A stretch of 64,000 bases of DNA. Source: Squalus acanthias. Taxonomy: Eukaryota. The notes under the pieces are model-generated. The model was given only the letters and a program-made list of their open reading frames with translations. It searched no databases and was not told the origin of the DNA. Shown here piece by piece: positions 1 through 64,000 of this stretch; the stretch's first letter is position 1; each line of letters starts with the position of its first letter. The stretch covers positions 62,186,001 through 62,250,000 of the forward strand of contig CM059430.1 in NCBI GenBank assembly GCA_030390025.1, in the 5' to 3' direction. A program made the translations under genes and the position numbers.

Positions 1-2140
1 TTTAGAAAAGACAAGGCTGAGGGGGGATCTGATAGATGTCTTTACGATTATGAAAGGAGTTGATGGGGAAGACGAGGAGGAAAGTAATAGAAGGATGGGC
101 TAATGATCTTTAGATGAAGAAAACAACTAAAGAATGGCTTGCATTTATACAGCCCCTTTCACGACCACAGGACTTCCCAATACACTTTACATTCAATGAA
201 AAAGTTTTGACGTGTAGTTACTGGTGTAATGTAGGAAATGTGGCAGCCAATTAGTGCGCAGCAAGCTCCCACAAACAGCATTGTTATAATGACCAGAAAA
301 TCTGTTTTTTTTGTATTGTTGATTGAGGAATAGATATTGACCAACACACCGGGGATTACTTTAATGCTCTTCTTCTAAATCATGCCGTGGGAATTTTTAC
401 ATCCACCTGAGAGTGCAGACGGGGCCTTGTTTTAATGTCTCATCTGAAAGACAATGCAACACACCCTCAGTACTGCATTCGAGTTTCAGCCTAGATTGTT
501 GTGTTCACATCTCTGGGTGGGAGGAGGCTCATGTGGAGCATAAACGCTCGGCTGAATGGCCTGTTTCTGTGCTGTAGACTCAATGGCCCGGATTCTGAGG
601 TTCCGCTGACGGAATTTTATCCTTCGGAAAGGCCCTGCAATTTCTGGGTTTACACATGCGCTGCATATGCGCGAAAACATAGACTTTGCAATCTGCCTAC
701 GTTCATCTTGACAGATCTACCGAACCGAATAGAAAATCACTTTCGCTTATGCAGAGTTGGGGATTGGGACACGTGCTATTAGTAATTAGTCTTGGTCACT
801 CGCTGGATGTAGTACTCGAAGCTCAGGTCAGATACGCACTTGCTAGGTTGTGCATTGTCAGTTTGATCCTGAGCGGGAATCCTGGAAAGGGATGGTACTG
901 AAGGGGAAAGCACTGAGATTCTGCCAGTGGCCGAACAGTTTAACATCTGCCTTCAGTGAGATCAGTCACGGAACAACAGACAATGAATAATATAAAGTGT
1001 GAACAATTAGCTGTTGTGGTGGGTTAATATATTATCCTTTCAATAATTCCACCTCTAAGTGAAGCATGCCCGCGTGAAGCGATCGAAGTCCCCAATCCTA
1101 TTCTATTCCTCCCAGAGATTCCTACATGAAACGCGTTTGAGACGTTTGTTGATCAATTTCTAAAGGACAAGAGCCTACAACAGAAAAAGATAATTCGTAA
1201 TTAGAGACGAATTTTCTATTCCGTGGCCCCGCAGGGGCGGACATATACGAGGGTGATGGGAATAGCTGTAGCAGGGAGATGGCAATATCTACTCCAGTAC
1301 AAAAAGGATTCGCAATGCTGATACAAGAACTGAGAGGATATACTTATCACAAAAGGCTGAACAGGCCAGGGCTCTTTTCTTTAGAAAAGACAAGGCTGAG
1401 GGGGGATCTGATAGATGTCTTTACGATTATGAAAGGAGTTGATGGGGAAGACGAGGAGGAAAGTAATAGAAGGATGGGCTAATGATCTTTAGATGAAGAA
1501 AACAACTAAAGAATGGCTTGCATTTATACAGCCCCTTTCACGACCACAGGACTTCCCAATACACTTTACATTCAATGAAAAAGTTTTGACGTGTAGTTAC
1601 TGGTGTAATGTAGGAAACGTGGCAGCCAATTAGTGCACAGCAAGCTCCCACAAACAGCATTGTTATAATGACCAGAAAATCTGTTTTTTTTGTATTGTTG
1701 ATTGAGGAATAGATATTGACCAACACACCGGGGATTACTTTAATGCTCTTCTTCTAAATCATGCCGTGGGAATTTTTACATCCACCTGAGAGTGCAGACG
1801 GGGCCTTGTTTTAATGTCTCATCTGAAAGACAATGCAACACACCCTCAGTACTGCATTCGAGTTTCAGCCTAGATTGTTGTGTTCACATCTCTGGGTGGG
1901 AGGAGGCTCATGTGGAGCATAAACGCTCGGCTGAATGGCCTGTTTCTGTGCTGTAGACTCAATGGCCCGGATTCTGAGGTTCCGCTGACGGAATTTTATC
2001 CTTCGGAAAGGCCCTGCAATTTCTGGGTTTACACATGCGCTGCATATGCGCGAAAACATAGACTTTGCAATCTGCCTACGTTCATCTTGACAGATCTACC
2101 GAACCGAATAGAAAATCACTTTCGCTTATGCAGAGTTGGG
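1..2140 (+). repeat. Near-identical direct duplication, offset 1379 bp (1-761 = 1380-2140)
   Basis: Only two substitutions noticed in ~760 bp; the ORF track shows duplicated ORFs; the first copy ends inside a MITE. Confidence 0.9.
130..516 (-). mobile_element. Deu-domain SINE fragment (duplicated at ~1509-1895)
   Basis: Reverse complement of the SINE core and tail (CCCTCAGTACTGCA, CCACCTGAGAG). Confidence 0.7.
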
Positions 2141-3430
2141 CTATTAGCCCAACTACTGTGCAGCAAATGCCCACGAAAACCTTACGCCTGGTAAAAACAG
2201 ACATAGGGCCAGCTTTCACGAGCGTAAGGTTTAATATAAATCTTAAATTAAAAATTAATAATTATGTAAATTTTGGCCGGGATTAACATGTTTAAAATAA
2301 TTTCTCAAAATATTACGTTTTCATTGTATTTGCTTTATTGATGTGACTTTCAATTTAATTTGAAAATGAGAACCTTTATTTTTATTCTAGTTGTATAAAT
2401 TATGTAATTATTTGGGAATTCCTATTGGACCAGAAATTCGGCTGTTGTGGGTGAGTACGTGCTGTGTTCTCACTCGTAAGGCCATCTGAAGTGTCGGTTT
2501 CCTGCATGCACTGCACATGCGCGGGAAACCGGAACTTCCGTTCCCCTGAAGGGTGGGGTCAGAAGTCGAACGCATGCGTGGGAGAGGCTGCGCGCATGCA
2601 GCGAACCTCGATTTTTTTTCAGGTTTCTCCGGGAAGGTAAGTATGAAGACACTGCGCTTTTAAAAAGGAGGTGCAAGGCCTGTTTTTAACAAGGTAAGTG
2701 GTTAATTAATTACAATTTATAAAAAATTTCAACTGGTTTATCTTTTTTAGATACTTTAAAGAAAGGTACGTTTATTTTTAGCAAAGTATAAATCATTTTT
2801 TCAAAAATTTTAATTTTTGTTTAAAGTAGTTAATTTAATTTATTTGACTTATAGTTTTTATTCAAATTTATTTGAAGTATAAGTGTCGTTTTGGGGCCGA
2901 TCTGTATTCATAGATTTGACAGGTCTTCCTGTCAAATCTATGAATGAAAATGCCCTGCTAGGATTGGCTCTCCATGGCCCACGTGATCCCAGGGGACGCT
3001 TCGAACTAACTGCGCCCCTGGGATACACAAGCACTGCGCCCCAGCAGCTGGAGGAGGCCCAGGACCCGAAGTCATCCTGGGCCCAAAGCACAACTGCAGG
3101 CGCGGTGGGCAAGTACGCGTGCGATTCTTGCACCCGCAGGAAGCCTGAAAGCTGAATTTCTGGCCGAATATGTTTCTGGGGATTCCATACGGAAATTGAA
3201 TCCTTTAAGCATATTAGGAATTCTCCTTTCTGATTTGACGACCTGGCCCACGTGACCACAAGCACACAACCGCCTGTGTCCCTGGGATTGGTTGTCATAT
3301 CCACAGGTCTACGCCTTACGTCCCAGGACCCAAAGTCTCAGCAGCCTGGGGCCCTGAACGTATGTGCGTATATTTTTAGCTGGTCGGAGGCGTACACCGG
3401 AGGTACGTCTCCGACCCCAAATTCCAGGCC
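1964..3430. mobile_element. Outer Harbinger-type MITE carrying a nested MITE
   Basis: TIRs GGCCCGGATTCTGAGGT / ACCCCAAATTCCAGGCC, flanks AAT and TAT; AT-rich core. Confidence 0.65.
2427..3166. mobile_element. ~740-bp MITE, copy 1 (nested)
   Basis: TIR GGACCAGAAATTC / GAATTTCTGGCCG; internal hairpins; homologous to 7351-8109 and 20628-21367. Confidence 0.8.
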
Positions 3431-4111
3431 TATGCAATTCTATGTAGTTGGAAGTGGTCATCTGGCGTTTGGGCGAAGAAATACTGTCCGCTCAGAGACA
3501 GGGTAAAACGAGTTGTCTGCTACATCCGGCTAAGTTACCTGGTAGTAAGTAAAACCTGAAGTGGATGCCCCATATTTTACGAAATGTAGTCTTTCACTTT
3601 GAGGAGTCCCAAATATATTTTACCTTCTGTACTCTTTATTTATGACAGACTGCAGAATATTTAATTTTTTATACAAGTCTTGAAATGAATTGTCCCTGGG
3701 AAGAAATAGATATTGACTTTGAATGAAACCTCTGAAAAAATGGGGTTGCCCGTTTCTTTTGGCTACTTCTAAGCAATGTTAGAACAGTTTTTACAGTTGG
3801 ATTGACAGTCATGGAAGCATAATATATTAATCGAGCACAAGATCTAATTAATCCAATCAACTCTCATTTAAATTACCAAATCATATTCCCTTATGATAAA
3901 TACTATTTCGTTGAAGCTTTAGATGTAATATTGTGTTGAAATTACTCTGTTATATTAGGGACTGACGTTGATGAAAACAGAGGACATTGCAAGTCACGTG
4001 GATAGGTCCGGCCAATGTAAAGAAGTAAACGTCGTCTACATCTAGAATTGATATCATTTGAATCTTGGTTCTGTGTAGCAGATCGGCGCTTATCTCTTTT
4101 TTGTACGGTAC

Positions 4112-4216
4112 TTATTCTGTACACTTTACCTTCCTTCTAGATTTTCCATTTTTCTCAGAACTAAGCAAAACGACGGTTGCGTACGTCAACGGGTTACCAA
4201 CAGCTTCTTGCAAGGT
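4112..4216 (-). CDS. Gene A terminal cytoplasmic exon with ITIM LTYATV
   Basis: TTTTATAG| TLQEAVGNPLTYATVVLLSSEKNGKSRRKVKCTE*; aligns with gene B terminal exon VTYATLELSGPEKAGKSKNNKMSAEY. Confidence 0.72.
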   Translation of the reverse strand, partial: TLQEAVGNPLTYATVVLLSSEKNGKSRRKVKCTE

Positions 4217-7200
4217 CTATAAAAGCAATGTGTTGTAAAGTTATCTCATTAACTTCATTAATCTTCAGAATGCTTCATAAAACAGGGTAAGATCATGATG
4301 ATATTTAAATATTCCTTAAATTAATATATGTATATTATTGGGCTTGCTACTTACCTCAAGCAATTACATTTACATAACATTCATTCCCCTATAATAAGTT
4401 ATTTTCAAGTAAAGCTATAGAAAATCCCAACTCCATAATGTTGTTAATATAGTTTAATAATCATCAAGACATTGTCCACATTATGCAGTATTTAATGCTC
4501 ATTGCATCCACAGTTTCACAGGCAACATGTTTGATACAGTGTTAGAATCATAGGGAAAGAAATTCATTTTAGCCCAGGATTGGGCGCTAACTTTGGAAAA
4601 GTTTGAGATTTAGCGCGGGGTGCTAAGGAATCTTGCTGCATTAAAAATTCAGTGTCATCGGTCAAAGAAAGGATGGAAGCGCTAAATCAAATGCTAACGG
4701 TCAAGCTCAGTGGCGTTACACTCAAAACTCTAACCAATATCAGGTGCCGTCTAATTACAATTCATCATTGCCACAGGCCATTTCCAGTTCTTAAAGGGGA
4801 GGGTCATTCATGCTGCAGAACCTCATTCTCAGCATTGTTGCCTGTGAACCTGTGTGAGCAAGCATGAGCAGGCCAAGTCCAAGGAGCTGGACGACTCAAT
4901 CAGCTGTACTCATGGCAGATCCACGCCCCAGAGAGAGAGGCCGCAGATTTTCCGACCAAGCATTGGAGGAGTTGTTGTCTGCTGTGGAGAGACAGAGTTT
5001 GGTGCACTACCCAGCAAGTGGCAGGAAGCCCTCGCCACAAGTCTTCCGTGCCATGTGGAGGGTGGTTGCCCATGAGGTGTCAGGCAGCACTGTGGTCCCC
5101 AGCACCCATACACAGTGCCGAAAGAAATTAAAGTACCTCACGCAGGTGGTAAGTGTGAGTCAATGCCTCAACAAATGCTACATACCACTGGCTGCGCCAC
5201 AGTCTGCACACAGTGGCCAAAGCACCACACCCCAGCCCTCACCCATCAACAATCTCTACCTACCAAAACTCTCACCCACATCTCACACCTTACACACAAT
5301 GACAGCTATTCAAATATGGCAGGCACATCACCCAAACATATTGCTCCACAGTCACTCACACATTTTCCTTTCTATTGCAGGCCAAGATGGCTCACAACAG
5401 GAGGGAGCAGGGTCGCACTGGCGGGGGACAAGTCGACACACTGTCTGCGCTAGAAAATAGATTGCTGGAGATTATTGGGTGCTAGGTAGTGGGCGTCATG
5501 GCAACTGGCGACGTTGACCCCTTGGGGACTACAGCGGTATGTTCATCCATACTCCTACTTCTCACATCCCTCTTCCCCCTCACCCCACAAGCCTTTTGCA
5601 CTTTGCAGCTAGTCATGCTGTATGCATTCATTTCGCCCTTCCTGCCCCCTCCCCTCACCGTAACCTGACTCTTGTGTTTTTATGCTTTCAGATGATGAGC
5701 AAGCACCTGAGCAGCCTGTCCCTGAGGACACCATAGAGAGCGGGGCGGGTGATGAGGAAGAGGAAGAACACCCTGTGTCACTGCATGTCTCATCCGCAGG
5801 CACCAGCTCAGATACTGGCACTACGCATTCTTTAGCGGCCAGCATAGTAGCGGGATGTGTACAGGTTGAGGCACCGGGGATGAGCAGGCTGCAGCAAGGC
5901 CAGGGCGAAAGGGTAGCTCGTGGTTCAGCTCCCCAGAAGGCGAATTCTGCTTCACAGGACTCAGATGAGGACCTCGATGGGGAGGCGCTAAGAAGAAGGG
6001 TGTTGGGCATGCACACAGAGATGATAGGTGCAATGGCAAGTGTGCCTGAGAGCCTCTTGGCAATGATAGAGAACGTGAAGGAGTCTGCTTACAAAACTGC
6101 ACAAAGATCTGCACACACCATGGAGCCCATCATTTCTAGTCTGCAAAGGATGATGGACTCCCAGATTGACCGTGGCGACCCAGACCTGATGCCATATGTG
6201 CTGGGTGATCTGGCAGCTTCCACTGCAGCACAGGCAGAAGCGACGCTACGTGTTAGTGCTGTAATGCAGTCTGTGCTTGGTGGCATCCAATGAAAGTGTC
6301 AGCTGTGTCTCAGTGGTTAGCACTATTGCCTCTGAGTCAGAAGGTTATGGGTTCAAGTCCCACTCCAGGAACTTGAGCACAAAAATCTAAGCTGACACAC
6401 CAGTGGAGTACTGAGGGAGTGCTGCACTGTCAGAGGTGTCATCTTTCAGATGAGACATTAAAACGAGTCCCCCCCCCCCTCTGCTCTCTCAGGTGGACGT
6501 GAAAGATCCCATGGCACTATTTCGAAAAAGAGCAGGCCAATTGTCCCTGGTGTCCTGGCCAATATTTATCCCTTAATCATCATATATAAAACAGATTATC
6601 TTTTCAATATCACGTTGCTGTTCGTGGAAACTTGCTGTGCACAAATTGACTGCCGCATTTCTTATATTACAACAGTGACTACACTTCAAAAAGTACTTAA
6701 TTGGCAAAAAAGGGCTTTGAGATATCCAGTGGTCGTGAAAGTCACTGTAGAAATGCAAGTCTTTTTTTCTTTCTCAGACTGCTATCATTCAGTCTCAGCT
6801 TGATGCCACGCAAGCTCAGAATGCTGCCAACGTGGCTGGGTCTACCACCATCGACCGGAGCTTCCACGGTGTCTCAGCAGGCCAGAAATCTGCTCCAAAA
6901 GATTGCTGAGGATGCTGAGGTGTTGCCCAAGAGGAGTGGCAGTAGGTCAGTGGAGCCGGAACCTTCTGTCCTCTCTCAGGATGACAGCATTCCTGCTCCC
7001 ACCACTGCCACTCGCCATTGCCCTTGTCGCTTCCTGTCATCCCACCAGCCGAGACTGCTGCCGCCCGTGCATGCGCTGAAAACCAGCACTTGCGATCTGT
7101 CAAGAATTCTCTTGACAGATCATGCGCCTGCCCGGGAAAAGTGCTTCTGCGGGTGGAGTGTTGCGCTTTGTGCACAACTTCTGCCAACTGAAATACCACA

Positions 7201-10200
7201 GAATTCTTATGCCTGGTAAAAGCAGACATAAGGCCTGGTTTTTCCAGCTTACGAGTGCTGAAAAATAGAAAATTTAAATTTGGTTACTGATTTATAAATT
7301 AAAAATCCTCTTCACAAAGGTAAGTTTATTTTTAAACCCGTAAAAACATTGGCCCAAAAATTCGGCCCTACCAGCCTGAGTACACAGTGTGTACTCACCC
7401 GTATTCATTCCCGAAGTGCCGGTTTCCTGCATGCACTGCAGATGCGCGTGAAACCGCAACTTCCGGTATGGTGAAGCGGGCATTTCCTAGGTGAACCGCA
7501 TGCGCGCTAAAGGCTGCGCGCATGCAGCGCACTTAGATTTTTTTCAGGTTTCTACGCGAGGGTAAGTATTGAAGATTCTACGCTAATAAAAAGGAGGCGT
7601 AAGACACCTTTTGAACAAGGTAAGTGGTTAATTAAGAATAATTTTAATTTTTTTTTCAACAGTTTTATCTTTTTTAGATACTTTAAAGAAAGGTAAGTTT
7701 ATTTTTATACCTTTTAAAAAGTATTTGAATTTTTTCAAAAATTTAAATTTTTGTTTACAGTGGTTAATTTATTTAACTATAGTTATTTTATAGATGTGAA
7801 GATTTTTTAATTTATTTTAAGTTTAGCTGTTCTTTTGGGGCCGATTTCAATTCACAGATTTGACAGGTCTCCTGTCAAATCTATGAATGAAAGATGGTCT
7901 GCTGCCATTGGCTCTACATGGCCCATGTGATCCCAGGGGTCGCATCGCACTAACTGCGCCCCTGGAACACGCAAGCACAGCGCGCCGACTCTTGGGAGAG
8001 GCCCAGGACCCGAAGTTCCTGTGGGCCCAAAACACAACGGCAGGCATAGTGGGTAAGAGTGCATCGATTCTTACCCCCGCGGCAAGACGGCCACGCGAAT
8101 TTCTAGGCCATTTTTTTCTCAAAAAAAATAATTTAAAAAATAATTAATTAAATGGAATTTTAATTAATTTTAATTATGTAGTTATTTTTAAATTTATTTA
8201 ATGTTTTAGTGAGTTTTAAAATGTGATAGCCATTCGTACTTTTGACAGTTCTATCCCTACAGACCAGTCACAAGTATGAAGGGGGATTCGCTTCTTTGAT
8301 TGATTCGCCTGGCCCGCATGATCCTAGGGGCAATTGGGAACCGCATGCACCCCTGGGATACGTGGGTCTCTGTGCATTTCAACCAGCAGGTAGATTCATA
8401 GATTTTATTCTGATTGGAGGCATCCGCCCGGTGAAAGCCTCCATTCAGTAATTCAGGGCCAATATTTTGTTGTAAATATGTGTTCACTGATTATTAATAA
8501 ATGTATTAATTCAGTTTGGATTCTTTTGTGGTGTCTCTCATTTCAGGTTTGCGCTGTGATATGGCCTGCAACAGAAATGCAATGTTGGGGATGTGCTGAG
8601 CAACGGGGATCTGGTGTTAAATTCATTTGCATTCTGATGAAGTGCTCACAGACCACCCTTCCAGAAGGCCGATTGAGTGGCTGCCTGCTCCGTCACTCCT
8701 GTTCCTCCTCCTCCTCGGCTTCCTCTTCCTCCTCGTCCTCGTCTTACTCCTCCTGAGGTGGCAGAGCTGAGCCCTCATGATGGACAATTTGTGGAGCATG
8801 CAGCAGACCACCACAAAATGGAACACCCACTCAACCGAGTTCAGGAGGGTTCCTCCCAAGCAGTCAAGGCTGCAGAACTGTTCCTTGAGCCCCCCGATGG
8901 TCTGCTCGGTTATGTTCCTGGTGGCAGCATCGCTCTCATTATGTGAGTGCTGAGCAGGAGTGTTGGGGTTGTGGAGCGGGAGTATGAGCCCAGTGGAGTG
9001 CAGATAGCCCTTGTCTCAGACCAGCCAGCCGTGAGCTTGATGTGGTAGCTGGAAGAATGTTGGTGCAGCTTGAAGGCACTGTGGCTGCTGCCAGGATAGC
9101 AGGCATTGACATTGAGGATTTACTGTCTGTGGTCATGCACCAACTGCACATTAAGTGAGTGGTAGCCTTTGCGGTTACAGAAGATTTTAGGATTGTTATG
9201 CGGTGTCTGCAAAGCCACATGGGTGCTGTCAATGGTGCCCTGCACCATGGGGAATCCCACTATCCTGATGAAGCCACATGCACGCTCTTCCTGCTTCTCT
9301 CTGGTGATGGGAAAATAAATGTAGTCCCTTCTCCTTCTGTAGAGCGCCCCTGTGATGTCCCGGATGCAGCGATGGATGGCAATATGCGAGATGTTAGTTT
9401 TGTCTCCTGTTGCAGACTGGAAGTGCCCACAGGTGATGAAATTGAGGGTGACGGTGAATTTGACGGCCATTGAGAGAGCCGTGGTCACCCTGATCTGAGG
9501 CTGGAGCTCTGTGGTGGCAGAGTTCTGTGACCTCCTCCTTGGGGAAGTGGAGCCTTCCAATACACTGCTCCTCACTTAATTGGAGCTAGGAGAAGTGATC
9601 TTGGAATACCTTCAGAGGGATAGGCCTCCTGTTTTGAACCCTGATTGCCCTCCTCTTCCCTCTGGCCACATGTTCCAAACTTTCTCGCTGCCTCCGCTCC
9701 CTCCACCATAGATCCTGGAGGGCGAGGTCGACTGCGAGTGCAGTCCCATTAATGTAACCAAGTGTAGCAGTTTTATTTTTTTAAGAATCAATGTAGCTAC
9801 ATTTTAGTTGCCACAACATTCTTTATACTAAAGAACCTTGAAATCACAGAATAAGACTGTTGCACGATGTGAAACTGTCAATAACGCACTTAAACTCCAC
9901 TAACCTACAGCTGTGACTCATTACTGATGATTGCTTTAAATAATGTTCTTGGAGCCAGCTTCCTGGTGTTTCCCAGCAGCTCTCCCAGCCGCTGTATCCT
10001 CCTGGTGCTAAGGTAGGTGGCGGCAATCAATTTTGCAGATTGGGAAGTCAGTGAGCGTTGCACACTCACTGGCATCACAATCCATCTAGCGTTGATGTTC
10101 CCGGCAATAACTTTTAGTTGCGGCGCTGCGGGGGAGGGGGGTGGTTTTGTGTGTGGTGCAGGAGTTACCTGGCCCCAGTAATAATGCTCTAGCACCCCAT

Positions 10201-13200
10201 TAGCGCCATCTGCTGCCGCTAACGGGAGGCGCCAAGGTACTGAATTCCCCCCAAAATCTCTGAAAAACTACATCCGCCTCAACGACGCAGCCTCAACCCA
10301 CTTTGAGTACCCAAAGCCTAGGGCATCAATTTAAATCTCTCATTTACATGATGCATAACCAAAACACAAACAAATTAATTTGGTGCTCGCCCTTTGTGGC
10401 CACTCACTATTGTGCCATTGGCTCCAGCAAATCTTCGTGGCCAACCTTTTAAAATTTCCTTGCAGGGCTCCAAGCTGGGTTTCCAACTGTAGTGGGCAAC
10501 TTGCCCTGGATGGGTGAGCAGAAAATAATTGCTGGTGCAGAACTGTGGCTAATTGAAACATTACACCAATAATCTCAGAAGAAAGGTCATCGATGTTTGA
10601 GAATAAAACACCCAAAGGTGGGAATTTTGTTTAAGGTTAACTTTTCAGATTTTTGCCGTGGTGAAATGACCGGTCCTTGGGCGCATCGGTCAGGAAAATA
10701 GGGACAATGACCAAATACACAGGGCGTGATCCCCATTACTTTGCGCCGGGATCTAGGGACAGCAGCAGCAGCTGCACGACCTATTCACGTAAATTACGTG
10801 GGAGAGGGAGCTCCAGGTCTCCCTCCCATTTTCAAAACGAAGAATTTTCAATATCTAGATGCAGTGATGTCACATGAAGATTGTGTTAGATTTGCGCCGT
10901 GTCTGCCTGCTCTCCTCCGGCTAGATGGCCGGAAAAGGCGTAGCATCAAAACAAACAGAACGCTAAAAGTGAAGTTGTATACTTTTTCCAAGTTGCTAAA
11001 CCATTCTCCGGGCTTGGGAGCCTGCTGCTGTCAGCTGCTTTCAGACTCCTACGGCCCGGGGCCTCACTCAAATTTCCTCCCTTTCTAACCGGGCACTCGA
11101 CCCTGCCACGGAGTCGGCATACACTGGGAGCGTCCCCTGACCATGGTATTGTAACTGACAAAAAAGTACGCTACTCCTGGACCTGAGCAGACTGAGTGCA
11201 CTTAGTGCCTAGACAATGGATTTCGGTACGAATTCTGCGCCAACTTTCACTTGGGAGTACTGCATGTTAACAGTTTTTGATGACCCAGTCTGATGTAAGT
11301 TAACTGAAAAAGTGCACAAACGAGTTATCCTAGTCTGAAATAGATTTGAAATGATCTCAGCTGAACAGAAAATTATCACATTACACTTAAAACATCAATC
11401 AGATAAATGTTTTAAACTTACAGACTTGTCACAATTGATTTCTTCATCTTTTCTCTCCCTGCCTAGTAAAACACAAAATTCAAAGCTTCATTGTGAATGA
11501 TGCACGATATGATTAAGCAAGTATGGCGGATGCCAATTTATAGTGAGACAAAGTCGAAAACATTCATAACATTCCGCAACCTAGATTTTCGCCGTGGGAT
11601 GCTAGTTGACCAATAATGATGCGAAATTGCTTTCTACAAAAAATAAACACTCTGACACTTCTGCCTAAAAAAAGGGAGAAGGATTTCAGATATGTTCATC
11701 CCCCAGTATATTTAAACATGTGGAGATCAGAGAGACGATTTTCGGATCGGAGTGGGGTGGTAGCGCAGCGGGACTACAATCCATCTTCATGTTCATACCA
11801 TTCTAAGATAAGTGCTGCATTTCAGGATCACAGACCGATTAAAAAAATCAACAACCAACCTGAGCTCTATTCCCACGTCAACAAAACTTTTGATCAGTAA
11901 ATTATAGCGTGGAACAATCCTCTCTGCATGCTGACTAGCATTTTCTGTTCGTTGTAATTTGTATTTAAATTGAACAATCTGGTGATAACTTACCTTTACA
12001 ATGACTGAATCTGAACGACATTCCAATGATAATCACCAGCACCAGAAACGTCAATGCAAAGCCTGCGCATCCAAAGATCCGTAAATAAGGCGAGGGCGAA
12101 GTACTGTCACTACCTGCGAGATAAAAATAACATTCACATATGGAGCTGTGTATTGTTGAGGATTCCGTCAGCAATCAGAGCCCTAAATGGAACCTGATAT
12201 TTGAACAATTGTTTACAGCAGTTGAGCATGGGTACTCAAATTGTTAACTGATGGAAGTTGTTGTATCGCTATTTAAAACTGAGCGAAACGGGTGGGAGAC
12301 ATTATCGCCCGGCGGAAAACGGGCTAATAGAACAGAAAATCGCGCGAGGAGTGCAAAACCGGCTGCTGAATTCGTTATCGGCCATTTTGCGCTATCGCTG
12401 AAGACCAATTTTATCCCCTGTTTATTTGATGTTTCTGGAAGGCTGACCGATCTTTAGTTTCTGTATCTGTTTTTCACTCTGCGGGACAAGAGTATTTTCT
12501 ATTGGTATGAATAAAACTTAATTTTTAGTTTTAAGTAGTTAATTAATTCAATTAACAATTGCCCTCGTCACTATGTGGGATTATGTCGTAACTTTTCTTG
12601 CGAAGGTTTCCTCTGTTAGGTATGTCTCGGCATGTTGCATTTCTCTGCAGAATTATGTTTGTGAAATTTCTCCTGCCGCCCCTTTGTTTCATCAACGCTC
12701 CATTCATTCCAAACCAAATGACTGCCATTATTTGAAGAAAAGAATAAATATGCAGCTAGAATTCGGAACCCAACATAACTTTGTTTTTTATGTTTCCCAT
12801 TTCCCTAGCAATATATGTGTCATAGAGCGATCAGCGGAATTCCTCCTCATTTGACACTTCAGAGTAAAGAATTTCAACATTCACGCCACCGACTTGTTAT
12901 TGGACAAAATAAGCTACTTAGCGTTTCGACCATTTGGCGCTGAATCAGCGGTTATTTGATTTGAGATGGGCAGTTTGAACGAAGTGTCAATATTAATGAA
13001 TAAACATGGCCTGATGTGAAAAGAAGAATTTTGGACAGAACTATTTTCCGTGTTACAATATTTACTGAATTGAAGGGGTTCACGTGCATTGGGAGAACTT
13101 TTTAACTTCAGTAGGCGTTTAAAAACAAATGGAAAGGAAAATCTGGCGGTGTGTATAACGGGGCCGATCCTTTTCCGCCAGTTTTACGCCCCACCAAAGT

Positions 13201-16200
13201 TGAAATTTCCGCCCAATTGCAGCCATTCCGGAGGAGGTTGTAGGTCAAAAACTGGAAATCTAAGTGCTCTGGAAATCAACATTAAATTGTAATATTTTTA
13301 ATATTGATGGGATTTTACAAAAATATCATATGGTGGATAATTTCCACTGTTCACTATTTGTAGCTAAATTTCTTACACGTTTCCCTTTCAATAATTAAAA
13401 AAGGAAATCTTCCCCTGTTTGGCAAAGAACCACTGACAGATTAATGGCAGACGTTTGTTTTGTAAGCAAAGTGACATCTTACCTGAGTTAGAATTAGGAA
13501 CCAAGTAAATTGCCATGGCTGGAAACTGGAGGGTCACGTGAGACACCAGACAGACGTAAACAGTCCCTCCCTGGACAGGCTGTGTCTCTTCAAAATAGCT
13601 GGAAGCTTCATACATCCCGGCTCTGCTGAGCTGTTTAATAGTATGTATTCCGGTTTCAATGCGTCGATTATTTTTGTACCAAGTGACAGCCAGTCCCACT
13701 GGGTAAAATGAAGCCATTTCACACACGAGAGCCAAAGAACCGAATACATTACTTTCAGATGGGTTGGAAACAATCCTCAGGGGAGTTGGAGGAGCTGGTG
13801 ACAGGTCGAAGAAGAAAGTTAAATATCTGGTCTATTCTGGAATTTCTGAAGTCGAATAGATAGGACTTCAGATCGGCTACAACCGTATCAGAGAAGTATA
13901 AATCTGTATGTTTATGGTATAGCGAAAGCATTACATTTTACTTATTGTAGATTATAGAATCATAGACAGGTACAGCACAGATGGAGGCTACTCAGCCCAT
14001 CGTGCTTGAGCCGTCTCTTTGGAAGTGCTGTCCAAGTAATCCCACTCCACAGCTCTTTCGTCATAACCCTGCAAATGTTCCCCTTCACGTATTTAACCAA
14101 TTCCCTTTTGAAGGTTGCTATTGAATCTGTTTCGTCCACCCTTTCAGGCAGTCCATTCCAGATCATAACAACTCGCTTCGTATTTTTCCCCTCATGTTGC
14201 TTCTGGTTCTTTTGCCCATTATGCCCAAAATTTATATAGCTCCCTCTATAAAACCTCGAAACCTAACTTTCCAGTGTTATCTCGTTATTGAGAACAATTT
14301 GAACGCGTTGGTGAAGCAGCTCCCTCGTCTCTGTAGCGAATAGAAGATGCGTTTCTGAAGGCCTTCTATGCCTACTATTCCCGACCCAAAGAAACCTTCA
14401 GAATGCACTCACACATTGTCGCTACATACAGTGAGCAGCGGAAGCGCAACCCCACACCCATCGCCCATCTTGTTATGGAGGTAACCCGAGAAATCAACAG
14501 CGGCGGCATAGCATCTTAGACTGATTTTTTCACAATTAGCCCCGTCCACGAAATGAATTATATTTCCAGCCACGAGGATTTTTACTCGTATTACTTGTAT
14601 GGTTTACAATAAACGTACAACATCACAATCAGGGATAATAACTAAAGGCGAACCTTCCACTTCACGGGTTACATCGGCGTGAGAGAAACATTTGTACCCG
14701 GAAAATAAGAACTGTGGCGAATGGACTTTGCACAACTCAGGGACACATTCACGACATTCTTTACCGGTGACATATTCGCTTTTGAAGGGGTTTGAGGAGA
14801 AAAAAATGATTTGGTTCGTCGACCAGAGGCTGAGAGAAGCTATTGACTGAAGAATAGGAAATACAGCCAGGCTTCCGATACTCTGATCTCTCAGTCCCAG
14901 AGAGCACAGTGTCAGCCGTGGCTCAGTGGTAGCACTTTTACCTCCTAGTAAGAAATTCCTGAGTTCTAAGCTCTACTCCAGATACTTCGGGGCATAATCA
15001 AGGCTGACCCTTCAGTGCATTACGGAGGAAGTGCTGCACTGTCGAAGTGATGTTTGGATAAGATATTAAACCTCGGCCCCTCTGCCCTCTCAGGTGAACA
15101 TAAAATATCCCACGGCACTATTCAAACAAGTGCATGGAAATTGTGCCGATGTCCTGGCCAATATTTAACCCTCAAGCACCATCATTAACGATCGAGTCAT
15201 TATCCCATTGTCGGACATTGCTATGTGCACATTGGCTGCCACGTTTTCCTACATTTAAACAGTGACTACATTTCAAAAGCATTTCAACTACATTGTAAAA
15301 CGCTTTGGGACACCAATTGCGCTACATACGTACAAGTTATTTCTTATTTATCGCAGCAGGAGCGGGGACACAATATTTAAAAATAATCACGTGGATTAAC
15401 TTCTGTGTACATGTTATAATTGAAATTAGACTTTATACTCGATAACAACACGGTTAGTGTGATAGTTTAGATGGTCATCTAACTGCAGCTTTAAACAGTT
15501 CAGGATATATTCAAATAAGGCTAATCAAAATGTTATTTATACTGAAAACCTTTCAAGTTATCACAATTTGTACTCGCACCTGTATGGCATGACAACGCTT
15601 CCTGCGCAAGCTTACAAGCATGAAATAACAGAACTAATTATTAATAAAACGATCAAGATGGTTTAAAAAAAGCACACAGATCTACATGTGTTGTATTTTA
15701 TAACTAGAATTTCTATAATTGAAGCATTTGATTTCTAATGTAAATTTTAAAGCAACACGAGGAAGAGTGGGGCATGCCATACTTCATTATTTATTTTGAA
15801 TAACTGTGAGACTATACCGCCGATACGCTCTTTACAATGTTCTTACCACTGACGACAAGCTTTGATCCGCTTCCATTTGCTTTCCTATTTCCCCGATGTG
15901 TCACTCCGCAGTGATAAACTCCAGAGTCCTGGAAACTGATATTCCGGAGCTGGAAGGAGGCTCTTCCTTTCTCAGTAAGAAATCGTTTCCTGGTGTCTGA
16001 GCCTAGTTTTATCAATTCATTTTCGCCAAGTTTCCACCAATAAATATTCACAACTGAATCGCCTTTCAAAACAGGAAATGTGCAATTGAAGACAATGTTT
16101 GTACCAGCGATCGAATTGGCATTTTCAGGGGCTTGGGTTACTTCAAACGGAGTATCGGCAGCAACTATTAAGAAAATGAACATTTATTACAGTTATAAAA

Positions 16201-16329
16201 AACTCGGAGAGAGATTCTGAGAGAGAGAGAGAGAGAGAGAAACATAAAGACAAAGAGCGAACTAAAGAAAATACCTATGAAAATAATCCCCATGAACTGT
16301 ATGCTCCGAAGTACAGCTCTCATAGACAT
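4112..16329 (-). CDS. Gene A: SIRP/NKp30-like VJ-C1 Ig-superfamily type I membrane receptor with one ITIM (multi-exon model, ~316 aa)
   Basis: Phase-compatible GT-AG exons: leader 16329-16275, V 16164-15847, C1 13794-13483, TM 12113-11994, cyto1 11462-11422, terminal 4216-4112 (sum 951 nt). Tail ends ...GNPLTYATVVLLSSEKNGKSRRKVKCTE*. The last intron contains a Harbinger element. Confidence 0.8.
4912..7066 (+). pseudogene. Harbinger Myb/SANT-like DNA-binding protein gene (spliced, interrupted by a SINE)
   Basis: MADPRPRERGRRFSDQALEELLSAVE...WRVVAHEVS...QCRKK; acidic third exon from ~5692 cut by the SINE at ~6296. Confidence 0.75.
6296..6772 (+). mobile_element. tRNA-headed Deu-domain SINE (SacSINE1/AmnSINE1-like), near full length
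   Basis: tRNA-like head CTCAGTGGTTAGCA...GGTTCAAGTCCC; Deu core AGTACTGAGGGAGTGCTGCACTGTC...AAGATCCCATGGCACTATT; tail AAATGCAAGTCTTTT. Confidence 0.85.
7067..8460. mobile_element. Outer MITE (left end truncated) inside Harbinger 1
   Basis: Similar to 1964-3430 (CTTGACAGATC, GCCTGGTAAAA); right end ATTCAGGGCC followed by AAT. Confidence 0.55.
7351..8109. mobile_element. ~760-bp MITE, copy 2 (nested)
   Basis: TIR GGCCCAAAAATTCG / CGAATTTCTAGGCC with ATT target-site duplication on both sides. Confidence 0.85.
8600..9749 (-). pseudogene. Harbinger DDE transposase (HARBI1-like), frameshifted
   Basis: GFPMVQGTIDSTHV, NRKGYHSLNVQLV, FVVVCCMLH motifs spread over several frames. Confidence 0.85.
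11422..11462 (-). CDS. Gene A first cytoplasmic exon
   Basis: TTTTACTAG| GRERKDEEINCDKS |GTAAGT; 41 nt, phase 1-0, matching the equivalent exons of genes B and C. Confidence 0.75.
11994..12113 (-). CDS. Gene A transmembrane exon
   Basis: GSDSTSPSPYLRIFGCAGFALTFLVLVIIIGMSFRFSHCK; CAG| acceptor, AAAG|GTAAG donor; 120 nt. Confidence 0.88.
13091..13214. mobile_element. Short MITE-like element
   Basis: GGGAGAACTTTTTAACTT ... AAGTTGAAATTTCCGCCC, flanked by ATT and AAT. Confidence 0.45.
13483..13794 (-). CDS. Gene A Ig C1-set exon
   Basis: APPTPLRIVS...LVCEMASFYPVGLAVTWYKN...VYVCLVSHVTL (C1 motifs CxxxxFYP, W, YxCxVxH); phase 1-1, 312 nt. Confidence 0.92.
13955..14220 (-). mobile_element. CR1 LINE 3' fragment
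   Basis: IWNGLPERV...FKREL, typical CR1 RT C-terminus. Confidence 0.7.
14909..15345 (+). mobile_element. Deu-domain SINE, older copy (gene A V-C1 intron)
   Basis: Same head and core as 6296-6772. Confidence 0.8.
15847..16164 (-). CDS. Gene A Ig V-set exon (germline-joined VJ type)
   Basis: EVTQAP...FNC...YWWK...DSGVYHC...ANGSGSKLVVS; acceptor TTAATAG|, donor G|GTAAG; phase 1-1, 318 nt. Confidence 0.92.
16219..16240 (+). repeat. (GA)n microsatellite in gene A intron 1
   Basis: Direct reading. Confidence 0.85.
16275..16329 (-). CDS. Gene A leader (signal peptide) exon
   Basis: MSMRAVLRSIQFMGIIFI then a phase-1 donor G|GTATTT; short intron with a (TC)n tract before the V exon. Confidence 0.7.
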
Positions 16330-16426
16330 TTCAGTGATTGATGCTGGCCGTTCGAAGACAACAAACACGAAGCTCTAATAGTTTGGGGAAATAACGCTGT
16401 TCATAACCTGATGTGAATTGTGAGAC

Positions 16427-16457
16427 AGTGACGTGTGCGACTACACGCCTGTGACTG
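16427..16457. promoter_or_regulatory. Conserved proximal promoter motif pair of gene A
   Basis: AGTGACGT...CCTGTGACTG 98 bp upstream of the ATG; the same pair lies 96 bp upstream of the gene B ATG. Confidence 0.45.
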
Positions 16458-18784
16458 GTGCCAACGGCCGAATTCAGCAGTGAAATGAAGGTGTGTGCTT
16501 CATGTAGATTAGAGCCTCATCACACCACCCAATTTTATTTCAAGGCAAACTCAGACCCGTGTATCTGTTGAAAAATATCTTTAAGTTTTATAATGTTATA
16601 CTTGAGAACATAATTGAACAGAGCAATTGAGCTGTCCAATGCAATTCGATGTGTTTTATGAGCGTCTACAATGGTGACAGAAAGGGCCGTAATGTTACAA
16701 ACGCAATGCCACATACATCCAGCATTTCAGCCTCTTATAAATTTAGAAACCAAGTTGTACGGACATGGTCACCTTTGAGGTTGAAAAGTGTAAAATGAAA
16801 ACAAGTTAAATCAGGAGGCATTGATTAATAGTAGCAAGCAGAGATTTTGAAATCCTGACGATTTGGAGGTCTTCAGAAGGAATAATTCTTGAATTCAATT
16901 GTTTGAGGGAGCAGAAATGAGGAAAGGCCTGCTGGAAGAGATGTTTGCAGTTTAGTAGGAAAAGAGGGAAACATTTGGAACAGCAATGGTGTGAGGGACT
17001 GAGAGGCTGGATATGAGAATGAGAACAACTGTTAGATAAGAAGGCTTTTTTGTTGTTCTGTCCACGAGTGTCAGAGATATCAGAATCTCTCTCGATATGG
17101 GGGCATGTTCAAAACTTGAGGACATTGACTTTACAGACAGTCCGGAGCTGTTGAGGAGAAAATAACTGCTTGGCATGAAAGTGAGCTTGGAGATCATGAA
17201 GACTGTTCATTATAGTGACCTTTATCACCCACGAAAAACCTTGCCACCAACTTCCTTTCCTGAAATCATTCTATAAAACACTATTGTCATTATTGTGTAC
17301 ACGGAATAATCAGCTGTTGGTTAATAACATTCATGTCTGTACAACTCTAGGAAGCCCGAGTCTTGAATTGTGTCTTGAGATAGCGATATCACATCCCCGT
17401 TGCAAGACGCGTCCTGCTGTAGACTTCATCATGTTATGCATTTATTAAATCAATTCTACCCATGCAGGACTCATATATCTTAAAGTTCTCAGCTCCAGAT
17501 GTTTATTTCAAATAAACGAAAATATAGTGGTAAATTAAATTTCAGGCGGACTGTCTAAAAGTCTAAAAGTCACGTTGTTGACGGTCGTGTTCTAAACGCT
17601 TTGTCCGACTACCGGGATGCAAGCCAATGCAGGACTGATATAAGGAAGCTCTTATTGGGCAACACATCCCAGCTCTTTGACATCTACCAACGAGCAGGAT
17701 GAGAACAGCAACGTCATGGGAACATAATCATCTCCAAGTTCTTCTCCAAGTCACACACCATCCTGACTTGGATGTACGTCGCCGTTCCTTCATCATCTTT
17801 GGGTCAATATCCTAGAAGACTCTACCAAACTATTCGTAAAGACTGCAGCAGTTCAAGAAAAGGCCCACCACCACTTTGTATAGGGCAACTAGGAATGGGT
17901 AATAAATGCAGATTTGCAGATGTCACCCCCATTCCGAGAACAGAAATGGAAAAGCTTTTCTTCACACAGAGACTGATCGAAAATGGAAGTGGACTTGGAT
18001 ACTCATGTGAGGGCAACCCTCTGAAATCATTTAAGAGACATTTAAATGTTGTTAATGGGGAAATGTAAGTTTCTAGATGGCTGAGCTAGGATGGACCAAG
18101 TCGTCTTTCAGATGAAGCCAAATGTTCAAAAGGTTTAGATTTATCTGCACCCTAACTTCACCCTTGCTGCACAACTGAAGCCATAAATAAGAATTAAAGA
18201 TAATACATTTTTTATTTTATTTAACTGTTTGTTAGAGTGCATTTACAATGCAGCAACCGACCTTAGAGTAATAGCTCTACTTCTGGTCTGCCAGGCAGAC
18301 CGAAGTTTATATTGCTTGGCCCTCGACTGGTAGCAGTCAGGTCCAGGAGAGAGCTGGGTGCGGCGGGGATACTTGCTTGGGCAGAGCGCACTTGCAACTA
18401 TTAAAATATTCGAGCGTTCAAGAAGCTTGACAAGGAGCAGCTCTTCCCCTTTAAACATGCACATTTTGTACACCAGAATTGATACTGCCCTAAAATTGCA
18501 TCCAACTGCGAGTGAAGTCCAAGTAATGTGAGGGTGCATTCAGACCCCATCGTTACTATCACAGATAAGCACTTTTTTAAATTTACTATAAACCTAAAGC
18601 TGTCTCACAAACAATAGCGATGTCAGAGTGAATCCATCTTTGGGCCAAAAATAGACGCTCAGCGTGGTTGGACACCCAACTACACTTCACAGACTGCAGC
18701 TACAGAGTGTGTGTGTGAGTGAGAGAAAGAGAGAGTAAAAAGAGTAAAATAACCCATAACGTAAAATACCCCATAAGATCACAA

Positions 18785-19385
18785 GATATAAGAACTTAAG
18801 AAGTAGGAGCAGGGGTAGGGCATTCGGCCCCACGAGCCCGCTCCACCATTCAATAAGATCATGGCTGATCTTCGACCTCAACTCCACTTGCCCGCTCGAC
18901 CTCCATATCCATTGATTCCCCCAGAGTCCAAAAATCTATCTATCTCAGCCTTGAATATACTCAACGATTCAGAATCTACAGCCAAATGAAGTTAGAGAAT
19001 TCCAAAGATTTACTACCCTCTGAGAGAAGAAATTCCTCCTCATCTAAGTCTTAAATGGCCGACCCCTTATCCTGCGATTATGCCCTCTAGTTCTAGACTC
19101 TCCAGCCAGGGGAAACAACCTCTCAGTATCTACCCTGACAATCTCACTGAGAATCGCATAATTTTCAATGAGATAACCTCTCATTCTTCTAACCTCCAGA
19201 TGGTAGAGGCCCAATCTACTCAATCTCTCCTCATAGGACAACACACTCATCCCAGGAATCAATCTAGTGAACCTTTGTTGCACTGCCTCTAAGGCAAGTA
19301 TATCCTTCCTCGAATGAGGAGACCAAAATTGTGGACAGTGCTCCTGGTGTGGTTTCAACAAAGGCCTGTATAATTATAACAAAAC
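18785..19385 (-). mobile_element. CR1 LINE 3' fragment
   Basis: HQEHCPQFWSPH...LEAVQQRFTRLIPG...RTRGH; 3' tail. Confidence 0.85.
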
Positions 19386-19389
19386 TTGC

Positions 19390-21560
19390 TTTGAGGATGT
19401 AACGAGCAGTATGGATCAAGGGGAACCAATAGATGTAGTGTATTTGGATTTCCAGAAGGCATTCGAGAAGGTGCCACAGAAAAGGTTACTGCACAAGATA
19501 AGAGAACACGGGGTTGGGGCAATATATTAGCATGGATAGAGGATTGGCTAACTAACAGAAAACAGAGAGTCGGGATAAATGGGTCATTTTTAGGTTGGTA
19601 AACTGTAACTAGTTGGGTGCCACAGGGATTATTGCTGGGGCCTCAACTATTTACAATCCATATTGATGACTTGGATGAAGGGGCCGAGTGTACTGTAGTC
19701 AAATTTGCTGATGATACAAAGACAGGTGGGAAAGCAAGTTGTGAGGATGACACAAAGAATCTGCAAAGAGATATAGATAGGTTAAGTGAGTGGGCAAAAA
19801 TTTGGAAGATGGATTATAATGTGGGAAAATGTGAGGTTGGTAGGAAGAATAAAAATGCAACTTATTATTTAACTGGAGAGAGACTACAAAATGCTGCGGT
19901 ACAGAGGGATCCAGGAGTCTTCGTACATAAAACACAAAAAGTTAGCATGCAGGTACAGCACGTAATTAGGAAGGCAAATGGAATGTTGGCCATTATTGCA
20001 AGGCGAATGGGGTATAAAAATAGGGAAGTCTTGCTACAACTATGCAGAGCGCTGTTGATACCACATCTGGAGTACTGTGTGCAGTTGTTCGCTCCTTATT
20101 TAAGGAGGGCTATACTTACATTGTCCAAAGATGTGCGGGTTAGGTTGATTTGGCTATGATAAATTGACCCTTAGTGTTAGGGGTGATTAAATACGTGGGG
20201 TTACGGGGATAGGGTGGGATATGTGTCGGTGCAGGCTCGATGGGCCGAAATGGCCTCTATCTGCACTGTGGGGATTCTGTGTGATTCTGTGTCTGTGTGA
20301 TTGGAGGCAGTTCAGAGAAGGTTCACTAGTTTGATTCCTGAGATGAAGGGGTTGTCATTTGAAGAAATGATGAGCAGGTTGGGCCTATACTCATTAGAAT
20401 TTAGAAGAATGAGACGTGATCTATTGAAACATATAAGATTGTGAAGGGGCTTGAAAGGGTAGATGCAGGGAGGATGTTTCCCCTCGTGGGGGGATCTAGA
20501 ACTAGGGGGCATAGTTTCAGAATAAGTGGTCGGCAATTAAAACGGAGATGAGGAGGAATTTCTTCTCTCAGAGGGGCGTACATATTTGGAATTCTCTACC
20601 CCAAAGATCTGTGGAGGCGGAGTCATTGGCCCAAAAATTAGTGCCGCTACGCGAGAGTACGCACTGTGTACTCTCGCGTATTCTGTCTCCAATTGCCGGT
20701 TTTCTGCATGCACTGCACATGCGCTGAAAACCGGCACTTGGTGAATTCAAAAGGGGGCGGTTCCTAGGTGAACCGCGTGCGCGCTACAGGCTGTGCGCAC
20801 GCAGTGCACTTAGTGCTTTGAACGCGCAGGTAAGCATGGAACATTTTAGACATAAAGAAAGGTGGCGTAAGACCCTCTTTTAACAAGGTAAGTAGTTAAT
20901 TAAGTATTATTTTGAATTTTTTTTAACAGGTATTTCTTTTTTAGAGACTTTAAAGACAGGTAAGTTTATTTTTATAACTTTTTAAAAGATTTTAAATTTT
21001 TTCAAAAATTTAATTTTTAGTTTAAAATGGTTAATTTATTTAACTATACTTATTTTATTAATGTGATGGTTTTTTAAAATTTAATTGAGGTTTAGCTGTT
21101 CTTTTGGGGGGGTATAGATTCATAGCTTTCACAGCACTTATGTGAAAGCTATGAATGAAAGATGGTGTGCTGCCATTGGCTCTAACTGAGTCACGTGATC
21201 CCACAGCTCGCACGAATTAACTGCGCCTGTGGGATACGGAAGCCCTGCACAGCTGCTGTCCAGAACATCAAGTTCGTGTGAGCTCGGAATGAAAAAGCCA
21301 GCGCGCAGTGAGAGATCGCGGTGAAGCCTTACCCTCGCACGAAGGCTCCCTCACGAATTTTTGGGCCATTGAATATATTCAAGGCGGAGATAGACAGATA
21401 TTTGAGCTACAGAGGAGGCAAGGGTTATGGGGATCTGGCGGGAAATTGGAGTTGAGGCCAAGATCAGATCAGCCATGATCTTATTGAATGGCAGAGCAGG
21501 CTCGAGGGGCCAAATGGCCTACTCCTGCTCCTATTTATTGTGTTCTTATGTTCTTATGTT
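19390..21560 (+). mobile_element. CR1 LINE RT fragment with inserted V-SINE piece (~20122-20300) and MITE
   Basis: PQGLLLGPQLF, KFADDTK, LEYCVQ motifs; (TTCTTATG)n tail; V-domain CCAAAGATGTGCGGGTTAGG. Confidence 0.88.
20628..21367. mobile_element. 740-bp MITE, copy 3, inserted in a CR1 3' region
   Basis: TIR GGCCCAAAAATTAGTG / CACGAATTTTTGGGCC; exact ATT duplication splitting the CR1 sequence GAGTC-ATT-GAATA. Confidence 0.9.
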
Positions 21561-22920
21561 TCTTACTCTTAGACTCCAGCCCCCTTGTCATAAAGGCCAC
21601 CATGTCATTTGCATTCCTAATTGCTTGCTGTATCTGCATGCTAACTTGCTGTGTTTCCTGTAGGAGGACACCTAAATCTCTCTGAACAGCAACATGTAAT
21701 AGTTTCTCACTATTTGAAAAATATTCTGTTTTTGTATTCTTCCTACCGAAGTTAATGACCTCACATTTCCTCACATTATACTCCATCTGCCGCCTTATTG
21801 ACCACTCACTTAATCTGTCTATATCCACCAACTACAAGGCACAAGTCAGGAGTGTGATGGAATACTCTCTACTTGGCTAGATGAGTGCAGCTCCAACAAC
21901 ACTCAAGAAGCTCGACAATATCCAGGACAATGCAGCCCGCTTGATTGGCACCCCTTCTACCACCTTAAACATTCACCCCCTCCACCACCAGCGCACCATG
22001 GCTGCAGAGTGTATCATAGACAAGATGCACTGCCGCAAATTATCAAGGCTTCTTCGGCAGCACCTCCCAAACTCGCGACCTCTACTACCTAGAAGGACAA
22101 GGGCAGCAGGTGCGTGGGGACACCATCACCTGCAAGTACCCCTCCAAGTTACACACCATCCTGACTTAGAAGTGTATCACCGTTCCTTCATCGTCGCTGG
22201 GTCAAAATCCTGGAACTCCCTCCCTAACAGCACTGTGGGAGTACCTTCACCACCCGGACTGCAGCAGTTCAAGAAGGTGGCTCACCGCCACCTTTTCAAG
22301 GGCAAATAAGGATGGGCAGGAAAGGTTGGCTTTGCCAGCGCCGCCCACTTCCCATTTACGAATTTAAAAAAATCCCTTTGCAGGCTCTTTGTGTCCTCCT
22401 CACAGTTTACTTTCCCATCTACCTTTGTATCGTCAGCAAAGGTGGTTACATTGCACTCGTTCCCTTCAGCTAAGTCATTAATATAAATGATAAATAGCTG
22501 AGGCCCAAGCACCCCACTAGTTGCAGCCTGCCAACCTGAAAATGACCCATTTATCCTGACCCTTTGTTTTCTGTCCGTTAAGCAATCCTCTAGCCATGCT
22601 AATATATTACCAGCAACCCCATCAGCCCTTATCTTGCGTAACAACCTTTTTATGTGGCACCTTATTGACTGCCTTTTGGAAATCCAAATATACTACATCC
22701 ACTGGTTACCGTTTTTCTAATCTGCTAGTTACATCCTCAAAAAACTCTAATAAGTTTGTTAAACACGGTTTTCCTTTCACAACACCATGTTGATTCTGCC
22801 TAATCGTATTATGATTTTCTAAATGTCCTGTTACCACTTCGTTATGGATTCCAGCATTTTCCCGACAACTGATGTCATTCTAACGGGCCTGTAGTTCCCT
22901 GTTCTCACAACCCTCCTTTC
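21561..22920 (-). mobile_element. CR1 RT fragment interrupted by the 3' end of another LINE (21829-22372, +)
   Basis: FADDTK motif and GVLGPQLF; the insert encodes LDNIQDNAARLIG...WNSLP and ends A-rich. Confidence 0.8.
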
Positions 22921-24789
22921 TGGAATCGCTTTGTATCAATACCATTGATTTCAGTGTAAACAGATGAACTCCCCAGTGATTTACTTAATCTTAGGGATAA
23001 TACTAACGGACATTAAAGGCAGGTGTTTTAGCTGCACAGATTACATTTTATCTCTCCAGTCCATCAGTAGATAATTAGATTGTAGGAACTATCACATCCC
23101 CATCTGATATTCTCTGTGCACGAACTTGAAGCAGAGTTCACGGCAGCTGAAATCGGCTGCAGAACCCCACTACCTAAACTCTATTTCAACAGACAACAGG
23201 GCTTTTAAAAAGTGACCTTCCTGCATGACTCAATACTGCACCTCGGGGATCATTGACCCACTGAGCACCAGCGAGCTGCAAATGTTGTTTGAAAGACCTG
23301 TGCTTCGCTGAAGCTAAAAAAAAAACCCGAATCTGATGCAGCTGGTCACAGTAGCAACAGGTACAGGTCTTCATACTTGGCGGTAAAACTTCAAAGGTAA
23401 AATAGTCAAAAGGTCATAGAGAAAGAACTTCCTCAGAATATTGTAAGGGTGTATTTGTACCAAAAGTGCGTGTTCCTAGATATTTGTGGAAGAAAGTTTC
23501 ATTTGATTTCTCTTTTCAAAATTTGTAGCCGCTGCAGGTTTGCTTGACTGTAAATGAATGAACAAGTAAATCTGCACGTATCTAACTGTCTGTGGTTGCA
23601 AGCTAAATATACATGCAGCTTCACTTTACTGCAATAGTTGACAGGCGGGCAGAATTTCCTGCTGCGATAAGCATCTCTGTATTGCCTTGTGCAATATGGA
23701 AACAGTTTGATTAACAAGCCTTTGACTTTTATTTAACCAGATAGTGCAAGAAGCGTCCAGTTGTTTGCATTCAAGAAGTTTTGACCCTATGAAGCACATT
23801 ATGTTTTACTAACCTCAACTAGAAGGAGCAGTGCGGCCCGAATTACTTATTACTACACTCGGCCATTGACAGTGTCACCCACAAGACCATTGTATAACAA
23901 CGGGGATGCATTCCTACCAAAAATACTTTATTGATGAAAACAAATCCTAACAGCCCCTCCCCCAAAAAAGAGCGATTCCTCCGTCTTATAGTGGAATTCC
24001 TTATTAATATATTGGCAAATTTTATAAGGTAGTGATCAGCGGCAATCACTGAATCTTGGAAAAGACGTATTTGTTTCTCCTGGCATTTTCAAACTGGAAT
24101 TTCGGCTCTAGTATGGTTTATAAGTTGTGGCTGTAAACCATTGTTACTAACTTAAGCATCCCCGTCAAACCGTTTCCCCTGGGCAGCCAGGCTAACGTTG
24201 CAGTTTGAATCCAAGTTATTGCCCGACCTTAAGGAATTAGTCTCACAGGGCTTGTGTTCGACACCGCACTGAGTGTGACTAAACTGTGAGGTGAAAGTAC
24301 GTTAAAATAAATTTCCCATGGGATCCTTCGTGGTGCTCATCATTTCTATAGTTTGTAATGGCTCAATTTGTGTATCAGCACTTGTGTTTCTCATTGAAAG
24401 CAAAAGGATTTCGGCTGCATGTGCAATCTTCATACGGCTGGGCAGGATGCAGTCTCAGTACCACCGTGCGCCATTGCTTTAAAAGTGCACAGTGTGTAAA
24501 TGATGTGTTATCTATATACACTAAAGCATCCAATGCAGTCGCTACAATTTAGTTCGCGTCGATCAGTTCGGATAACGCTATCAGAGGGATAGCCGGTAGT
24601 TTGTGTGGAACCAGAGTCCTGATTCTCAGGTCTAGAAATCATACACTGGATATAATTGAATGCCCAACTTGTTCTCAATCAGACTTGTAATGACGGTGTA
24701 AAATGCACCAAGCGCCATGACTACTGAATTGTGAAATAAGTACATTAATGATTGGGATTACAATGAGTTGGTGGTGGGTTAAGATACGA

Positions 24790-25665
24790 TTAATAATACG
24801 ATTGGGCAGAGGCAACACGGATTTGTGAAAGGGAAATCGGGTTTGATAAATCTGTTAGAGTTTTTTGAGGTTGTAACTAGCAGAATAGATAAGGGGGAAC
24901 CAGTGTATGTGGTGTATTTGCATTTTCAGCAGGCATTCGATAAGGTGCCACACAAGAGGCTATTGAACAAAATTCAGAGGGAGCTGGATGCCCTTGTACA
25001 CCAATCACTGAAAATTAACATGCAGATACAGCAAGTAATTAGGAAAGCAAATGCCTTTATTACAAGAGGGTTTGAGTATAAGTGTAAAGACGTCTTACTG
25101 CAATTGTATAGGGCCCTGGTGACACCACACCTGGAGTATTGTGTCCAGTTTTTTTCTCCTTACCTAAAGAAGGATATACTTGCCATAGAGTGAGTGCAAT
25201 GAAGGTTCACCAGACTGGTTCCTGGGATGGGGGTATTTTCCTATGAGGAGAGATTGATTAGGTTAGGCCTATATTCTCTAGAGTTTAGAAGAATGAGAGG
25301 TGATCTAATTGAAACACGCAACATTCTTACAGGGCTTGACAGCGTAGATGCAGGGAGGATGCTTCCACTGGCTGGGGTTTCTAGAATCAGGGTTCACAGT
25401 CTCAGAATAAGGGGTCGGTCATTTAGGACTGAGCTGAGGGTGGTGTATCTTTAGAATTCACTACCACAGAGGGCGGTGGAGGCTCAGTCGTTGAGTATAT
25501 TCAAGACAGAGATCGATAGATTTTTGAATATTAAGGGATCAAAAGATATGGGGATAGTGCAGGAAAGTGGAGATGTGGTAGAAGATCAGCCATGATATTA
25601 TTGAATGGCGGAGCAGGCTCGAATGGCCAAATGGCCTACTCCTGCTGCTATTTCTTATGTTCTAA
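24790..25665 (+). mobile_element. CR1 LINE fragment with internal deletion
   Basis: KAFDKVPH-like, HLEYCVQF, RMRGDLIE motifs; 3' tail. Confidence 0.85.
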
Positions 25666-26964
25666 TTTAAGATAGAGACAGCGAAAAAAAATATTTTTTC
25701 CCCTATTGAGTCTGTCAAGACGATTGCCTTTCTCAATGATATATTAACTTTCATTTTTTTATCTACCAATATTAATAATTTGGGTTGGATACTTTTTCAC
25801 TGGGTATGCACAGAGACTATAATTTAGTGTGTATGTGCGTGCGTGGACACTTATGTACGCACGCGTGCATGTTGGTCTGTTTACTTGTTTCTATTTGTAT
25901 TCTTTAACATTTCAATCGTCTTGAATATATTCAAAGGCAGCGTGTTGTAAAGGGAATGTGCATTCTTCTAACCTATCCATTATGCCTTCAGTGTTATACA
26001 GGGATTACCTATACACTGACTGCTGTCTTCAGACAATGTATACTGTTAAACTGCTGCTTGAAGGCAGCCAGGGAGCACGAATTTTACATGAAAGTTCTCC
26101 TACAGTGACATCATAATTACCCATTACCCTGTGTCCTGCTCATACTCCGGATGGACTGGAGCGGCAAGATATCCCACAAGAAATTATTTACGAAATACAG
26201 TCCATGGGCGCGTATAACCTGCAATCCTAAGGTGTATTGCACCCTGACAAGGGACAATTTTAATTAGCAGCACTCCTCTTAAAATTGTCACAATTAAAAG
26301 GCGATTGAATAAAATTTGCATCACTTTAACCAAATACTTTTGACATTTTAGACAGTTGTCCACAACTTACATATTGGCAGCCCATTTGATCAATATTACA
26401 GGATTGCTGTACATTAAATTAAGTTATATGTCAGGGGTATAGACAATATTACTGTACTGAAACTTGTGTGCAGATGAATAAAGGAAACGCTCGAAAATCT
26501 ATTGCGGAATACAAGTGTACACTTAGCATAATAAAGGAAATGAGGAGAAAAGAAACGATTCAGCCGCCTGAAGGTGACGCGATTACGGATTCCAGTTGAT
26601 AGTGGGGTTAGAAAAGGTTACAAGGGAAACTATCAAATAAAATCTCCGTTTAATGTGAACGTTGTCTGTTCCTGCAATTACACCGAACAATGAGGCGTAA
26701 TAACTGTTGCTATGCAACACTCGGTACGTTTTCAGAGTTTGACTTATTAACAGCTAAATTTAGAACTTGAGCTGCTGCAGCGGAGTCGAGCTAATGACCC
26801 ATGTTCTTGATTTAGCTTTAGAAACGCATGCGACGTTGTCAAGATTTAGCAACACCTGTTAGTATAGCAAAAATCCTGGGGTTTTAAAAGAGGTGGCTAC
26901 AGAGATAGTGGATGCATTGGTTTTGATCTTCCAGAACTCCTTAGATTCAAAATAGTTTTCTAGA

Positions 26965-27900
26965 TCAGGAGTAGGCCATTCTGCCATTCTAACCTGCCCC
27001 GTCATTCAATAAGATCATGGCTGATCTTCTACCTGAATTCCACTTTCCCGCACTTTCTCCATATCCCTTGGTTTCCTTAGTATCCAAAAATCTATCGATC
27101 TCTGTCTTGAATGTACTCAACGACTGAGCCGCCACAGCTCTCTGGGGTAGAGAATTCCAAAGATTTACAACTCTTTGATTGATGAAATGTTTCCTTCTCT
27201 CAGTCCTAAATGGCCAACCGCTTAGTCTGAGACTGTGACCCCTAGTTATAGATTCCCCAACCAGAGGAAACATCTTCGGAGCATCTACCCTGTCAAGCCC
27301 TTTAATAATTGTATATGTTTCAATTAGATCACCTCTGATTCTTCTAAACTCTAGAGAATATAGGCCTAGTCTACTTAATCTGTCATCATAGGAAAGTCCA
27401 CTCATCCCAGGAATCAATCTAGTGAATCTTCGTTGCACTCTCTCTAAGGTAAGTACATTCTACCTTAGGTACGGAGACCACAACTGTACACAGTGGTGTG
27501 ATCTCACCAAGGCCTACATAATTGTAGTAAGACTTATTTACTCTTATACTCCAATCCCTTATTAATAAAGACTAGCATATCATGTGCCACCCTAATTGCA
27601 CGTTGTACCTGCATGTTAACTTTCTGTGATTCGTGTACAAGATCACCCAGGTCTCTCTGAATATCAACATTTCCTAGTATTTCACCATTTAAAAAATATT
27701 CTGCTTTTCGAAATAGTTGAGGCCCAAGCCTCAAGGCACCTCATTAGTTACACCATGCCAACCCGAAAATGAGCCATTTATTCCCACTCTGTTTTCTGTC
27801 CGTTAACCAATCCTTAATCCATGTTAATATATTACCCCCAATCTCATGAGCCCTAATTTTGTGTAAAAACCTCTTGTGTGGCACCTTATCGAATGCTTTT
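26965..27900 (-). mobile_element. CR1 LINE 3' fragment
   Basis: QRRFTRLIPG...VVNLWNSLPQ. Confidence 0.85.
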
Positions 27901-27904
27901 TCAC

Positions 27905-28850
27905 AGGTGCCTGAGTATGGTGCTGTTTTTATTTACTACACACATAAATTATCTGTCCGTGAGAATTGAGGGATTCATTTCTAATGTTGTAGATAACACC
28001 TATTGGGAAAAGAAGGATGGAGAATTAGGATCGAGCATGTGGAATCCTGCAGGGGAACACTGATAGTCATCGCTGGATGGGCAATTAAACAACAGATGTA
28101 GAAGGCAGAGAAAGTTATAGTAATACATTTTGGAGAAAAAAGCGGAGAAACTAAACAATCCTTGAATAGTTGGATTTGAAATGGTGCAGAGGAGCAGTAA
28201 ACTTTGCGTGCGGATGCACAAGTCGTTAATGGTGATGCAATAAATGGCCGAACACAGTCCTTTTAGTTTTTGTCTAGCGGCATGAAATATAAAAATCTAG
28301 AGGTAATGTTGCACTTGACATTAGTTAGACTCTAATTGATGTGTTTTGGTATGATCATCCCATTACAAGAAGGATAGAGAAAGCATGGAAGGCGTGCAGC
28401 ATAGATTAACTGCTATGTTACCAGGAATGTGGGGTTAAAGTTATGGAGAGACTTGAAAAGCTGGGGCGTTCATCAACGCAACTGAGAAGATTAAGGGGTG
28501 CGCATGTAGTGGTTTTCAAGTTTGTGAAGGATTGTTGAATTATTACTACTGGCCGGTGGACGGTAACAAGTGGGCGCCAAGTTCACATAATCGCAAAATG
28601 GAGATGCAAAATACTCTTTACATAGACCATAGTAGAGTGTGCGGATTTTGAGTTGTCTGCCGTATTCCGTTGTTGAAGCAGATCATCTTTTTCATTGGGA
28701 AGGAGTTGCATGAAAAAGTGTAAAATGTAAGATTGTGAAGGGCGAAGAGGAGTATAGAATTAACTATATGGTTCAAGTGGAGAAAAACAATGTTGCAGAC
28801 TCTATGAGCCGAATAACCGGTTTCTATTCTCTAACATTCTAGGATTCTAA
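27905..28850 (+). mobile_element. Old degenerate CR1 fragment (paralogous remnant at ~57000-57450)
   Basis: Degenerate RT C-terminal sequence ending TTCTAGGATTCTAAA, also present next to gene C. Confidence 0.55.
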
Positions 28851-29968
28851 AATACTTGGTACTGTGTCTATGCTCCTGCTTGATAATGCAGACAGTCAAC
28901 CAACCATGATAGTTGCACGAAGCAAGAGGCAACTAATTCACTTCTTCTTGTATGGTTTTTAGATTCGGAGTCAAACACTTAGTCACTGGAACTGCTGAGC
29001 TACCATTCTTCTAGTATCAGTTGCACAATGTTCTAATCCTGTAATTTAGTTGATCTACTTCCCAAATACATCTCAATTTAACATTTTAAACCACGAGTTA
29101 TCCTTTCCTGATGCGGGAACCACTCTAAAAGGAGTGAGTGTTTGCAGTTCAATTCCCTTCTTCATTTAGGCTTGCTAAAGTCGAACCTCTATTGCATGTT
29201 AAGGGTGTAAATCAAACAGCCTGCTTATATCTCCCTTGACGAGGCCTCGCAACATTTTAAATACCTAGATCGTGGTTCATTCAATCTTTTCTACAACGAA
29301 AGAAATTGGCAGCCGTCACAAAGTTCAGGCAAGAGTGTCTCTTGTACCGTCAATCGTAAGTTGAGTTCAGAGAGTTTATGGATGAAGCCAGGGATTGAAA
29401 CTTCCTGTCCTCCACTCCAAGAGCATGGTCTGGAATAGGAGTTGACTACAGTGACACAAACCCTGAAGTCAGCACCCATTTTCTCAGTTTTGTTCCCAGA
29501 AGTAATTATCATATGTGTTATCGTTGAATTTTAAACGGGAGATGTAAGACATCCATTTGTATACATGGTGATAAATATTTACAGCATGTCAGTTAGCCTA
29601 TCATTCTAATTGAAATAGTATAGGATCGTCATATATTAAATAATACCGATTTAACTTGAAAATTATTTTTATTACAAGCATTTATATTTCTGTCTAATAA
29701 TCTCCAAATAATGAAACAATTAGCATATCTGCATTATATACTATGATACTAGAATGTATTACATCTTGGGGATTGGAGAACACGGATATACCTGCAGATG
29801 GAGATAATTAACACTTTCACTGCTTGGGCGGTAAACTACCCCGTCAGATCTTCGGCCCTTTATAGAAACCGCCAGGTTTTATTCTCCATTGAAATCAGTG
29901 AGTTGATATGGCTGCGGGATGAATCAATATACAACAATAAACTGATTAATGTGTCCAAGATTGTATCT

Positions 29969-30142
29969 CTATTTCGTTCTTGCATCTGTGTAGACGGCCT
30001 CTGTTACTCTTCTTGGAGTTTTCGTCTGTATCTCGGCATATTCTGCGCTCATTTTATTATTTTTAGATTTTCCCGCTTTCTCGGGGCCAGACAATTCTAG
30101 AGTCGCGTACGTCACCTTGTCCCGGGCTGTCCCTTGTTTTAT
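29969..30142 (-). CDS. Gene B terminal exon (ITIM VTYATL and AEYAEI)
   Basis: TTTTCAG| IKQGTARDKVTYATLELSGPEKAGKSKNNKMSAEYAEIQTKTPRRVTEAVYTDARTK*. Confidence 0.85.
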   Translation of the reverse strand: MKQGTARDKVTYATLELSGPEKAGKSKNNKMSAEYAEIQTKTPRRVTEAVYTDARTK

Positions 30143-33100
30143 CTGAAAAGCCAATGTTTGGAAATATTGTTGATTGATCGTTTTACCAGTTTCTGGTTTG
30201 CTGCTCAAGGCAGCCGGCAGAATAACACACAAAACGTTTTAGATACAACACACGGTGAAAGTCAGAACAGCCCCAAATACTCCGCTATTAGATTTATTTT
30301 AGTCCTCCACATGTGATCTGCGTTTCTCTTATCTGCTTCTCAGCCCCACCTGAGCATACGCTGAGCTCTCCTCTTCACGTTTAAATCTTGGAGTTTTCCT
30401 GGCTTTGCTCAAGTCTACTGCAGCATAAGCCACGATCTCGTCATTGGCTCCCTGCATGGGCCAGAAAGAAAATGTATTGTTATGTGGCTAGTTCATTGCC
30501 CTCACAAATTTACAAACTGCTGACCAAACAATAAACAGAATGACCTGGGCTACAAATAAAATGCAGAAACCACAGCTAATATATTTAAAGATGTGCGAAT
30601 ATTAAGGCCGGTAAATAGTGTGCCCATTGTAACTTACATTTCAACCTGTCGATTTTCAGTACAATACAGTGATACAGATATGTTTAAACAAGAGGTAGTT
30701 TCAGCATCATATCAGATTCCAGAAGCAACGTTTAGATGGATGTACACATAACGAATACCTAGTTATATGTTGAATGAAGCTACGGATTTCATTTTTCTCT
30801 TTCGTTAATCACTTACATCTGCATCGCAACAAGTGTGAAAACACGATTTGAATGACCCATCAAAGAGGGACAAATACTTTTGTGAAATAGATTTTGATGA
30901 AATATCCCCATCATAAGAATATTTATTTACACTGGAACACTATTCCTGGATAAATTATATGAACCTACCAGCTCTTCATGAGGGTCTAGTATTGTTATAC
31001 TTTCCTGTTTACCTGCAAATTAATGGAATTTAATTACATTCAATGATGAAAATGTTTATTCAGTTTCCATGTTTGCACTTTCAAAAGTATTTTGCAGTCA
31101 ATGAACCGCTTAACATGACTTTAGATATATAGGTTGACAGAGCAATGGCAGCTCTAATTCAACGCAGTGAAGAGTAGAGCGCTACAGCTAGGAAGAAAAA
31201 ATAAACTACACATGTACTTCATGGATTGTATTCAAATAGCTAAAGATGGAACTGAAAGAGACCTAGGGGTTTAGTAGACTGGACGCTAAACTTGACCATC
31301 CAATGCATAGCAGCAATGGACAAAGCCAATAGGCTGATGAACGACATAGGCAAAGCAGTAGAATGAAAGTCAGAGGAGGGCACGATCAAACTGTATAGTG
31401 CTCTTGTCACACGGACCATTGAATAATGTGACCAATTTAGGTCACTAATGGTCAAGCGCTAGTGCCAGTGCAGAGATGAGCCACCAGGCTGGTTTCCCAG
31501 GGTCAGGGGACTGAGCTATGAGGACACTCTGAATAAACGTGATCTTTTAGACTGGAAAGGAGGCGTCTCAGCTATGATCTTATGGAAACATATAAGATAG
31601 CTAAGCGTATAGAAAATGTTAATCCTCAGTTTTATTTCATTGATTCTCAGGACGTTGGTGTCGCTGACAAGGGCAGCATTTATTGTCCATCTTTAGTTGC
31701 CCTTAATTACAGACAACCGAACGGTATACAAGATCACTTCAGAGGGCAGTTAAGTGTTAACCATATTGGTATGTAACTGATGTGACATATAGGCCAGATC
31801 GGGTAAAAATGGCAAGTTTCCGTTTCTAAAGGACATTAATGAATTCCTTAGCATTTTATGACAACCCGACAGCCTCATAGTCACTTGTCTTTTACTGATA
31901 CCAGCTTTTTATTTCCACAATTTTTAAACTGCATCTAAACTCTCACAATGCCTTGGATGGGTTTACCCACCTTCTCGGGATTACAAAACCAGACCTTTGG
32001 ATTACCAGTTCAGTAACATAAGCACTACACTACCGTACCCGTTTAGTATCAGATATTTAACTGCGAGGCCTGAACTCGGGGACACTGGTAAAAAAACTAG
32101 CAAATGAGAATTGTAGGCATGATGCCAGGAAATTCTTCTTTACAGAGTGATCAACATGAGGAACAAAGTTCCACATACAGAAAATGAGGCAAACGACCTG
32201 AGATCCCTTAGCAAACATCTGGATTCTACACTGGGGAAACAGTCCATCTGTCGTGATGGACCAAATGACCTTCCTCATCAGCAGTTATTTTCTGATATTA
32301 CATTTTCCGGGCTGTTTTGAAAATCCGAATCAATGTAGCCATCTACAGTCGTGTACACCGACTCGCAACTGGACACTGACCCCACTTTACCCAAACTCGT
32401 CACAGGCCCCCAAACTGATGAAACAATCGATCAAATTGCACTTATCATCTGCCACAAAGTGGAAATTTTCGTTGTTAAAATCCAGATGATCAGATCCTTT
32501 AGAGTCTCATTCTGTGATAATTCTTTCATTATAAGATGCTGAATTCAGCGCAATTTGCAACATGCGATTTCTGTTCCTGTAGCATCAGATATCATAACCT
32601 GAACCTTTAAGTAATAATCGCGCTGCTCTCCTGCAGTGCCGGCCATGACGCGCTCTCTATCCCTCTAAAGATTTGTATTCAATCAAACGATTAACGCAAT
32701 ACTTACCTTTATTCTTCAAACTGCATCTCGCCCCAATGATGATCATGAGCACCAGAAGCGCCAATCCACCCAGCGCACATCCAAGACCCCAGATATAACG
32801 ATATTTACCATCAGATTCTGGAAGAGTAAAAGGATACATACTGATTTCTAATTTGTGGCTGTCGTTACCTGAAAAGATACATCGGGATAATTTGTTGGCT
32901 AAACTGCTGCTCATATTTACAGCAACTACGCAGTATAGCAAGAGAAGATGTTCATTTTGAAAATAACCTTACTTTAGCTTTTTAGATTTGATATCAAAAG
33001 AAACTTCTCACAAAAGAGTGATACACGGCCGGAATAATCTGCGAGGGAGGCAATTAGTTTAGGGTGCTCTGAGTGTTAGTATTTAGGAGAGTTAGAATTC

Positions 33101-35800
33101 CAGATGAATAATTTTCGATGGACAGAAAGGCTTGTTCTTGTACTTGACTTTTATTTTGCTCTCAAACGATTGTTTGATGAAATCGCGGCAATTCAGTGAC
33201 ACGTGACTCGCTATTGCCGAAGGAAAAGGCGGATTGTATCAATTGGGTTTAAATGCAAATTCAATTCTCTGCAGTGTATTTACTGAAGTAAAATTGTCAC
33301 TGAATAAGAAAGGAAACTCGCACAAGGTTATTTGTTAATTACAGAAAAATAGGTGTTAATAAACCGACATCTTGCAACCAATTGCAGTGCAAACACATCT
33401 GGGTCACAGTCTGAATGAAATGTATGAAACGGGTTCCCGCTCCAAACCTCTTTATCACGGAGCGGTTGTGTTACGGCCAGTCCACATGCTAATTCCTGAC
33501 CAATTCTGAGTGAATTGCCCAACAGCGGCCGGAATCATGAGCCGCACTGGGAGACATGGGAGACCAGAAAAAAGAACTGCCGCTTCTAGTCCTGAAACTC
33601 ATGGAAGGAAAGCAGATAATGGGAAAGAATAAAATCAATCTAACAAGAGTACAAATTTGAATGTTTAATAATAAGCAAGAGATGTAAAATAATTGGATGG
33701 AAGAGCTACACCACCTGCTCATTTTTTTTTACAATTTGGAAGCTACGGAGTTTTAAAACGCAGTTTCTGGATGGAGGGCGATAATAAGACTCTCGGTTTT
33801 ACAACAGGTTCGGGTCAATAATTTTTTACATTGAAACATTGATTTTCTCTTTGCTTTGATATTTGCTGGGAGCTTTTTTCTATCTTCATGGTTATCAATA
33901 TAAAAAACTCTATGAAATAGCCTTTCAGAATATAACAGTAGTTGACCTCAGTTCTTGGCCTTTTGGCCTCGTACCTGGGTCGGAATTAGCAACTGTGTGG
34001 ATGGCAATGACGGGAGTACCGAGGGAGACATGAGATACCAAACAAATGTAAACAGCCCCATTCGGCACAGGCTGCGTCTCTTCCAAAGAGCTGGAAACTT
34101 CATACAGTCCCACAGTGTTCAGCCGTTTAGTGGAATTTATCCCAGTTGCGGTTTCGACGCCATTTTTATACCAAACGAGGGTTAATTCGCCCGGGTAAAA
34201 CTCCGCCGTTTCACACACAAGAGTCAGAGACGCAGCTGAATTGCTCTCGGGTGTCCTGGAGACAATCTTCACTGGAGTTGGGGCAGCTGCGGAACAGACC
34301 ATGGGGAAAATCAGGTTACTGGGGAGATAGTAAACATAAGATAAGTTTGTTAGTAACCCTAGGTCTGTCTGTCTGTCTCCCCAAGAGAGAAATTAATAAT
34401 CTGTCCATTACCGATAATAAAGCAGGGCCGAAGAGGATATCGGACAGCTCACACAGCCGAAGCATGAGAACGGCTGAGCGAAATTACTTTCCCTTCAACC
34501 TCAAAAGGCTGCAACAACAGTCTCTGGGCAATGTTTTATTTATTGGAGGCGAAAGAGCTGCAAAATTGCTGTTCGTGGTCCACTTTGTTGAGTGAATCCA
34601 TTGATCAGCAGTTAAATTAAACTGATCTGAAGTCCGCCACGCGAATCAGCCTGTCAGTATGTGAGCATTAATTTCATAAGAGAGACTGTTAAACCTCATT
34701 TACAGCGATAGGGACAAACAGAATATCTAAAATGGAGCAAGTAACGTGTATATGACGGGAGTGGGGCATTAACAGAAAAGATTTTCAGTCAGTTATCAAT
34801 ATATTTGGAATTTGGTCCCCAACTTCCATCATCAGAATTCCGATGTAAACATACATATTGAGATGAATCGAGTAACATGTTACTTGCGACAGGTCATCGA
34901 CCTGAAGCGTTGACTCTGCTCCTTTCTCCACAGCTGCTGCCTGAACTGCTGAGTATTTCCAACATTTTCTGTTTATATTTCAGATTTCCAACATCCGCAG
35001 CATTTTGACTGAGTAACATGTTAATTATTCTGGTTATTTTGATGGCATTTTACACAACTAAGCAAATGATATTGTGCCGTATAATTAGCAGTTGTGTGCA
35101 GAGTTTCAGTGTAAATGTCTTAATATAATTGTTTTATAATATCAAAGACGGTGCAATTAAACAATGACAAAACATCAATCTCGCTACATTTGATACAATT
35201 GGACGTTCCCGCTCACTCCGGTCACTTACCGCACACAGTTAGATGTGATCCTGTTCCATTTCCAATAATTCTTCCCTGACGGATCACTGCGCAGTGATAG
35301 ATTCCAGAGTCCTGGAAAGTCACGTTCAGTAACTCAAAGAAACCGCCTCCTTTTTTTTTCAGAACAAATCGTTTTCTGTTATCGGCTCCTGTTTGCAGAT
35401 ATTCATTCTCATCATGTTTCCACCAGCGCACTTCTACCCCTGAATTGTCATGAGAAAGGGGGATTACGCAATGGAAGGTTATGTCTGTCCCCCTTAATTT
35501 AATTACTTGTTCGGGAGTTTGAGACACGCTGATCGAAGTATGCGCAGCAGCTGTTGAAAATATATTCAAAGTTTGGTTAATTGTATTCTATGCGGAATAA
35601 AACACTTTAAAATGCATTTCTACAAGGAAATGAAAATGAGAAAGAAGAATACAGACGGACTAACTGTACCCATTCATTTTGTGTGGTATCTGCTTCAGAT
35701 TTTTTACCGCGACGGTTGGGATAGAGAATAAACAGTTACCTGTGTAAATGATCCCCGGGAGAAACAGGAAAAGGGAAGGAAACATCACAGTCGACAACAT
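29969..35800 (-). CDS. Gene B: SIRPalpha-like inhibitory VJ-C1 Ig-superfamily receptor (7 exons, 374 aa)
   Basis: Exons 35800-35740, 35550-35230, 34286-33975, 32817-32707, 31012-30969, 30451-30350, 30142-29969; all GT-AG and phase-compatible, sum 1125 nt with no internal stop. Tail motifs VAYAAV, SAYAQI, VTYATL, AEYAEI (plus AVYTDA). Confidence 0.9.
30350..30451 (-). CDS. Gene B second cytoplasmic exon (ITIM VAYAAV and start of SAYAQ/I)
   Basis: CAG| GANDEIVAYAAVDLSKARKTPRFKREEESSAYAQ |GTGGG; 102 nt. Confidence 0.82.
30969..31012 (-). CDS. Gene B first cytoplasmic exon
   Basis: TTTGCAG| GKQESITILDPHEEL |GTAGG; 44 nt, phase 1-0, needed to link the TM exon to the phase-0 ITIM exon. Confidence 0.75.
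32707..32817 (-). CDS. Gene B transmembrane exon (uncharged TM core)
   Basis: ESDGKYRYIWGLGCALGGLALLVLMIIIGARCSLKNK; CAG| and |GTAAGT; 111 nt. Confidence 0.9.
33975..34286 (-). CDS. Gene B Ig C1-set exon
   Basis: AAPTPVKIVS...LVCETAEFYPGELTLVWYKNG...VYICLVSHVSL; 312 nt, same length as the gene A C1 exon. Confidence 0.92.
34883..35010. mobile_element. Short dispersed repeat (Penelope-type) with 13-bp target duplication; hairpin-arranged relative at ~48870-49060
   Basis: GAGTAACATGTTA at 34870-34882 and 35011-35023; core GGTCATCGACCTGAA...GCTGCCTG...GCTGAG. Confidence 0.55.
35230..35550 (-). CDS. Gene B Ig V-set exon (VJ type)
   Basis: SVSQTP...TFHC...RWWK...DSGIYHCAV...IGNGTGSHLTVC; 321 nt, phase 1-1. 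Confidence 0.92.
35740..35800 (-). CDS. Gene B leader exon
   Basis: MLSTVMFPSLFLFLPGIIYT then phase-1 donor G|GTAACT. Confidence 0.8.
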
Positions 35801-35895
35801 TCCGAGCAAAAGATTCAACTGATCACTGACTGCACAGACCGTGTGTTTACCACTGAAAGGAGGGCTTGCTAATTGTTTAACCTGAAATGCGCCAT

Positions 35896-35920
35896 AGTGA
35901 CGTTTGACGTCCTGTGACTG
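35896..35920. promoter_or_regulatory. Conserved proximal promoter motif pair of gene B (CRE-like TGACGT twice)
   Basis: AGTGACGTTTGACGTCCTGTGACTG, positionally matched with gene A. Confidence 0.45.
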
Positions 35921-36934
35921 TTGGTTCACAAAGTAGCTTTCGTTTCTGAAGTGACATTTGATGACGGTTCTGCTCTTTGGCAGCCATCACGATCAACAAA
36001 GTATTAGAATAAAATATTGTCCGCATTTCAAATGGAGAATTTACCATCAATCGCTGAATTGGTTTAACTTAGTTTAAGATGTGAGATGTGCACATTCCTT
36101 GTAGTGAATTTCCTGAGGCAAATATTCTTGCACTTACCTTCGGTTGTACGCTACTGTTAACGTCACACAATATATTAGAAATGTAAAATCTGAACAAACT
36201 GGGAACATTTATCGATTTTTTATAATTAGTTCTTGAATAACAGCAGCAATATTTTATGAGAAAGGCTAAAGGTAAGAAAATAGCTGATTAAGCCAGCAGT
36301 TGTCTGTATGGAGAATGTTCTACTATAATTCGCTGCACATTCCACGGGATACTGGGGAGATCGTATTCATTGTGACCTGTTATATCTCGGGAGACCTGAT
36401 GTTATCCCGAACACAGTGACCTGAATCTGAACGGTGTCATAACGTTTGGATTATTTGTACATTATAATAACCATGTTGAACATTTAGGGAATAGGGAGTG
36501 ATGATCCCATTAGAGAGGTGCCGATATGTGCTTCGGGCCAGGGTATCTATGCAAATACAATTTTCTGCTTTCAGCGGGTTCTGACTAAAATAATTGGGGG
36601 AAGAAAATCGTTATTGCCCCGTTTGGGGCGCTAATTTTGAAATCGTGAAAAATTAGCTCCAGGCGCTAATGATTTTGAGATTTCCCTAAATTGGCTTTTA
36701 GCTCTCCATGAAAGAGCTGGAGCGCGAACTCAAGCGCTAATGACCTCAGTAGGGCGCTACAGGGGCGCTACCAGCAGTTCGATAATGAATTTCAGGTGCA
36801 GTACAATCGGGAATGATAGTTCACACTGGCTCCTTCCAGCTCTGAAAAGGGCGATTGCATCATTGTGCAGATTCTCATTATCAGCAGTGCTGGTTGTGAG
36901 GGCGAACTTCAAGCAAATCAATCCCCTGATCCTG

Positions 36935-38775
36935 ATGGCTGATCCCACTCCCAGGGAGAGAGCACATCACATCACGGAAGAAGCATTGGAAGCATTGATC
37001 GTGGGAGTGGAGCAATGGAGGGCAGTGCTGTTCCCGAACACTGGAAGGAAGCAATTGTCCCAGATCTTCAGGGCATTGAGAAGTGAAGTGGCTCAGGAAC
37101 TCTCGGCCAGTAGTGTGGTCACCCACAGCCTGAAACAGTGCCGGAAGAAATTCAACGACCTAACTCGGGTGGTCAAGGTGAGTAGATGCTTCAAAAGGTC
37201 CTACATGCCAGCATCTCTACCTCAGTCTGTACACACCGCACAGCACAAACCACCACACCCTCACCACTCACCCACCAAGCATCTGCACCTACTTAAACTC
37301 ACATCCACATCTCATGCCTTGACTACAATCACAGCTATTCAACTACGACAGCCATATCTACCAAACACGTAGCTGGACTCTGACTCACACACATTCGTTT
37401 ATTTGCAAGCCAAGATTGCCCAAAATAGGAGGGAGTACAAGTGAACAGGCATGGGTGCTGTGCAGCTGCAGCAGCTTTCAGACCTGGAGGTGCGAGTGCT
37501 GCGACTCAATGGGCAGAAGGTCGTGGGCTCCATGGCCCTCGGCAAAATCAAACCCCTTGGGGGCAAGCACCGTATGTTCATCTCCTCTCCTTGTCTCATC
37601 CCACTTCTCCCTTGCACATCAAGCCTTTCCGAATTTCCAGCTCCTGATACTGTCTGCATTCCTTGTTCCCTTCCTGCCCCACTGCCCTCACCTTAAAGCG
37701 AGTCTTGTGCCTTTATGCTTTCAGATAATCAGCAGCCAGATGACCAGCCTGTCCCTGAGCATCCCATTGAGAGTGAGGAAGGAGAAGAGCAGGAGAAATA
37801 AAGCAGCGCATCACTGCATCTCTCAGCCGCAGGCACCAACTCAGATACTGGCACTACGCGATCTTTAGAGGCATGTTTAGTAGAGGGGTCTGCACTGGGT
37901 GATGCACCGGGGAAGAGCGGGCTGCAGCAAGGCCAGGGGAAAAGGTTAGCCTGGGAGCCATCTCCCCGGAGGGCGAGGTCATGTGTGAGTGCTGCTGTGC
38001 AGGACTCAGATGAGGACATCGATGGGGAGGCGATCACAAGAAGGCTGATGGGCATGCACACTGAGATGATAGGTGATGAGAGGCTGTCGGCAATGGTAAG
38101 GAGCGTCGAGCAGTCCGCCTCCATCATTACACAGAGCTTTGCGCACACCATGGAGCCCATCCTTGGCAGTCTGCAAATGATGGTGGACTCCCTGAGAGAC
38201 CATGGAGACCCAGACATCATACTGCATGTCATGGGCGATGTGGCAGCATCCATTGCAGCACAGGTGGAAGCCACGCCACGTTGTATTGCTGTAATGCAGT
38301 CAATGGTTGATGCCATCGATTCTCAAACTGCTCTCATGCAGTCTGACTGCTGCTAACATCGCTGGGTCCATCTCAGTCCACCGGGGATTTCACGGTTTCG
38401 CAGCTGCCCAGTAATTTGCGTTGCAGCAGATTGATAGGGATGCTCAGGTGCTACCCTGGGTGTGTGTCAGTGGAGCAGGAACCTGCTGCCCTCTCTCAGG
38501 ATGGCAGCCTTCCTGCTCCCATCACTGCGATTCCGCCATTGCCCTTGCTGCTGCCTGTCATCAAGCCAGGCTAGCCTGACGTCGCCCATCCTGAAGTGGT
38601 GCAGTGTACAGCTGGCCCTTCCAGGCCCAGAGCTGGCCGAGGACCTCCTGCAAGGCCACCTGTAGTCTCTGGCACCGACACTCAGCAGCCTTCCACCAGC
38701 CCTGCAGCAGCTATTGGGGAGACACTACGTAGGAGCAGCAGATTAGGGAAAGGCATTGTGAAGAGGGCAAATAAG
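36935..38775 (+). pseudogene. Harbinger Myb/SANT-like gene (spliced, decayed)
   Basis: Exon 1 36935-37177 MADPTPRERAHHITEEALEALIVGVEQ...QCRKKFNDLTRVVK|GTGAGT; later exons homologous to element 1, with stops. Confidence 0.75.
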
Positions 38776-38949
38776 GGTTTGCACAAGGGTCTTTAATTAT
38801 ATTGTTGTTTTATATATGTGGTTATTGACTTTGGATACATTTATTATTGAAATCTCACAGAGATGCTGCTGTGTCACATTTCAGCTTTGGGGTGTGGTAT
38901 GGAATGAGATATTTATGGAATGATAGGGATTGGATGAGCAGCTGGGAAG

Positions 38950-40114
38950 TGGCATTGAATTCATTGGAACCGAAGTCACGGATCGCCCTTCCACAAGGCT
39001 GATGAATTGGCTGGCTCCTACATCGCTGCTGTTCGTGCTCCTGTTCCTCCTCGTCCTTCTCGTCCTGCTCCTCCTCGTCTCCCTCTTCCTCTTCCTGAGG
39101 TGCTGCGGCTATGCCTGGTGGTAATGGCTGCGCCCTTAGGATGGCCAAGTTGTGCAGCATGCAGCAGACGACGACGAAAAGTGACACCCATTCAGCCGAG
39201 TATTGGAGGGCTCCTCCTGAGCGGGGAAGGCAGCAGAACCATTGCTTGAGCACTCCCATGGTCTGCTCAATTATGTTCCTGGTGGCAGCATGGCTCACTG
39301 TGTGAGTAATGAGCACGAGTGTTGGGGTTGCGGTGGGGAGTCATGCGCCAGGTGGAGAGCGGATAGCCCTTGTTTCCCAGCAGCCATCCGTAAACTTGAT
39401 GTGGTGTCTGGAACAGAGCAGGCATGGGTTGAAGGCGTTTTGGCTGTTGCCAGGATAGAGGGCATTGATGGTGAGTATGCGCTGTGTGTGGTCACACACG
39501 AACTGCACATTATGTGAGTGGTAGCCTTTACGGTTACAGAATAACTCAGGATTGTTATGAGGTGCCCACAAAGCAACGTGGGTTCAGTCAATTGTGCCCT
39601 ACATCATGGGGAAGCCCGCTATCCTGGAAAAGCCACATGAATGCTCATGCTGCTTCTCTCTGGTCCTGGAAAAGGAAATGTAATCCCTTCTCCTTCTGTA
39701 GAGAGCGTCTGTGACCTCGCAGATGCAGCAATGGATGGCAAACTGTGCTATGTTAGATATGTCTCCTGTTGCACACTGGAATGATCTGCTGGTGTAGAAA
39801 TTGAGGGCGATGGTGACCTTGACTGCCACTGAGAGAGCCGTGGTATTCCCGAATTGAGGCTCAAGGTCAGGCGGCAGGAGGTGACAGAGATCCGTGACCA
39901 GGCCCTTGGTGAAGCGGAGCATTCTAAGACACTGCTCCTCAGTTATATTGATGTAGGAGAAATGCTGCCAGAGCATCCTGGGAGGGTAAGTCCTCCTGTT
40001 TAGAGCCCGGTTGGCCCTCCTCCCTCTGGCCACATTTTGCAATCTTTCTCTCTGCCTCCGCTGCCTCCTACATTGACGCTGGAGGTCGAGGTCCAGTGGC
40101 AGAACAGCATCCAT
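38950..40114 (-). pseudogene. Harbinger DDE transposase (HARBI1-like), disrupted
   Basis: LRFTK, ALNFYTSRSFQ, AGFP, NRKGYHSHNVQFVCD, YPG, HAATRNIIEQTMGVLKQWFCCL, VCCMLHNL motifs; stop and frameshifts. Confidence 0.88.
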
Positions 40115-41769
40115 TAAATTATGGAAATGTTGCACTTTTAAATCTCACCAAAATGGAATTGATAAAGTTTTCTCCCGAGGCAGAAGACTCCTTCAAGTGG
40201 AAAACGCTGAATTCGCTCAAAACGCCTGTTTGCCTATGTCATACTTACAAGGCAGCATTCTTTGCCGACTAAAAAAAAAACAGAGGTTGACGCCTTTAAA
40301 TAGGCTCCTCCAGCGCTCATGCGACTGCATACCGCCTCCACTACCTGTCCTTGCTACCGTCAGGTGCTCAGGCAGGGGGCGAGACTGAATTTCAGAGCTG
40401 GGGCGCTACCGGGGTGCTACCGGGGTGCTGCACACCCAGTTGACATCATGATCTCAGAGCGCAGGAGATTGTGGCGCTATTGGCTACTGCCGCCGCAAAC
40501 CTCCACCTGAATTTGGCGGGCGTCCGTACTATCGCCGCCACCGGTTACGCCCCATTCGTGCCCCCCGGAGGCGCTATCGCGAGGCGCTAAGGCAATAAAT
40601 TTCTCCCAATTGGAGCCAAATAGTGGAAGCCATGATTAAACTGTGCAAATTGGTTTGATAGCGGATACCTTAGCTAGATAAAAAAGTGCATCTAATGAGC
40701 TTCCAGATCAAGAGCTTAATCGGCAAAATTATGTGAAGAAAAGTGAGCGGTAATGTTCTCATTCGAGTGCATGGAAGGTTTCACTGTGATTTGAAGGGTA
40801 TTCTAAAGTGCCCTAATATTGCACGTGTCTACGGACGCCATACTTTAAAATGTAGGTAAGGCTTTGTGCGTTACGTCACAAATTATTACTTATACCCTCC
40901 CGATTGTTATAAGTAATCACTCACTCATCAGTTTATCTGAGGGATTTGGCCAAGTATGGAGAGTAGTGAATGCCGCCAATCAAAACCAGAACCCCCCATA
41001 GGATCCAACAACAAGAACAATCTGTATTTTATAGCGCCTTTAATATAGAAGAAAACGTCCCAAGAGTCTCGGCAAAATCGGAATAAAATGGACGTTGAAC
41101 CAAAGAAAGAAACACTACCACGTGCGACCTAAATCTTGGACAAAGAAGTGGGAATCAGTCACCTTTTAAAGTCATACATTCCATCGTAAGTTTTCTGTTT
41201 TTCCAACAGAAATTCCTGTACCCACATTTATACTGCAAACTGCACTGCCGAGGTAAACTTGTCAAGCTCTAATTACACCGTCCTGCTAATCATGGCCTTC
41301 ACTGGTGACAAGGTGTGCCGACATTTGACAAGTTTATTTTGGCAATTTCCAATAATCAAGTGGAGGTATAAATTTATAATGGTTGACGGTAACATGACAT
41401 GCGCAACGCTGTTAGATTTATTACTTTGTTCTCCCACTGAATCATGTCGGCATTCGGGCCAGTCACAGGATCAGGACACACTGGGAAATGGACCAAGGTG
41501 TGAAGTACATGATTGGTGTGGTAGTATTTCGCAGTATATTTTGGGGTGGAGTAGGGTAAGCTTTGGTCAAATGGTCGGGTAGCACTAGATGGGAAGTCCC
41601 AATGCTCTTGCCCAATACAAGAAGAGGAAAATTGTCCCTTTTAATTTGTTTTAATGTAACTTGAATTCCCGTCCTCGTCATTTTATTTGTAGGATAAATA
41701 ATGTCCAGCAACTGAAACTGCTGAAATATTCCACAGAATGATTTAACCTTGTTCACGATGAACTACTTA

Positions 41770-43731
41770 CTATCTTGTATCTGGAATGCAAAGATAAACC
41801 CTGGGTTCTATTCTCCTCTGCTAACTGCTGAAGTAGTGCCTTCACCGGTGACAACTGCTAATCTTCTTAAACCCCTCTCCCCTGTCTCCTCCACCCTTAC
41901 CTCCGACAACACGTGTGAGGAGCTCATGGACTGCATTGTTTCTAAGATTGAGACCATCTGTTCAGCTGCTTCTGCCACTTTCCTTCCTTCCCCTAGCCTA
42001 CCAGGTCAAGCTTCCTCTGAGGTTCCCCCTGCCCTTGTCCTGAACTCACATCTTTCTCTACTTTCTCTCCGATCCCCCCTCATGACCTCTCCGCGCTCAT
42101 CGTCTTCATGAATCTCACTTCTGCTCCCTCGACCCTATTTCCAGCAAATTGCTGACCGCCCAAATTCCTTTTCCGACTCCCATGTTAGCTGACATTGTTA
42201 ACGGTTCACTCTACTCAGGTACTCTCCCCATCCCCTTCAAATCATCCCTCTCCTCGAAAAACCAACCCTTGAACCCTCAGTCCTTGCAAACTACCGTCCC
42301 ATCGCCAACCTCCTTTTCCTCTCCAAAGCTCTTGAACATGTTGTCTCCGAAATCCGTGCCCCTCTTTCCCATAACTTCATGTTTGAATGCCTCCAATCAG
42401 GTTTCCGCGCCTGCCACAGTACCGAAACAGCTCTCATCAAAGTCACAAATTACATCGTTTGTGACTGTGACTGTGACAAAGGTAAACTATCCCTTCTCCT
42501 CCTTCTTGGCTTGTCTGCAGACTTTGACACGGTTTACAACTCCATCCTTCTCCACAATCGTCTAGCTGGGTGGGACTGCACTCCCCTGGTTCCATTCTTA
42601 TCTATCTAATCGTAGCCAGAGAATCACCTGCAATAGCTTCTCTTCCTGCTCCCACATCGTTACCCCTGATGTCCCCCAAGGATCTATCGTTAGTCCCCTC
42701 TAATTTTTCATCTACATGCGGCCCCTTGACGACATCATTGGAAAACACAGCATCAGTTTCCACCTATACGTGATGACACCCAGCTCTACCTCACTCCCAC
42801 TTCTCTCGACACCTCCACGTTCTCTAAATGTTCAGACTACTTGTCCGGAATCCAGTTCTGGATGAGCAGAAATTGTCTCCAATTAAATATTTGGAAGACT
42901 GAAGCTATTGTTTTTGGTCCCCGTCAAAATCCCCGTTCCTTAGCCACTGACTCCATCCCTCTTCCTAACATCTGTCTGAGGCTGAACCACACTGTTCGCA
43001 ACCTTGGTGTTATATTTGACCATGAAATGAGCTTCCGACCACATATCCATGGCATAACTAAGATCACCTATTTCCAACTCTGTAACATTGCACGTCACCA
43101 CCCCTGCCTCAACTCATCTGCTGCTGAAACCCTCATCCATGACTTTGTTATCTCTGGCTTGACTATTCCAACGCCGTCTTGGCTGGCCTCCCACATTCTA
43201 CCCTACGTAAACTTGAGGTCATCCAAAACTCGGCTGCCCATGTCCTAACTTGCAAAGAGTCCTGTTCAACCATCACCATTGTGCTCATTGCCCTACATTG
43301 GTTCCCAGTTAAGCAACGCCTCGATTTTTAAATTCTCATCCTTGTTTTCAAATCCCTCCATGGCCTCGCCCCTCCCAATCTCTGAAATCTCCTCCAGCCC
43401 CACAACCCCCCTAGACATCTGCGCTCCTCTTAATTCTGCCTTCTTGAGCATCCCTGTTTATAATCGCTCAACCATTGGTGGTCGTGCCTTCTGTTGCCTA
43501 GGCCCTAAGCTCTGGAATTCCCTGCCGAAACCCCTCCGCCTCTCTAACTCTCTTTCCTCCTTTAAGATGCTCCTTAAGACCGACCTCTTTGACCAAGCTT
43601 TTGGTCACCTGCCCTAATTTCAATTTATGTGGCTCCGTGTCAAATGTTTTGTCTTATAATACTCCTGTGAAGCGCCTTGGGACGTTTTACTACGTTAAAG
43701 GCGCTATATAAGTAAAACTTGTTGTTGTTGT
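41770..43731 (+). mobile_element. L2-clade LINE, 5'-truncated
   Basis: LQSGFRACHSTETALIKV, DDTQLY, N..KTEAIVF, LGVIFD, GPKLWNSLP motifs; (TTG)n tail. Confidence 0.88.
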
Positions 43732-45544
43732 AGCGCATCGTATCATAAGTCACTGACTCTGCTTATATTATGTACGTCTGCATCAACCATTTTTTAAAAG
43801 TTAAGGTAAATGTTATAAAATATAGTCAATCTCCCATAGTGCTGCACAAGGCGAGTCAAACTGAAGTGTAGTCATCAGGTGCAGCAAGGTTATAGGCTGG
43901 GTGATATGTGGAGTAGTCCGTCCATACCTATCTCGATACCCATTTAAAGTCGTATAGATTTGTCCTGTGAATTTATTTTATAAGGTACATTTCCCGTCTT
44001 AAACCAGTTAGGCTGCAATTACGCTCTCCATCCAGTGACGGCGCTGCAATGTGTCTAATGCGTGGAGGGCGTAATTACAGCTTGACAAACTTACAGAAGG
44101 AATTGCCATTTAAATGCGGCTAAATGAATTGATAATGGTAAAGTTGACAGGTAGTATGCACGGATATAATATATCGTACTGAGGGAATGTTGCACTGTTT
44201 TAAGTGCTGTCTTTAAGATTAACTAAGGACGCAAATGCCTGTTTAGGTAGAATTCAAATATCCCATGGCATTTTTAAGATGAACGCTCCGTTCTCCCAGT
44301 TTCTCATTAGCAAACCTTCGAAAATTAACAGCTTATTCAACTTATTTGGTGTTTGCGCGCGGTTTATTCAGTGTTATTGAACATATGACGCCACAGTTAA
44401 TATCTGCACATGGCTAAATTATATCAGCAGTTGTTTCTGTGTCTACTTATACTCAACACATGAAGTGACAACCGAAATATAACCTGATTTTGAATATTTC
44501 TTATTTTAGTATAACTTAACTTCAAACTCCATTCCTCCTTTTACAAATCGGTTGCGTGAATTTTGCATTAATCGTGGTGAATGGTGTGAGGGCTGAGGAG
44601 TGGGACGATTTCCTGCTTTACTTATGTAGTTGTCCGCTGTGTGCTATGCATAACAGAATTCCGGACCCGTTTTTAACGAATAGGTTTGCAATTTTGTTAC
44701 ATTAATAGAGAGGCAATTTCATGATGTCAGCACGACCCTGAAGCAAGGCAGGCATGAGTTCACCATATGGCTCAAACCCAACCTGAGTAGAAATCAGGCA
44801 TGTAGACCAGTAGATGTTTTTCACTCCCATACTAATTATCCTGTGGTTTTTCTCAGTGAGAGTGACAATTAGTTCCAAAATGTTCGATTTTGTTCTGTGA
44901 CCCATGCAAAGCAGGAACAGGCCAAGCCTATTTCGGACGTTTACTGTCAGGATGAAAATAACATCTGCCATTAAATTTCAATGCCACAGAAGTGCACGTT
45001 GCCACTGAACGGAATTGCAAGAAATTTTGTGAGAGCTTTTGAAGCAATGTTTTAACTGGTTTCTGAACATGATTAATTGAACTAACAAATTAATCAATCA
45101 ATCAAATGGCGTTTTTCTCACCAACTGCGGGGGATATAAATGAATCACGTTGTTTCAATCACATAGCACAGTAACATAAATCATTAAATAGGTGTATGAA
45201 ATATCTGTGGTTACATAAATCACTAGCCGATTGAATATTGTTCCTTAAGGACAAAACTGTTCAAAATTTCATTCTTTACATTGCTTTAATGTTCCATGCA
45301 AAAAACTGCAGCCAAAGTTAACGTATTCAAAGAGGTAAATAAAGGCTTATTTACCTTTCTGTTGTCATGATTGCTCAGCAATGTCTCTTTTTTTGTTGTA
45401 CAGAGTGGGTGGTGGGGGTGGGGGGAGGGGGGATTGTTTTTTTACAAAACATCATGTCTGGTGTCTTCTGAGAAAGGTTGTGTTCACTGAACTCAGAAAC
45501 GAGTAGCAGTAAGTGCATTCTCGCTATTCTCTACACAGACTATT

Positions 45545-48290
45545 ATGGGCAGACTATTGGGAGCTGTCGGCATCTGCCTTTTTGGGTTTGTTTTCCGCTG
45601 AGAGGGTGATATCGCTGGAAAGCCCTTACACTGCAAGCTGGGGCTTCTTAGATAGGTGCAAACTTCCGTCGTAAAATGTTCTCAAAATCTGATGAAAACA
45701 CAGAAAATTCTATTGTATCAATTGGGTTAAATGTTTTCTTCTTAATTTTGGAATTCGGATGTTGCAAGCCTTGTTTCCAGCTGTAAACCTCAGCTTAATG
45801 GTGAAACGAAAAACAAATGATTTTCAAATAATCGAGTAATTTGATTGTTTCCTCTTTATTTAATTTGTACTATTTGTTGCTTTTTAGAAATGAAAACCTA
45901 ATTTAAACCCGTCAGATGTTAGTGTTATACAGCGATGCAATCTTCGAGATTGCGTGTGTTGGCATTCTCCCACCAGAATGGTGAGGTTTTAAATTCCCAT
46001 AGACATTAAAGCGACAGGCTGAGAATTTGTTAATTCTGGAATTGACCAACGCGCTCGTGTTTCTGTCAGTTCTGAGTGACTTTGGTCCAGGTATTGAGTA
46101 GGTGGTGGAACCGATGTTGTCCCGTATGAGAAACTAAGATCCAAGTGCCATGGTGCAACTCACTTTCAAGTTTGAATAGAATTGTGGAACAGACGAGGTA
46201 AAATCGAAATCAGGTTACTAAAGTGTATTTGTATCGTTAATACGTAACTGTCTACATTCTGCTATGCTGGTTCTGGATTCAGAGGTGAAATTACAATGAA
46301 TATAGGCTGTTACTATAAATCACGCCTTAATGTCCTCTTAACGTCTTGCGCATTCATAATGATACTAGATACACCGATTATAGGAAGATTTTATAATTCA
46401 TAATAAAACACTTAAAATGATCTGGCCTGTACAGTAACTTCCAGCTGTGACCGTGTGATAAAACTGGATGTAAATGGGAAATAATTAATATTGGTACAAC
46501 ATAGGCATTGTCCAATCATTTATTTTGATAACCACTCACTGACACTTACTTTTTGAAATTGCCCAGTACTATGTTAGACCGAGTATCAACTCCACTGATT
46601 CTGTTTCTTCTAACTCAGATATTGAAGACATGTCCCAAACTTGCTCTTGATTGGTTGTCAATGGGCTAGTCATCACGCCCTGGTGGAAATCCATTAACTT
46701 CGTATCTCCGAATCCAGATTAATTGCCCTGTAATTCCGTGGTGCACCAACCAGTCGCTGGCGAGAGAACGATGGCAGCCCCAATGAATTTATTCTCTGGG
46801 GATTCCAGCGTCTCCTACCAGTGTGGCGTGCTGCACTGATGTTAGTCCCTGGAATATCGGGAAATGCTTCGTAGAATTTGTGCGGGGGATCTCCAAATCT
46901 CCAGATCTAACTTCGGCAGGATATCACAATCTCTGTCACCTCTTCCAGCCCTACAACCCTCCGAAAACTCAGCGTTCCTTCAATCCCGTCCCCTTGTGCA
47001 CCCGTGGATTAAGCTGCCTATGCCCTAAACTCTGGAATTCAATCCCTAAACCTCTCTGCCTCTCTACCCCTCTCTCCCCCTTTAAGATATATAACCTATC
47101 ACTTTGACTAAGCTTTTGGTCATCTGTTGTAATATCTCCTTATATGTTTGTTTATCAAGTTTTGTTTGATAGCACTCCTGCGAAGCCACTTGGGACTTTT
47201 AACTACATAAAAGGCTCTATATAAAGTTGTTGTTAATGTGGCAGAATTCATTGAGCAATGATGCGAACACCTTAAAACGCATAAATTTGGAGCATAATTG
47301 GACATTAATGGATAAATACTGGGGTGCTGACTTTGATTGGGGTTCAAATAAGAACTTTAAATGAATCTCTTTTTTATTCCTGGTGATTTATTTTGATTCA
47401 TCAAGATGTTGACCCCGAAGTTCTGCTCGGGGTTTGTCCGGTTTCCCGCCTTCACTTACAGATCGACAGAAAATTCAGGAAAATGGCAATTCTAGGTAAT
47501 GTGGAGAGGTTAACAGTACATAATAGGCGACATGAACTACTCAGAGGTAGCCTGGGTGAAAATAATAGTTTCCGTTCAAGGTAGGTAGAATTTCTTAGAA
47601 TCCACCCTATACTGTTTCCTTTGCGAGTCCCAAACGGAAGGATGTAGTGCTAGTTTCGGTTACGGGCAGTAAAACAGGATAAGTAAGTGAGCTGAACCCA
47701 GAACCTTACCCGCTCGGTGCAACTATTGGGATGGGATGCTACCAATTACTATCCAAATCATGTTAATGGATAAAAAGCATGGACTGCACATGTTGAAGTT
47801 TCTGATTTGCCCAGTCTTTGGTTAAAGCTCCATAATTGGAAGCATGATCTCTGAAAATTAGATCCTTCTGTATCAAATGGAATCGATAGAGGGATGGCTT
47901 GGTCATAGAAAGCTAAGAATAGGGGTTAATTCGCAGTATTTGAACTAGGAAAGTATGGATAATGGCGTGTCTTTGAATCCTGTCTAGGTATCTTTATTTT
48001 TACATTTGTATTAATAAATTAAGCACATGCATGTCCACAGCTACTGTTACCATACTCCTATTGTTTTAAAACAGAGCACTGTTTAAATAGTGTGTTATGA
48101 ATATAGAATGGTATATCCTACGGAGCTCGCTACAAACTTGGTTTCCCCGTTGATTGGTTACTGCGGCGAAATCAACTACAACAACGAAGCCAATTGCTTG
48201 TGTGGGATCCGAGGTCCCGATTGTAAGCTGTGGAAACCATTTGCTGGATATAATGAAAGGTCAATTTTCCCAGAATTTTAACGATAATGT
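45545..48290 (+). pseudogene. Possible ancient inverted relic of the same family (leader, V and C1 remnants)
   Basis: 45545-45605 MGRLLGAVGICLFGFVFR*E|GT (61 nt). ~46567-46890 in one frame: TCS*...PWWK...NLFSGDSSVSYQCGVLH, with stops. ~48041-48290 CAG|CT...IVC..VYPTEL..(frameshift)TWF. Confidence 0.4.
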
Positions 48291-49077
48291 GCAGTAAGCG
48301 ATTAATACAGAATCGGCGAATTAAATACCTTTCTGAGTGGGGTGGGTGTCGGGGGGGGGGGGTGGTTGGGGTGAGAAAGTATAAAACGTGTTGCCACAGA
48401 GTTACTATAGAGACCATGGAAAGAATTTCAATCTGTTTGAGCCGTTAAGTGGATTATCCATTCTTATACACGCATTATTGCATAGAAATACACAGAATTT
48501 ACAGCATAGAAACAGTCCATTCGACCCAAGCGTTCTATGCCGGTGTTTATGCTCCGTACGAACCTCCTCCCACCCTACTTCATCTAACCCTATCAACATA
48601 TTACCAGACTTCGTCCTTACTTTTAGTATGTGCTCATTGTAATATAAAGCGAAACTGTTTAATTGCAGCAATGATTATTGAGCATTGCGCCAGCAGCAAA
48701 AAAAAATTATCTGCAAATCTACCAGGACGGAGAAAGCGAAGCGGTCCTCTCACAGCCACTATAACTTTGGGTCATGCATATGAACAGTTCAACCATCTTG
48801 TATATAATCGCAGACAGTGTATTCAGTAAGACGAAGCGCAATCTTCTGAACTGTCCTGTATTCATTCAACAAAAGCAAAACACTGCGGATGCTGGAAATC
48901 TGAAATAAAAACAGAAAATGCTGTAAAACCCTCAGCAGGGCAGGCAGAATCTGTAGGGAGAGAAACAGAACTGATGAATGGTCATCGACCTGAAACGTTA
49001 ACTCTGGTTTTCTCTCCATAGATGCTGCCTGGCCTGCTGAGTGTTTTTCAGCACTTTCCTTATCTTTATTCCTTCAA

Positions 49078-50395
49078 TGTTACAACGGGGAATACCTGTC
49101 CACTTACTACCGTCTGCCAGTCACTCTTGTTATGATGCTGAACTGCTGGTTACAGGCAGCCTGGGAGCAGGATTTGTAAGGGGTATCTTAATCGCTCCCA
49201 CACCCCTCCGGTTCCTAGACTTTGGACTTATTTAGGGGTTGTGAACAAAATTGCAGTAAACAGGTTCTGATGAAAGAATTTTACTTTATTTAAAGAAAAA
49301 GGTAACAAACTTGAAACACACTTATTACTTAAACACAGATTTGGGGAGCACACGGTACAAGCGAGAGAAATGACAATATATCAAACAAAACCTTATCCCT
49401 CCCAAAGATCCCACTATATGGCTAGGTTTTTGGTTTCAGAAGATCAGGGATAATGCTCACCAACGAATCCTTGACAGGATATTGGAGTCTTTTGTTTAAA
49501 AAGACTCCGTAAGGCCCTTGTTGCTGCGAGGTGTCCAATGGTCACTGAGGTAGTCGCTCTGGTTTCTTCTTGCATGCTGGTCTTCTGGCCTTCTTCCTCG
49601 TGTCTTGTGGTAGGTTTTGCTGGAGCAGGGAGAGAGCTGTTTCCGCGTCGTCAGCCAGTCTGAAAGAAAGAGAGATTATGGCACAGGCTTTCAAATTGTA
49701 CTGTTTCTTTTTCGCGCCCAAAAAACCCCTAATAAAATGGATTCCTTTAGGTTGCAAATGAACCTTGCTTAGTCCAATTGTCTGGTTTTGGCGGGCTTGC
49801 CAGTTCCGATAGTTTTTGCTCAGTGTTAAACATGTCTTGATCGTTTTCCAATATAAACACAGCCTTATCTACGCGCCAAATCTCCACCCTATTGTCCTAG
49901 GTCTGTTGGCAGGCTTTTAAATCTGTTCTGTGGATACCTGGTTGATTGTTTTTTTGGATGGGATAATGGCTATGAAACTGTGTGATCGAAGTTTTGTTGT
50001 CATTGAATCGTTTTTAGATTTCCAGCATCTTGTTTGCCCCTGGGGATTCATATTTGAATGTGTTTGTGAGTTTTTGCTTTGTCTCTTGCACCTGGGTAGG
50101 ATTTGTTGTGTAAACAATTCCCAGACAGCTTGATTTGTTCACTGCCCGGCCACGCCCCTCGCAGCTTGTGTCTGAAAGGTGTCTCTCCCAACAGTAAGAT
50201 TCAAAAAAAGTCAGTTTCCTCAGGTTTTTTCTTCCCTGATCTTTAGGTTTTTACATCAAATCACTTCACTTAGGCCCCATCATCCCAAGTTTGTATGAAA
50301 AGTCCAAAAATCACTCCCTTTAGGGCTCTGTTCGAGTTTCTGGGGGATTTTGCGAAGCCTACAGATTTCCGTCTGAAAGTGCCCCTCCTGTGACA
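49078..50395 (-). mobile_element. Possible solo LTR
   Basis: TGTTACA...TGTGACA ends, minus-strand AATAAA near 49286, no coding signal; no clear TSD. Confidence 0.3.
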
Positions 50396-50573
50396 TCCCG
50401 AATGATGGTGTCTTGCCTCTGCCCACTGTCCTGATGTGGTTGAAGCCGGACGGCTTGATGCCGCATTACAAATGCTTTGTAAAATCTACTCCTTGTTCGC
50501 CTCCAACTTTTAGTTCTGAGATGTAAAACACTGTGACAGGAACGTCTTGAATTAGTAACATTCCTCACAAAAT

Positions 50574-50705
50574 TGTAGTTTCTGGACAAATGTCTAAAAT
50601 CCAACAGATTTCGGATAGTAAAGCACAAATGGTTACAATTATGGAGAAATTTCTGCTTCACTGGTAGAACTCTTTTGGATTTTAGACATTTGTCCAGAAC
50701 CTACA
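50574..50705. repeat. 35-bp inverted repeat (foldback or MITE-like)
   Basis: TGTAGTTTCTGGACAAATGTCTAAAATCCAACAGA versus the reverse complement of TCTTTTGGATTTTAGACATTTGTCCAGAACCTACA; 2 mismatches. Confidence 0.8.
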
Positions 50706-52504
50706 GTTTTCTGAGCCGCTGTAATCAATGTTGCAGTATTCTAGTACATGAAGAAATTACATCGAGTTTCAGGGATTTAACCAGTGTTACCGTATTGATA
50801 TTGTATGTTGGTGAATAAATAAAACCTGCAGCATGAATCTAAGTCATAAACTAACCTGGAGAATTTAGTCTCACAATTGCCGCATTAGAAATGCTTTGCA
50901 AGTAACATTCATCTAAAAATGCTTACAATTATGGAGCGATTAAATAACATGCGCATCATTGCATATTTCTCTATTTATATTTTGGACAATATACACAACT
51001 GCAATTTGGGAGCCAATGTCATCAATATTATACTATTGTAATGCATAAAGGAATTGCATCGAATTGCAGCGATTTAACCAATTTGAGTGACCAGAACTTC
51101 TATGTGGACGTATATATAAAACGCCAGAAAATGCATTCAAGAATAATTTCTGCGGCTTGCCTTGCACTTAATATATTATATGGAAATGGAAACAATGGAA
51201 CATGTATAGGCGCCTTAAAGCGGATCAAATAAATATTGCAGACTGTTTCATTGGTGATGTTGAGATGTTACAAAGACAAATATGAAATTGAATCGCTGTT
51301 AGGTCTGAATATCTTATGTTGTTGCAATTACATTAATAACCAGCATTATTCGACACTCAATGCGTTTTCATGATGTTGCAATTCACAAAGCTAAATTTAA
51401 ACTTTGACAGTTGGTGCTTCGAGCTAAGCTACTGAGCCATGTTGTTTACTTAGCTCCAGAAAGCGATACGCTCGTCTCAATATTTAGCAAAACATCTCGT
51501 GCAGCTAAAAAAGATTGCTCAATGCTTCCGTTGATACTTTACATTCTATCAGATTCCAGGACTGATAGGATGGCCATATATTCATGTTTTTACTGCTGTA
51601 CGTGAATGTGTTATTTTCGTTTACGTAATTACCAAAATAATCTACTCCACGTTGATTTAATCTCCAGCTCGAAGCTAACGAATTGGTATTAGATGAGAAA
51701 ATAGCATGTGACATAGATTACAACATAATGCTAGCTAAACAGTTGCACATTTAATTGCATCTCGCAGGTCCTTCGTCATAAAACTGCTAATCTCTGGCAG
51801 AATGCTGAACTAATCAAGCTCAGTCAGCAGGAATTTCTAAAAGGCAGCTCGTGCTTCAATTACAGAATTCACTGAGGAAATAACAGAGGGAAGAGATAAA
51901 TGAAATGCAGCAGATGCAAGCCATGTGGATTATCAAAACGCTTTTGCTACGGTACCACCGACGATAAATCACGCGGAAGTAAGTGCTCCGTGGCCAGATG
52001 GATAGGGAGATGTTTTGAAGAGAAAAAGCAAAAAAGTTTAAGGATAAAAGGACGTTTTCAGTAGTGGCATGATGTACCGAGTGGTGTCCCACAGACACTG
52101 TGTTAGGCTGCTTTTATTTACTTTAAACATCAATGATCTTGTTGGGAAATTGAGGGAGCAACATTAAAATTTGCAGATGATAACTAAAGGGGAGTCGGGA
52201 AGGCAATTATGATGCAGATCCTGAATTGGTGCAGGCGACATCGATAATTAGCTCGAATGGCAGGTGGAAGTTTGATGTCAAATGCAGGGAAATGAGAACT
52301 AGTACATTTTGGAGTTAAAAGTAGGAACAGGAAATGCATCATGAATGGTAGGATTTTTAATGATGCAGAGGAGCAGAGAGACCTCAAGGAATGATGGCAA
52401 CATCAGTTTATTATGCAATAAAAGTGTAAAGGGAATGTCTTGGTTTAGTCTTTGGTGGTATAGCATACAGCAGCAAGAGGTAATGCCCAACTGATGTAAG
52501 AGTC

Positions 52505-55500
52505 ATAACAACATAGAAGGAGGCCATTCGGCCCATCCAGTCCGTGCCGGCTCTCTGTAGAGCAATTCAGTCAGTCCCATTCCCCCGGGCTATCCCCGTA
52601 GCCCTTCAAGTTTATTTCCCTCAAGTGACTATCCAGTCTCCCCTAGAAAACATTGAGAGTCTCCGCTTCCACAACTCCCGTAGCAGAGAGTTCCAGGTCA
52701 TAACCACTTGCTGCGTAAAAAAGTGTTTCCTCACATCCCCCCTGTATCTCTTGCCCAAAACCTTAGATCTGTTTCCCCTAGTCCTTGTACCATCAACTAG
52801 TGGGAACAGCCTTTTCCCGTCTAGCCTATCCAAACCCGTCATAATTTGTATACCTCTATCAAATCACGCATCAACCTCCTTTGTTCTAATGAAAAGAAAT
52901 CCAGCTTCTCCATGTCCTTGTCGCTAAGATCCCCCATCTCCGGAACCATTCTGCTAAACCTCCTCTGCACCCTCTCAAGTGCACACATCCTTTCTATAGG
53001 GTGGTGTCCAGAACTGGACACAATAGTCCAGTTGTGGCCTAACCAGCGCTATATAAAGGTCCAGCATAACTTTTCTACTTTTGTACTCAATACCTCTATT
53101 AATGAAGCCCAAGATCCCATATGCTTTGCTAACAACTCACTCAATCTGTCCTGCCACTTTTAGGGACCGATGCACATTAACTCCCAGGTCCCACTGTCCC
53201 TGTACACTCTTTAAAACTGTAATATTAAGTGTATATTGCCTCTCCCTGTTCCTTCTGCCAAAATGCATCACCTCACACGTCTCTGTATTTAATCCCATCT
53301 GCCACTTGTCTGCCCATTCTGCTAGCCTTTCTATGTCCTATTGTAGTCGATTGGTATCATCCTCACTGTTTGCCACACCCCCAAGTTTGTTGTCATTGGC
53401 AAATTTAGAAATTCTACTCAGTATTCCAATATCCAGGTCATTTATATATATCTCAAAAAAAGCAGTGGCCCCAGCACTGAACCTTGAGGAACACCATTAT
53501 CTACCATCCTCCAGCCTGAAAAACAGCAATTTACCACAACTCGCTGTTTTCTGTCCTTAAGCGAATTCCTTATACAAGCTGCCACTGACCCACCTATTCC
53601 ATGATCCTCAATTTTGTTAACCAGCCTTCTATGTGGTACCTTGGCAAACGCCTTCCTAAAATCCATGTAGATAACATCCATTGCATTTCCTTAATCAATC
53701 CTCCCTGTTATTTCATCAAAAAATTCAATTAGATTAGTCAAACATGATCTGCTTTTTACGAATCCATGTTGGCTCTCCTTAATTAGCTTAAACCTCTCCA
53801 AGTGCCCGTTCATTTTTTCCTTGATTATTGTTTCCAAAACTTTACCCACCACTGATGTTAAGCTGACTGGCCTGCAGTTACTAGGATTGTCCGTACACCC
53901 TTTCTTGAACAATGGTGTCATATTTGCCACTTTCCAATCCTCAGGCACCTACCCCGCATCTAGGGAAAATTGGAAAATTATGGCAAGCCCTTCTGCTATC
54001 TCCTTCCTAAATTCCCTTAACAACCTGGGATGGAAGCCATCTGGACCAGGCGACTTTTCCACTCTAAGCATACCCAGTCTTTCTAGTACATCCTGTCGAT
54101 CAATTTACACACCTTTCATTGCTTCTACTTGTTCCACTTCTGCCGATATTTTGTCAGCATCCACCTCCTTAGTGAACAACGATACAAAGTATTCATTGAT
54201 TACTCTAGCCTTGCCCTGTGCCTCTAAGCATATATCACCTTCTTTGTCCTTAATAGGCCCCAACCCACATCTTTCTACCCGCTTACTGTTTACATGCCGG
54301 TAGAAGATTTTTGGGTTCCCTTTTATTTTAACCGCCATTCTACTCTCATATTCTCTCTTTGCCAATCTTATTTTCGTCATCACTTCCCCTCTCAACTTTT
54401 TGTATTTGTTCTGGTTCTCCCTTGAAGAATTCACCTGACATTCACCATACACCCTCTTTCTTTGTTTCATCATCTTCTCAATCTCCCTCGTCATCCAAGG
54501 AGCCCTTGCTTTGGTTCCCTTCCGCTTTACTCTTGTTGGAATGTACCTGGACTGTACTTGGAACATCTCCTCTTAAAGATCACCCACTGTTCCGTTACAG
54601 TTTGTCCTGGCAGTCTTCAGTTCCATTTTACCCTGGTAAGATCCTTTCGCGTCCCATTGAAGTTAGCCCTATTCCAGGTTAGAAGTTCCACTCTGGATTG
54701 TTCCTTGCTCATCTCCATTGCTAATCTAAATCTTATGATATGATGATCACTCGTACCCAAGTGTTCTCCCACAGACACTTGGTCGACCTGGTCCACCTCA
54801 TTCCCCAGCACCAGATCCAGCAATGCCTGCTTCCTACTCGGGCCAAGAGCATACTGGTCAAGGAAATGCTCCTGAACACATTTCAGAAATTCCTCCTCCT
54901 TCTTTCCCTTTACTCTAGCATTATCCCAATCGATATTTGGGTATTAAAGTTCCCCAACATCATCACTCTATAGCTCTTGCATGTCTCTGCGATTTCCCTG
55001 CAGATTTCCTCCTCTACCTCCCTCTCACTATTTGGAGGCCTGTAGAATACCCACAATAGCCTGATCATACCCTCTTTGCTCCTCAACTCTAACCAAATGA
55101 ATTCTGTCCTTGTCCCCTCAAGAACATCCTTCCTTTCCAACATTACAATGTTTTCCTTAATCCGCACTGCCAACTCACCTCCCTTTATTCATTCCCTATC
55201 TTTTCTGAACACCGTGTACCCTTAAAATCAGCCCTCCGAAAGCTTGTGATTTCAAATAAACCTGTTGGACTATAACCTGGTGTTGTGCGACTTCTCACAT
55301 TTGTCCACCCCAGTTCAACACCCCCATCTCCACATCATGGCCTTAAACATTAAGTGCCCAGTCCTCACCGTTTTTAAGCCACCTTTCTGTTATTGCCAGA
55401 ACATCAGATTGCCACACGACTAATTGTGGTTGTAGCTCAGCAACCTTTTTCACCACATTTTGAGCGTTTATGTACATGCATTGTAAACACATTAAAAAAA

Positions 55501-56620
55501 AATTCGTAGCCTTTCTTAGTCTGCTCCTTTCTAAAATGTTATTACTTCCGCCTCCAGCACTACCTTCCCCTCCAGTACCATCCAACACACTCACTCTTCC
55601 ATGCACCACATTCCTCCCCTCTACTCTTACATGCTTGTGCCCATCCCCCTGCCAAGCTAGTTTAAACCCTCCCCAACAGCACTAGCAAACCTCCCCGTGA
55701 GAATATTGGTCCCAGCTCTGTTGAGGTGTAACCCGTCTGGCTTTCCCAGGTCTCACCTTCCCCAGAAATAGTTCCAATGCCTCAGGAATCTAAAGCCCTC
55801 CGTCCTGCACCATCTCTCCAGCCACGCATTCATCTGTTCTATCCTACTATTCCTGTACTCACTAGCACGTGGCACCGGGAGTAATCCAGAGATTACAACC
55901 TTTGAGGTTGTGCTTTTTAATCTCTTCCCTAACTCCCTATAGTCTGCCTGCAGTACCTCATCCCTCTCTCTGCCTATGTGGTTGGTACCAATATGGACAA
56001 CTACCTCTGGCTGTTTAGCCTCCCACCTCAGAGTGTCCTGCAGCCGCTCAGTGACATCCTTGACCCTGGCACCAGGGAGGCAACATAGCATTCCGGAGTC
56101 ACGTCTGCGTCAGCAGAAATGCCTACCTGTTCCCTAACCAATGAATCCCCTATCACTATTGCTCTTCCACTCTTCTCCCCAACCCCCTGCAGCTGAGCCA
56201 CCCATGGTGCCGTGGCCTTGGCTCTGGCTGCTCTCCCCAGAGGAGCCATCACCCCACCAGTTCCCAGAACTGCGAGCCGGTTAGCGAGGGAGATGCACTC
56301 TGGGGATTCCTGCCCTACCTGCCTGGACCTCTTTCTCTGACTGGTGGTCACCGATTCCCTCTCTACGTGCACATTCTGAGGCTGCAAGGTGACCACTTAT
56401 AGAAACATGCTTTCCAAGTATTTCTCAGCCTCGCGGATGCACTGTAGTGAATCCAGCTGCCACTCAATCTCCAAAACCCGGAGCTCGAGTTGCTGCAGTT
56501 GGCGACACATCCTGCACACGTGGTCATCCAGGCCGCAAGAAGCGTCCAGGATATTCCACATTGCACAGGATGTGCAAATCATGGAACTGGGTTGCCCTGC
56601 CATGCCTCTATTTACCAGAC
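52505..56620 (-). mobile_element. Near full-length decayed CR1 LINE: ORF1 zinc finger plus SGNH esterase; ORF2 APE endonuclease plus RT
   Basis: ORF1 CTSC...CRMC and CLPGARVKDV...VVVHIGTNHI; ORF2 ITERWL, YRPP, LDLVL, SDH, PEDWKVAN, DFRKAF, PQGSVLGPLLF. Confidence 0.92.
55228..55340 (+). mobile_element. Short Penelope-type 3' fragment inserted in CR1
   Basis: CCGAAAGCTTGTG...AATAAACCTGTTGGACTATAACCTGGTGTTGTG, flanked by CCTTAAA direct repeats. Confidence 0.55.
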
Positions 56621-58432
56621 TATGGAGGTAATTTAGCAGAAATAAACTTAAGAAGAAACACTCAACAGCTTCCCACCAATCAGCACCTCCATCTTTAGAT
56701 ATGCTATGAACTACTTAGCAGAAATATACTGAAAACAGAACAACAACACTTACCACAAATACTTTCCCTATACTCACCTCTCAGCTCCCTTGTGCCAGCG
56801 ACACCTTTTGAATTCTGACGTCACTCTTTCGTTTTGTCGATGCCAACTGTTTCCCTCGCAGGTAGTCCGCTGGCTCAGTCTCTCTCTGCATCGCGCTGCC
56901 TTTATCCACGGTCGCGGACTCCGTTCCTGCCGCAGGTCTGCTCGCTCAGACTCGATACTATGAAAGAATACAAAAGCAAATTACAAAGGTCCGTCTAAAT
57001 GGCCAAGAATGGAGAGTTACTATTAGAGAAGCACGGACTTTTTTAACTGGAGCTGAAAAAAATGATGAGTGACCTAATAGAGGTTTTCAACATTATGAGG
57101 CGTTATGATAAGCAAATAGTGATAGAATATTTCCAATGACCAGTAGACGGTTCCGCGTGAGCATAACTTTAACACAATCGCAAAAAATGAAGAGGTAAAA
57201 TACTCTTTGCACAGAGGCTGGTTAGAATATGAGCTGTGGACGTTCTCTGCCACAAAACATTGTTGCATCACTGCCCAGGAATTCTTTTAGAAGTGAATTA
57301 GTTGTTTGAAAAAGAGGAATATTAAAGTTATTAGAAATCTAAAAGGAAAATGGAACTCCCTAATTATTTCATATGGGGAGAAAAAAGGTACAGATTTTAG
57401 AGACGCGTGATCTGAATCTGTGCTGTAACATTCTAGGATTCCAAATTGCTTGTTAATGCACACAGACATCAAACCAGAACAGTTAGGCCGAGCAAGAGGC
57501 AGCGGTTTCACTTCGTCTTGTATTATCTTAAAATTTGGAGCTAAAGGCTTAGTCACTGGAACTGTTGGACTGCCTTTCTTCCAGTAACTAGCCGTAAATG
57601 TTCTATCCCTATCATTCAAGTGATCTACTTCCTCAATACTCACAGTTTAATCGTGGAAACGGCTAGTCAATCTTCAGCTAACGAGGCAGCCACGCTACAA
57701 TAGATAAATCGCTGTAGTTCTATTCTCTTTCTTGAGGCAACCTCTAGTTGCATGTCAAACCTTACAATCTGCTAATATCGACATTTTCCACGGCTTTGAA
57801 CTTTTTAAATCCTGCATCACTGTTAATTCGGACCTTTCCCCAATAAAAATGCATTCAGCTCTGTAGGGATTTTCTTACAAGTTCAGTACTATATCCCGGA
57901 TTCATTATTGTTGCTCGTCTGGGAACTCTCTAGAAGCACTATCCTTTTGAAGACAAAATCTAATGAGAACAATCGAGGCTATTCCTTTGGTAGCAACTTG
58001 AAATTGTCTGGGCGCATCGCTTCAAATAGGAATGGATAGTCATACAGAATTTAGAGAAAGGCATCTCATCCTCCATCATCTGCACGCTGTGTTCAGAGGG
58101 TTTATGGATTGGTCCAAATCAGGAGAATCGCCTGCACTTGAAGACAGGACACAGTAACGGAACACACAAATCAAAACACACAAAGCTTTACTCGGCAAGA
58201 AAATCACGGATGGTTGATTGATAAGAGAGATCTAATAATCTTTTTTTTATTGAATTGATGTATGAGGATAACTCGATACAGCAAAACAATTAGCGTATCA
58301 TTGCTGATATTTGTCATATATTAAGTACTACAGATTGATCAAAAATGTAAAAGCAAGGTTCATTTTATTACAAGTACTTAAATGAAAATTTCTCAAATAT
58401 TTAAGCAATAACAAACAATTACACCTACAATC

Positions 58433-58837
58433 TATGATATAGTACTGAAATTAGTTACTCTGTTTTCATTTGTTATTTTTGGGTTTCCTCGATTTTTTGG
58501 AGCCTGACAATCCTAGCGTCACGTAAGTCACTTGTTTGTTCGGTAAATCCGTGTATGGAAGGAATGTTTATGGGTCGGTTTGCCAGTTTCTTTTCTGCTG
58601 CTCATCAGAATAACACACAAAAAACCTGAGCTACAATACACGACTAGAGTCAGCCAACCATATATTCTCCATTATCGCATGAATGTTGGTGCTACTGTGG
58701 TGATCTGTGTCTGTCTCATCCACTTCTCAGCCCCGCCTGAGGGTACGCGGCACTCTCCTGTTCAAGTTTAAGACTTGAAGTTGACATAATGCTGCTCAAA
58801 TCTATTGCAGCATATTAGCGATTTGAGCCTTTGCTTC
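58433..58837 (-). pseudogene. Decayed ITIM exons of gene C
   Basis: 58837-58737 is a 101-nt copy of the 102-nt gene B exon, with a 1-nt deletion before the first Tyr and donor GT>GC. The terminal exon remnant keeps VTYVTL (58531-58514) but lacks its AG acceptor and the later Tyr motifs. Confidence 0.8.
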
Positions 58838-59233
58838 CTATATGGACCAGAAACAAAATATGTTGTTATGTGTCTGTTTCATTGCTTTCACCAGTTCACG
58901 TGCTGCTGCTGAAACATTGAACAGAACGACCTGGGCTGGAGATAAAGCACAAAAACCATAATGAATATCTTAAAATAAGTACGAATATAAAGGCCGATGA
59001 TTACTGCAATCACTGTAACTAATATTTAATCATGTCGATGTTCTCTCTGCAACACAGTTACAGACATCTTTAATGTGCAGCAGTTCTAGAATACGAATGC
59101 ATTAAGATTTTTACCCCCCCAAAAAACAAAGATCATTGATTCTATAAACAATTATTACCGAGGTACAGTTTCAACGAAACTGACAGTTTTCTCTTGTGCT
59201 CTTTAAACATTTATAACAGCACCCATCGGGAGC

Positions 59234-59337
59234 GGGGGAGAAATTGGTCTTCGGCGGGAGCGAAATGGGCGAAAGCGAATCAGCAACCCGTTGCACACCG
59301 CGCCCGATTTTGTTTTCGGAAGACCAATTTCATCCCC
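59234..59337. mobile_element. ~100-bp MITE-like element (related copy ~12290-12418)
   Basis: TIR GGGGAGAAATTGGTCTTC ... GAAGACCAATTTCATCCCC; nearly the same right end at ~12400-12418. Confidence 0.55.
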
Positions 59338-59461
59338 GAGCTCCCGGTGTTAAATATTTTTCTAAACACGATTTGAATGAGCCATTACGCGGGACAAATA
59401 CTGTTAGAAAATAGACAAACTGTTCTGACATGATTATGATATAATCTCTCCATTACAGCAA

Positions 59462-59550
59462 TCATTCTTCGTATTTCAACCCTTTGCGGAGATGCATGAA
59501 TGAACATTTCGGATCTTCACTGCGTAGCGGTCCCTTTACACCTTTTTCAC
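59462..59550 (-). CDS. Gene C first cytoplasmic exon, donor lost, predicted read-through short tail
   Basis: Intact acceptor TTCACAG|. At the position of the gene B donor (GTAGGTTCA) the sequence is AAATGTTCA. Read-through gives GEKGVKGPLRSEDPKCSFMHLRKGLKYEE*. Confidence 0.6.
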
Positions 59551-59948
59551 CTGTGAATTAATGACGTTTACACATAATGAATGATAGAAGTATTTACTCA
59601 GTTTCAATATCAGCGTTTTCAAAGACATTTCTAGAGAAGGTGCAAAGCCGAACAGGATTCTCAATTTCAGATTTTGCAGACAGTGTTTGAAATCGTAGCC
59701 CCTGTAGCGAGCAGCAATGGTCTTCAGCCATTTCGGGCCGGAGGCTCACCGCTTCACTCGAACTAATTGAGGACTCCCAACGGACTGGTTTGGAAAGTGA
59801 TTGTGTGTCTGAGCAAATTTCTTTTACCACTTGCTGCAAAGTGGAAATTTCAGTTGCATATATACAAATAATCAGATCCATTTTTAATTTGATTGTTGGA
59901 GTATTTCTGCGTGTTGTGCTAAAATCAAAGGCTTACAGCAGATCTTAC

Positions 59949-60062
59949 CTTTATTAATCTGAAATTGGCAGTGCGTCCCAATGATGATCAGGAGAACTAG
60001 AAACGCCAATCCACCCACCGCATATCTAAAATACGAGTAGTACGGGGACATACCGACATTAT
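59949..60062 (-). CDS. Gene C transmembrane exon with Arg (5' exons presumably beyond the window end)
   Basis: TTGCAG| DNVGMSPYYSYFRYAVGGLAFLVLLIIIGTHCQFQINK |GTAAG; open 114-nt exon homologous to the gene B TM exon; flanking intron 60240-60630 resembles 33020-33440. Confidence 0.85.
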
Positions 60063-61149
60063 CTGCAAGATTAATAGGAGCATATATATTATTGTATATT
60101 ATGGTGGGTGTTTTGTAAACAGAGGCCTAAGCAGAGTTAATTGGTTAATCTAATGGTGTTTGCAGTATCTCCGCAGTATAGCACGGAAAATGAAGCTTAA
60201 ATTAATATTTTTTTACAGAAAATATTACAGCGAACTTCATCATCGAATGGATGAGATGCTTCTGGAATAATCTGCGAAGCGGGTCCCGAATTTAAGGCTT
60301 TCGAACACTGTCGCAGCGGAGGTAGAATACGAGAGGGACACGTTTCCTTGAAACGAATGGTTTGTTATTTTTCTTGATTTTATTATGTTCTTTGCTTAAT
60401 TGTTTGACGGTGACAATTGTTTCGCCGTTGCCAGCATAAATGCCGAATTGCAGAAAACGGTTGAACCACTAAATCACTCTGCATGTATTGAAGTAAGAAT
60501 GTCACTAAATAGTAAAGGAGATCAACGCGGGGTGGTTTATTAATTATTGTCTGGTGAGGCAAACAGTTGTTATTAAAACAATGTAAGCGGCTGTACTGCA
60601 GTCAGGCTGTTAGCACAGTTTAAGTGAAATGTGTGAAACAGGTCCAACCCGCAATGCCATGGAGGGGTAAGGGGTACGTGTTGGCCAGTGGGTTAATTTC
60701 AGAACTCTTTACAAGGGTTCGCCGGAAGGGAGATCATGATCGGGAACTGCATTGGGAGAATCCCAGGCGCAGGCATCTTCAATGCAGCTCCTGATAACAC
60801 ACTTGATGCAGGAAAACTAGATAATGTAAGATAATAAAACCATTTTAACATGGAAAGAAAGAAAAAATGATTATTAACGGGCAGAATGTGAAATATAATG
60901 GAGCAACAAAGATAAACATCTTGGTGGTATTTAGCTGAAGTATCCGAAAGTGGGGTCAGGATCGGGAACTGCATTGGGAGAAATCTCAGAGCAAACAACA
61001 TGACTGTAGCTCTTGGTAACAGTCTTGCAAGGAGAACAGACAATGGTAAAGAACAAAACAATATTATCATGGAAACAGACGAAACTGGAAATTATTATTC
61101 ATAATAAGTAGGTGAGGAAATATAATCGGACAAAATATACATTGCTGCT

Positions 61150-61785
61150 TATGTTTCCAAGGGGTTGGTGTATAAGAGTAAGAAAGTCTTGCTTCAATTA
61201 TATTGGGATTTGGTGAGACAGCACCCGGTGTACTGTTTACCGTTTTGGCCTCCTTACCTACGGAAGTATATACTTGCCTTAGAGGGAGTGCAACGAAGGT
61301 TCATTAGTTTGATTCCTGGAATGAGAGGTGTGTCCTATGAGGAGCGATTGAATAGAATGGGCCTATATTCTCTGGAGTTTAGAAAAATGAAAGGTGATAT
61401 CGTTGAAATGTATAACATTCTTAGAGGGCTTGATAGGGTAGATGCTGAGAGGATGTTTCCCTCGGTTTGAGAATCTAGAACTAGTCGTCATAATCTCAGG
61501 ATAAGGGGTCGGCCATATAGGACTGAGATGAGGAGAAATTTATTCATTCAGATTGTTGTGAATCTTCGAAATTCTCTACCCCAGTGGGCTGTGGATGCTC
61601 AGTCGATGAAAATATTCAAGACAGGGATCGATAGATTTTTGGGCACTAAGGGAATCAAGGAATATGGGGATAGGATGGGAAAGTGGAGTTGAGGTAGAAG
61701 GTATTGAAGTATTGAATGGTGGAGCAGATTCGATGGGCCGTATGGACTACTGCTGCTCCTATTTCTTATGTTAATATGTTCTTAT
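61150..61785 (+). mobile_element. CR1 LINE 3' fragment
   Basis: LALEGVQRRFISLIPG...; TTCTTATG-type tail. Confidence 0.85.
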
Positions 61786-61879
61786 ATTTATCATACATCA
61801 AATAGAGAAACTTGCAATCAAATAAAGTTTGACTGAGAATATATGTGTGGCGGGCGATATAACCCATTTTACAACACAT

Positions 61880-63610
61880 CGGGTTGTTTTGGTCCACGTG
61901 GAACAAACTACATAGGTAGCAACAGGTAGGAGGTCCTGCTGAAGTCAGGAGCTAAATTGAAATGCAGGACATCGAGGGTAACAACCGTTGGATTATTACC
62001 CGAGCCACGTGCAAATTGGCATAGAAGCAGTCAGATTAGAGCAGTCAGATCAGATTAGTGGCTAAAGGGATGGTGTGGGAAAGAGGGTTCCTTTTCATGG
62101 GACACTGGCACCAGTACTGGGACAGGAAGTAGCTGTACCAATGGGATGGGCGCCACCTGAACCGGGATGGGACCCGTGTCCTAGCAGAAAGGGTGCATAG
62201 GGACGTGGCAAAGGCTTTAAATTAGTAAGATGGGGGGAGGGATACACAAGAAATGAAACCAGCTTAAATATAAACAAAACAGGAAATGAGAGCTTAGGAA
62301 AGAATAAAGTAAGGGAGTACATTGATAGCCAGGGAATAAATAGAGTTATAGAACAGGTGTGTGAAAAGATGGTTAAAAATGAAGTGAAAGTAAATGCTAT
62401 TAAAAATGTCTGGACAGCACACAGTGACCGTAATAAAACAGGGGAGCTGGAGGCAATCATGCATTGTGTGGAGCCAGACATAGTTGGGATTACTGAGACA
62501 TGGTTACAGAAAAATCAGGGCTGGGAATTAAAGATTGCAGGGCAGAACATATTTAGAAAAGATAGAGAGGGGAAAAGGGGAGGTGGAGTATCTGTACTTA
62601 TTAGGGATATCATAATAGCAGTAGAAAAAATTGACGCAGCTATAAGCATGACAGAAATAGAATGCATGTGGATAGAGATAAAAGATGATGAAGGGTAAAT
62701 CGCACTAATCGGGGTAGTCAACAGGCCACCTAATAGTGGAAGGGATGTGGAGGATGAAATATGCAAACAAATTAGGAAAATTATTAAAAAACTTAGAATA
62801 ATAATCATGGGGGATTTCAACTATCCAGATATTAATTGGACAGAAGAGGTCGGTAAAGGGGATAAGGGAATGGAGTTCCTACAATGTGTACAGGACTCCT
62901 TTCTAACCCAATATTTAAAAAGCCCAAGAAGGGAGGATTCGCTATTGGATCTAGTAATGGGGAATGAACCAGAGCAGATAAGAGAAGTAAAAGTAGGGGA
63001 ACATCTAGGCAATATTGACCATGATATAATACTCTTTAAAATAATAATTGAGAAGGACATAAGTATAACAAAGTCCATGGTAATATGGTAGAGAAAAGCT
63101 GAGGTTGAGGGGCTGAGAATAGAAATTGGGAAAATAAAATGGTCAAAGATATTGGCAAACAATGACATAAAACAACAATGGGAATCATTTAAAACTGTGT
63201 TCAACAGAGTCCAGGAAAAATATATTCTGCTAAAAAAACAAGAACAAGCTAAACACTACTGAGACACCATGGATGAATAAAGATATAATGGAAAATTGAG
63301 CGTAAGGAAAGAGGCATACATTAAGTACATGGACAGCAGAAGAGAGCATGATAAGGGAACATACGAGGAGATTAGGAGAGAAGTCAAAAAAAGGAAAAGC
63401 AAACAGGAACTATGAAATTAAATTTTCAAGGAACATAAAACAAAATAATAAAATATTTTACAGGCACATCAATAAAAAGGAAGGTCGAGTTGGGAATAGA
63501 GCCACTAAGGGATGGAAAGGGAAATACCACAGGCAGTGATAGAGAGATGGCAGAAATATTAAATAATTACTTTGCCTCTATATTTTCCAGGGAGATAGAA
63601 CAGGTGGATA
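61880..63610 (+). mobile_element. CR1 LINE fragment (end of ORF1 esterase plus ORF2 endonuclease)
   Basis: DIVGITETWL, GGGV, IIMGDFNYPDINW, LLDLVMGN. Confidence 0.85.
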
Positions 63611-63960
63611 TAAGAACATCAGAACATAAGAAATAGGAGCAGGAGTAGGCCATTCGGCCCTTCGAGCCTGCACCGCCATTTAATGAGATCATGGCTGATC
63701 TTCTGCCTCAACTCCATTCACCGGCCCTATCGCCATATCCCTTGATGCCCTTACTAGTCAGAAATCTATCGACTTCTGTTTCGAATATACACAATGACTG
63801 AGCCTCCACAGCCCTCTGGGGTAGTGAATTCCAAAGATTCACCACCATCTGTTGGAAGACATTTCTTCTCATCTCAGTCCTGAATGGCCTACACTTTATC
63901 TTGAGGCTGTGGCCCCTGGTTCTAGACTCCCCAGCCAAGGGAAACATTCTCCCAGCACCA
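63611..63960 (-). mobile_element. CR1 LINE 3' fragment
   Basis: RTRGH...VVNLWNSLPQRAV. Confidence 0.82.
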
Positions 63961-64000
63961 TGACATTGGATCATGAGATTAGTAATTAAGTAGCTGCATT

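What the first reader, a model, noticed from the sequence alone, without database searches (positions are those of the whole stretch)
4112..60062. Candidate paired inhibitory/activating VJ-C1 receptor family (SIRP-like) in a probable cartilaginous fish
Seen: three tandem paralogues in the same orientation with matching exon phases but graded signalling ends. B has an uncharged TM and four Tyr motifs, A has one ITIM, and C has a TM Arg with decayed ITIM exons. Established: mammalian paired-receptor families (SIRPalpha/SIRPbeta, KIR, LILR) combine ITIM-bearing members with short-tailed, charged-TM members that signal through ITAM adaptors. Inference: this is a shark-lineage paired receptor complex built on an antigen-receptor-like V-C1 ectodomain. 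I cannot tell from the sequence alone whether it has been described.
Basis: partly seen in the sequence, partly recalled or inferred. Interest (0 to 1): 0.88.

Follow-up and report, generated by a model that had tools for sequence, protein, structure and literature searches.

The report
Shark V-C1 inhibitory/short-tailed receptor gene cluster
Three neighbouring shark genes belong to a cartilaginous-fish family of cell-surface receptors with an antibody-like outer part; some members carry inhibitory tails and others have lost them, much like the paired on/off immune receptors of mammals.

Summary
Three same-strand (minus) paralogues lie at 4112-60062. Their V, C1 and TM exons are all phase 1-1. 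Gene B is intact: leader, germline-joined VJ exon, C1-set exon, TM, and three tail exons with four YxxI/L/V motifs. Gene C shows only a TM exon plus B-like tail exons that are broken. Its Arg sits in the TM column where R/K recurs in short-tailed relatives. Gene A has a boundary Arg and one possible ITIM exon 7 kb downstream; its closest relative found (P0165, Heterodontus; orthology inferred) is short-tailed.

Every named V-C1 homologue found is from sharks, rays, skates or chimaera. Automatic annotation names them variously SIRP-alpha-like, tapasin-related, Ig-lambda-like and others. A family profile scores SIRP-alpha about as high as Ig light chains, and there is one C1 domain, not two. So it works like SIRP but is not shown to be SIRP.

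The paired inhibitory/non-inhibitory reading is supported at family level in raw counts, but not after correcting for relatedness. Activation through an adaptor is inference only. Gene C's V and C1 exons lie outside the window. Other first-stage notes of this scan report the same gene type elsewhere in this genome. Six literature searches found no description.

The parts
16275..16329 (-). Gene A leader exon (ATG at 16329; phase 0 to 1)
   Evidence: The peptide MSMRAVLRSIQFMGIIFI parallels the N-terminus of P0165.
15847..16164 (-). Gene A VJ exon (V-set; ends ..NGSGSKLVVS; phase 1-1)
   Evidence: Pfam V-set/I-set. Borders. 71% identical to the P0165 V domain.
13483..13794 (-). Gene A C1-set exon (312 nt; phase 1-1)
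   Evidence: Pfam C1-set, E 6.5e-10. 82% identical to P0165; the pair is starred at 97 in the C1 tree.
11994..12113 (-). Gene A TM exon (..SPYLRIFGCAGFALTFLVLVIIIGMSF..; Arg at the outer boundary; phase 1-1)
   Evidence: 72.5% identical to P0165 over 40 aa.
11422..11462 (-). Gene A first cytoplasmic exon (RERKDEEINCDKS; phase 1 to 0; GTAAGT donor)
   Evidence: Matches the C-terminal end of P0165.
4112..4216 (-). Candidate last exon of gene A with one ITIM (..NPLTYATVVLLSSEKNGKSRRKVKCTE, then stop). Its use is unproven.
   Evidence: It has a good acceptor and a compatible phase 0. It lies 7.2 kb downstream, beyond a transposon remnant. The closest relative, P0165, lacks such a tail.
35740..35800 (-). 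Gene B leader exon
   Evidence: One run contig joins 35740 to 35550 (X1 record 8).
35230..35550 (-). Gene B VJ exon (V-set; ..IGNGTGSHLTVC; phase 1-1)
   Evidence: Pfam V-set, E 1.1e-10. 80% identical to P0002. One contig ends exactly at 35230 (X3 record 24).
33975..34286 (-). Gene B C1-set exon (312 nt; phase 1-1)
   Evidence: Pfam C1-set, E 5.2e-12. Contigs lie on 33975-34285 and 33975-34222 (X2 record 9 and X3 record 17).
32707..32817 (-). Gene B TM exon (SDGKYRYIWGLGCALGGLALLVLMIIIGARCSLKNK). The Arg lies outside the hydrophobic core. An alternative in-frame acceptor lies about 54 nt upstream.
   Evidence: 79.5% identical to P0180, which has Tyr at the Arg position.
30969..31012 (-). Gene B cytoplasmic exon 1 (KQESITILDPHEEL; phase 1 to 0)
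   Evidence: Matches P0180.
30350..30451 (-). Gene B cytoplasmic exon 2 (VAYAAV ITIM; SAYAQ completes to SAYAQI across the junction)
29969..30142 (-). Gene B last exon (VTYATL ITIM; AEYAEI, ITSM-like; stop)
   Evidence: 68% identical to the P0180 tail.
59949..60062 (-). Gene C TM exon (NVGMSPYYSYFRYAVGGLAFLVLLIIIGTHCQFQINK). The Arg lies 16 residues before the end of the hydrophobic run. Phase 1-1, intact AG/GT.
   Evidence: 77.6% nt identity to gene B's TM exon. Resembles the TM of P0011.
59465..59550 (-). Gene C first cytoplasmic exon. The acceptor is kept but there is no usable donor, so it reads through to a stop (..KGLKYEE). The predicted tail is about 30 aa without ITIM or ITAM.
   Evidence: The acceptor region is homologous to B's cy1.
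58737..58838 (-). Gene C decayed homologue of cytoplasmic exon 2 (1-nt frameshift leading to a stop; GC where B has the GT donor)
58466..58545 (-). Gene C decayed homologue of the last exon (AG acceptor lost; frameshift; VTYVTL still readable)

Best explanation
The window holds part of a tandem cluster of a multigene family that, as far as these searches reach, is confined to cartilaginous fish. Each gene encodes a type I membrane protein with these parts:
- a leader;
- one germline-joined VJ domain that does not rearrange;
- one C1-set domain, so the ectodomain looks like a single Ig light chain or TCR chain;
- a TM segment;
- a modular cytoplasmic tail.

Gene B is an intact inhibitory member. 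After ligand binding, its ITIM and ITSM-like tyrosines would be phosphorylated and recruit the SH2 phosphatases SHP-1/SHP-2. This signalling step is inferred from the motifs.

Gene C is a diverged duplicate of a B-like gene. Its ITIM exons have been inactivated, and a small deletion has brought an Arg into the outer part of the TM helix. That is the same alignment column where R/K recurs in short-tailed relatives of other species. Gene C is therefore most likely a non-inhibitory partner, possibly coupled to an adaptor and activating. This would parallel SIRP-beta, activating KIR and LILRA, which arose from inhibitory ancestors.

Gene A belongs to a separate lineage (the LRIFGC type) whose closest relative found in another shark is short-tailed. 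In this genome it may or may not splice to a lone ITIM exon 7 kb downstream.

Shown: the gene structures, domain types, decay of C's tail exons, family distribution and tail/TM types. Inferred: phosphatase recruitment, adaptor pairing, ligand, and cell type.
For: - Exon models with canonical borders and uniform phase 1-1. Pfam V-set and C1-set. C1 hallmarks read, using the criteria in PMC2785349 (passages seen).
- Run contigs reproduce the leader/V joint 35740|35550, the V 3' border at 35230, and both C1 borders.
- Gene C's 3' region is colinear with gene B's: 639 nt at 69% across introns and exons, and the TM exon at 77.6%. Yet the ITIM exons carry a frameshift and stop, a lost AG acceptor, and a GT-to-GC donor change.
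- Family breadth: 46 of 46 hits are chondrichthyan, as are 44 of 45, 8 of 10 look-ups and 10 of 10. All 18 V-C1 proteins among the 20 look-ups are chondrichthyan.
- In the TM alignment (72 proteins), 13 have R/K in gene C's column and 3 in gene A's column. Among the 71 distinct ones, 14 of 16 basic-TM members have no ITIM/ITSM match (median tail 22 aa). By contrast, 37 of 55 uncharged members have one (median tail 96 aa). Fisher p = 1.3e-4.
- On the ectodomain tree, the basic-TM state changes 9 times and often sits next to ITIM-tailed sisters, for example P0038/P0175 (98*) and P0032/P0159 (100*). P0011 falls inside the B-like clade.
Against: - Gene C's leader, V and C1 exons are not in the window. 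Only an unchecked scan note places them 1.7 kb beyond the end.
- No RNA run was listed as holding gene C's TM and tail stretch. The only runs available are three small contig sets whose RNA status is a guess. They lie on gene B's exons at 91-97% likeness, so they may come from paralogues or alleles, and none covers a TM or tail exon.
- The TM-charge/ITIM association is not significant when relatedness is respected (independent pairs, median p 0.625).
- 18 of 55 uncharged members also lack a motif; some of these are probably truncated gene models. Two basic-TM members match the motif pattern (P0089, P0101). P0015, which the TM score threshold dropped, has an Arg in that column together with an ITIM tail.
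- An Arg near the TM start occurs in all three window genes, including inhibitory gene B.
- No adaptor with an acidic TM was looked for or found. No ITAM-like ORF is in the window.
Confidence: 0.62

Rival explanations
1. Gene C is simply a dying copy (a pseudogene). The part of the cluster in the window is functionally inhibitory only, and the Arg in C's TM is incidental.
For: - C's tail exons are broken.
- No RNA holder was listed.
- C's V and C1 exons are not visible.
- A 5.6 kb or longer stretch rich in LINE fragments separates the TM exon from the window end.
- An Arg also occurs near the TM in genes A and B.
Against: - The TM exon keeps its reading frame and both splice sites, and is 77.6% identical in nucleotides to B's. 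The tail exons around it took disabling changes.
- The Arg falls in the column that carries R/K in 13 of 72 relatives, nearly all of them short-tailed.
- A catshark gene model (P0011) has a similar FRY.VGGLAF TM with a 5-aa tail.
Confidence: 0.25
2. The genes are true orthologues or co-orthologues of tetrapod SIRP genes (SIRP-alpha/beta/gamma), simplified to one C1 domain.
For: - NCBI's automatic names are often 'tyrosine-protein phosphatase non-receptor type substrate 1-like' or 'signal-regulatory protein beta-1-like'.
- SIRP-alpha (2wng) aligns in one stretch across V and C1 with 66.5 bits, and its d3 adds 49.0 bits.
- Gene B's tail has two ITIM + xEYAxI pairs. From memory, this resembles SIRP-alpha's four-tyrosine tail.
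Against: - There is one C1 exon, not two. Of 187 stored proteins, 90 are V-C1; the single V-C1-C1 (P0069) is a perfect internal repeat.
- Ig lambda (71.1 bits) and Ig kappa (68.5 bits) score as high as SIRP-alpha. Other family members are auto-named tapasin-related, Ig-lambda-like, NCR3LG1-like, CD276 or MHC II beta-like.
- Single-exon searches against solved structures put no SIRP in the best 60 for either V or C1.
- No bony-vertebrate V-C1 relative came up.
- ITIM + ITSM tandems occur in many unrelated inhibitory receptors, for example PD-1 and BTLA (PMC12151841, passages seen).
Confidence: 0.12
3. The family is an offshoot, or a non-rearranging relic, of the antigen-receptor lineage (Ig light-chain or UrIg relatives) that gained TM and ITIM exons. 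The resemblance to paired innate receptors came later.
For: - The best single-unit profile hits are Ig lambda J-C and Ig kappa V-C. UrIg2 ranks second overall.
- Foldseek's top matches for the modelled ectodomain are Fab light chains and TCR beta.
- Unchecked first-stage notes place similar genes inside Ig light-chain clusters on other pieces of this genome.
- Sharks keep other non-rearranging VJ genes, UrIg and UrIg2 (PMC12227049, abstract and passages seen).
Against: - The V exon alone is only weakly similar to Ig/TCR V domains (E about 1e-3 to 1e-2).
- No RSS and no Ig gene segments are in this window (exact consensus only).
- UrIg has V-C1-C2-C3 and is described as an antibody, not as an ITIM receptor.
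- This rival concerns origin and does not contradict the functional reading.
Confidence: 0.2

Closest known systems
SIRP family (SIRP-alpha / SIRP-beta / SIRP-gamma) of tetrapods
   Same: - An N-terminal V domain with a J-like strand is followed directly by a C1-set domain.
- One member has a four-tyrosine ITIM-type tail (gene B).
- Relatives have short tails and a basic TM residue, or no signalling motif.
- Profile similarity to SIRP-alpha d1-d2 is 66.5 bits.
   Different: - One C1 domain instead of two.
- No higher score than Ig light chains.
- No orthologue chain through bony fish was found.
- The basic residue is an Arg at the outer end of the TM. From memory, SIRP-beta has a mid-membrane Lys.
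- The ligand is unknown.
NITR (novel immune-type receptors) of bony fish
   Same: A large, clustered, fast-evolving family of non-rearranging VJ receptors, with ITIM-bearing members and members with a charged TM. This description of NITRs is recalled; NITR is listed among joined-VJ genes in PMC11599192 (passage seen).
   Different: From memory, the second NITR domain, where present, is I-type and not C1. Here Pfam gives C1-set above its cut-off, together with the FYP and CxVxH hallmarks. NITRs are reported only from bony fish (recalled).
UrIg / UrIg2 of elasmobranchs (PMC12227049)
   Same: Non-rearranging single-exon VJ followed by C1-set domain(s), and retained in cartilaginous fish. UrIg2 ranks second in the profile search of solved structures.
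   Different: UrIg2 is V-C1-C2-C3 and forms disulfide-linked dimers with an Fc-like part. The paper describes it as an antibody-like molecule, and 'SIRP' and 'ITIM' occur nowhere in its text. The genes here have one C1, a TM and ITIM tails, and form a large multigene family.
Paired receptor families in general (KIR, LILR/PIR, CEACAM1/3)
   Same: Tandem clusters, repeated switches between an ITIM-tailed form and a short-tailed form with a charged TM, and ITIM remnants left in the 3' region of the short-tailed gene (gene C).
   Different: The ectodomain is V + C1, like an antigen-receptor chain, rather than C2/I-set domains. Pairing with an adaptor has not been shown.

Membership tests
SIRP family | Ectodomain of one V-set plus two C1-set domains | tested here: not met
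   Genes A and B each have one C1 exon between V and TM. Of 187 stored proteins, 90 are V-C1. The only V-C1-C1 (P0069) is an exact internal duplicate.
SIRP family | Closer in sequence to SIRPs than to other V-C1 proteins | tested here: inconclusive
   Family profile against solved structures: Ig lambda 71.1 bits, Ig kappa 68.5, SIRP-alpha d1-d2 66.5 (d3 49.0), UrIg2 V-C1 52.5. No tree with SIRPs could be built, because no SIRP sequence was obtainable as a stored protein.
SIRP family | Conserved synteny with the SIRP locus, or orthologues in bony vertebrates | not testable with these tools
No bony-vertebrate V-C1 relative appeared, but word-based candidate limits apply.
SIRP family | SIRP-alpha-type tail with four tyrosine motifs that bind SHP-1/2 | tested here: met
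   Gene B has VAYAAV, SAYAQ|I, VTYATL and AEYAEI. Only the presence of the motifs was tested; binding was not.
SIRP family | Binds CD47 | not testable with these tools
   No ligand data are available.
Paired inhibitory/activating Ig-like receptors (functional class) | Closely related ectodomains joined either to ITIM tails or to short tails with a charged TM | tested here: met
   Met at family level, with sister pairs P0038/P0175 and P0032/P0159, and P0011 inside the B-like clade. The 2x2 table gives Fisher p 1.3e-4. The independent-pairs test is not significant. For the B/C pair in the window, C's ectodomain cannot be seen.
Paired inhibitory/activating Ig-like receptors (functional class) | The short-tailed member associates with an ITAM adaptor through the TM charge | not testable with these tools
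   No adaptor gene or ITAM-like ORF is in the window. This needs biochemistry.
C1-set Ig domain | (F/Y)(F/Y/H)P at the BC loop, 13 residues from Cys(B) to Trp(C), and xVxH after Cys(F) (criteria from PMC2785349, passages seen) | tested here: met
   Gene B: C-ETAEFYPGELTLV-W and CLVSH. Gene A: C-EMASFYPVGLAVT-W and CLVSH. Pfam C1-set scores 46.4 and 39.7 bits against a cut-off of 21.
Germline-joined (non-rearranging) VJ domain | J-like GxG(T/S)xLxV in the same exon as V, followed by a splice donor, with no RSS | tested here: met
   GTGSHLTV (gene B) and GSGSKLVV (gene A) each end the V exon just before GT. There are 0 matches to the consensus heptamer-spacer-nonamer pattern (exact pattern only).
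NITR | V domain alone or with an I-type second domain; bony-fish family (recalled) | tested here: not met
   The second domain is C1-set. All named homologues are chondrichthyan.
UrIg / UrIg2 | V-C1-C2-C3 architecture | tested here: not met
   A single C1 exon is followed by the TM exon. The UrIg2 architecture is taken from the PDB entry title and from PMC12227049.

The most novel reading that the evidence does not exclude
This family is the long-sought counterpart in cartilaginous fish of the NK/myeloid paired receptors. It is built not on C2/I-set domains but on a non-rearranging, antigen-receptor-like VJ-C1 chain that may dimerise through its C1 domain as Ig and TCR chains do. If it is truly interleaved with Ig light-chain clusters, as unchecked scan notes say, it would be a living relative of the pre-RAG receptor from which Ig and TCR arose. 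It would have both inhibitory (ITIM) members and adaptor-coupled (TM-Arg) members.
Probability: 0.15. Interest if true: 0.85.

Novelty: new variant of a known kind. Interest (0 to 1): 0.62.

Why it matters
C1-set domains are otherwise tied to antigen receptors, MHC, tapasin, beta-2-microglobulin and SIRPs (PMC2785349, passages seen). I know of no reported germline-encoded NK-like or myeloid paired receptors in cartilaginous fish (recalled), and none turned up in my searches.

This is a large, clustered family of VJ-C1 receptors across the cartilaginous fish. It has ITIM tails and recurrent short-tailed TM-Arg forms. That makes two open questions testable:
- what kind of innate recognition system the oldest jawed vertebrates use;
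- how a V-C1 chain looked and signalled without rearrangement.

The gene models already sit in public annotations under misleading mixed names. The value lies in recognising them as one family and in its paired-type architecture, not in new sequence.

Tried and rejected
- Single-exon searches against solved structures gave generic Ig hits (DCC, VNAR, TCR beta and CD79b for V; IgA, MHC II beta and UrIg2 for C1). No SIRP was in the best 60, so the SIRP label could not be confirmed that way.
- I considered whether the V-C1-C1 protein P0069 showed a SIRP-like three-domain form. I rejected this because its two C1 copies are identical repeats.
- I considered CD79b because of recurrent V hits. I rejected it because CD79b has no C1 domain and carries an ITAM (recalled).
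- I looked for decayed ITIM exons in gene A's long intron and for further exons anywhere in the window, using the tails of 19 homologues. None was found beyond those listed.
- I looked for the 'MGxxFS' small genes noted by the scan and for ITAM-like ORFs in the window. None was found.
- Rfam found nothing.
- An RNA test of gene C was not possible. No RNA holder was listed, and the single read-laying run went to gene B.
- A tree with SIRP, NKp30, NITR, tapasin and TCR/IgL domains could not be built.
- Literature searches (search listings), plus passages of PMC4451681, PMC11599192, PMC12227049, PMC4701786 and PMC4016189, gave no description of this family. The searches for 'PRARP' and for the Dornburg and Yoder review did not find those papers. 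PMC10530332 is not held. Supplementary files were not opened and may hold gene lists that bear on novelty.

Full report
**What is in the window.** The window has no N and is 39-53% G+C. Six-frame ORFs and tblastn with the exon peptides show Ig-like exons only on the minus strand. There are two V-type exons (16164-15847 and 35550-35230), two C1-type exons (13794-13483 and 34286-33975), three TM exons (12113-11994, 32817-32707 and 60062-59949), and tail exons. I read the sequence around each and checked borders and phases by script. No joined model was translated, searched, folded or put in a tree.

**Gene B (35800-29969)** is complete, with seven exons:
- a leader, phase 0 to 1;
- a VJ exon of 321 nt;
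- a C1 exon of 312 nt;
- a TM exon of 111 nt; these three are all phase 1-1;
- three cytoplasmic exons, phases 1 to 0, 0 to 0, and 0 to stop.

Every border is AG/GT. The V exon runs through a J-like GTGSHLTV motif and ends at a GT donor, so V and J are joined in the germline. No consensus RSS is present in the window (exact pattern only). Pfam scores the exons as V-set (42.1 bits, cut-off 26) and C1-set (46.4 bits, cut-off 21). The C1 exon has the hallmarks listed by Hatherley et al. (PMC2785349, passages seen): FYP, exactly 13 residues between the B-strand Cys and the C-strand Trp, and CLVSH. The tail carries VAYAAV, SAYAQ|I (across a junction), VTYATL and AEYAEI. Three fit the ITIM pattern (S/I/V/L)xYxx(I/V/L). 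The fourth resembles the xEYAxI 'ITSM' consensus discussed in PMC12151841 (passages seen).

**Gene A (16329-4112)** has the same leader, V, C1, TM and cy1 layout and the same phases. After cy1 (11462-11422, GTAAGT donor), the only further family exon is at 4216-4112 (LTYATV, then stop). That is 7.2 kb downstream, beyond a Harbinger-type transposon remnant (DDE_Tnp_4). The exon is phase-compatible and has a good acceptor, but nothing shows it is used. Its closest relative found (orthology inferred from the starred pairs in both domain trees) is Heterodontus francisci P0165. That protein is 82% identical in C1, 71% in V and 72.5% in TM. It ends right after cy1 with a short tail.

**Gene C** is represented only by its 3' half. 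The TM exon (60062-59949) is intact. The next exon keeps its acceptor (59550) but has no usable donor, so it would read through to a stop after about 30 residues with no ITIM or ITAM. Downstream, blastn shows that C is colinear with B across introns and exons: 59073-58469 against 30687-30053, at 69% over 639 nt. The TM exon is 77.6% identical. The homologue of cy2 has a 1-nt frameshift leading to a stop and a GC instead of the GT donor. The homologue of the last exon has lost its AG acceptor and is frameshifted, although VTYVTL can still be read. This is the classic footprint of a short-tailed receptor derived from an inhibitory one. C's leader, V and C1 are not in the window. A first-stage note (s1-889981, unchecked) reports a leader + VJ + C1 gene 1.7 kb past the window end, which would fit.

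**Transcript evidence.** No RNA run was listed as holding gene C's stretch. Three small contig sets with the same species label were offered, and their RNA status is a guess. I laid them on gene B, with these results:
- one contig joins 35550 to 35740, skipping 189 nt with GT..AG on the minus strand; this is exactly my leader/V junction;
- one 415-nt contig lies on 33975-34285, exactly the C1 exon, and runs on unlike at both ends;
- another contig starts at 33975;
- one contig ends at 35230, the V exon's 3' end.

These contigs are 91-97% alike. They show that a close paralogue or allele is transcribed with the same exon borders; they do not show that gene B itself is. No contig covered the TM or tail exons. 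The very deep bins at 31542-32138 and 34726-35123 are intronic repeats.

**The family.**
- An exhaustive HMMER search with the two V exons found 570 proteins at E <= 0.001.
- All 18 V-C1 proteins whose source I looked up are chondrichthyan (8 of the 10 look-ups and 10 of 10). The two others are turtle multi-V proteins.
- All 46 hits and 44 of 45 are chondrichthyan. The 45th is a mollusc Ig protein at 49 bits, far below the 222 bits or more of the rest.
- Species named: Heterodontus, Heptranchias, Mustelus, two Scyliorhinus, Cetorhinus, Chiloscyllium, Stegostoma, Pristis, Hemitrygon, Hypanus, two Mobula, Amblyraja and the chimaera Callorhinchus.
- In several species the members share one chromosome-size record. 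Eighteen of the 46 listed models lie on a single 99.65-Mb Heterodontus record.
- Automatic names are inconsistent: SIRP-alpha-like (PTPNS1-like), SIRP-beta-1-like, tapasin-related-like, Ig lambda-1-like, NCR3LG1-like, CD276 homologue and MHC II beta-like.
- The best identity to the window is 71-82% (Heterodontus), so the window's own species is not among the annotated hits.

**Is it SIRP?** A 38-member family profile against all solved structures ranks an entry that begins with an Ig lambda chain first, UrIg2 second and SIRP-alpha fourth. Per V-C1 unit the scores are Ig lambda J-C 71.1 bits, Ig kappa V-C 68.5, SIRP-alpha d1-d2 66.5 (d3 a further 49.0), UrIg2 V-C1 52.5 and VH-CH1 51.0. An AlphaFold model of homologue P0158 has about 90 or more pLDDT over most of the two Ig domains. 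Its best Foldseek matches are Fab light chains and TCR beta. So the ectodomain is an antigen-receptor-like V-C1 unit, about equally distant from IgL and SIRP. The one-C1 architecture fails a defining SIRP feature. I therefore describe it as working like SIRP or NITR-type receptors, not as a SIRP family member.

**Paired character.** In the family alignment the ITIM-tailed members usually have an uncharged ..LIAGCAGGGL.. TM. An Arg or Lys recurs in one column in P0011, P0013, P0017, P0023, P0032, P0038, P0089, P0101, P0125, P0135, P0168, P0179 and P0191. Gene C's Arg falls in that column. Gene A's Arg, like those of P0165 and P0160 (Lys in P0028), lies three columns earlier. Gene B's Arg lies six columns earlier, outside the core, and is Tyr in the Heterodontus relative P0180.

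Among 71 distinct TM-bearing proteins:
- 16 have R/K in one of the two columns. Of these, 14 have no ITIM/ITSM match (median tail 22 aa). The two matches are a C-terminal VGYDAL and a juxtamembrane VRYVQL.
- 55 are uncharged there. Of these, 37 have a motif (median tail 96 aa).
- Fisher p = 1.3e-4.

Against this reading:
- Relatives share labels. The independent-pairs test on the ectodomain tree is not significant (8-9 pairs, median p 0.625).
- Two proteins dropped by my TM threshold have an Arg in that column. One of them, P0015, has an ITIM tail.
- Some 'no motif' models are probably truncated.

In favour, the TM state changes at least 9 times on the tree, and several basic-TM members are starred sisters of ITIM members. 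This is the pattern expected of repeated inhibitory-to-short-tail conversion. A distinct short-tailed subgroup has an R...(D/E)H TM (for example P0013, P0017, P0101 and P0168).

**Mechanism.** Shown: the domain structure, motifs, decay of C's tail and the family pattern. Inferred:
- Gene B signals through SHP phosphatases, whose SH2 pockets are reported conserved from sharks onward (PMC12151841, passages seen).
- C-type members are non-inhibitory and may pair with an adaptor that has an acidic TM. An Arg in the outer third of the TM is typical of FcR-gamma/CD3-zeta-coupled receptors (recalled, not tested).
- Because C1 domains are always found paired with another domain (PMC2785349, passages seen), the receptors may act as dimers. 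Gene B and many relatives have an unpaired Cys at the V/C1 junction (..LTVC).

**Novelty.** Six library searches and passages of the most relevant papers gave no description of this family. The UrIg2 paper (PMC12227049), the closest work on non-rearranging shark VJ genes, contains neither 'SIRP' nor 'ITIM'. The library lacks most subscription journals, and supplements were closed, so this is not proof of absence. The gene models themselves are public. Other first-stage notes of this scan (unchecked) report the same gene type on other pieces of this genome, inside Ig light-chain clusters. I could not test that.

**Verdict.** It is SIRP-like in logic but not shown to be SIRP. Activation is unproven and gene C is only half visible.

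Noticed in passing
window 4600-10200 and 36700-40150: Two remnants of the same Harbinger/PIF-type DNA transposon. Each has a plus-strand ORF pair with similar N-terminal sequence (4864-6293; 36740-38356) and minus-strand DDE_Tnp_4 fragments (9120-9575; 38855-39316). One sits inside gene A's last intron, the other between genes B and C.
   Followed up: partly
window 19617-20159, 53400-56400, 61165-63100: LINE fragments: a reverse transcriptase (RVT_1), a GDSL-esterase-like ORF (55753-56091), and an AP-endonuclease piece (62357-62698). The strong negative GC skew at 42-44 kb and 52-56 kb coincides with such elements.
   Followed up: partly
window 31542-32138 and 34726-35123: Intronic repeats of gene B attract very deep contig pile-ups (up to about 43,000 summed word depth) in the three runs. 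They are abundant, probably transcribed interspersed repeats.
   Followed up: no
window 35231-35236 (end of gene B's V exon) and homologues P0002, P0180, P0025, P0018, P0024: An unpaired Cys sits at the V/C1 junction (..LTVC). It is conserved in a subset of the family and could form an interchain disulfide. Gene A has Ser there.
   Followed up: no
stored proteins P0013, P0017, P0089, P0101, P0108, P0135, P0168 (other sharks): A short-tailed subgroup has a distinctive TM: an Arg near the outer end (Gln in P0108) and (D/E)H at the inner end (for example RFILAFLVILILTTIIVEH). Both basic and acidic residues in one TM hint at a specific partner chain.
   Followed up: partly
stored proteins P0001, P0003, P0007, P0016 (P0001 and P0007 confirmed as turtle): The nearest V-domain relatives confirmed outside cartilaginous fish are turtle proteins with three to six tandem VJ-like domains (..GxGTxVTI). 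Some have ITIM tails. They are auto-named NCAM2, FcRL5 or titin-like.
   Followed up: no
stored proteins P0069 (Amblyraja) and P0078 (S. canicula): These gene models contain exact internal repeats: the C1 domain in P0069, and the TM plus tail in P0078. They are probably assembly or annotation artefacts, or very recent exon duplications.
   Followed up: partly
window 501-901 and 1880-2286: Two near-identical ORF pairs about 1.4 kb apart (MFTSLGGRRLMWSINARLNG..) mark a direct repeat of unknown kind at the window's start.
   Followed up: no
window 32817-32871: Gene B's TM exon has a second in-frame acceptor (ttttcag|GT) about 54 nt upstream of the one used in my model. It would add 18 residues to the stalk. 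There are no reads to decide between the two.
   Followed up: no

Follow-up and report, generated by a model that had tools for sequence, protein, structure and literature searches.

The described receptor that served as the main comparison for the gene analysed here is SIRPalpha. According to PMC9319280, SIRPalpha and its family combine a VJ-type V domain and C1-set domains with an uncharged membrane helix; the tail of SIRPalpha carries two modules of an ITIM plus a second tyrosine, and short-tailed siblings lie in the same cluster. A joined VJ-type V architecture is listed for CD79, NITR, SIRP, CD8, NKp30 and PRARP in PMC11599192, and because other families have it, its presence in the gene studied here is not specific to SIRP. 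NKp30, PRARP and UrIg are named as non-rearranging VJ genes in passages of PMC10751288 that leave SIRP unmentioned; UrIg is a non-rearranging shark antibody-like gene in which a germline-joined VJ is followed by C1.

Other shark genes also entered the comparison. On C5 and C10 there are germline VJ-C1 genes that were taken to be PRARP-like or VJC1, and a cluster on C26 was presumed to be shark NKp30 (NCR3)-like, a name given by sequence likeness.

The gene in question, gene B, is encoded on the minus strand of a 64,000-nucleotide stretch of Squalus acanthias DNA (CM059430.1, positions 62,186,001 to 62,250,000, on C6), here called the window. Seven exons, joined in silico, gave a single open frame of 374 amino acids:

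35800 to 35740, minus strand: leader exon, 61 nt, from the ATG to a phase-1 GT donor, hydrophobic
35550 to 35230, minus strand: V-set exon of the germline-joined VJ type (Pfam V-set 8.2e-11), ending in a GxGTGSxLxV strand
34286 to 33975, minus strand: single C1-set exon (Pfam C1-set 3e-12)
32817 to 32707, minus strand: transmembrane exon, helix without a charged residue
31012 to 30969, minus strand: short cytoplasmic exon 1, 44 nt, phase 1 to 0, AG/GT ends
30451 to 30350, minus strand: tail module 1 exon, with the ITIM VAYAAV and the second tyrosine in SAYAQ; phase-0 donor at its end
30142 to 29969, minus strand: last exon, tail module 2, with VTYATL, AEYAEI, a fifth tyrosine in AVYTDA, and the stop

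The V exon was classed as a germline-joined VJ because of the J-like strand at its end, and gene B thereby has the non-rearranging VJ-C1-TM architecture of PRARP/VJC1. Between V and the transmembrane exon there is a single C1 exon, as had been predicted. The transmembrane exon and the three tail exons all have AG/GT ends, and the short cytoplasmic exon has a counterpart segment in the database homologues P0010 and P0012. Candidate polyadenylation signals (AATAAA/ATTAAA) follow the stop at 29883 and 29673. An extra in-frame acceptor at 32868, 51 nt upstream of the transmembrane exon (window 32818-32868), could add 17 stalk residues. A J-like FGAGT stretch in the intron between C1 and the transmembrane exon was rejected as coding, as it has neither an open frame leading into it nor splice support.

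Contigs built from three sequencing runs guessed to be RNA were compared with the exon model. The leader-V junction (35740/35550) is joined by an X2 contig that shows 8 differences in 120 nt and belongs to a close relative, and the V-C1 junction by a paralogue's contig with about 91% likeness in C1; since such contigs differ from gene B by 7-12%, they come from paralogues. Among the contigs listed for these three runs, none spanned 30350/30142 or any other junction of the tail. Short X1 contigs correspond to gene B at 29971-30135, at 32703-32879 and within an intron at 33363-33560; these fit DNA or unspliced RNA and were therefore not counted as expression evidence for gene B.

Tyrosine modules of the tail

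The spliced tail contains VAYAAV (tyrosine codon at 30427), SAYAQI (30358), VTYATL (30109) and AEYAEI (30040), spaced 23-14-23, so that the motifs of the original prediction are all in place. Three of the four match [SILVT]xYxx[ILV]; AEYAEI falls outside this consensus because of the alanine at −2. When the tail was shuffled 100000 times, at least three ITIM/ITSM matches to the consensus arose in 45 shuffles and at least four Yxx[ILV] in 114, which puts the motifs beyond chance. The proposed four-tyrosine layout is real as far as these motifs go, but it overlooked a fifth tail tyrosine, in AVYTDA (29992), 16 residues after the fourth. Of the 27 other last-exon matches, 20 entered the paralogue comparison, and two more were fetched separately; 18 of the 20 have the fifth tyrosine, although in one case it follows an in-frame stop.

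It had been argued that the second motif forms only across the 30350/30142 junction and that this supports the exon model. Read-through into the intron also yields an ITIM, SAYAQV, followed by a stop, since every phase-0 GT donor codes for valine; the junction argument is therefore empty. Moreover, the residue at pY+3 of the second motif is threonine rather than isoleucine, hence not an ITIM, in 18 of the 19 paralogues that have both exons. The splice model is better backed by the conservation of its sites and by database models: the donor at 30350 is GT in 18/19 paralogues, the acceptor at 30142 is in register in 18/19, and the gene models of homologues P0010 and P0029 have the same tail-exon join. 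The first tyrosine is kept in 19/19 paralogues and the second in 17/19.

A duplicated module in the tail, also part of the original prediction, was borne out. The two tail exons of gene B align with a score that was equalled or exceeded in 0/1000 DNA shuffles and 1/2000 protein shuffles. In homologues P0054 and P0078, the position of the fifth tyrosine starts a complete third module, and the number of modules varies among relatives, from one in P0009 and two in P0007 to three in P0054 and P0078 and four in P0042. On account of this third module and the varying counts, the tail is regarded as an array of exon-sized modules of about 37 residues, of which gene B has two and a stub, AVYTDA likely being what is left of a third.

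A clustered receptor family

The C1 exon of gene B gave 122 matches in the genome (150 of 522 candidates scored), 119 of them on C6, where they form three clusters at 61.1-62.8, 67.4-68.2 and 72.4-76.9 Mb. The last tail exon gave 28 matches (67 scored), all on C6, and the exon of tail module 1 gave 15. Among 48 homologues, 45 bear the name of a shark, ray or chimaera (two names are incomplete and one homologue is unnamed), and the further family representatives are chondrichthyan in 10/10 cases. In databases they carry automatic names as different as SIRP-like, tapasin-like, NCR3LG1-like, CD276 and MHC class II-like. A limited literature search gave no published description of this shark VJ-C1 cluster family, and one may exist in specialist papers; in the elephant shark paper (PMC3964593), SIRP, CD47 and ITIM are absent from the main text and one supplement.

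The paralogues are clustered and similar in their ectodomains, some with ITIM tails and others with short tails and a charged membrane residue, as in clusters of paired ITIM/activating IgSF receptors. Short tails with an arginine close to where the membrane helix begins occur in P0034, P0035 and P0041. In P0104, P0107 and P0164, V is joined to the transmembrane segment and a full tail with no C1 between; these are probably isoforms or models in which C1 was skipped.

The closest copies of gene B are both broken. One is an inverted, 97%-identical copy 5.5 Mb away (C6:67756001-67766000, L006), with a stop at the second tail tyrosine; the other, 92% identical (C6:61890001-61900000, L007), has a split V exon. 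The upstream neighbour of gene B (window 58388-60062 and C6:62250001-62260000) has V and C1 intact just beyond the window and a transmembrane exon at about 60062-59949, and its two tail exons are decayed (a stop, a GC donor, a lost acceptor), leaving it short-tailed or tail-dead. The downstream neighbour (window 4115-16183) has V (16183-15815), C1 (13831-13391) and transmembrane (near 12110) exons that are all open; its tail search returned a single decayed last exon near 4216. With the closest copies of gene B broken and neighbouring tails decayed, the family turns over fast.

Such surroundings raise the question whether gene B itself is a recent duplicate whose frame is still open but which is no longer made. 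The state of the two closest copies and the decayed tail exons in both window neighbours would fit this, but all seven exons of gene B are open with canonical splice sites, and dN/dS of the tail exon was 0.49-0.85, below 1 in 11/11 comparisons (of pairs that are not independent), pointing to mild purifying selection. A dead copy is accordingly judged very unlikely.

Decayed orphan tail exons lie on C2 near 53.506 Mb (L004:6155-6256), with no V or C1 near them in the 20 kb read. On C6, two complete tail-exon pairs separated by about 3.3 kb occur at each of three sites, near 62.50, 62.64 and 62.76 Mb, and the cluster edge at C6:62.79-62.85 Mb (L077, L081, L082) contains proviral-looking open frames.

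Relationship to SIRP and other VJ-type receptors

Searches that set out from the family led to SIRP. A profile of four sequences, run against the PDB, returned human SIRPalpha and SIRPgamma as the top two (SIRPalpha with 46.4 bits over the end of V and C1), a 35-sequence profile placed human SIRPalpha third, and an Atlas feature search with homologue P0007 ranked SIRPalpha clusters first and second (0.97). These rankings speak for a reading in which the family is the chondrichthyan sister of the tetrapod SIRPs, a V-C1 proto-SIRP that was relocated and expanded with its tail inherited, gene B being a co-orthologue and not a one-to-one counterpart. Weighed with the evidence below, this descent is considered unlikely.

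The SIRP references used throughout, in searches and trees, were lizards and platypus. The reverse searches ended elsewhere. None of the 66 places matched by the lizard SIRP V domain lay on C6 (150 of 474 candidates scored), so that the reciprocal best match proposed as a check was not obtained with tetrapod SIRP; the best matches were NKp30-like and Ig light-chain VJ exons. In a strict first look, the whole lizard SIRP matched 72 places; three of these were on C6, and the highest of the three ranked 45th. Read by their sequence, other lizard SIRP matches were IgNAR, IgL, UrIg-like, B7H6-like, TCR beta and VJ-C1 exons. On the SIRP V profile, NKp30-like and Ig light-chain VJ exons reached 38-50 bits against 13 bits for V in the inverted, 97%-identical duplicate of gene B; V domains of the gene B type thus fall far below NKp30-like and IgL V domains.

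The locus differs as well. Human SIRPs are located between NSFL1C and PDYN. In the shark, NSFL1C is found at 31.0 Mb and PDYN at 33.2 Mb of C11; gene B is on C6, in a cluster bordered by GINS3, and its distance from GINS3 is about 1.2 Mb. Near NSFL1C and PDYN, at the two ends of this 2.2 Mb interval of C11, 42 ten-kb loci contained no Ig or SIRP-like exon. HELZ2 adjoins PDYN on C11. Two genome searches gave no better SIRP candidate than the family of gene B. These two negative results count in favour of a relocated proto-SIRP, the SIRP role in the shark genome being vacant for want of a better candidate. The genome of Squalus acanthias may be without a true SIRP. For CD47, a Pfam membrane-domain search of the genome returned no match anywhere, controls included. 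The sole V-set_CD47 match was rejected as shark CD47, generic Ig_3/Ig_2 models fitting it far better.

Trees were calculated for V (53 rows), C1 (54 rows) and V+C1 (35 rows), after 8 V and 11 C1 near-duplicates had been dropped. In the V tree, the family formed a single clade (93/75), whose sister was the other shark VJ-C1 genes in 446/500 bootstrap trees (67/84). The original prediction named a firm grouping of V and C1 away from SIRP as its own refutation. For V this was weakly the case, with an AU p of 0.029 for a grouping of the family with SIRP; such a grouping was left unrejected by C1 (0.106 and 0.37) and V+C1 (0.322). In the C1 tree, the family fell into a weakly supported group (80/83), and the first C1 of SIRP was among the members of that group. 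In the V+C1 bootstrap, SIRP was the direct sister of the family in at most 2/500 trees, which tells against the proto-SIRP reading.

The VJ-C1 genes of C5 and C10, with the nearest V domains in the tree, share the VJ-C1-TM-ITIM layout of gene B; they differ in the few copies seen, a longer FG loop and their position on other chromosomes. The NKp30-like cluster on C26 has a VJ-type V and ITIM-tailed members in common with the family but differs in having a separate V clade, a single tail module and no C1 exon seen. UrIg, a strong PDB match (9dmx) in the family profile searches, has several C1 domains and forms a separate clade in the V and V+C1 trees.

The V-C1 layout is also that of B7-H6 (NCR3LG1), and gene B might be a ligand or adhesion molecule of this kind, signalling in reverse, rather than a leukocyte receptor. 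Some homologues are automatically named NCR3LG1-like, and B7-H6 was the top row in a fold search with the P0004 model (pLDDT 85.4; Z 15.8, rmsd 4.0, 193 residues aligned). That Z score was tied, however, with those of Rst, Neph1, PD-L2 and others. SIRP did not appear among the 50 rows listed, which carries no weight against it. The V domain of gene B has the J-like strand that is missing from the B7H6-like V domains examined, and the latter group with butyrophilin at 99/93, separately from the family; the label 'B7H6-like' was assigned to these tree rows by reading their sequence. A B7-H6-like ligand or adhesion molecule is on this evidence highly improbable.

The tail was the feature on which the likeness to SIRPalpha had been founded. 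Lizard SIRPalpha tails read VTYADL/SEYASI/VTYADL/SEYASV with a spacing of 25-17-26, similar to that of gene B. On the family tail profile they scored 36-45 bits, and a platypus tail 13. The lizard scores were higher than those of 300/300 shuffles in which the hexamers were fixed, so that the likeness, which favours the proto-SIRP reading, extends beyond the hexamers; with positions −4 to +7 fixed, 5-11 of 300 shuffles exceeded them. The motifs, together with the residues directly beside them, account for most of this score, and little is left over. Against a profile of the family module, the NKp30-like shark module (two genes) was the best outside match with 31-33 bits, above all 12 SIRP modules at 10-29 bits, and this again counts against descent from a proto-SIRP. 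The modules of the C5 and C10 VJ-C1 genes gave 4-11 bits.

Four tyrosine motifs are not diagnostic of SIRP either, because a VJ-C1 gene on C5 has the same layout. Its V, C1, transmembrane segment and tail follow in order within 12 kb (L075 and L148, C5:138.575-138.588 Mb), and the tail contains four ITIM/ITSM-like motifs (LHYVSV, TEYAVL, LHYSTV and ATYVSL) as two pairs in a single final exon. Near this gene there are several tandem V-C1 copies. The four tyrosines of SIRPalpha probably share one last exon, a point that does not enter the argument here; SIRPalpha knockouts are described as missing exons 7 and 8. The ITIM module may be an old exon that various VJ receptors have in common, or it may have arisen under a common SH2 preference; the sequences fit both.

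Gene B differs from SIRPalpha further in having one C1 domain instead of two and the extra fifth tyrosine, and in most of its paralogues the second motif is YAQT. The tail linkers of the family are basic and nearly free of proline (3% against 18% in SIRPalpha). More than 100 paralogues at another locus stand against five human SIRP genes.

Predicted signalling and significance

An intact VJ-C1-TM gene in a chondrichthyan cluster of more than 100 genes, gene B probably encodes an inhibitory receptor of a paired family, apart from the SIRP locus. An early SIRPalpha-type self-recognition inhibitory receptor had been proposed. The part of this proposal that stands is inhibitory signalling of the SIRPalpha kind, with which the PDB and Atlas rankings and the tail agree; the reverse search, synteny and the V tree speak against an early SIRPalpha/CD47 receptor as such. 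From sequence comparison, gene B is probably not the shark's SIRPalpha and would likely act as a generic immune brake.

In the mechanism envisaged, the receptor would cluster once its V domain binds a ligand, and Src-family kinases would phosphorylate the tail, as is described for SIRPalpha in PMC9319280. By the same analogy (PMC9319280), SHP-1 or SHP-2 would bind with its two SH2 domains to the ITIM and the second tyrosine of each module, which are separated by 23 residues, and activation would be damped; recruitment of SHP-1/SHP-2 by gene B is predicted from the motif consensus. Short-tailed siblings, some with an arginine at the start of the helix, may serve as activating or decoy partners. 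The likeness to SIRPalpha would then likely go back to an ITIM module, either generic or shared since ancient times, whose copies arose within the family through duplication of single exons. Because the paralogues are numerous and their turnover is high, the ligand of gene B is more likely a surface molecule that varies, of self or microbial origin, than one conserved CD47-like protein.

Taken alone, gene B is an ordinary ITIM receptor, whose SIRPalpha-like tail does not identify it; the interest lies in the family, a large cluster of non-rearranging VJ-C1 receptors of sharks, rays and chimaera with inconsistent names in the databases. A far-reaching extension, which we regard as doubtful, is that these more than 100 TCR-shaped germline VJ-C1 paired receptors are the chondrichthyan equivalent of KIR, LILR and SIRP for self-recognition and share an ancestral VJ-C1-ITIM gene with tetrapod SIRP. 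A SIRP-type checkpoint would then predate the split between sharks and bony fish, and gene B would be one inhibitory sensor among many. The family is also a warning against taking the label 'SIRPalpha-like' in shark genomes for a sign of orthology. If the family does sense self on shark myeloid or NK-like cells, it would bear on the origin of inhibitory checkpoints and of antigen-receptor-like VJ-C1 genes.

Follow-up and report, generated by a model that had tools for sequence, protein, structure and literature searches.

A putative inhibitory-to-activating conversion in a tandem cluster of V-C1 receptor genes of a shark

Receptor pairs of activating and inhibitory type have been well documented in both mammals and birds, and pathogen pressure is thought to give rise to them. 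The activating KIRs (KIR2DS/3DS) descend from an inhibitory ancestor by gain of a charge in the transmembrane (TM) segment and truncation of the tail, with unused ITIM-coding DNA remaining downstream; SIRPbeta arose by the same route, from an inhibitory ancestor through a TM charge gain and a tail truncation. The basic residue of SIRPbeta1 is a Lys that binds DAP12 and lies more centrally in the TM than the residue described here for a shark gene, which is an Arg at the outer TM end. NKp46, FcalphaRI, GPVI, LILRA, and OSCAR combine a TM that has an Arg close to its extracellular end with a short tail free of signalling motifs, and they use FcRgamma or CD3zeta. Arg-bearing mammalian receptors dock an Asp-bearing ITAM adaptor. 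An earlier note on a locus of Squalus acanthias had proposed that the same evolutionary route was followed independently in one of its genes, named gene C here, and we compared this gene with its neighbors, with its relatives in cartilaginous fish, and with the systems above.

A tandem cluster of V-C1 receptor genes

Three genes, A, B, and C, form a tandem cluster; all are encoded by the minus strand, follow one another in head-to-tail order, and together take up no more than 56 kb. Within the window (the whole 64-kb stretch of DNA that was analyzed), gene C is represented by its TM exon and the sequence downstream of it only. The two comparator genes have the following features:

11994..16159, minus strand: gene A, second comparator; V exon 15845-16159, C1 exon 13484-13792, TM exon 11994-12113
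29969..35548, minus strand: gene B, intact inhibitory comparator; V exon 35228-35548, C1 exon 33976-34287, TM exon 32707-32817
Minus strand, tail exons of gene B: cy1 30969-31012, cy2 30350-30451, cy3 29969-30142

In both gene A and gene B, a V-set exon carrying a J-like G-x-G-T motif is followed by one C1-set exon and then by a stalk/TM exon. The Pfam V-set domain was recognized with E 1.3e-10 in A and 2.9e-7 in B, and the C1-set domain with E 9e-12 and 1.4e-9, respectively. The tail of gene B carries four ITIM-like motifs, VAYAAV and SAYAQ|I encoded by cy2, and VTYATL and AEYAEI encoded by cy3. Gene B (28443-33697) and gene C (57009-60902) are colinear paralogues over approximately 5 kb (blastn, E down to 1e-92), so that the alignment between them is no chance effect.

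A profile built from the C1 exons of A and B was searched against 1.84 billion representative proteins at a threshold of E<=0.001. This search returned 806 matches, many of which are V-C1-TM proteins of sharks, rays, and elephant fish; these proteins bear the NCBI automatic names SHPS-1-like, SIRP-beta-1-like, and tapasin-related-like. By their sequences, genes A, B, and C belong with these V(J)-C1-TM receptors, a non-rearranging family of cartilaginous fish. A description of this family as paired receptors was not found in the open-access literature, subscription journals and supplements lying outside that scope. All of the searches reported here were run without a joined spliced gene model.

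The transmembrane exon and the tail of gene C

The following features of gene C were recognized by comparison with gene B:

59949..60062, minus strand: stalk/TM exon of gene C, 114 nt, in phase 1 on either side; frame open, acceptor AG and donor GTAAGA both preserved
60025..60027, minus strand: Arg codon AGA; the aligned codon is GGA (Gly) in A and B
59510..59550, minus strand: equivalent of the cy1 exon; acceptor CAG before 59550 kept, donor lost
59462..59509, minus strand: read-through of the former intron, ...KCSFMHLRKGLKYEE; stop at 59462-59464
58737..58837, minus strand: remnant of the first ITIM exon (cy2); acceptor kept, tblastn match at 58737-58814, E 1.5e-5
58469..58534, minus strand: remnant of the last ITIM exon (cy3); VTYVTL still encoded, tblastn E 4.5e-5

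The TM exon is a 37-codon open frame with the product ...YYSYFRYAVGGLAFLVLLIIIGTHCQFQINK. The earlier note had claimed a single-base GGA>AGA (Gly>Arg) change relative to gene B in a TM exon that was itself intact, as was the next acceptor. Inspection confirmed the open frame, the AG and GTAAGA splice sites, and the CAG before 59550, and it placed the Arg codon at 60025-60027; gene A likewise has GGA (Gly) at this column of its own TM exon (11994-12113). Judged by these aligned codons, the direction of the change in gene C is shown to be from Gly to Arg. The term "single-base" is accurate for the Gly/Arg codon but not for the 18-residue stretch that had been quoted, in which five further residues differ from gene B.

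Six differences from gene B in this stretch, instead of one, and a divergence that is non-coding-like throughout would be expected if gene C were a plain pseudogene and the Gly-to-Arg change a random, meaningless substitution in a decaying copy. Such a substitution would not be expected to fall exactly at the column where the family repeatedly switches, nor to be found, along with a distinctive stalk motif, in a catshark protein model (P0059; see below). A plain pseudogene is therefore disfavored, and we consider it highly improbable.

Downstream of the TM exon, all of the claimed lesions in the tail were found. At the cy1 donor position after 59510, gene C reads AAATG where gene B reads GTAGG, and read-through from cy1 yields GEKGVKGPLRSEDPKCSFMHLRKGLKYEE, ending ...LKYEE*, which corroborates the short ITIM-free tail that had been predicted, with its stop at 59462-59464. 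In cy2, a 1-nt deletion between 58816 and 58815, directly before the Tyr codon of the first ITIM, leads to an in-frame stop, and the donor is GC, compared with GT in gene B. The acceptor CAG of cy3 is gone, 19-20 nt are deleted upstream of this exon, and homology to gene B stops soon after it. With its cy1 donor lost and its ITIM exons broken, gene C is a charged member of the family without ITIMs. ATTAAA signals are located at 59074 and 59030, downstream of the read-through stop.

A comparison of mutation load between the TM exon and the ITIM exons, which had been suggested as a check, did not tell live from dead exons apart. The nucleotide identity of B and C amounts to 69.4% for the TM exon, compared with 69.3% for cy2, 75.0% for cy3, and 53.7% for cy1, and the TM exon is thus close to the 64.3% of non-coding sequence (2716 aligned positions). 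Disabling changes, in turn, number zero in the TM exon and its three splice dinucleotides, where approximately 2.9 are expected under neutrality by arithmetic from the neutral-simulation rates, and at least five in the tail exons. The simulation, which used substitution and indel rates from the non-coding B-C alignment, was run for 20,000 trials; the frame and the three splice dinucleotides survived together in 6% of them (P ~0.06), and the frame alone survived in a fraction of 0.25. As a sign of constraint, the intactness of this exon is suggestive, not decisive.

The region upstream of the TM exon is occupied by repeats:

60903..64000, no strand assigned: former C1-to-TM intron of gene C, full of interspersed repeats
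61126-61790 and 63608-63957: LINE 3' pieces
62699-63088: LINE endonuclease ORF

Upstream of the TM exon there is at least 3.9 kb of repeat-rich DNA. Neither a V nor a C1 exon belonging to gene C was found in the window, where tblastn with the V and C1 exons of A and B matched only A and B themselves, and the homology between B and C ends approximately 270 nt short of the expected position of the C1 exon of gene C. This arrangement could mean that the conversion did occur but that the present gene C is a dead relic, cut off from its ectodomain exons by transposons and unexpressed. This reading is compatible with the 3.9 kb upstream, which lack V and C1 exons and are filled by LINE pieces, with a TM exon that is no more identical to gene B than the dead exons are, and with a chance of neutral intactness of approximately 0.06. 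Points against a relic are that the TM exon has stayed undamaged along with three splice dinucleotides, whereas all exons past it are broken, and that its conservation relative to catshark matches that of functional gene B; moreover, introns often tolerate LINE insertions. We regard a dead relic as unlikely.

The Arg column and ITIM loss across cartilaginous fish

The closest relative of the gene C TM exon is Scyliorhinus canicula XP_038661932.1 (P0059), which is identical at 22 of 27 residues, including the Arg. The two have in common a stalk motif that occurs nowhere else in the aligned set, and they are sisters in the TM-exon tree with an SH-aLRT value of 94, although this is a weak tree of 40 columns. 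The P0059 model is of the form V-C1-TM(Arg) and ends 6 residues past the TM; its modelled N-terminus has no obvious signal peptide. A region-limited search with the TM of P0059 matched P0059 alone, that is, other database proteins with a gene C-type TM were not found by it. Identity to catshark in the TM exon is 81% over 27 residues for gene C and 72% over 36 residues for gene B and its orthologue P0176. Because the TM of a working gene reaches only the latter value, the gene C TM exon is no less conserved across species than that of a working gene.

A second set of catshark proteins, of the gene B type, repeats the contrast between the two forms. P0176 has the Gly and ITIMs, whereas P0166 and P0177 have Arg at the same column and a short tail that stops a little way past the TM. 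The ectodomains of P0176 and of P0166/P0177 are approximately 97% identical, and their TM exons agree at 24 of 38 positions; between P0176 and P0177, only 6 mismatches occur in approximately 211 ectodomain residues, despite their opposite tails. As far as these protein models reveal, this is the usual picture of paired receptors with ectodomains kept alike.

To place these cases in the family, the TM regions of 69 database relatives were aligned with those of the three window genes. Sixteen of the 69 have Arg at the gene C column, with tails of 7-82 residues. Eleven of these 16 have no ITIM-like motif, and in four others a single motif match occurs in a tail no longer than 56 residues. The remaining one, P0087, has a long ITIM tail; Arg and ITIM coexist in this protein, a counterpoint to the association of Arg with ITIM loss. 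The same switch column recurs in sharks, rays, and a chimaera.

For statistical comparison, 15 of the 69 relatives were dropped, leaving a non-redundant set of n=54. Isoforms or near-copies accounted for P0151, P0152, P0153, P0154, P0016, P0155, and P0167; P0161 was a fused model; and the TMs of P0057, P0112, P0127, P0140, P0077, P0033, and P0073 were poorly aligned. ITIMs are missing from 12 of the 13 Arg rows of this set and from 12 of the 41 non-Arg rows (Fisher p 7.5e-5). Since relatives share traits, an ectodomain tree of the same 54 sequences was also used. On this tree, Arg rows are sisters of ITIM rows, and the Arg state requires 12 changes, at least 10 of which are forced by well-supported branches. 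Among 10 independent pairs, ITIM loss went the same way as Arg in approximately 7.3, the opposite way in 0.3, and showed no difference in 2.4 (sign test, median p 0.016, range 0.004-0.22). By these alignments, the pattern seen in gene C recurs in the family.

A second tree was built from the 40 columns of the TM exon, with the Arg column excluded and with dropped rows similar to those of the ectodomain tree, plus P0175 and P0039. Arg-bearing TMs sit in it among the Gly-bearing TMs of their own sub-lineages. The best tree has 8 changes of the Arg state, of which supported branches force only 1, so that a repeated Gly-to-Arg origin, as opposed to a single ancient Arg lineage with ectodomain exchange, is likely, not proven, on this evidence. 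One distinct lineage, with an Arg...Asp-His TM, looks old in the alignment.

The position of the Arg relative to the membrane depends on how the TM is delimited. The best Kyte-Doolittle windows begin right after the Arg, whereas an octanol-scale window includes it, approximately five residues into the TM; the two scales disagree on its placement. By homology with the 21-residue span of gene B, it is the fifth residue of the helix. If the Arg were juxtamembrane, as the Kyte-Doolittle windows starting directly after it would have it, gene C could be expressed and yet be no adaptor-coupled activator, but an ITIM-less decoy that takes up the ligand of the related inhibitory receptors and is itself signalling-null. 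ITIM-less members without the Arg are common (the 12 of 41 above), in line with such a decoy. A neutral flank residue would not, however, be expected to show a strong and repeated link with ITIM loss at a single column, and the homology with gene B puts the Arg inside the helix. In addition, type I TM helices normally have few basic residues on their outer flank. A further point in favor of a decoy is that FcRgamma was reported missing in cartilaginous fish, according to an excerpt of a 2014 survey that found none (PMC4016189); bamboo-shark T cells do express CD247, as stated in an excerpt of another study (PMC11372145). Overall, the decoy seems to us quite unlikely.

Interpretation and comparison with known systems

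An inhibitory-to-activating-type conversion in the gene C lineage is, as an evolutionary event, well supported by the confirmed lesions, by the way Arg and ITIM loss are linked throughout the family, and by the catshark counterpart. Together with P0059, that family-wide link and the second switch in catshark also argue that the conversion of gene C was no one-off accident. With regard to the independent route proposed in the earlier note, the ITIM-bearing ancestor, the Arg at the outer TM end, the ITIM-free tail, and the ITIM remains downstream are all borne out by the sequence comparison; the "activating" reading itself is kept here as putative.

We think it probable, with modest confidence, that the converted gene C is a putative activating partner of its inhibitory relatives. 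Gene C would then be the 3' module of an old V(J)-C1-TM family member, SIRP-like in layout, whose ancestor carried a multi-ITIM tail like that of gene B. In its lineage, GGA (Gly) became AGA (Arg) in one codon at the outer TM end and the tail was shortened; the ITIM exons, no longer in use, would have decayed since then. Were this module joined by splicing to V and C1 exons located beyond the upstream edge of the window, it would encode a type I receptor with an ITIM-free tail of approximately 30 residues, whose Arg would sit either at the edge of the outer membrane leaflet or four to five residues inside it. By analogy with mammalian receptors, this Arg would dock an Asp-bearing ITAM adaptor, turning an inhibitory receptor into an activating partner. 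For gene C itself we infer splicing to upstream exons, expression, the membrane depth of the Arg, and pairing with an adaptor.

A broader reading can be offered only tentatively. Switches of one TM codon between Gly and Arg, accompanied by loss of the tail, may repeatedly have made activating partners from inhibitory V-C1 receptors across cartilaginous fish. The Arg state changes 8 to 12 times on the best trees, although the TM-exon tree alone is compatible with a single origin. Given the excerpted report that FcRgamma is absent in cartilaginous fish (PMC4016189), such Arg receptors would need CD3zeta outside T cells or an undescribed ITAM adaptor. If this is true, paired receptors coupled to adaptors would date back to the base of jawed vertebrates. 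A single shark locus displays the whole path, with an intact inhibitory gene B, a one-base Gly-to-Arg change, and decayed ITIM exons still in place, and it could provide a testable handle on the age of adaptor-coupled activation and on the adaptor used by cartilaginous fish.

Among elasmobranch proteins, UrIg and UrIg2 resemble the genes described here in having a germline-joined VJ exon followed by one or more C1-set domains and in being non-rearranging. The C1 exon of gene B matched UrIg2 (PDB 9dmx, E 8e-11) among the best 60 of 7557 PDB matches, at the top of which were IgA heavy chain, UrIg2, and MHC class II beta. For UrIg2 of the nurse shark, nine C1-type domains are reported, and an excerpt of the article describing it contains no mention of ITIM (PMC12227049), whereas the genes of this cluster have one C1 domain and come in ITIM and Arg forms. 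UrIg/UrIg2 was rejected as the family of these genes on account of the nine domains and the excerpt's silence on ITIMs.

In architecture, the mammalian SIRPalpha/SIRPbeta1 pair is similar in several respects, namely an N-terminal V domain that bears a J-like G-x-G-T motif and precedes the C1-set domain(s), inhibitory members with several ITIM-like tail tyrosines, and partners that combine near-identical ectodomains with a basic TM residue and a short tail. The shark genes differ in having one C1 domain where SIRP has two. A search of PDB sequences with the V exon gave 21 matches at E<=0.01, with no SIRP among them, and a specific kinship to mammalian SIRP over other VJ-C1 proteins was not found in the PDB sequence searches. 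As the SIRP-like names come from NCBI automatic annotation only, and the V-exon matches include no SIRP, orthology with SIRP is not shown.

Gene C is like the receptors that use FcRgamma or CD3zeta in the position of its Arg and in its short tail, although the ectodomains are unrelated. The KIRs differ in their C2-type Ig domains, their mid-TM Lys, their use of DAP12, and their restriction to primates, compared with the V-C1 domains and the Arg found here in a cartilaginous fish. In spite of these differences, the route that the activating KIRs followed is the same as that which gene C appears to have taken, as read from its DNA alone.

A possible tail exon of gene A and the ITIM exons of gene B

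Inspection of the minus-strand receptor genes A and B disclosed a terminal exon that may belong to the former and a pair of similar exons in the latter:

4112-4216, minus strand: terminal exon coding ...LTYATV..., with an acceptor and a stop, apparently intact
30350-30451 and 29969-30142, minus strand: the two ITIM exons of gene B

The ...LTYATV... exon is located 7.8 kb below the gene A transmembrane (TM) exon (11994-12113, minus strand), with a transposon-like stretch between them. In the closest relatives of gene A, the Mobula proteins P0027/P0180, the tails are short and ITIM-less, and a Lys/Arg is positioned three residues outside the column at which gene C carries Arg and genes A and B carry Gly. 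The two ITIM exons of gene B are similar to one another (tblastn E 0.002-0.009), and this mutual likeness suggests that the pair arose by internal exon duplication.

Repeats and duplications

Repeated sequence was noted at these positions:

about 4600-10300 and 37400-40400: a transposon-like element present twice, with long ORFs alike between the copies
60722-60875 and 60944-61099: local direct duplication, 73% identical

One ORF of the transposon-like pair gave a weak match to DDE_Tnp_4 (Harbinger-type) with an E value of 4.5e-4, too weak to pass the Pfam cut-off. The direct duplication lies just upstream of the gene C TM exon, at the end of the homology with gene B.

Arg-bearing and C-type relatives

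In the Logan contig P0115 (955 nt), a C1 domain and a TM with Arg follow each other in a single open frame, and this TM ends in IGTHCQ, like that of gene C. Since C1 and TM share one frame here, yet occupy separate exons in the genes of the window, P0115 probably represents the spliced mRNA of a family member of the Arg type. In the Scyliorhinus torazame gene model P0161 (413 aa), an A-type V-C1-TM is fused to a V domain of C type that shares 82% identity with P0059, the catshark counterpart of gene C. Either the model was joined wrongly, or it hints that the C-type and A-type genes adjoin in this species.

A separate TM type among the relatives combines Arg at gene C's column with Asp-His at the helix's inner end, and its tails are short. 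Two opposite charges within a single TM are unusual. The type comprises P0012, P0052, P0068/P0182, P0082/P0183-P0185, and P0168, together with P0015, which has Gln. It is present in Heptranchias, Heterodontus, Chiloscyllium, Scyliorhinus, and Callorhinchus, and in the TM tree these sequences form their own group, apart from the others.
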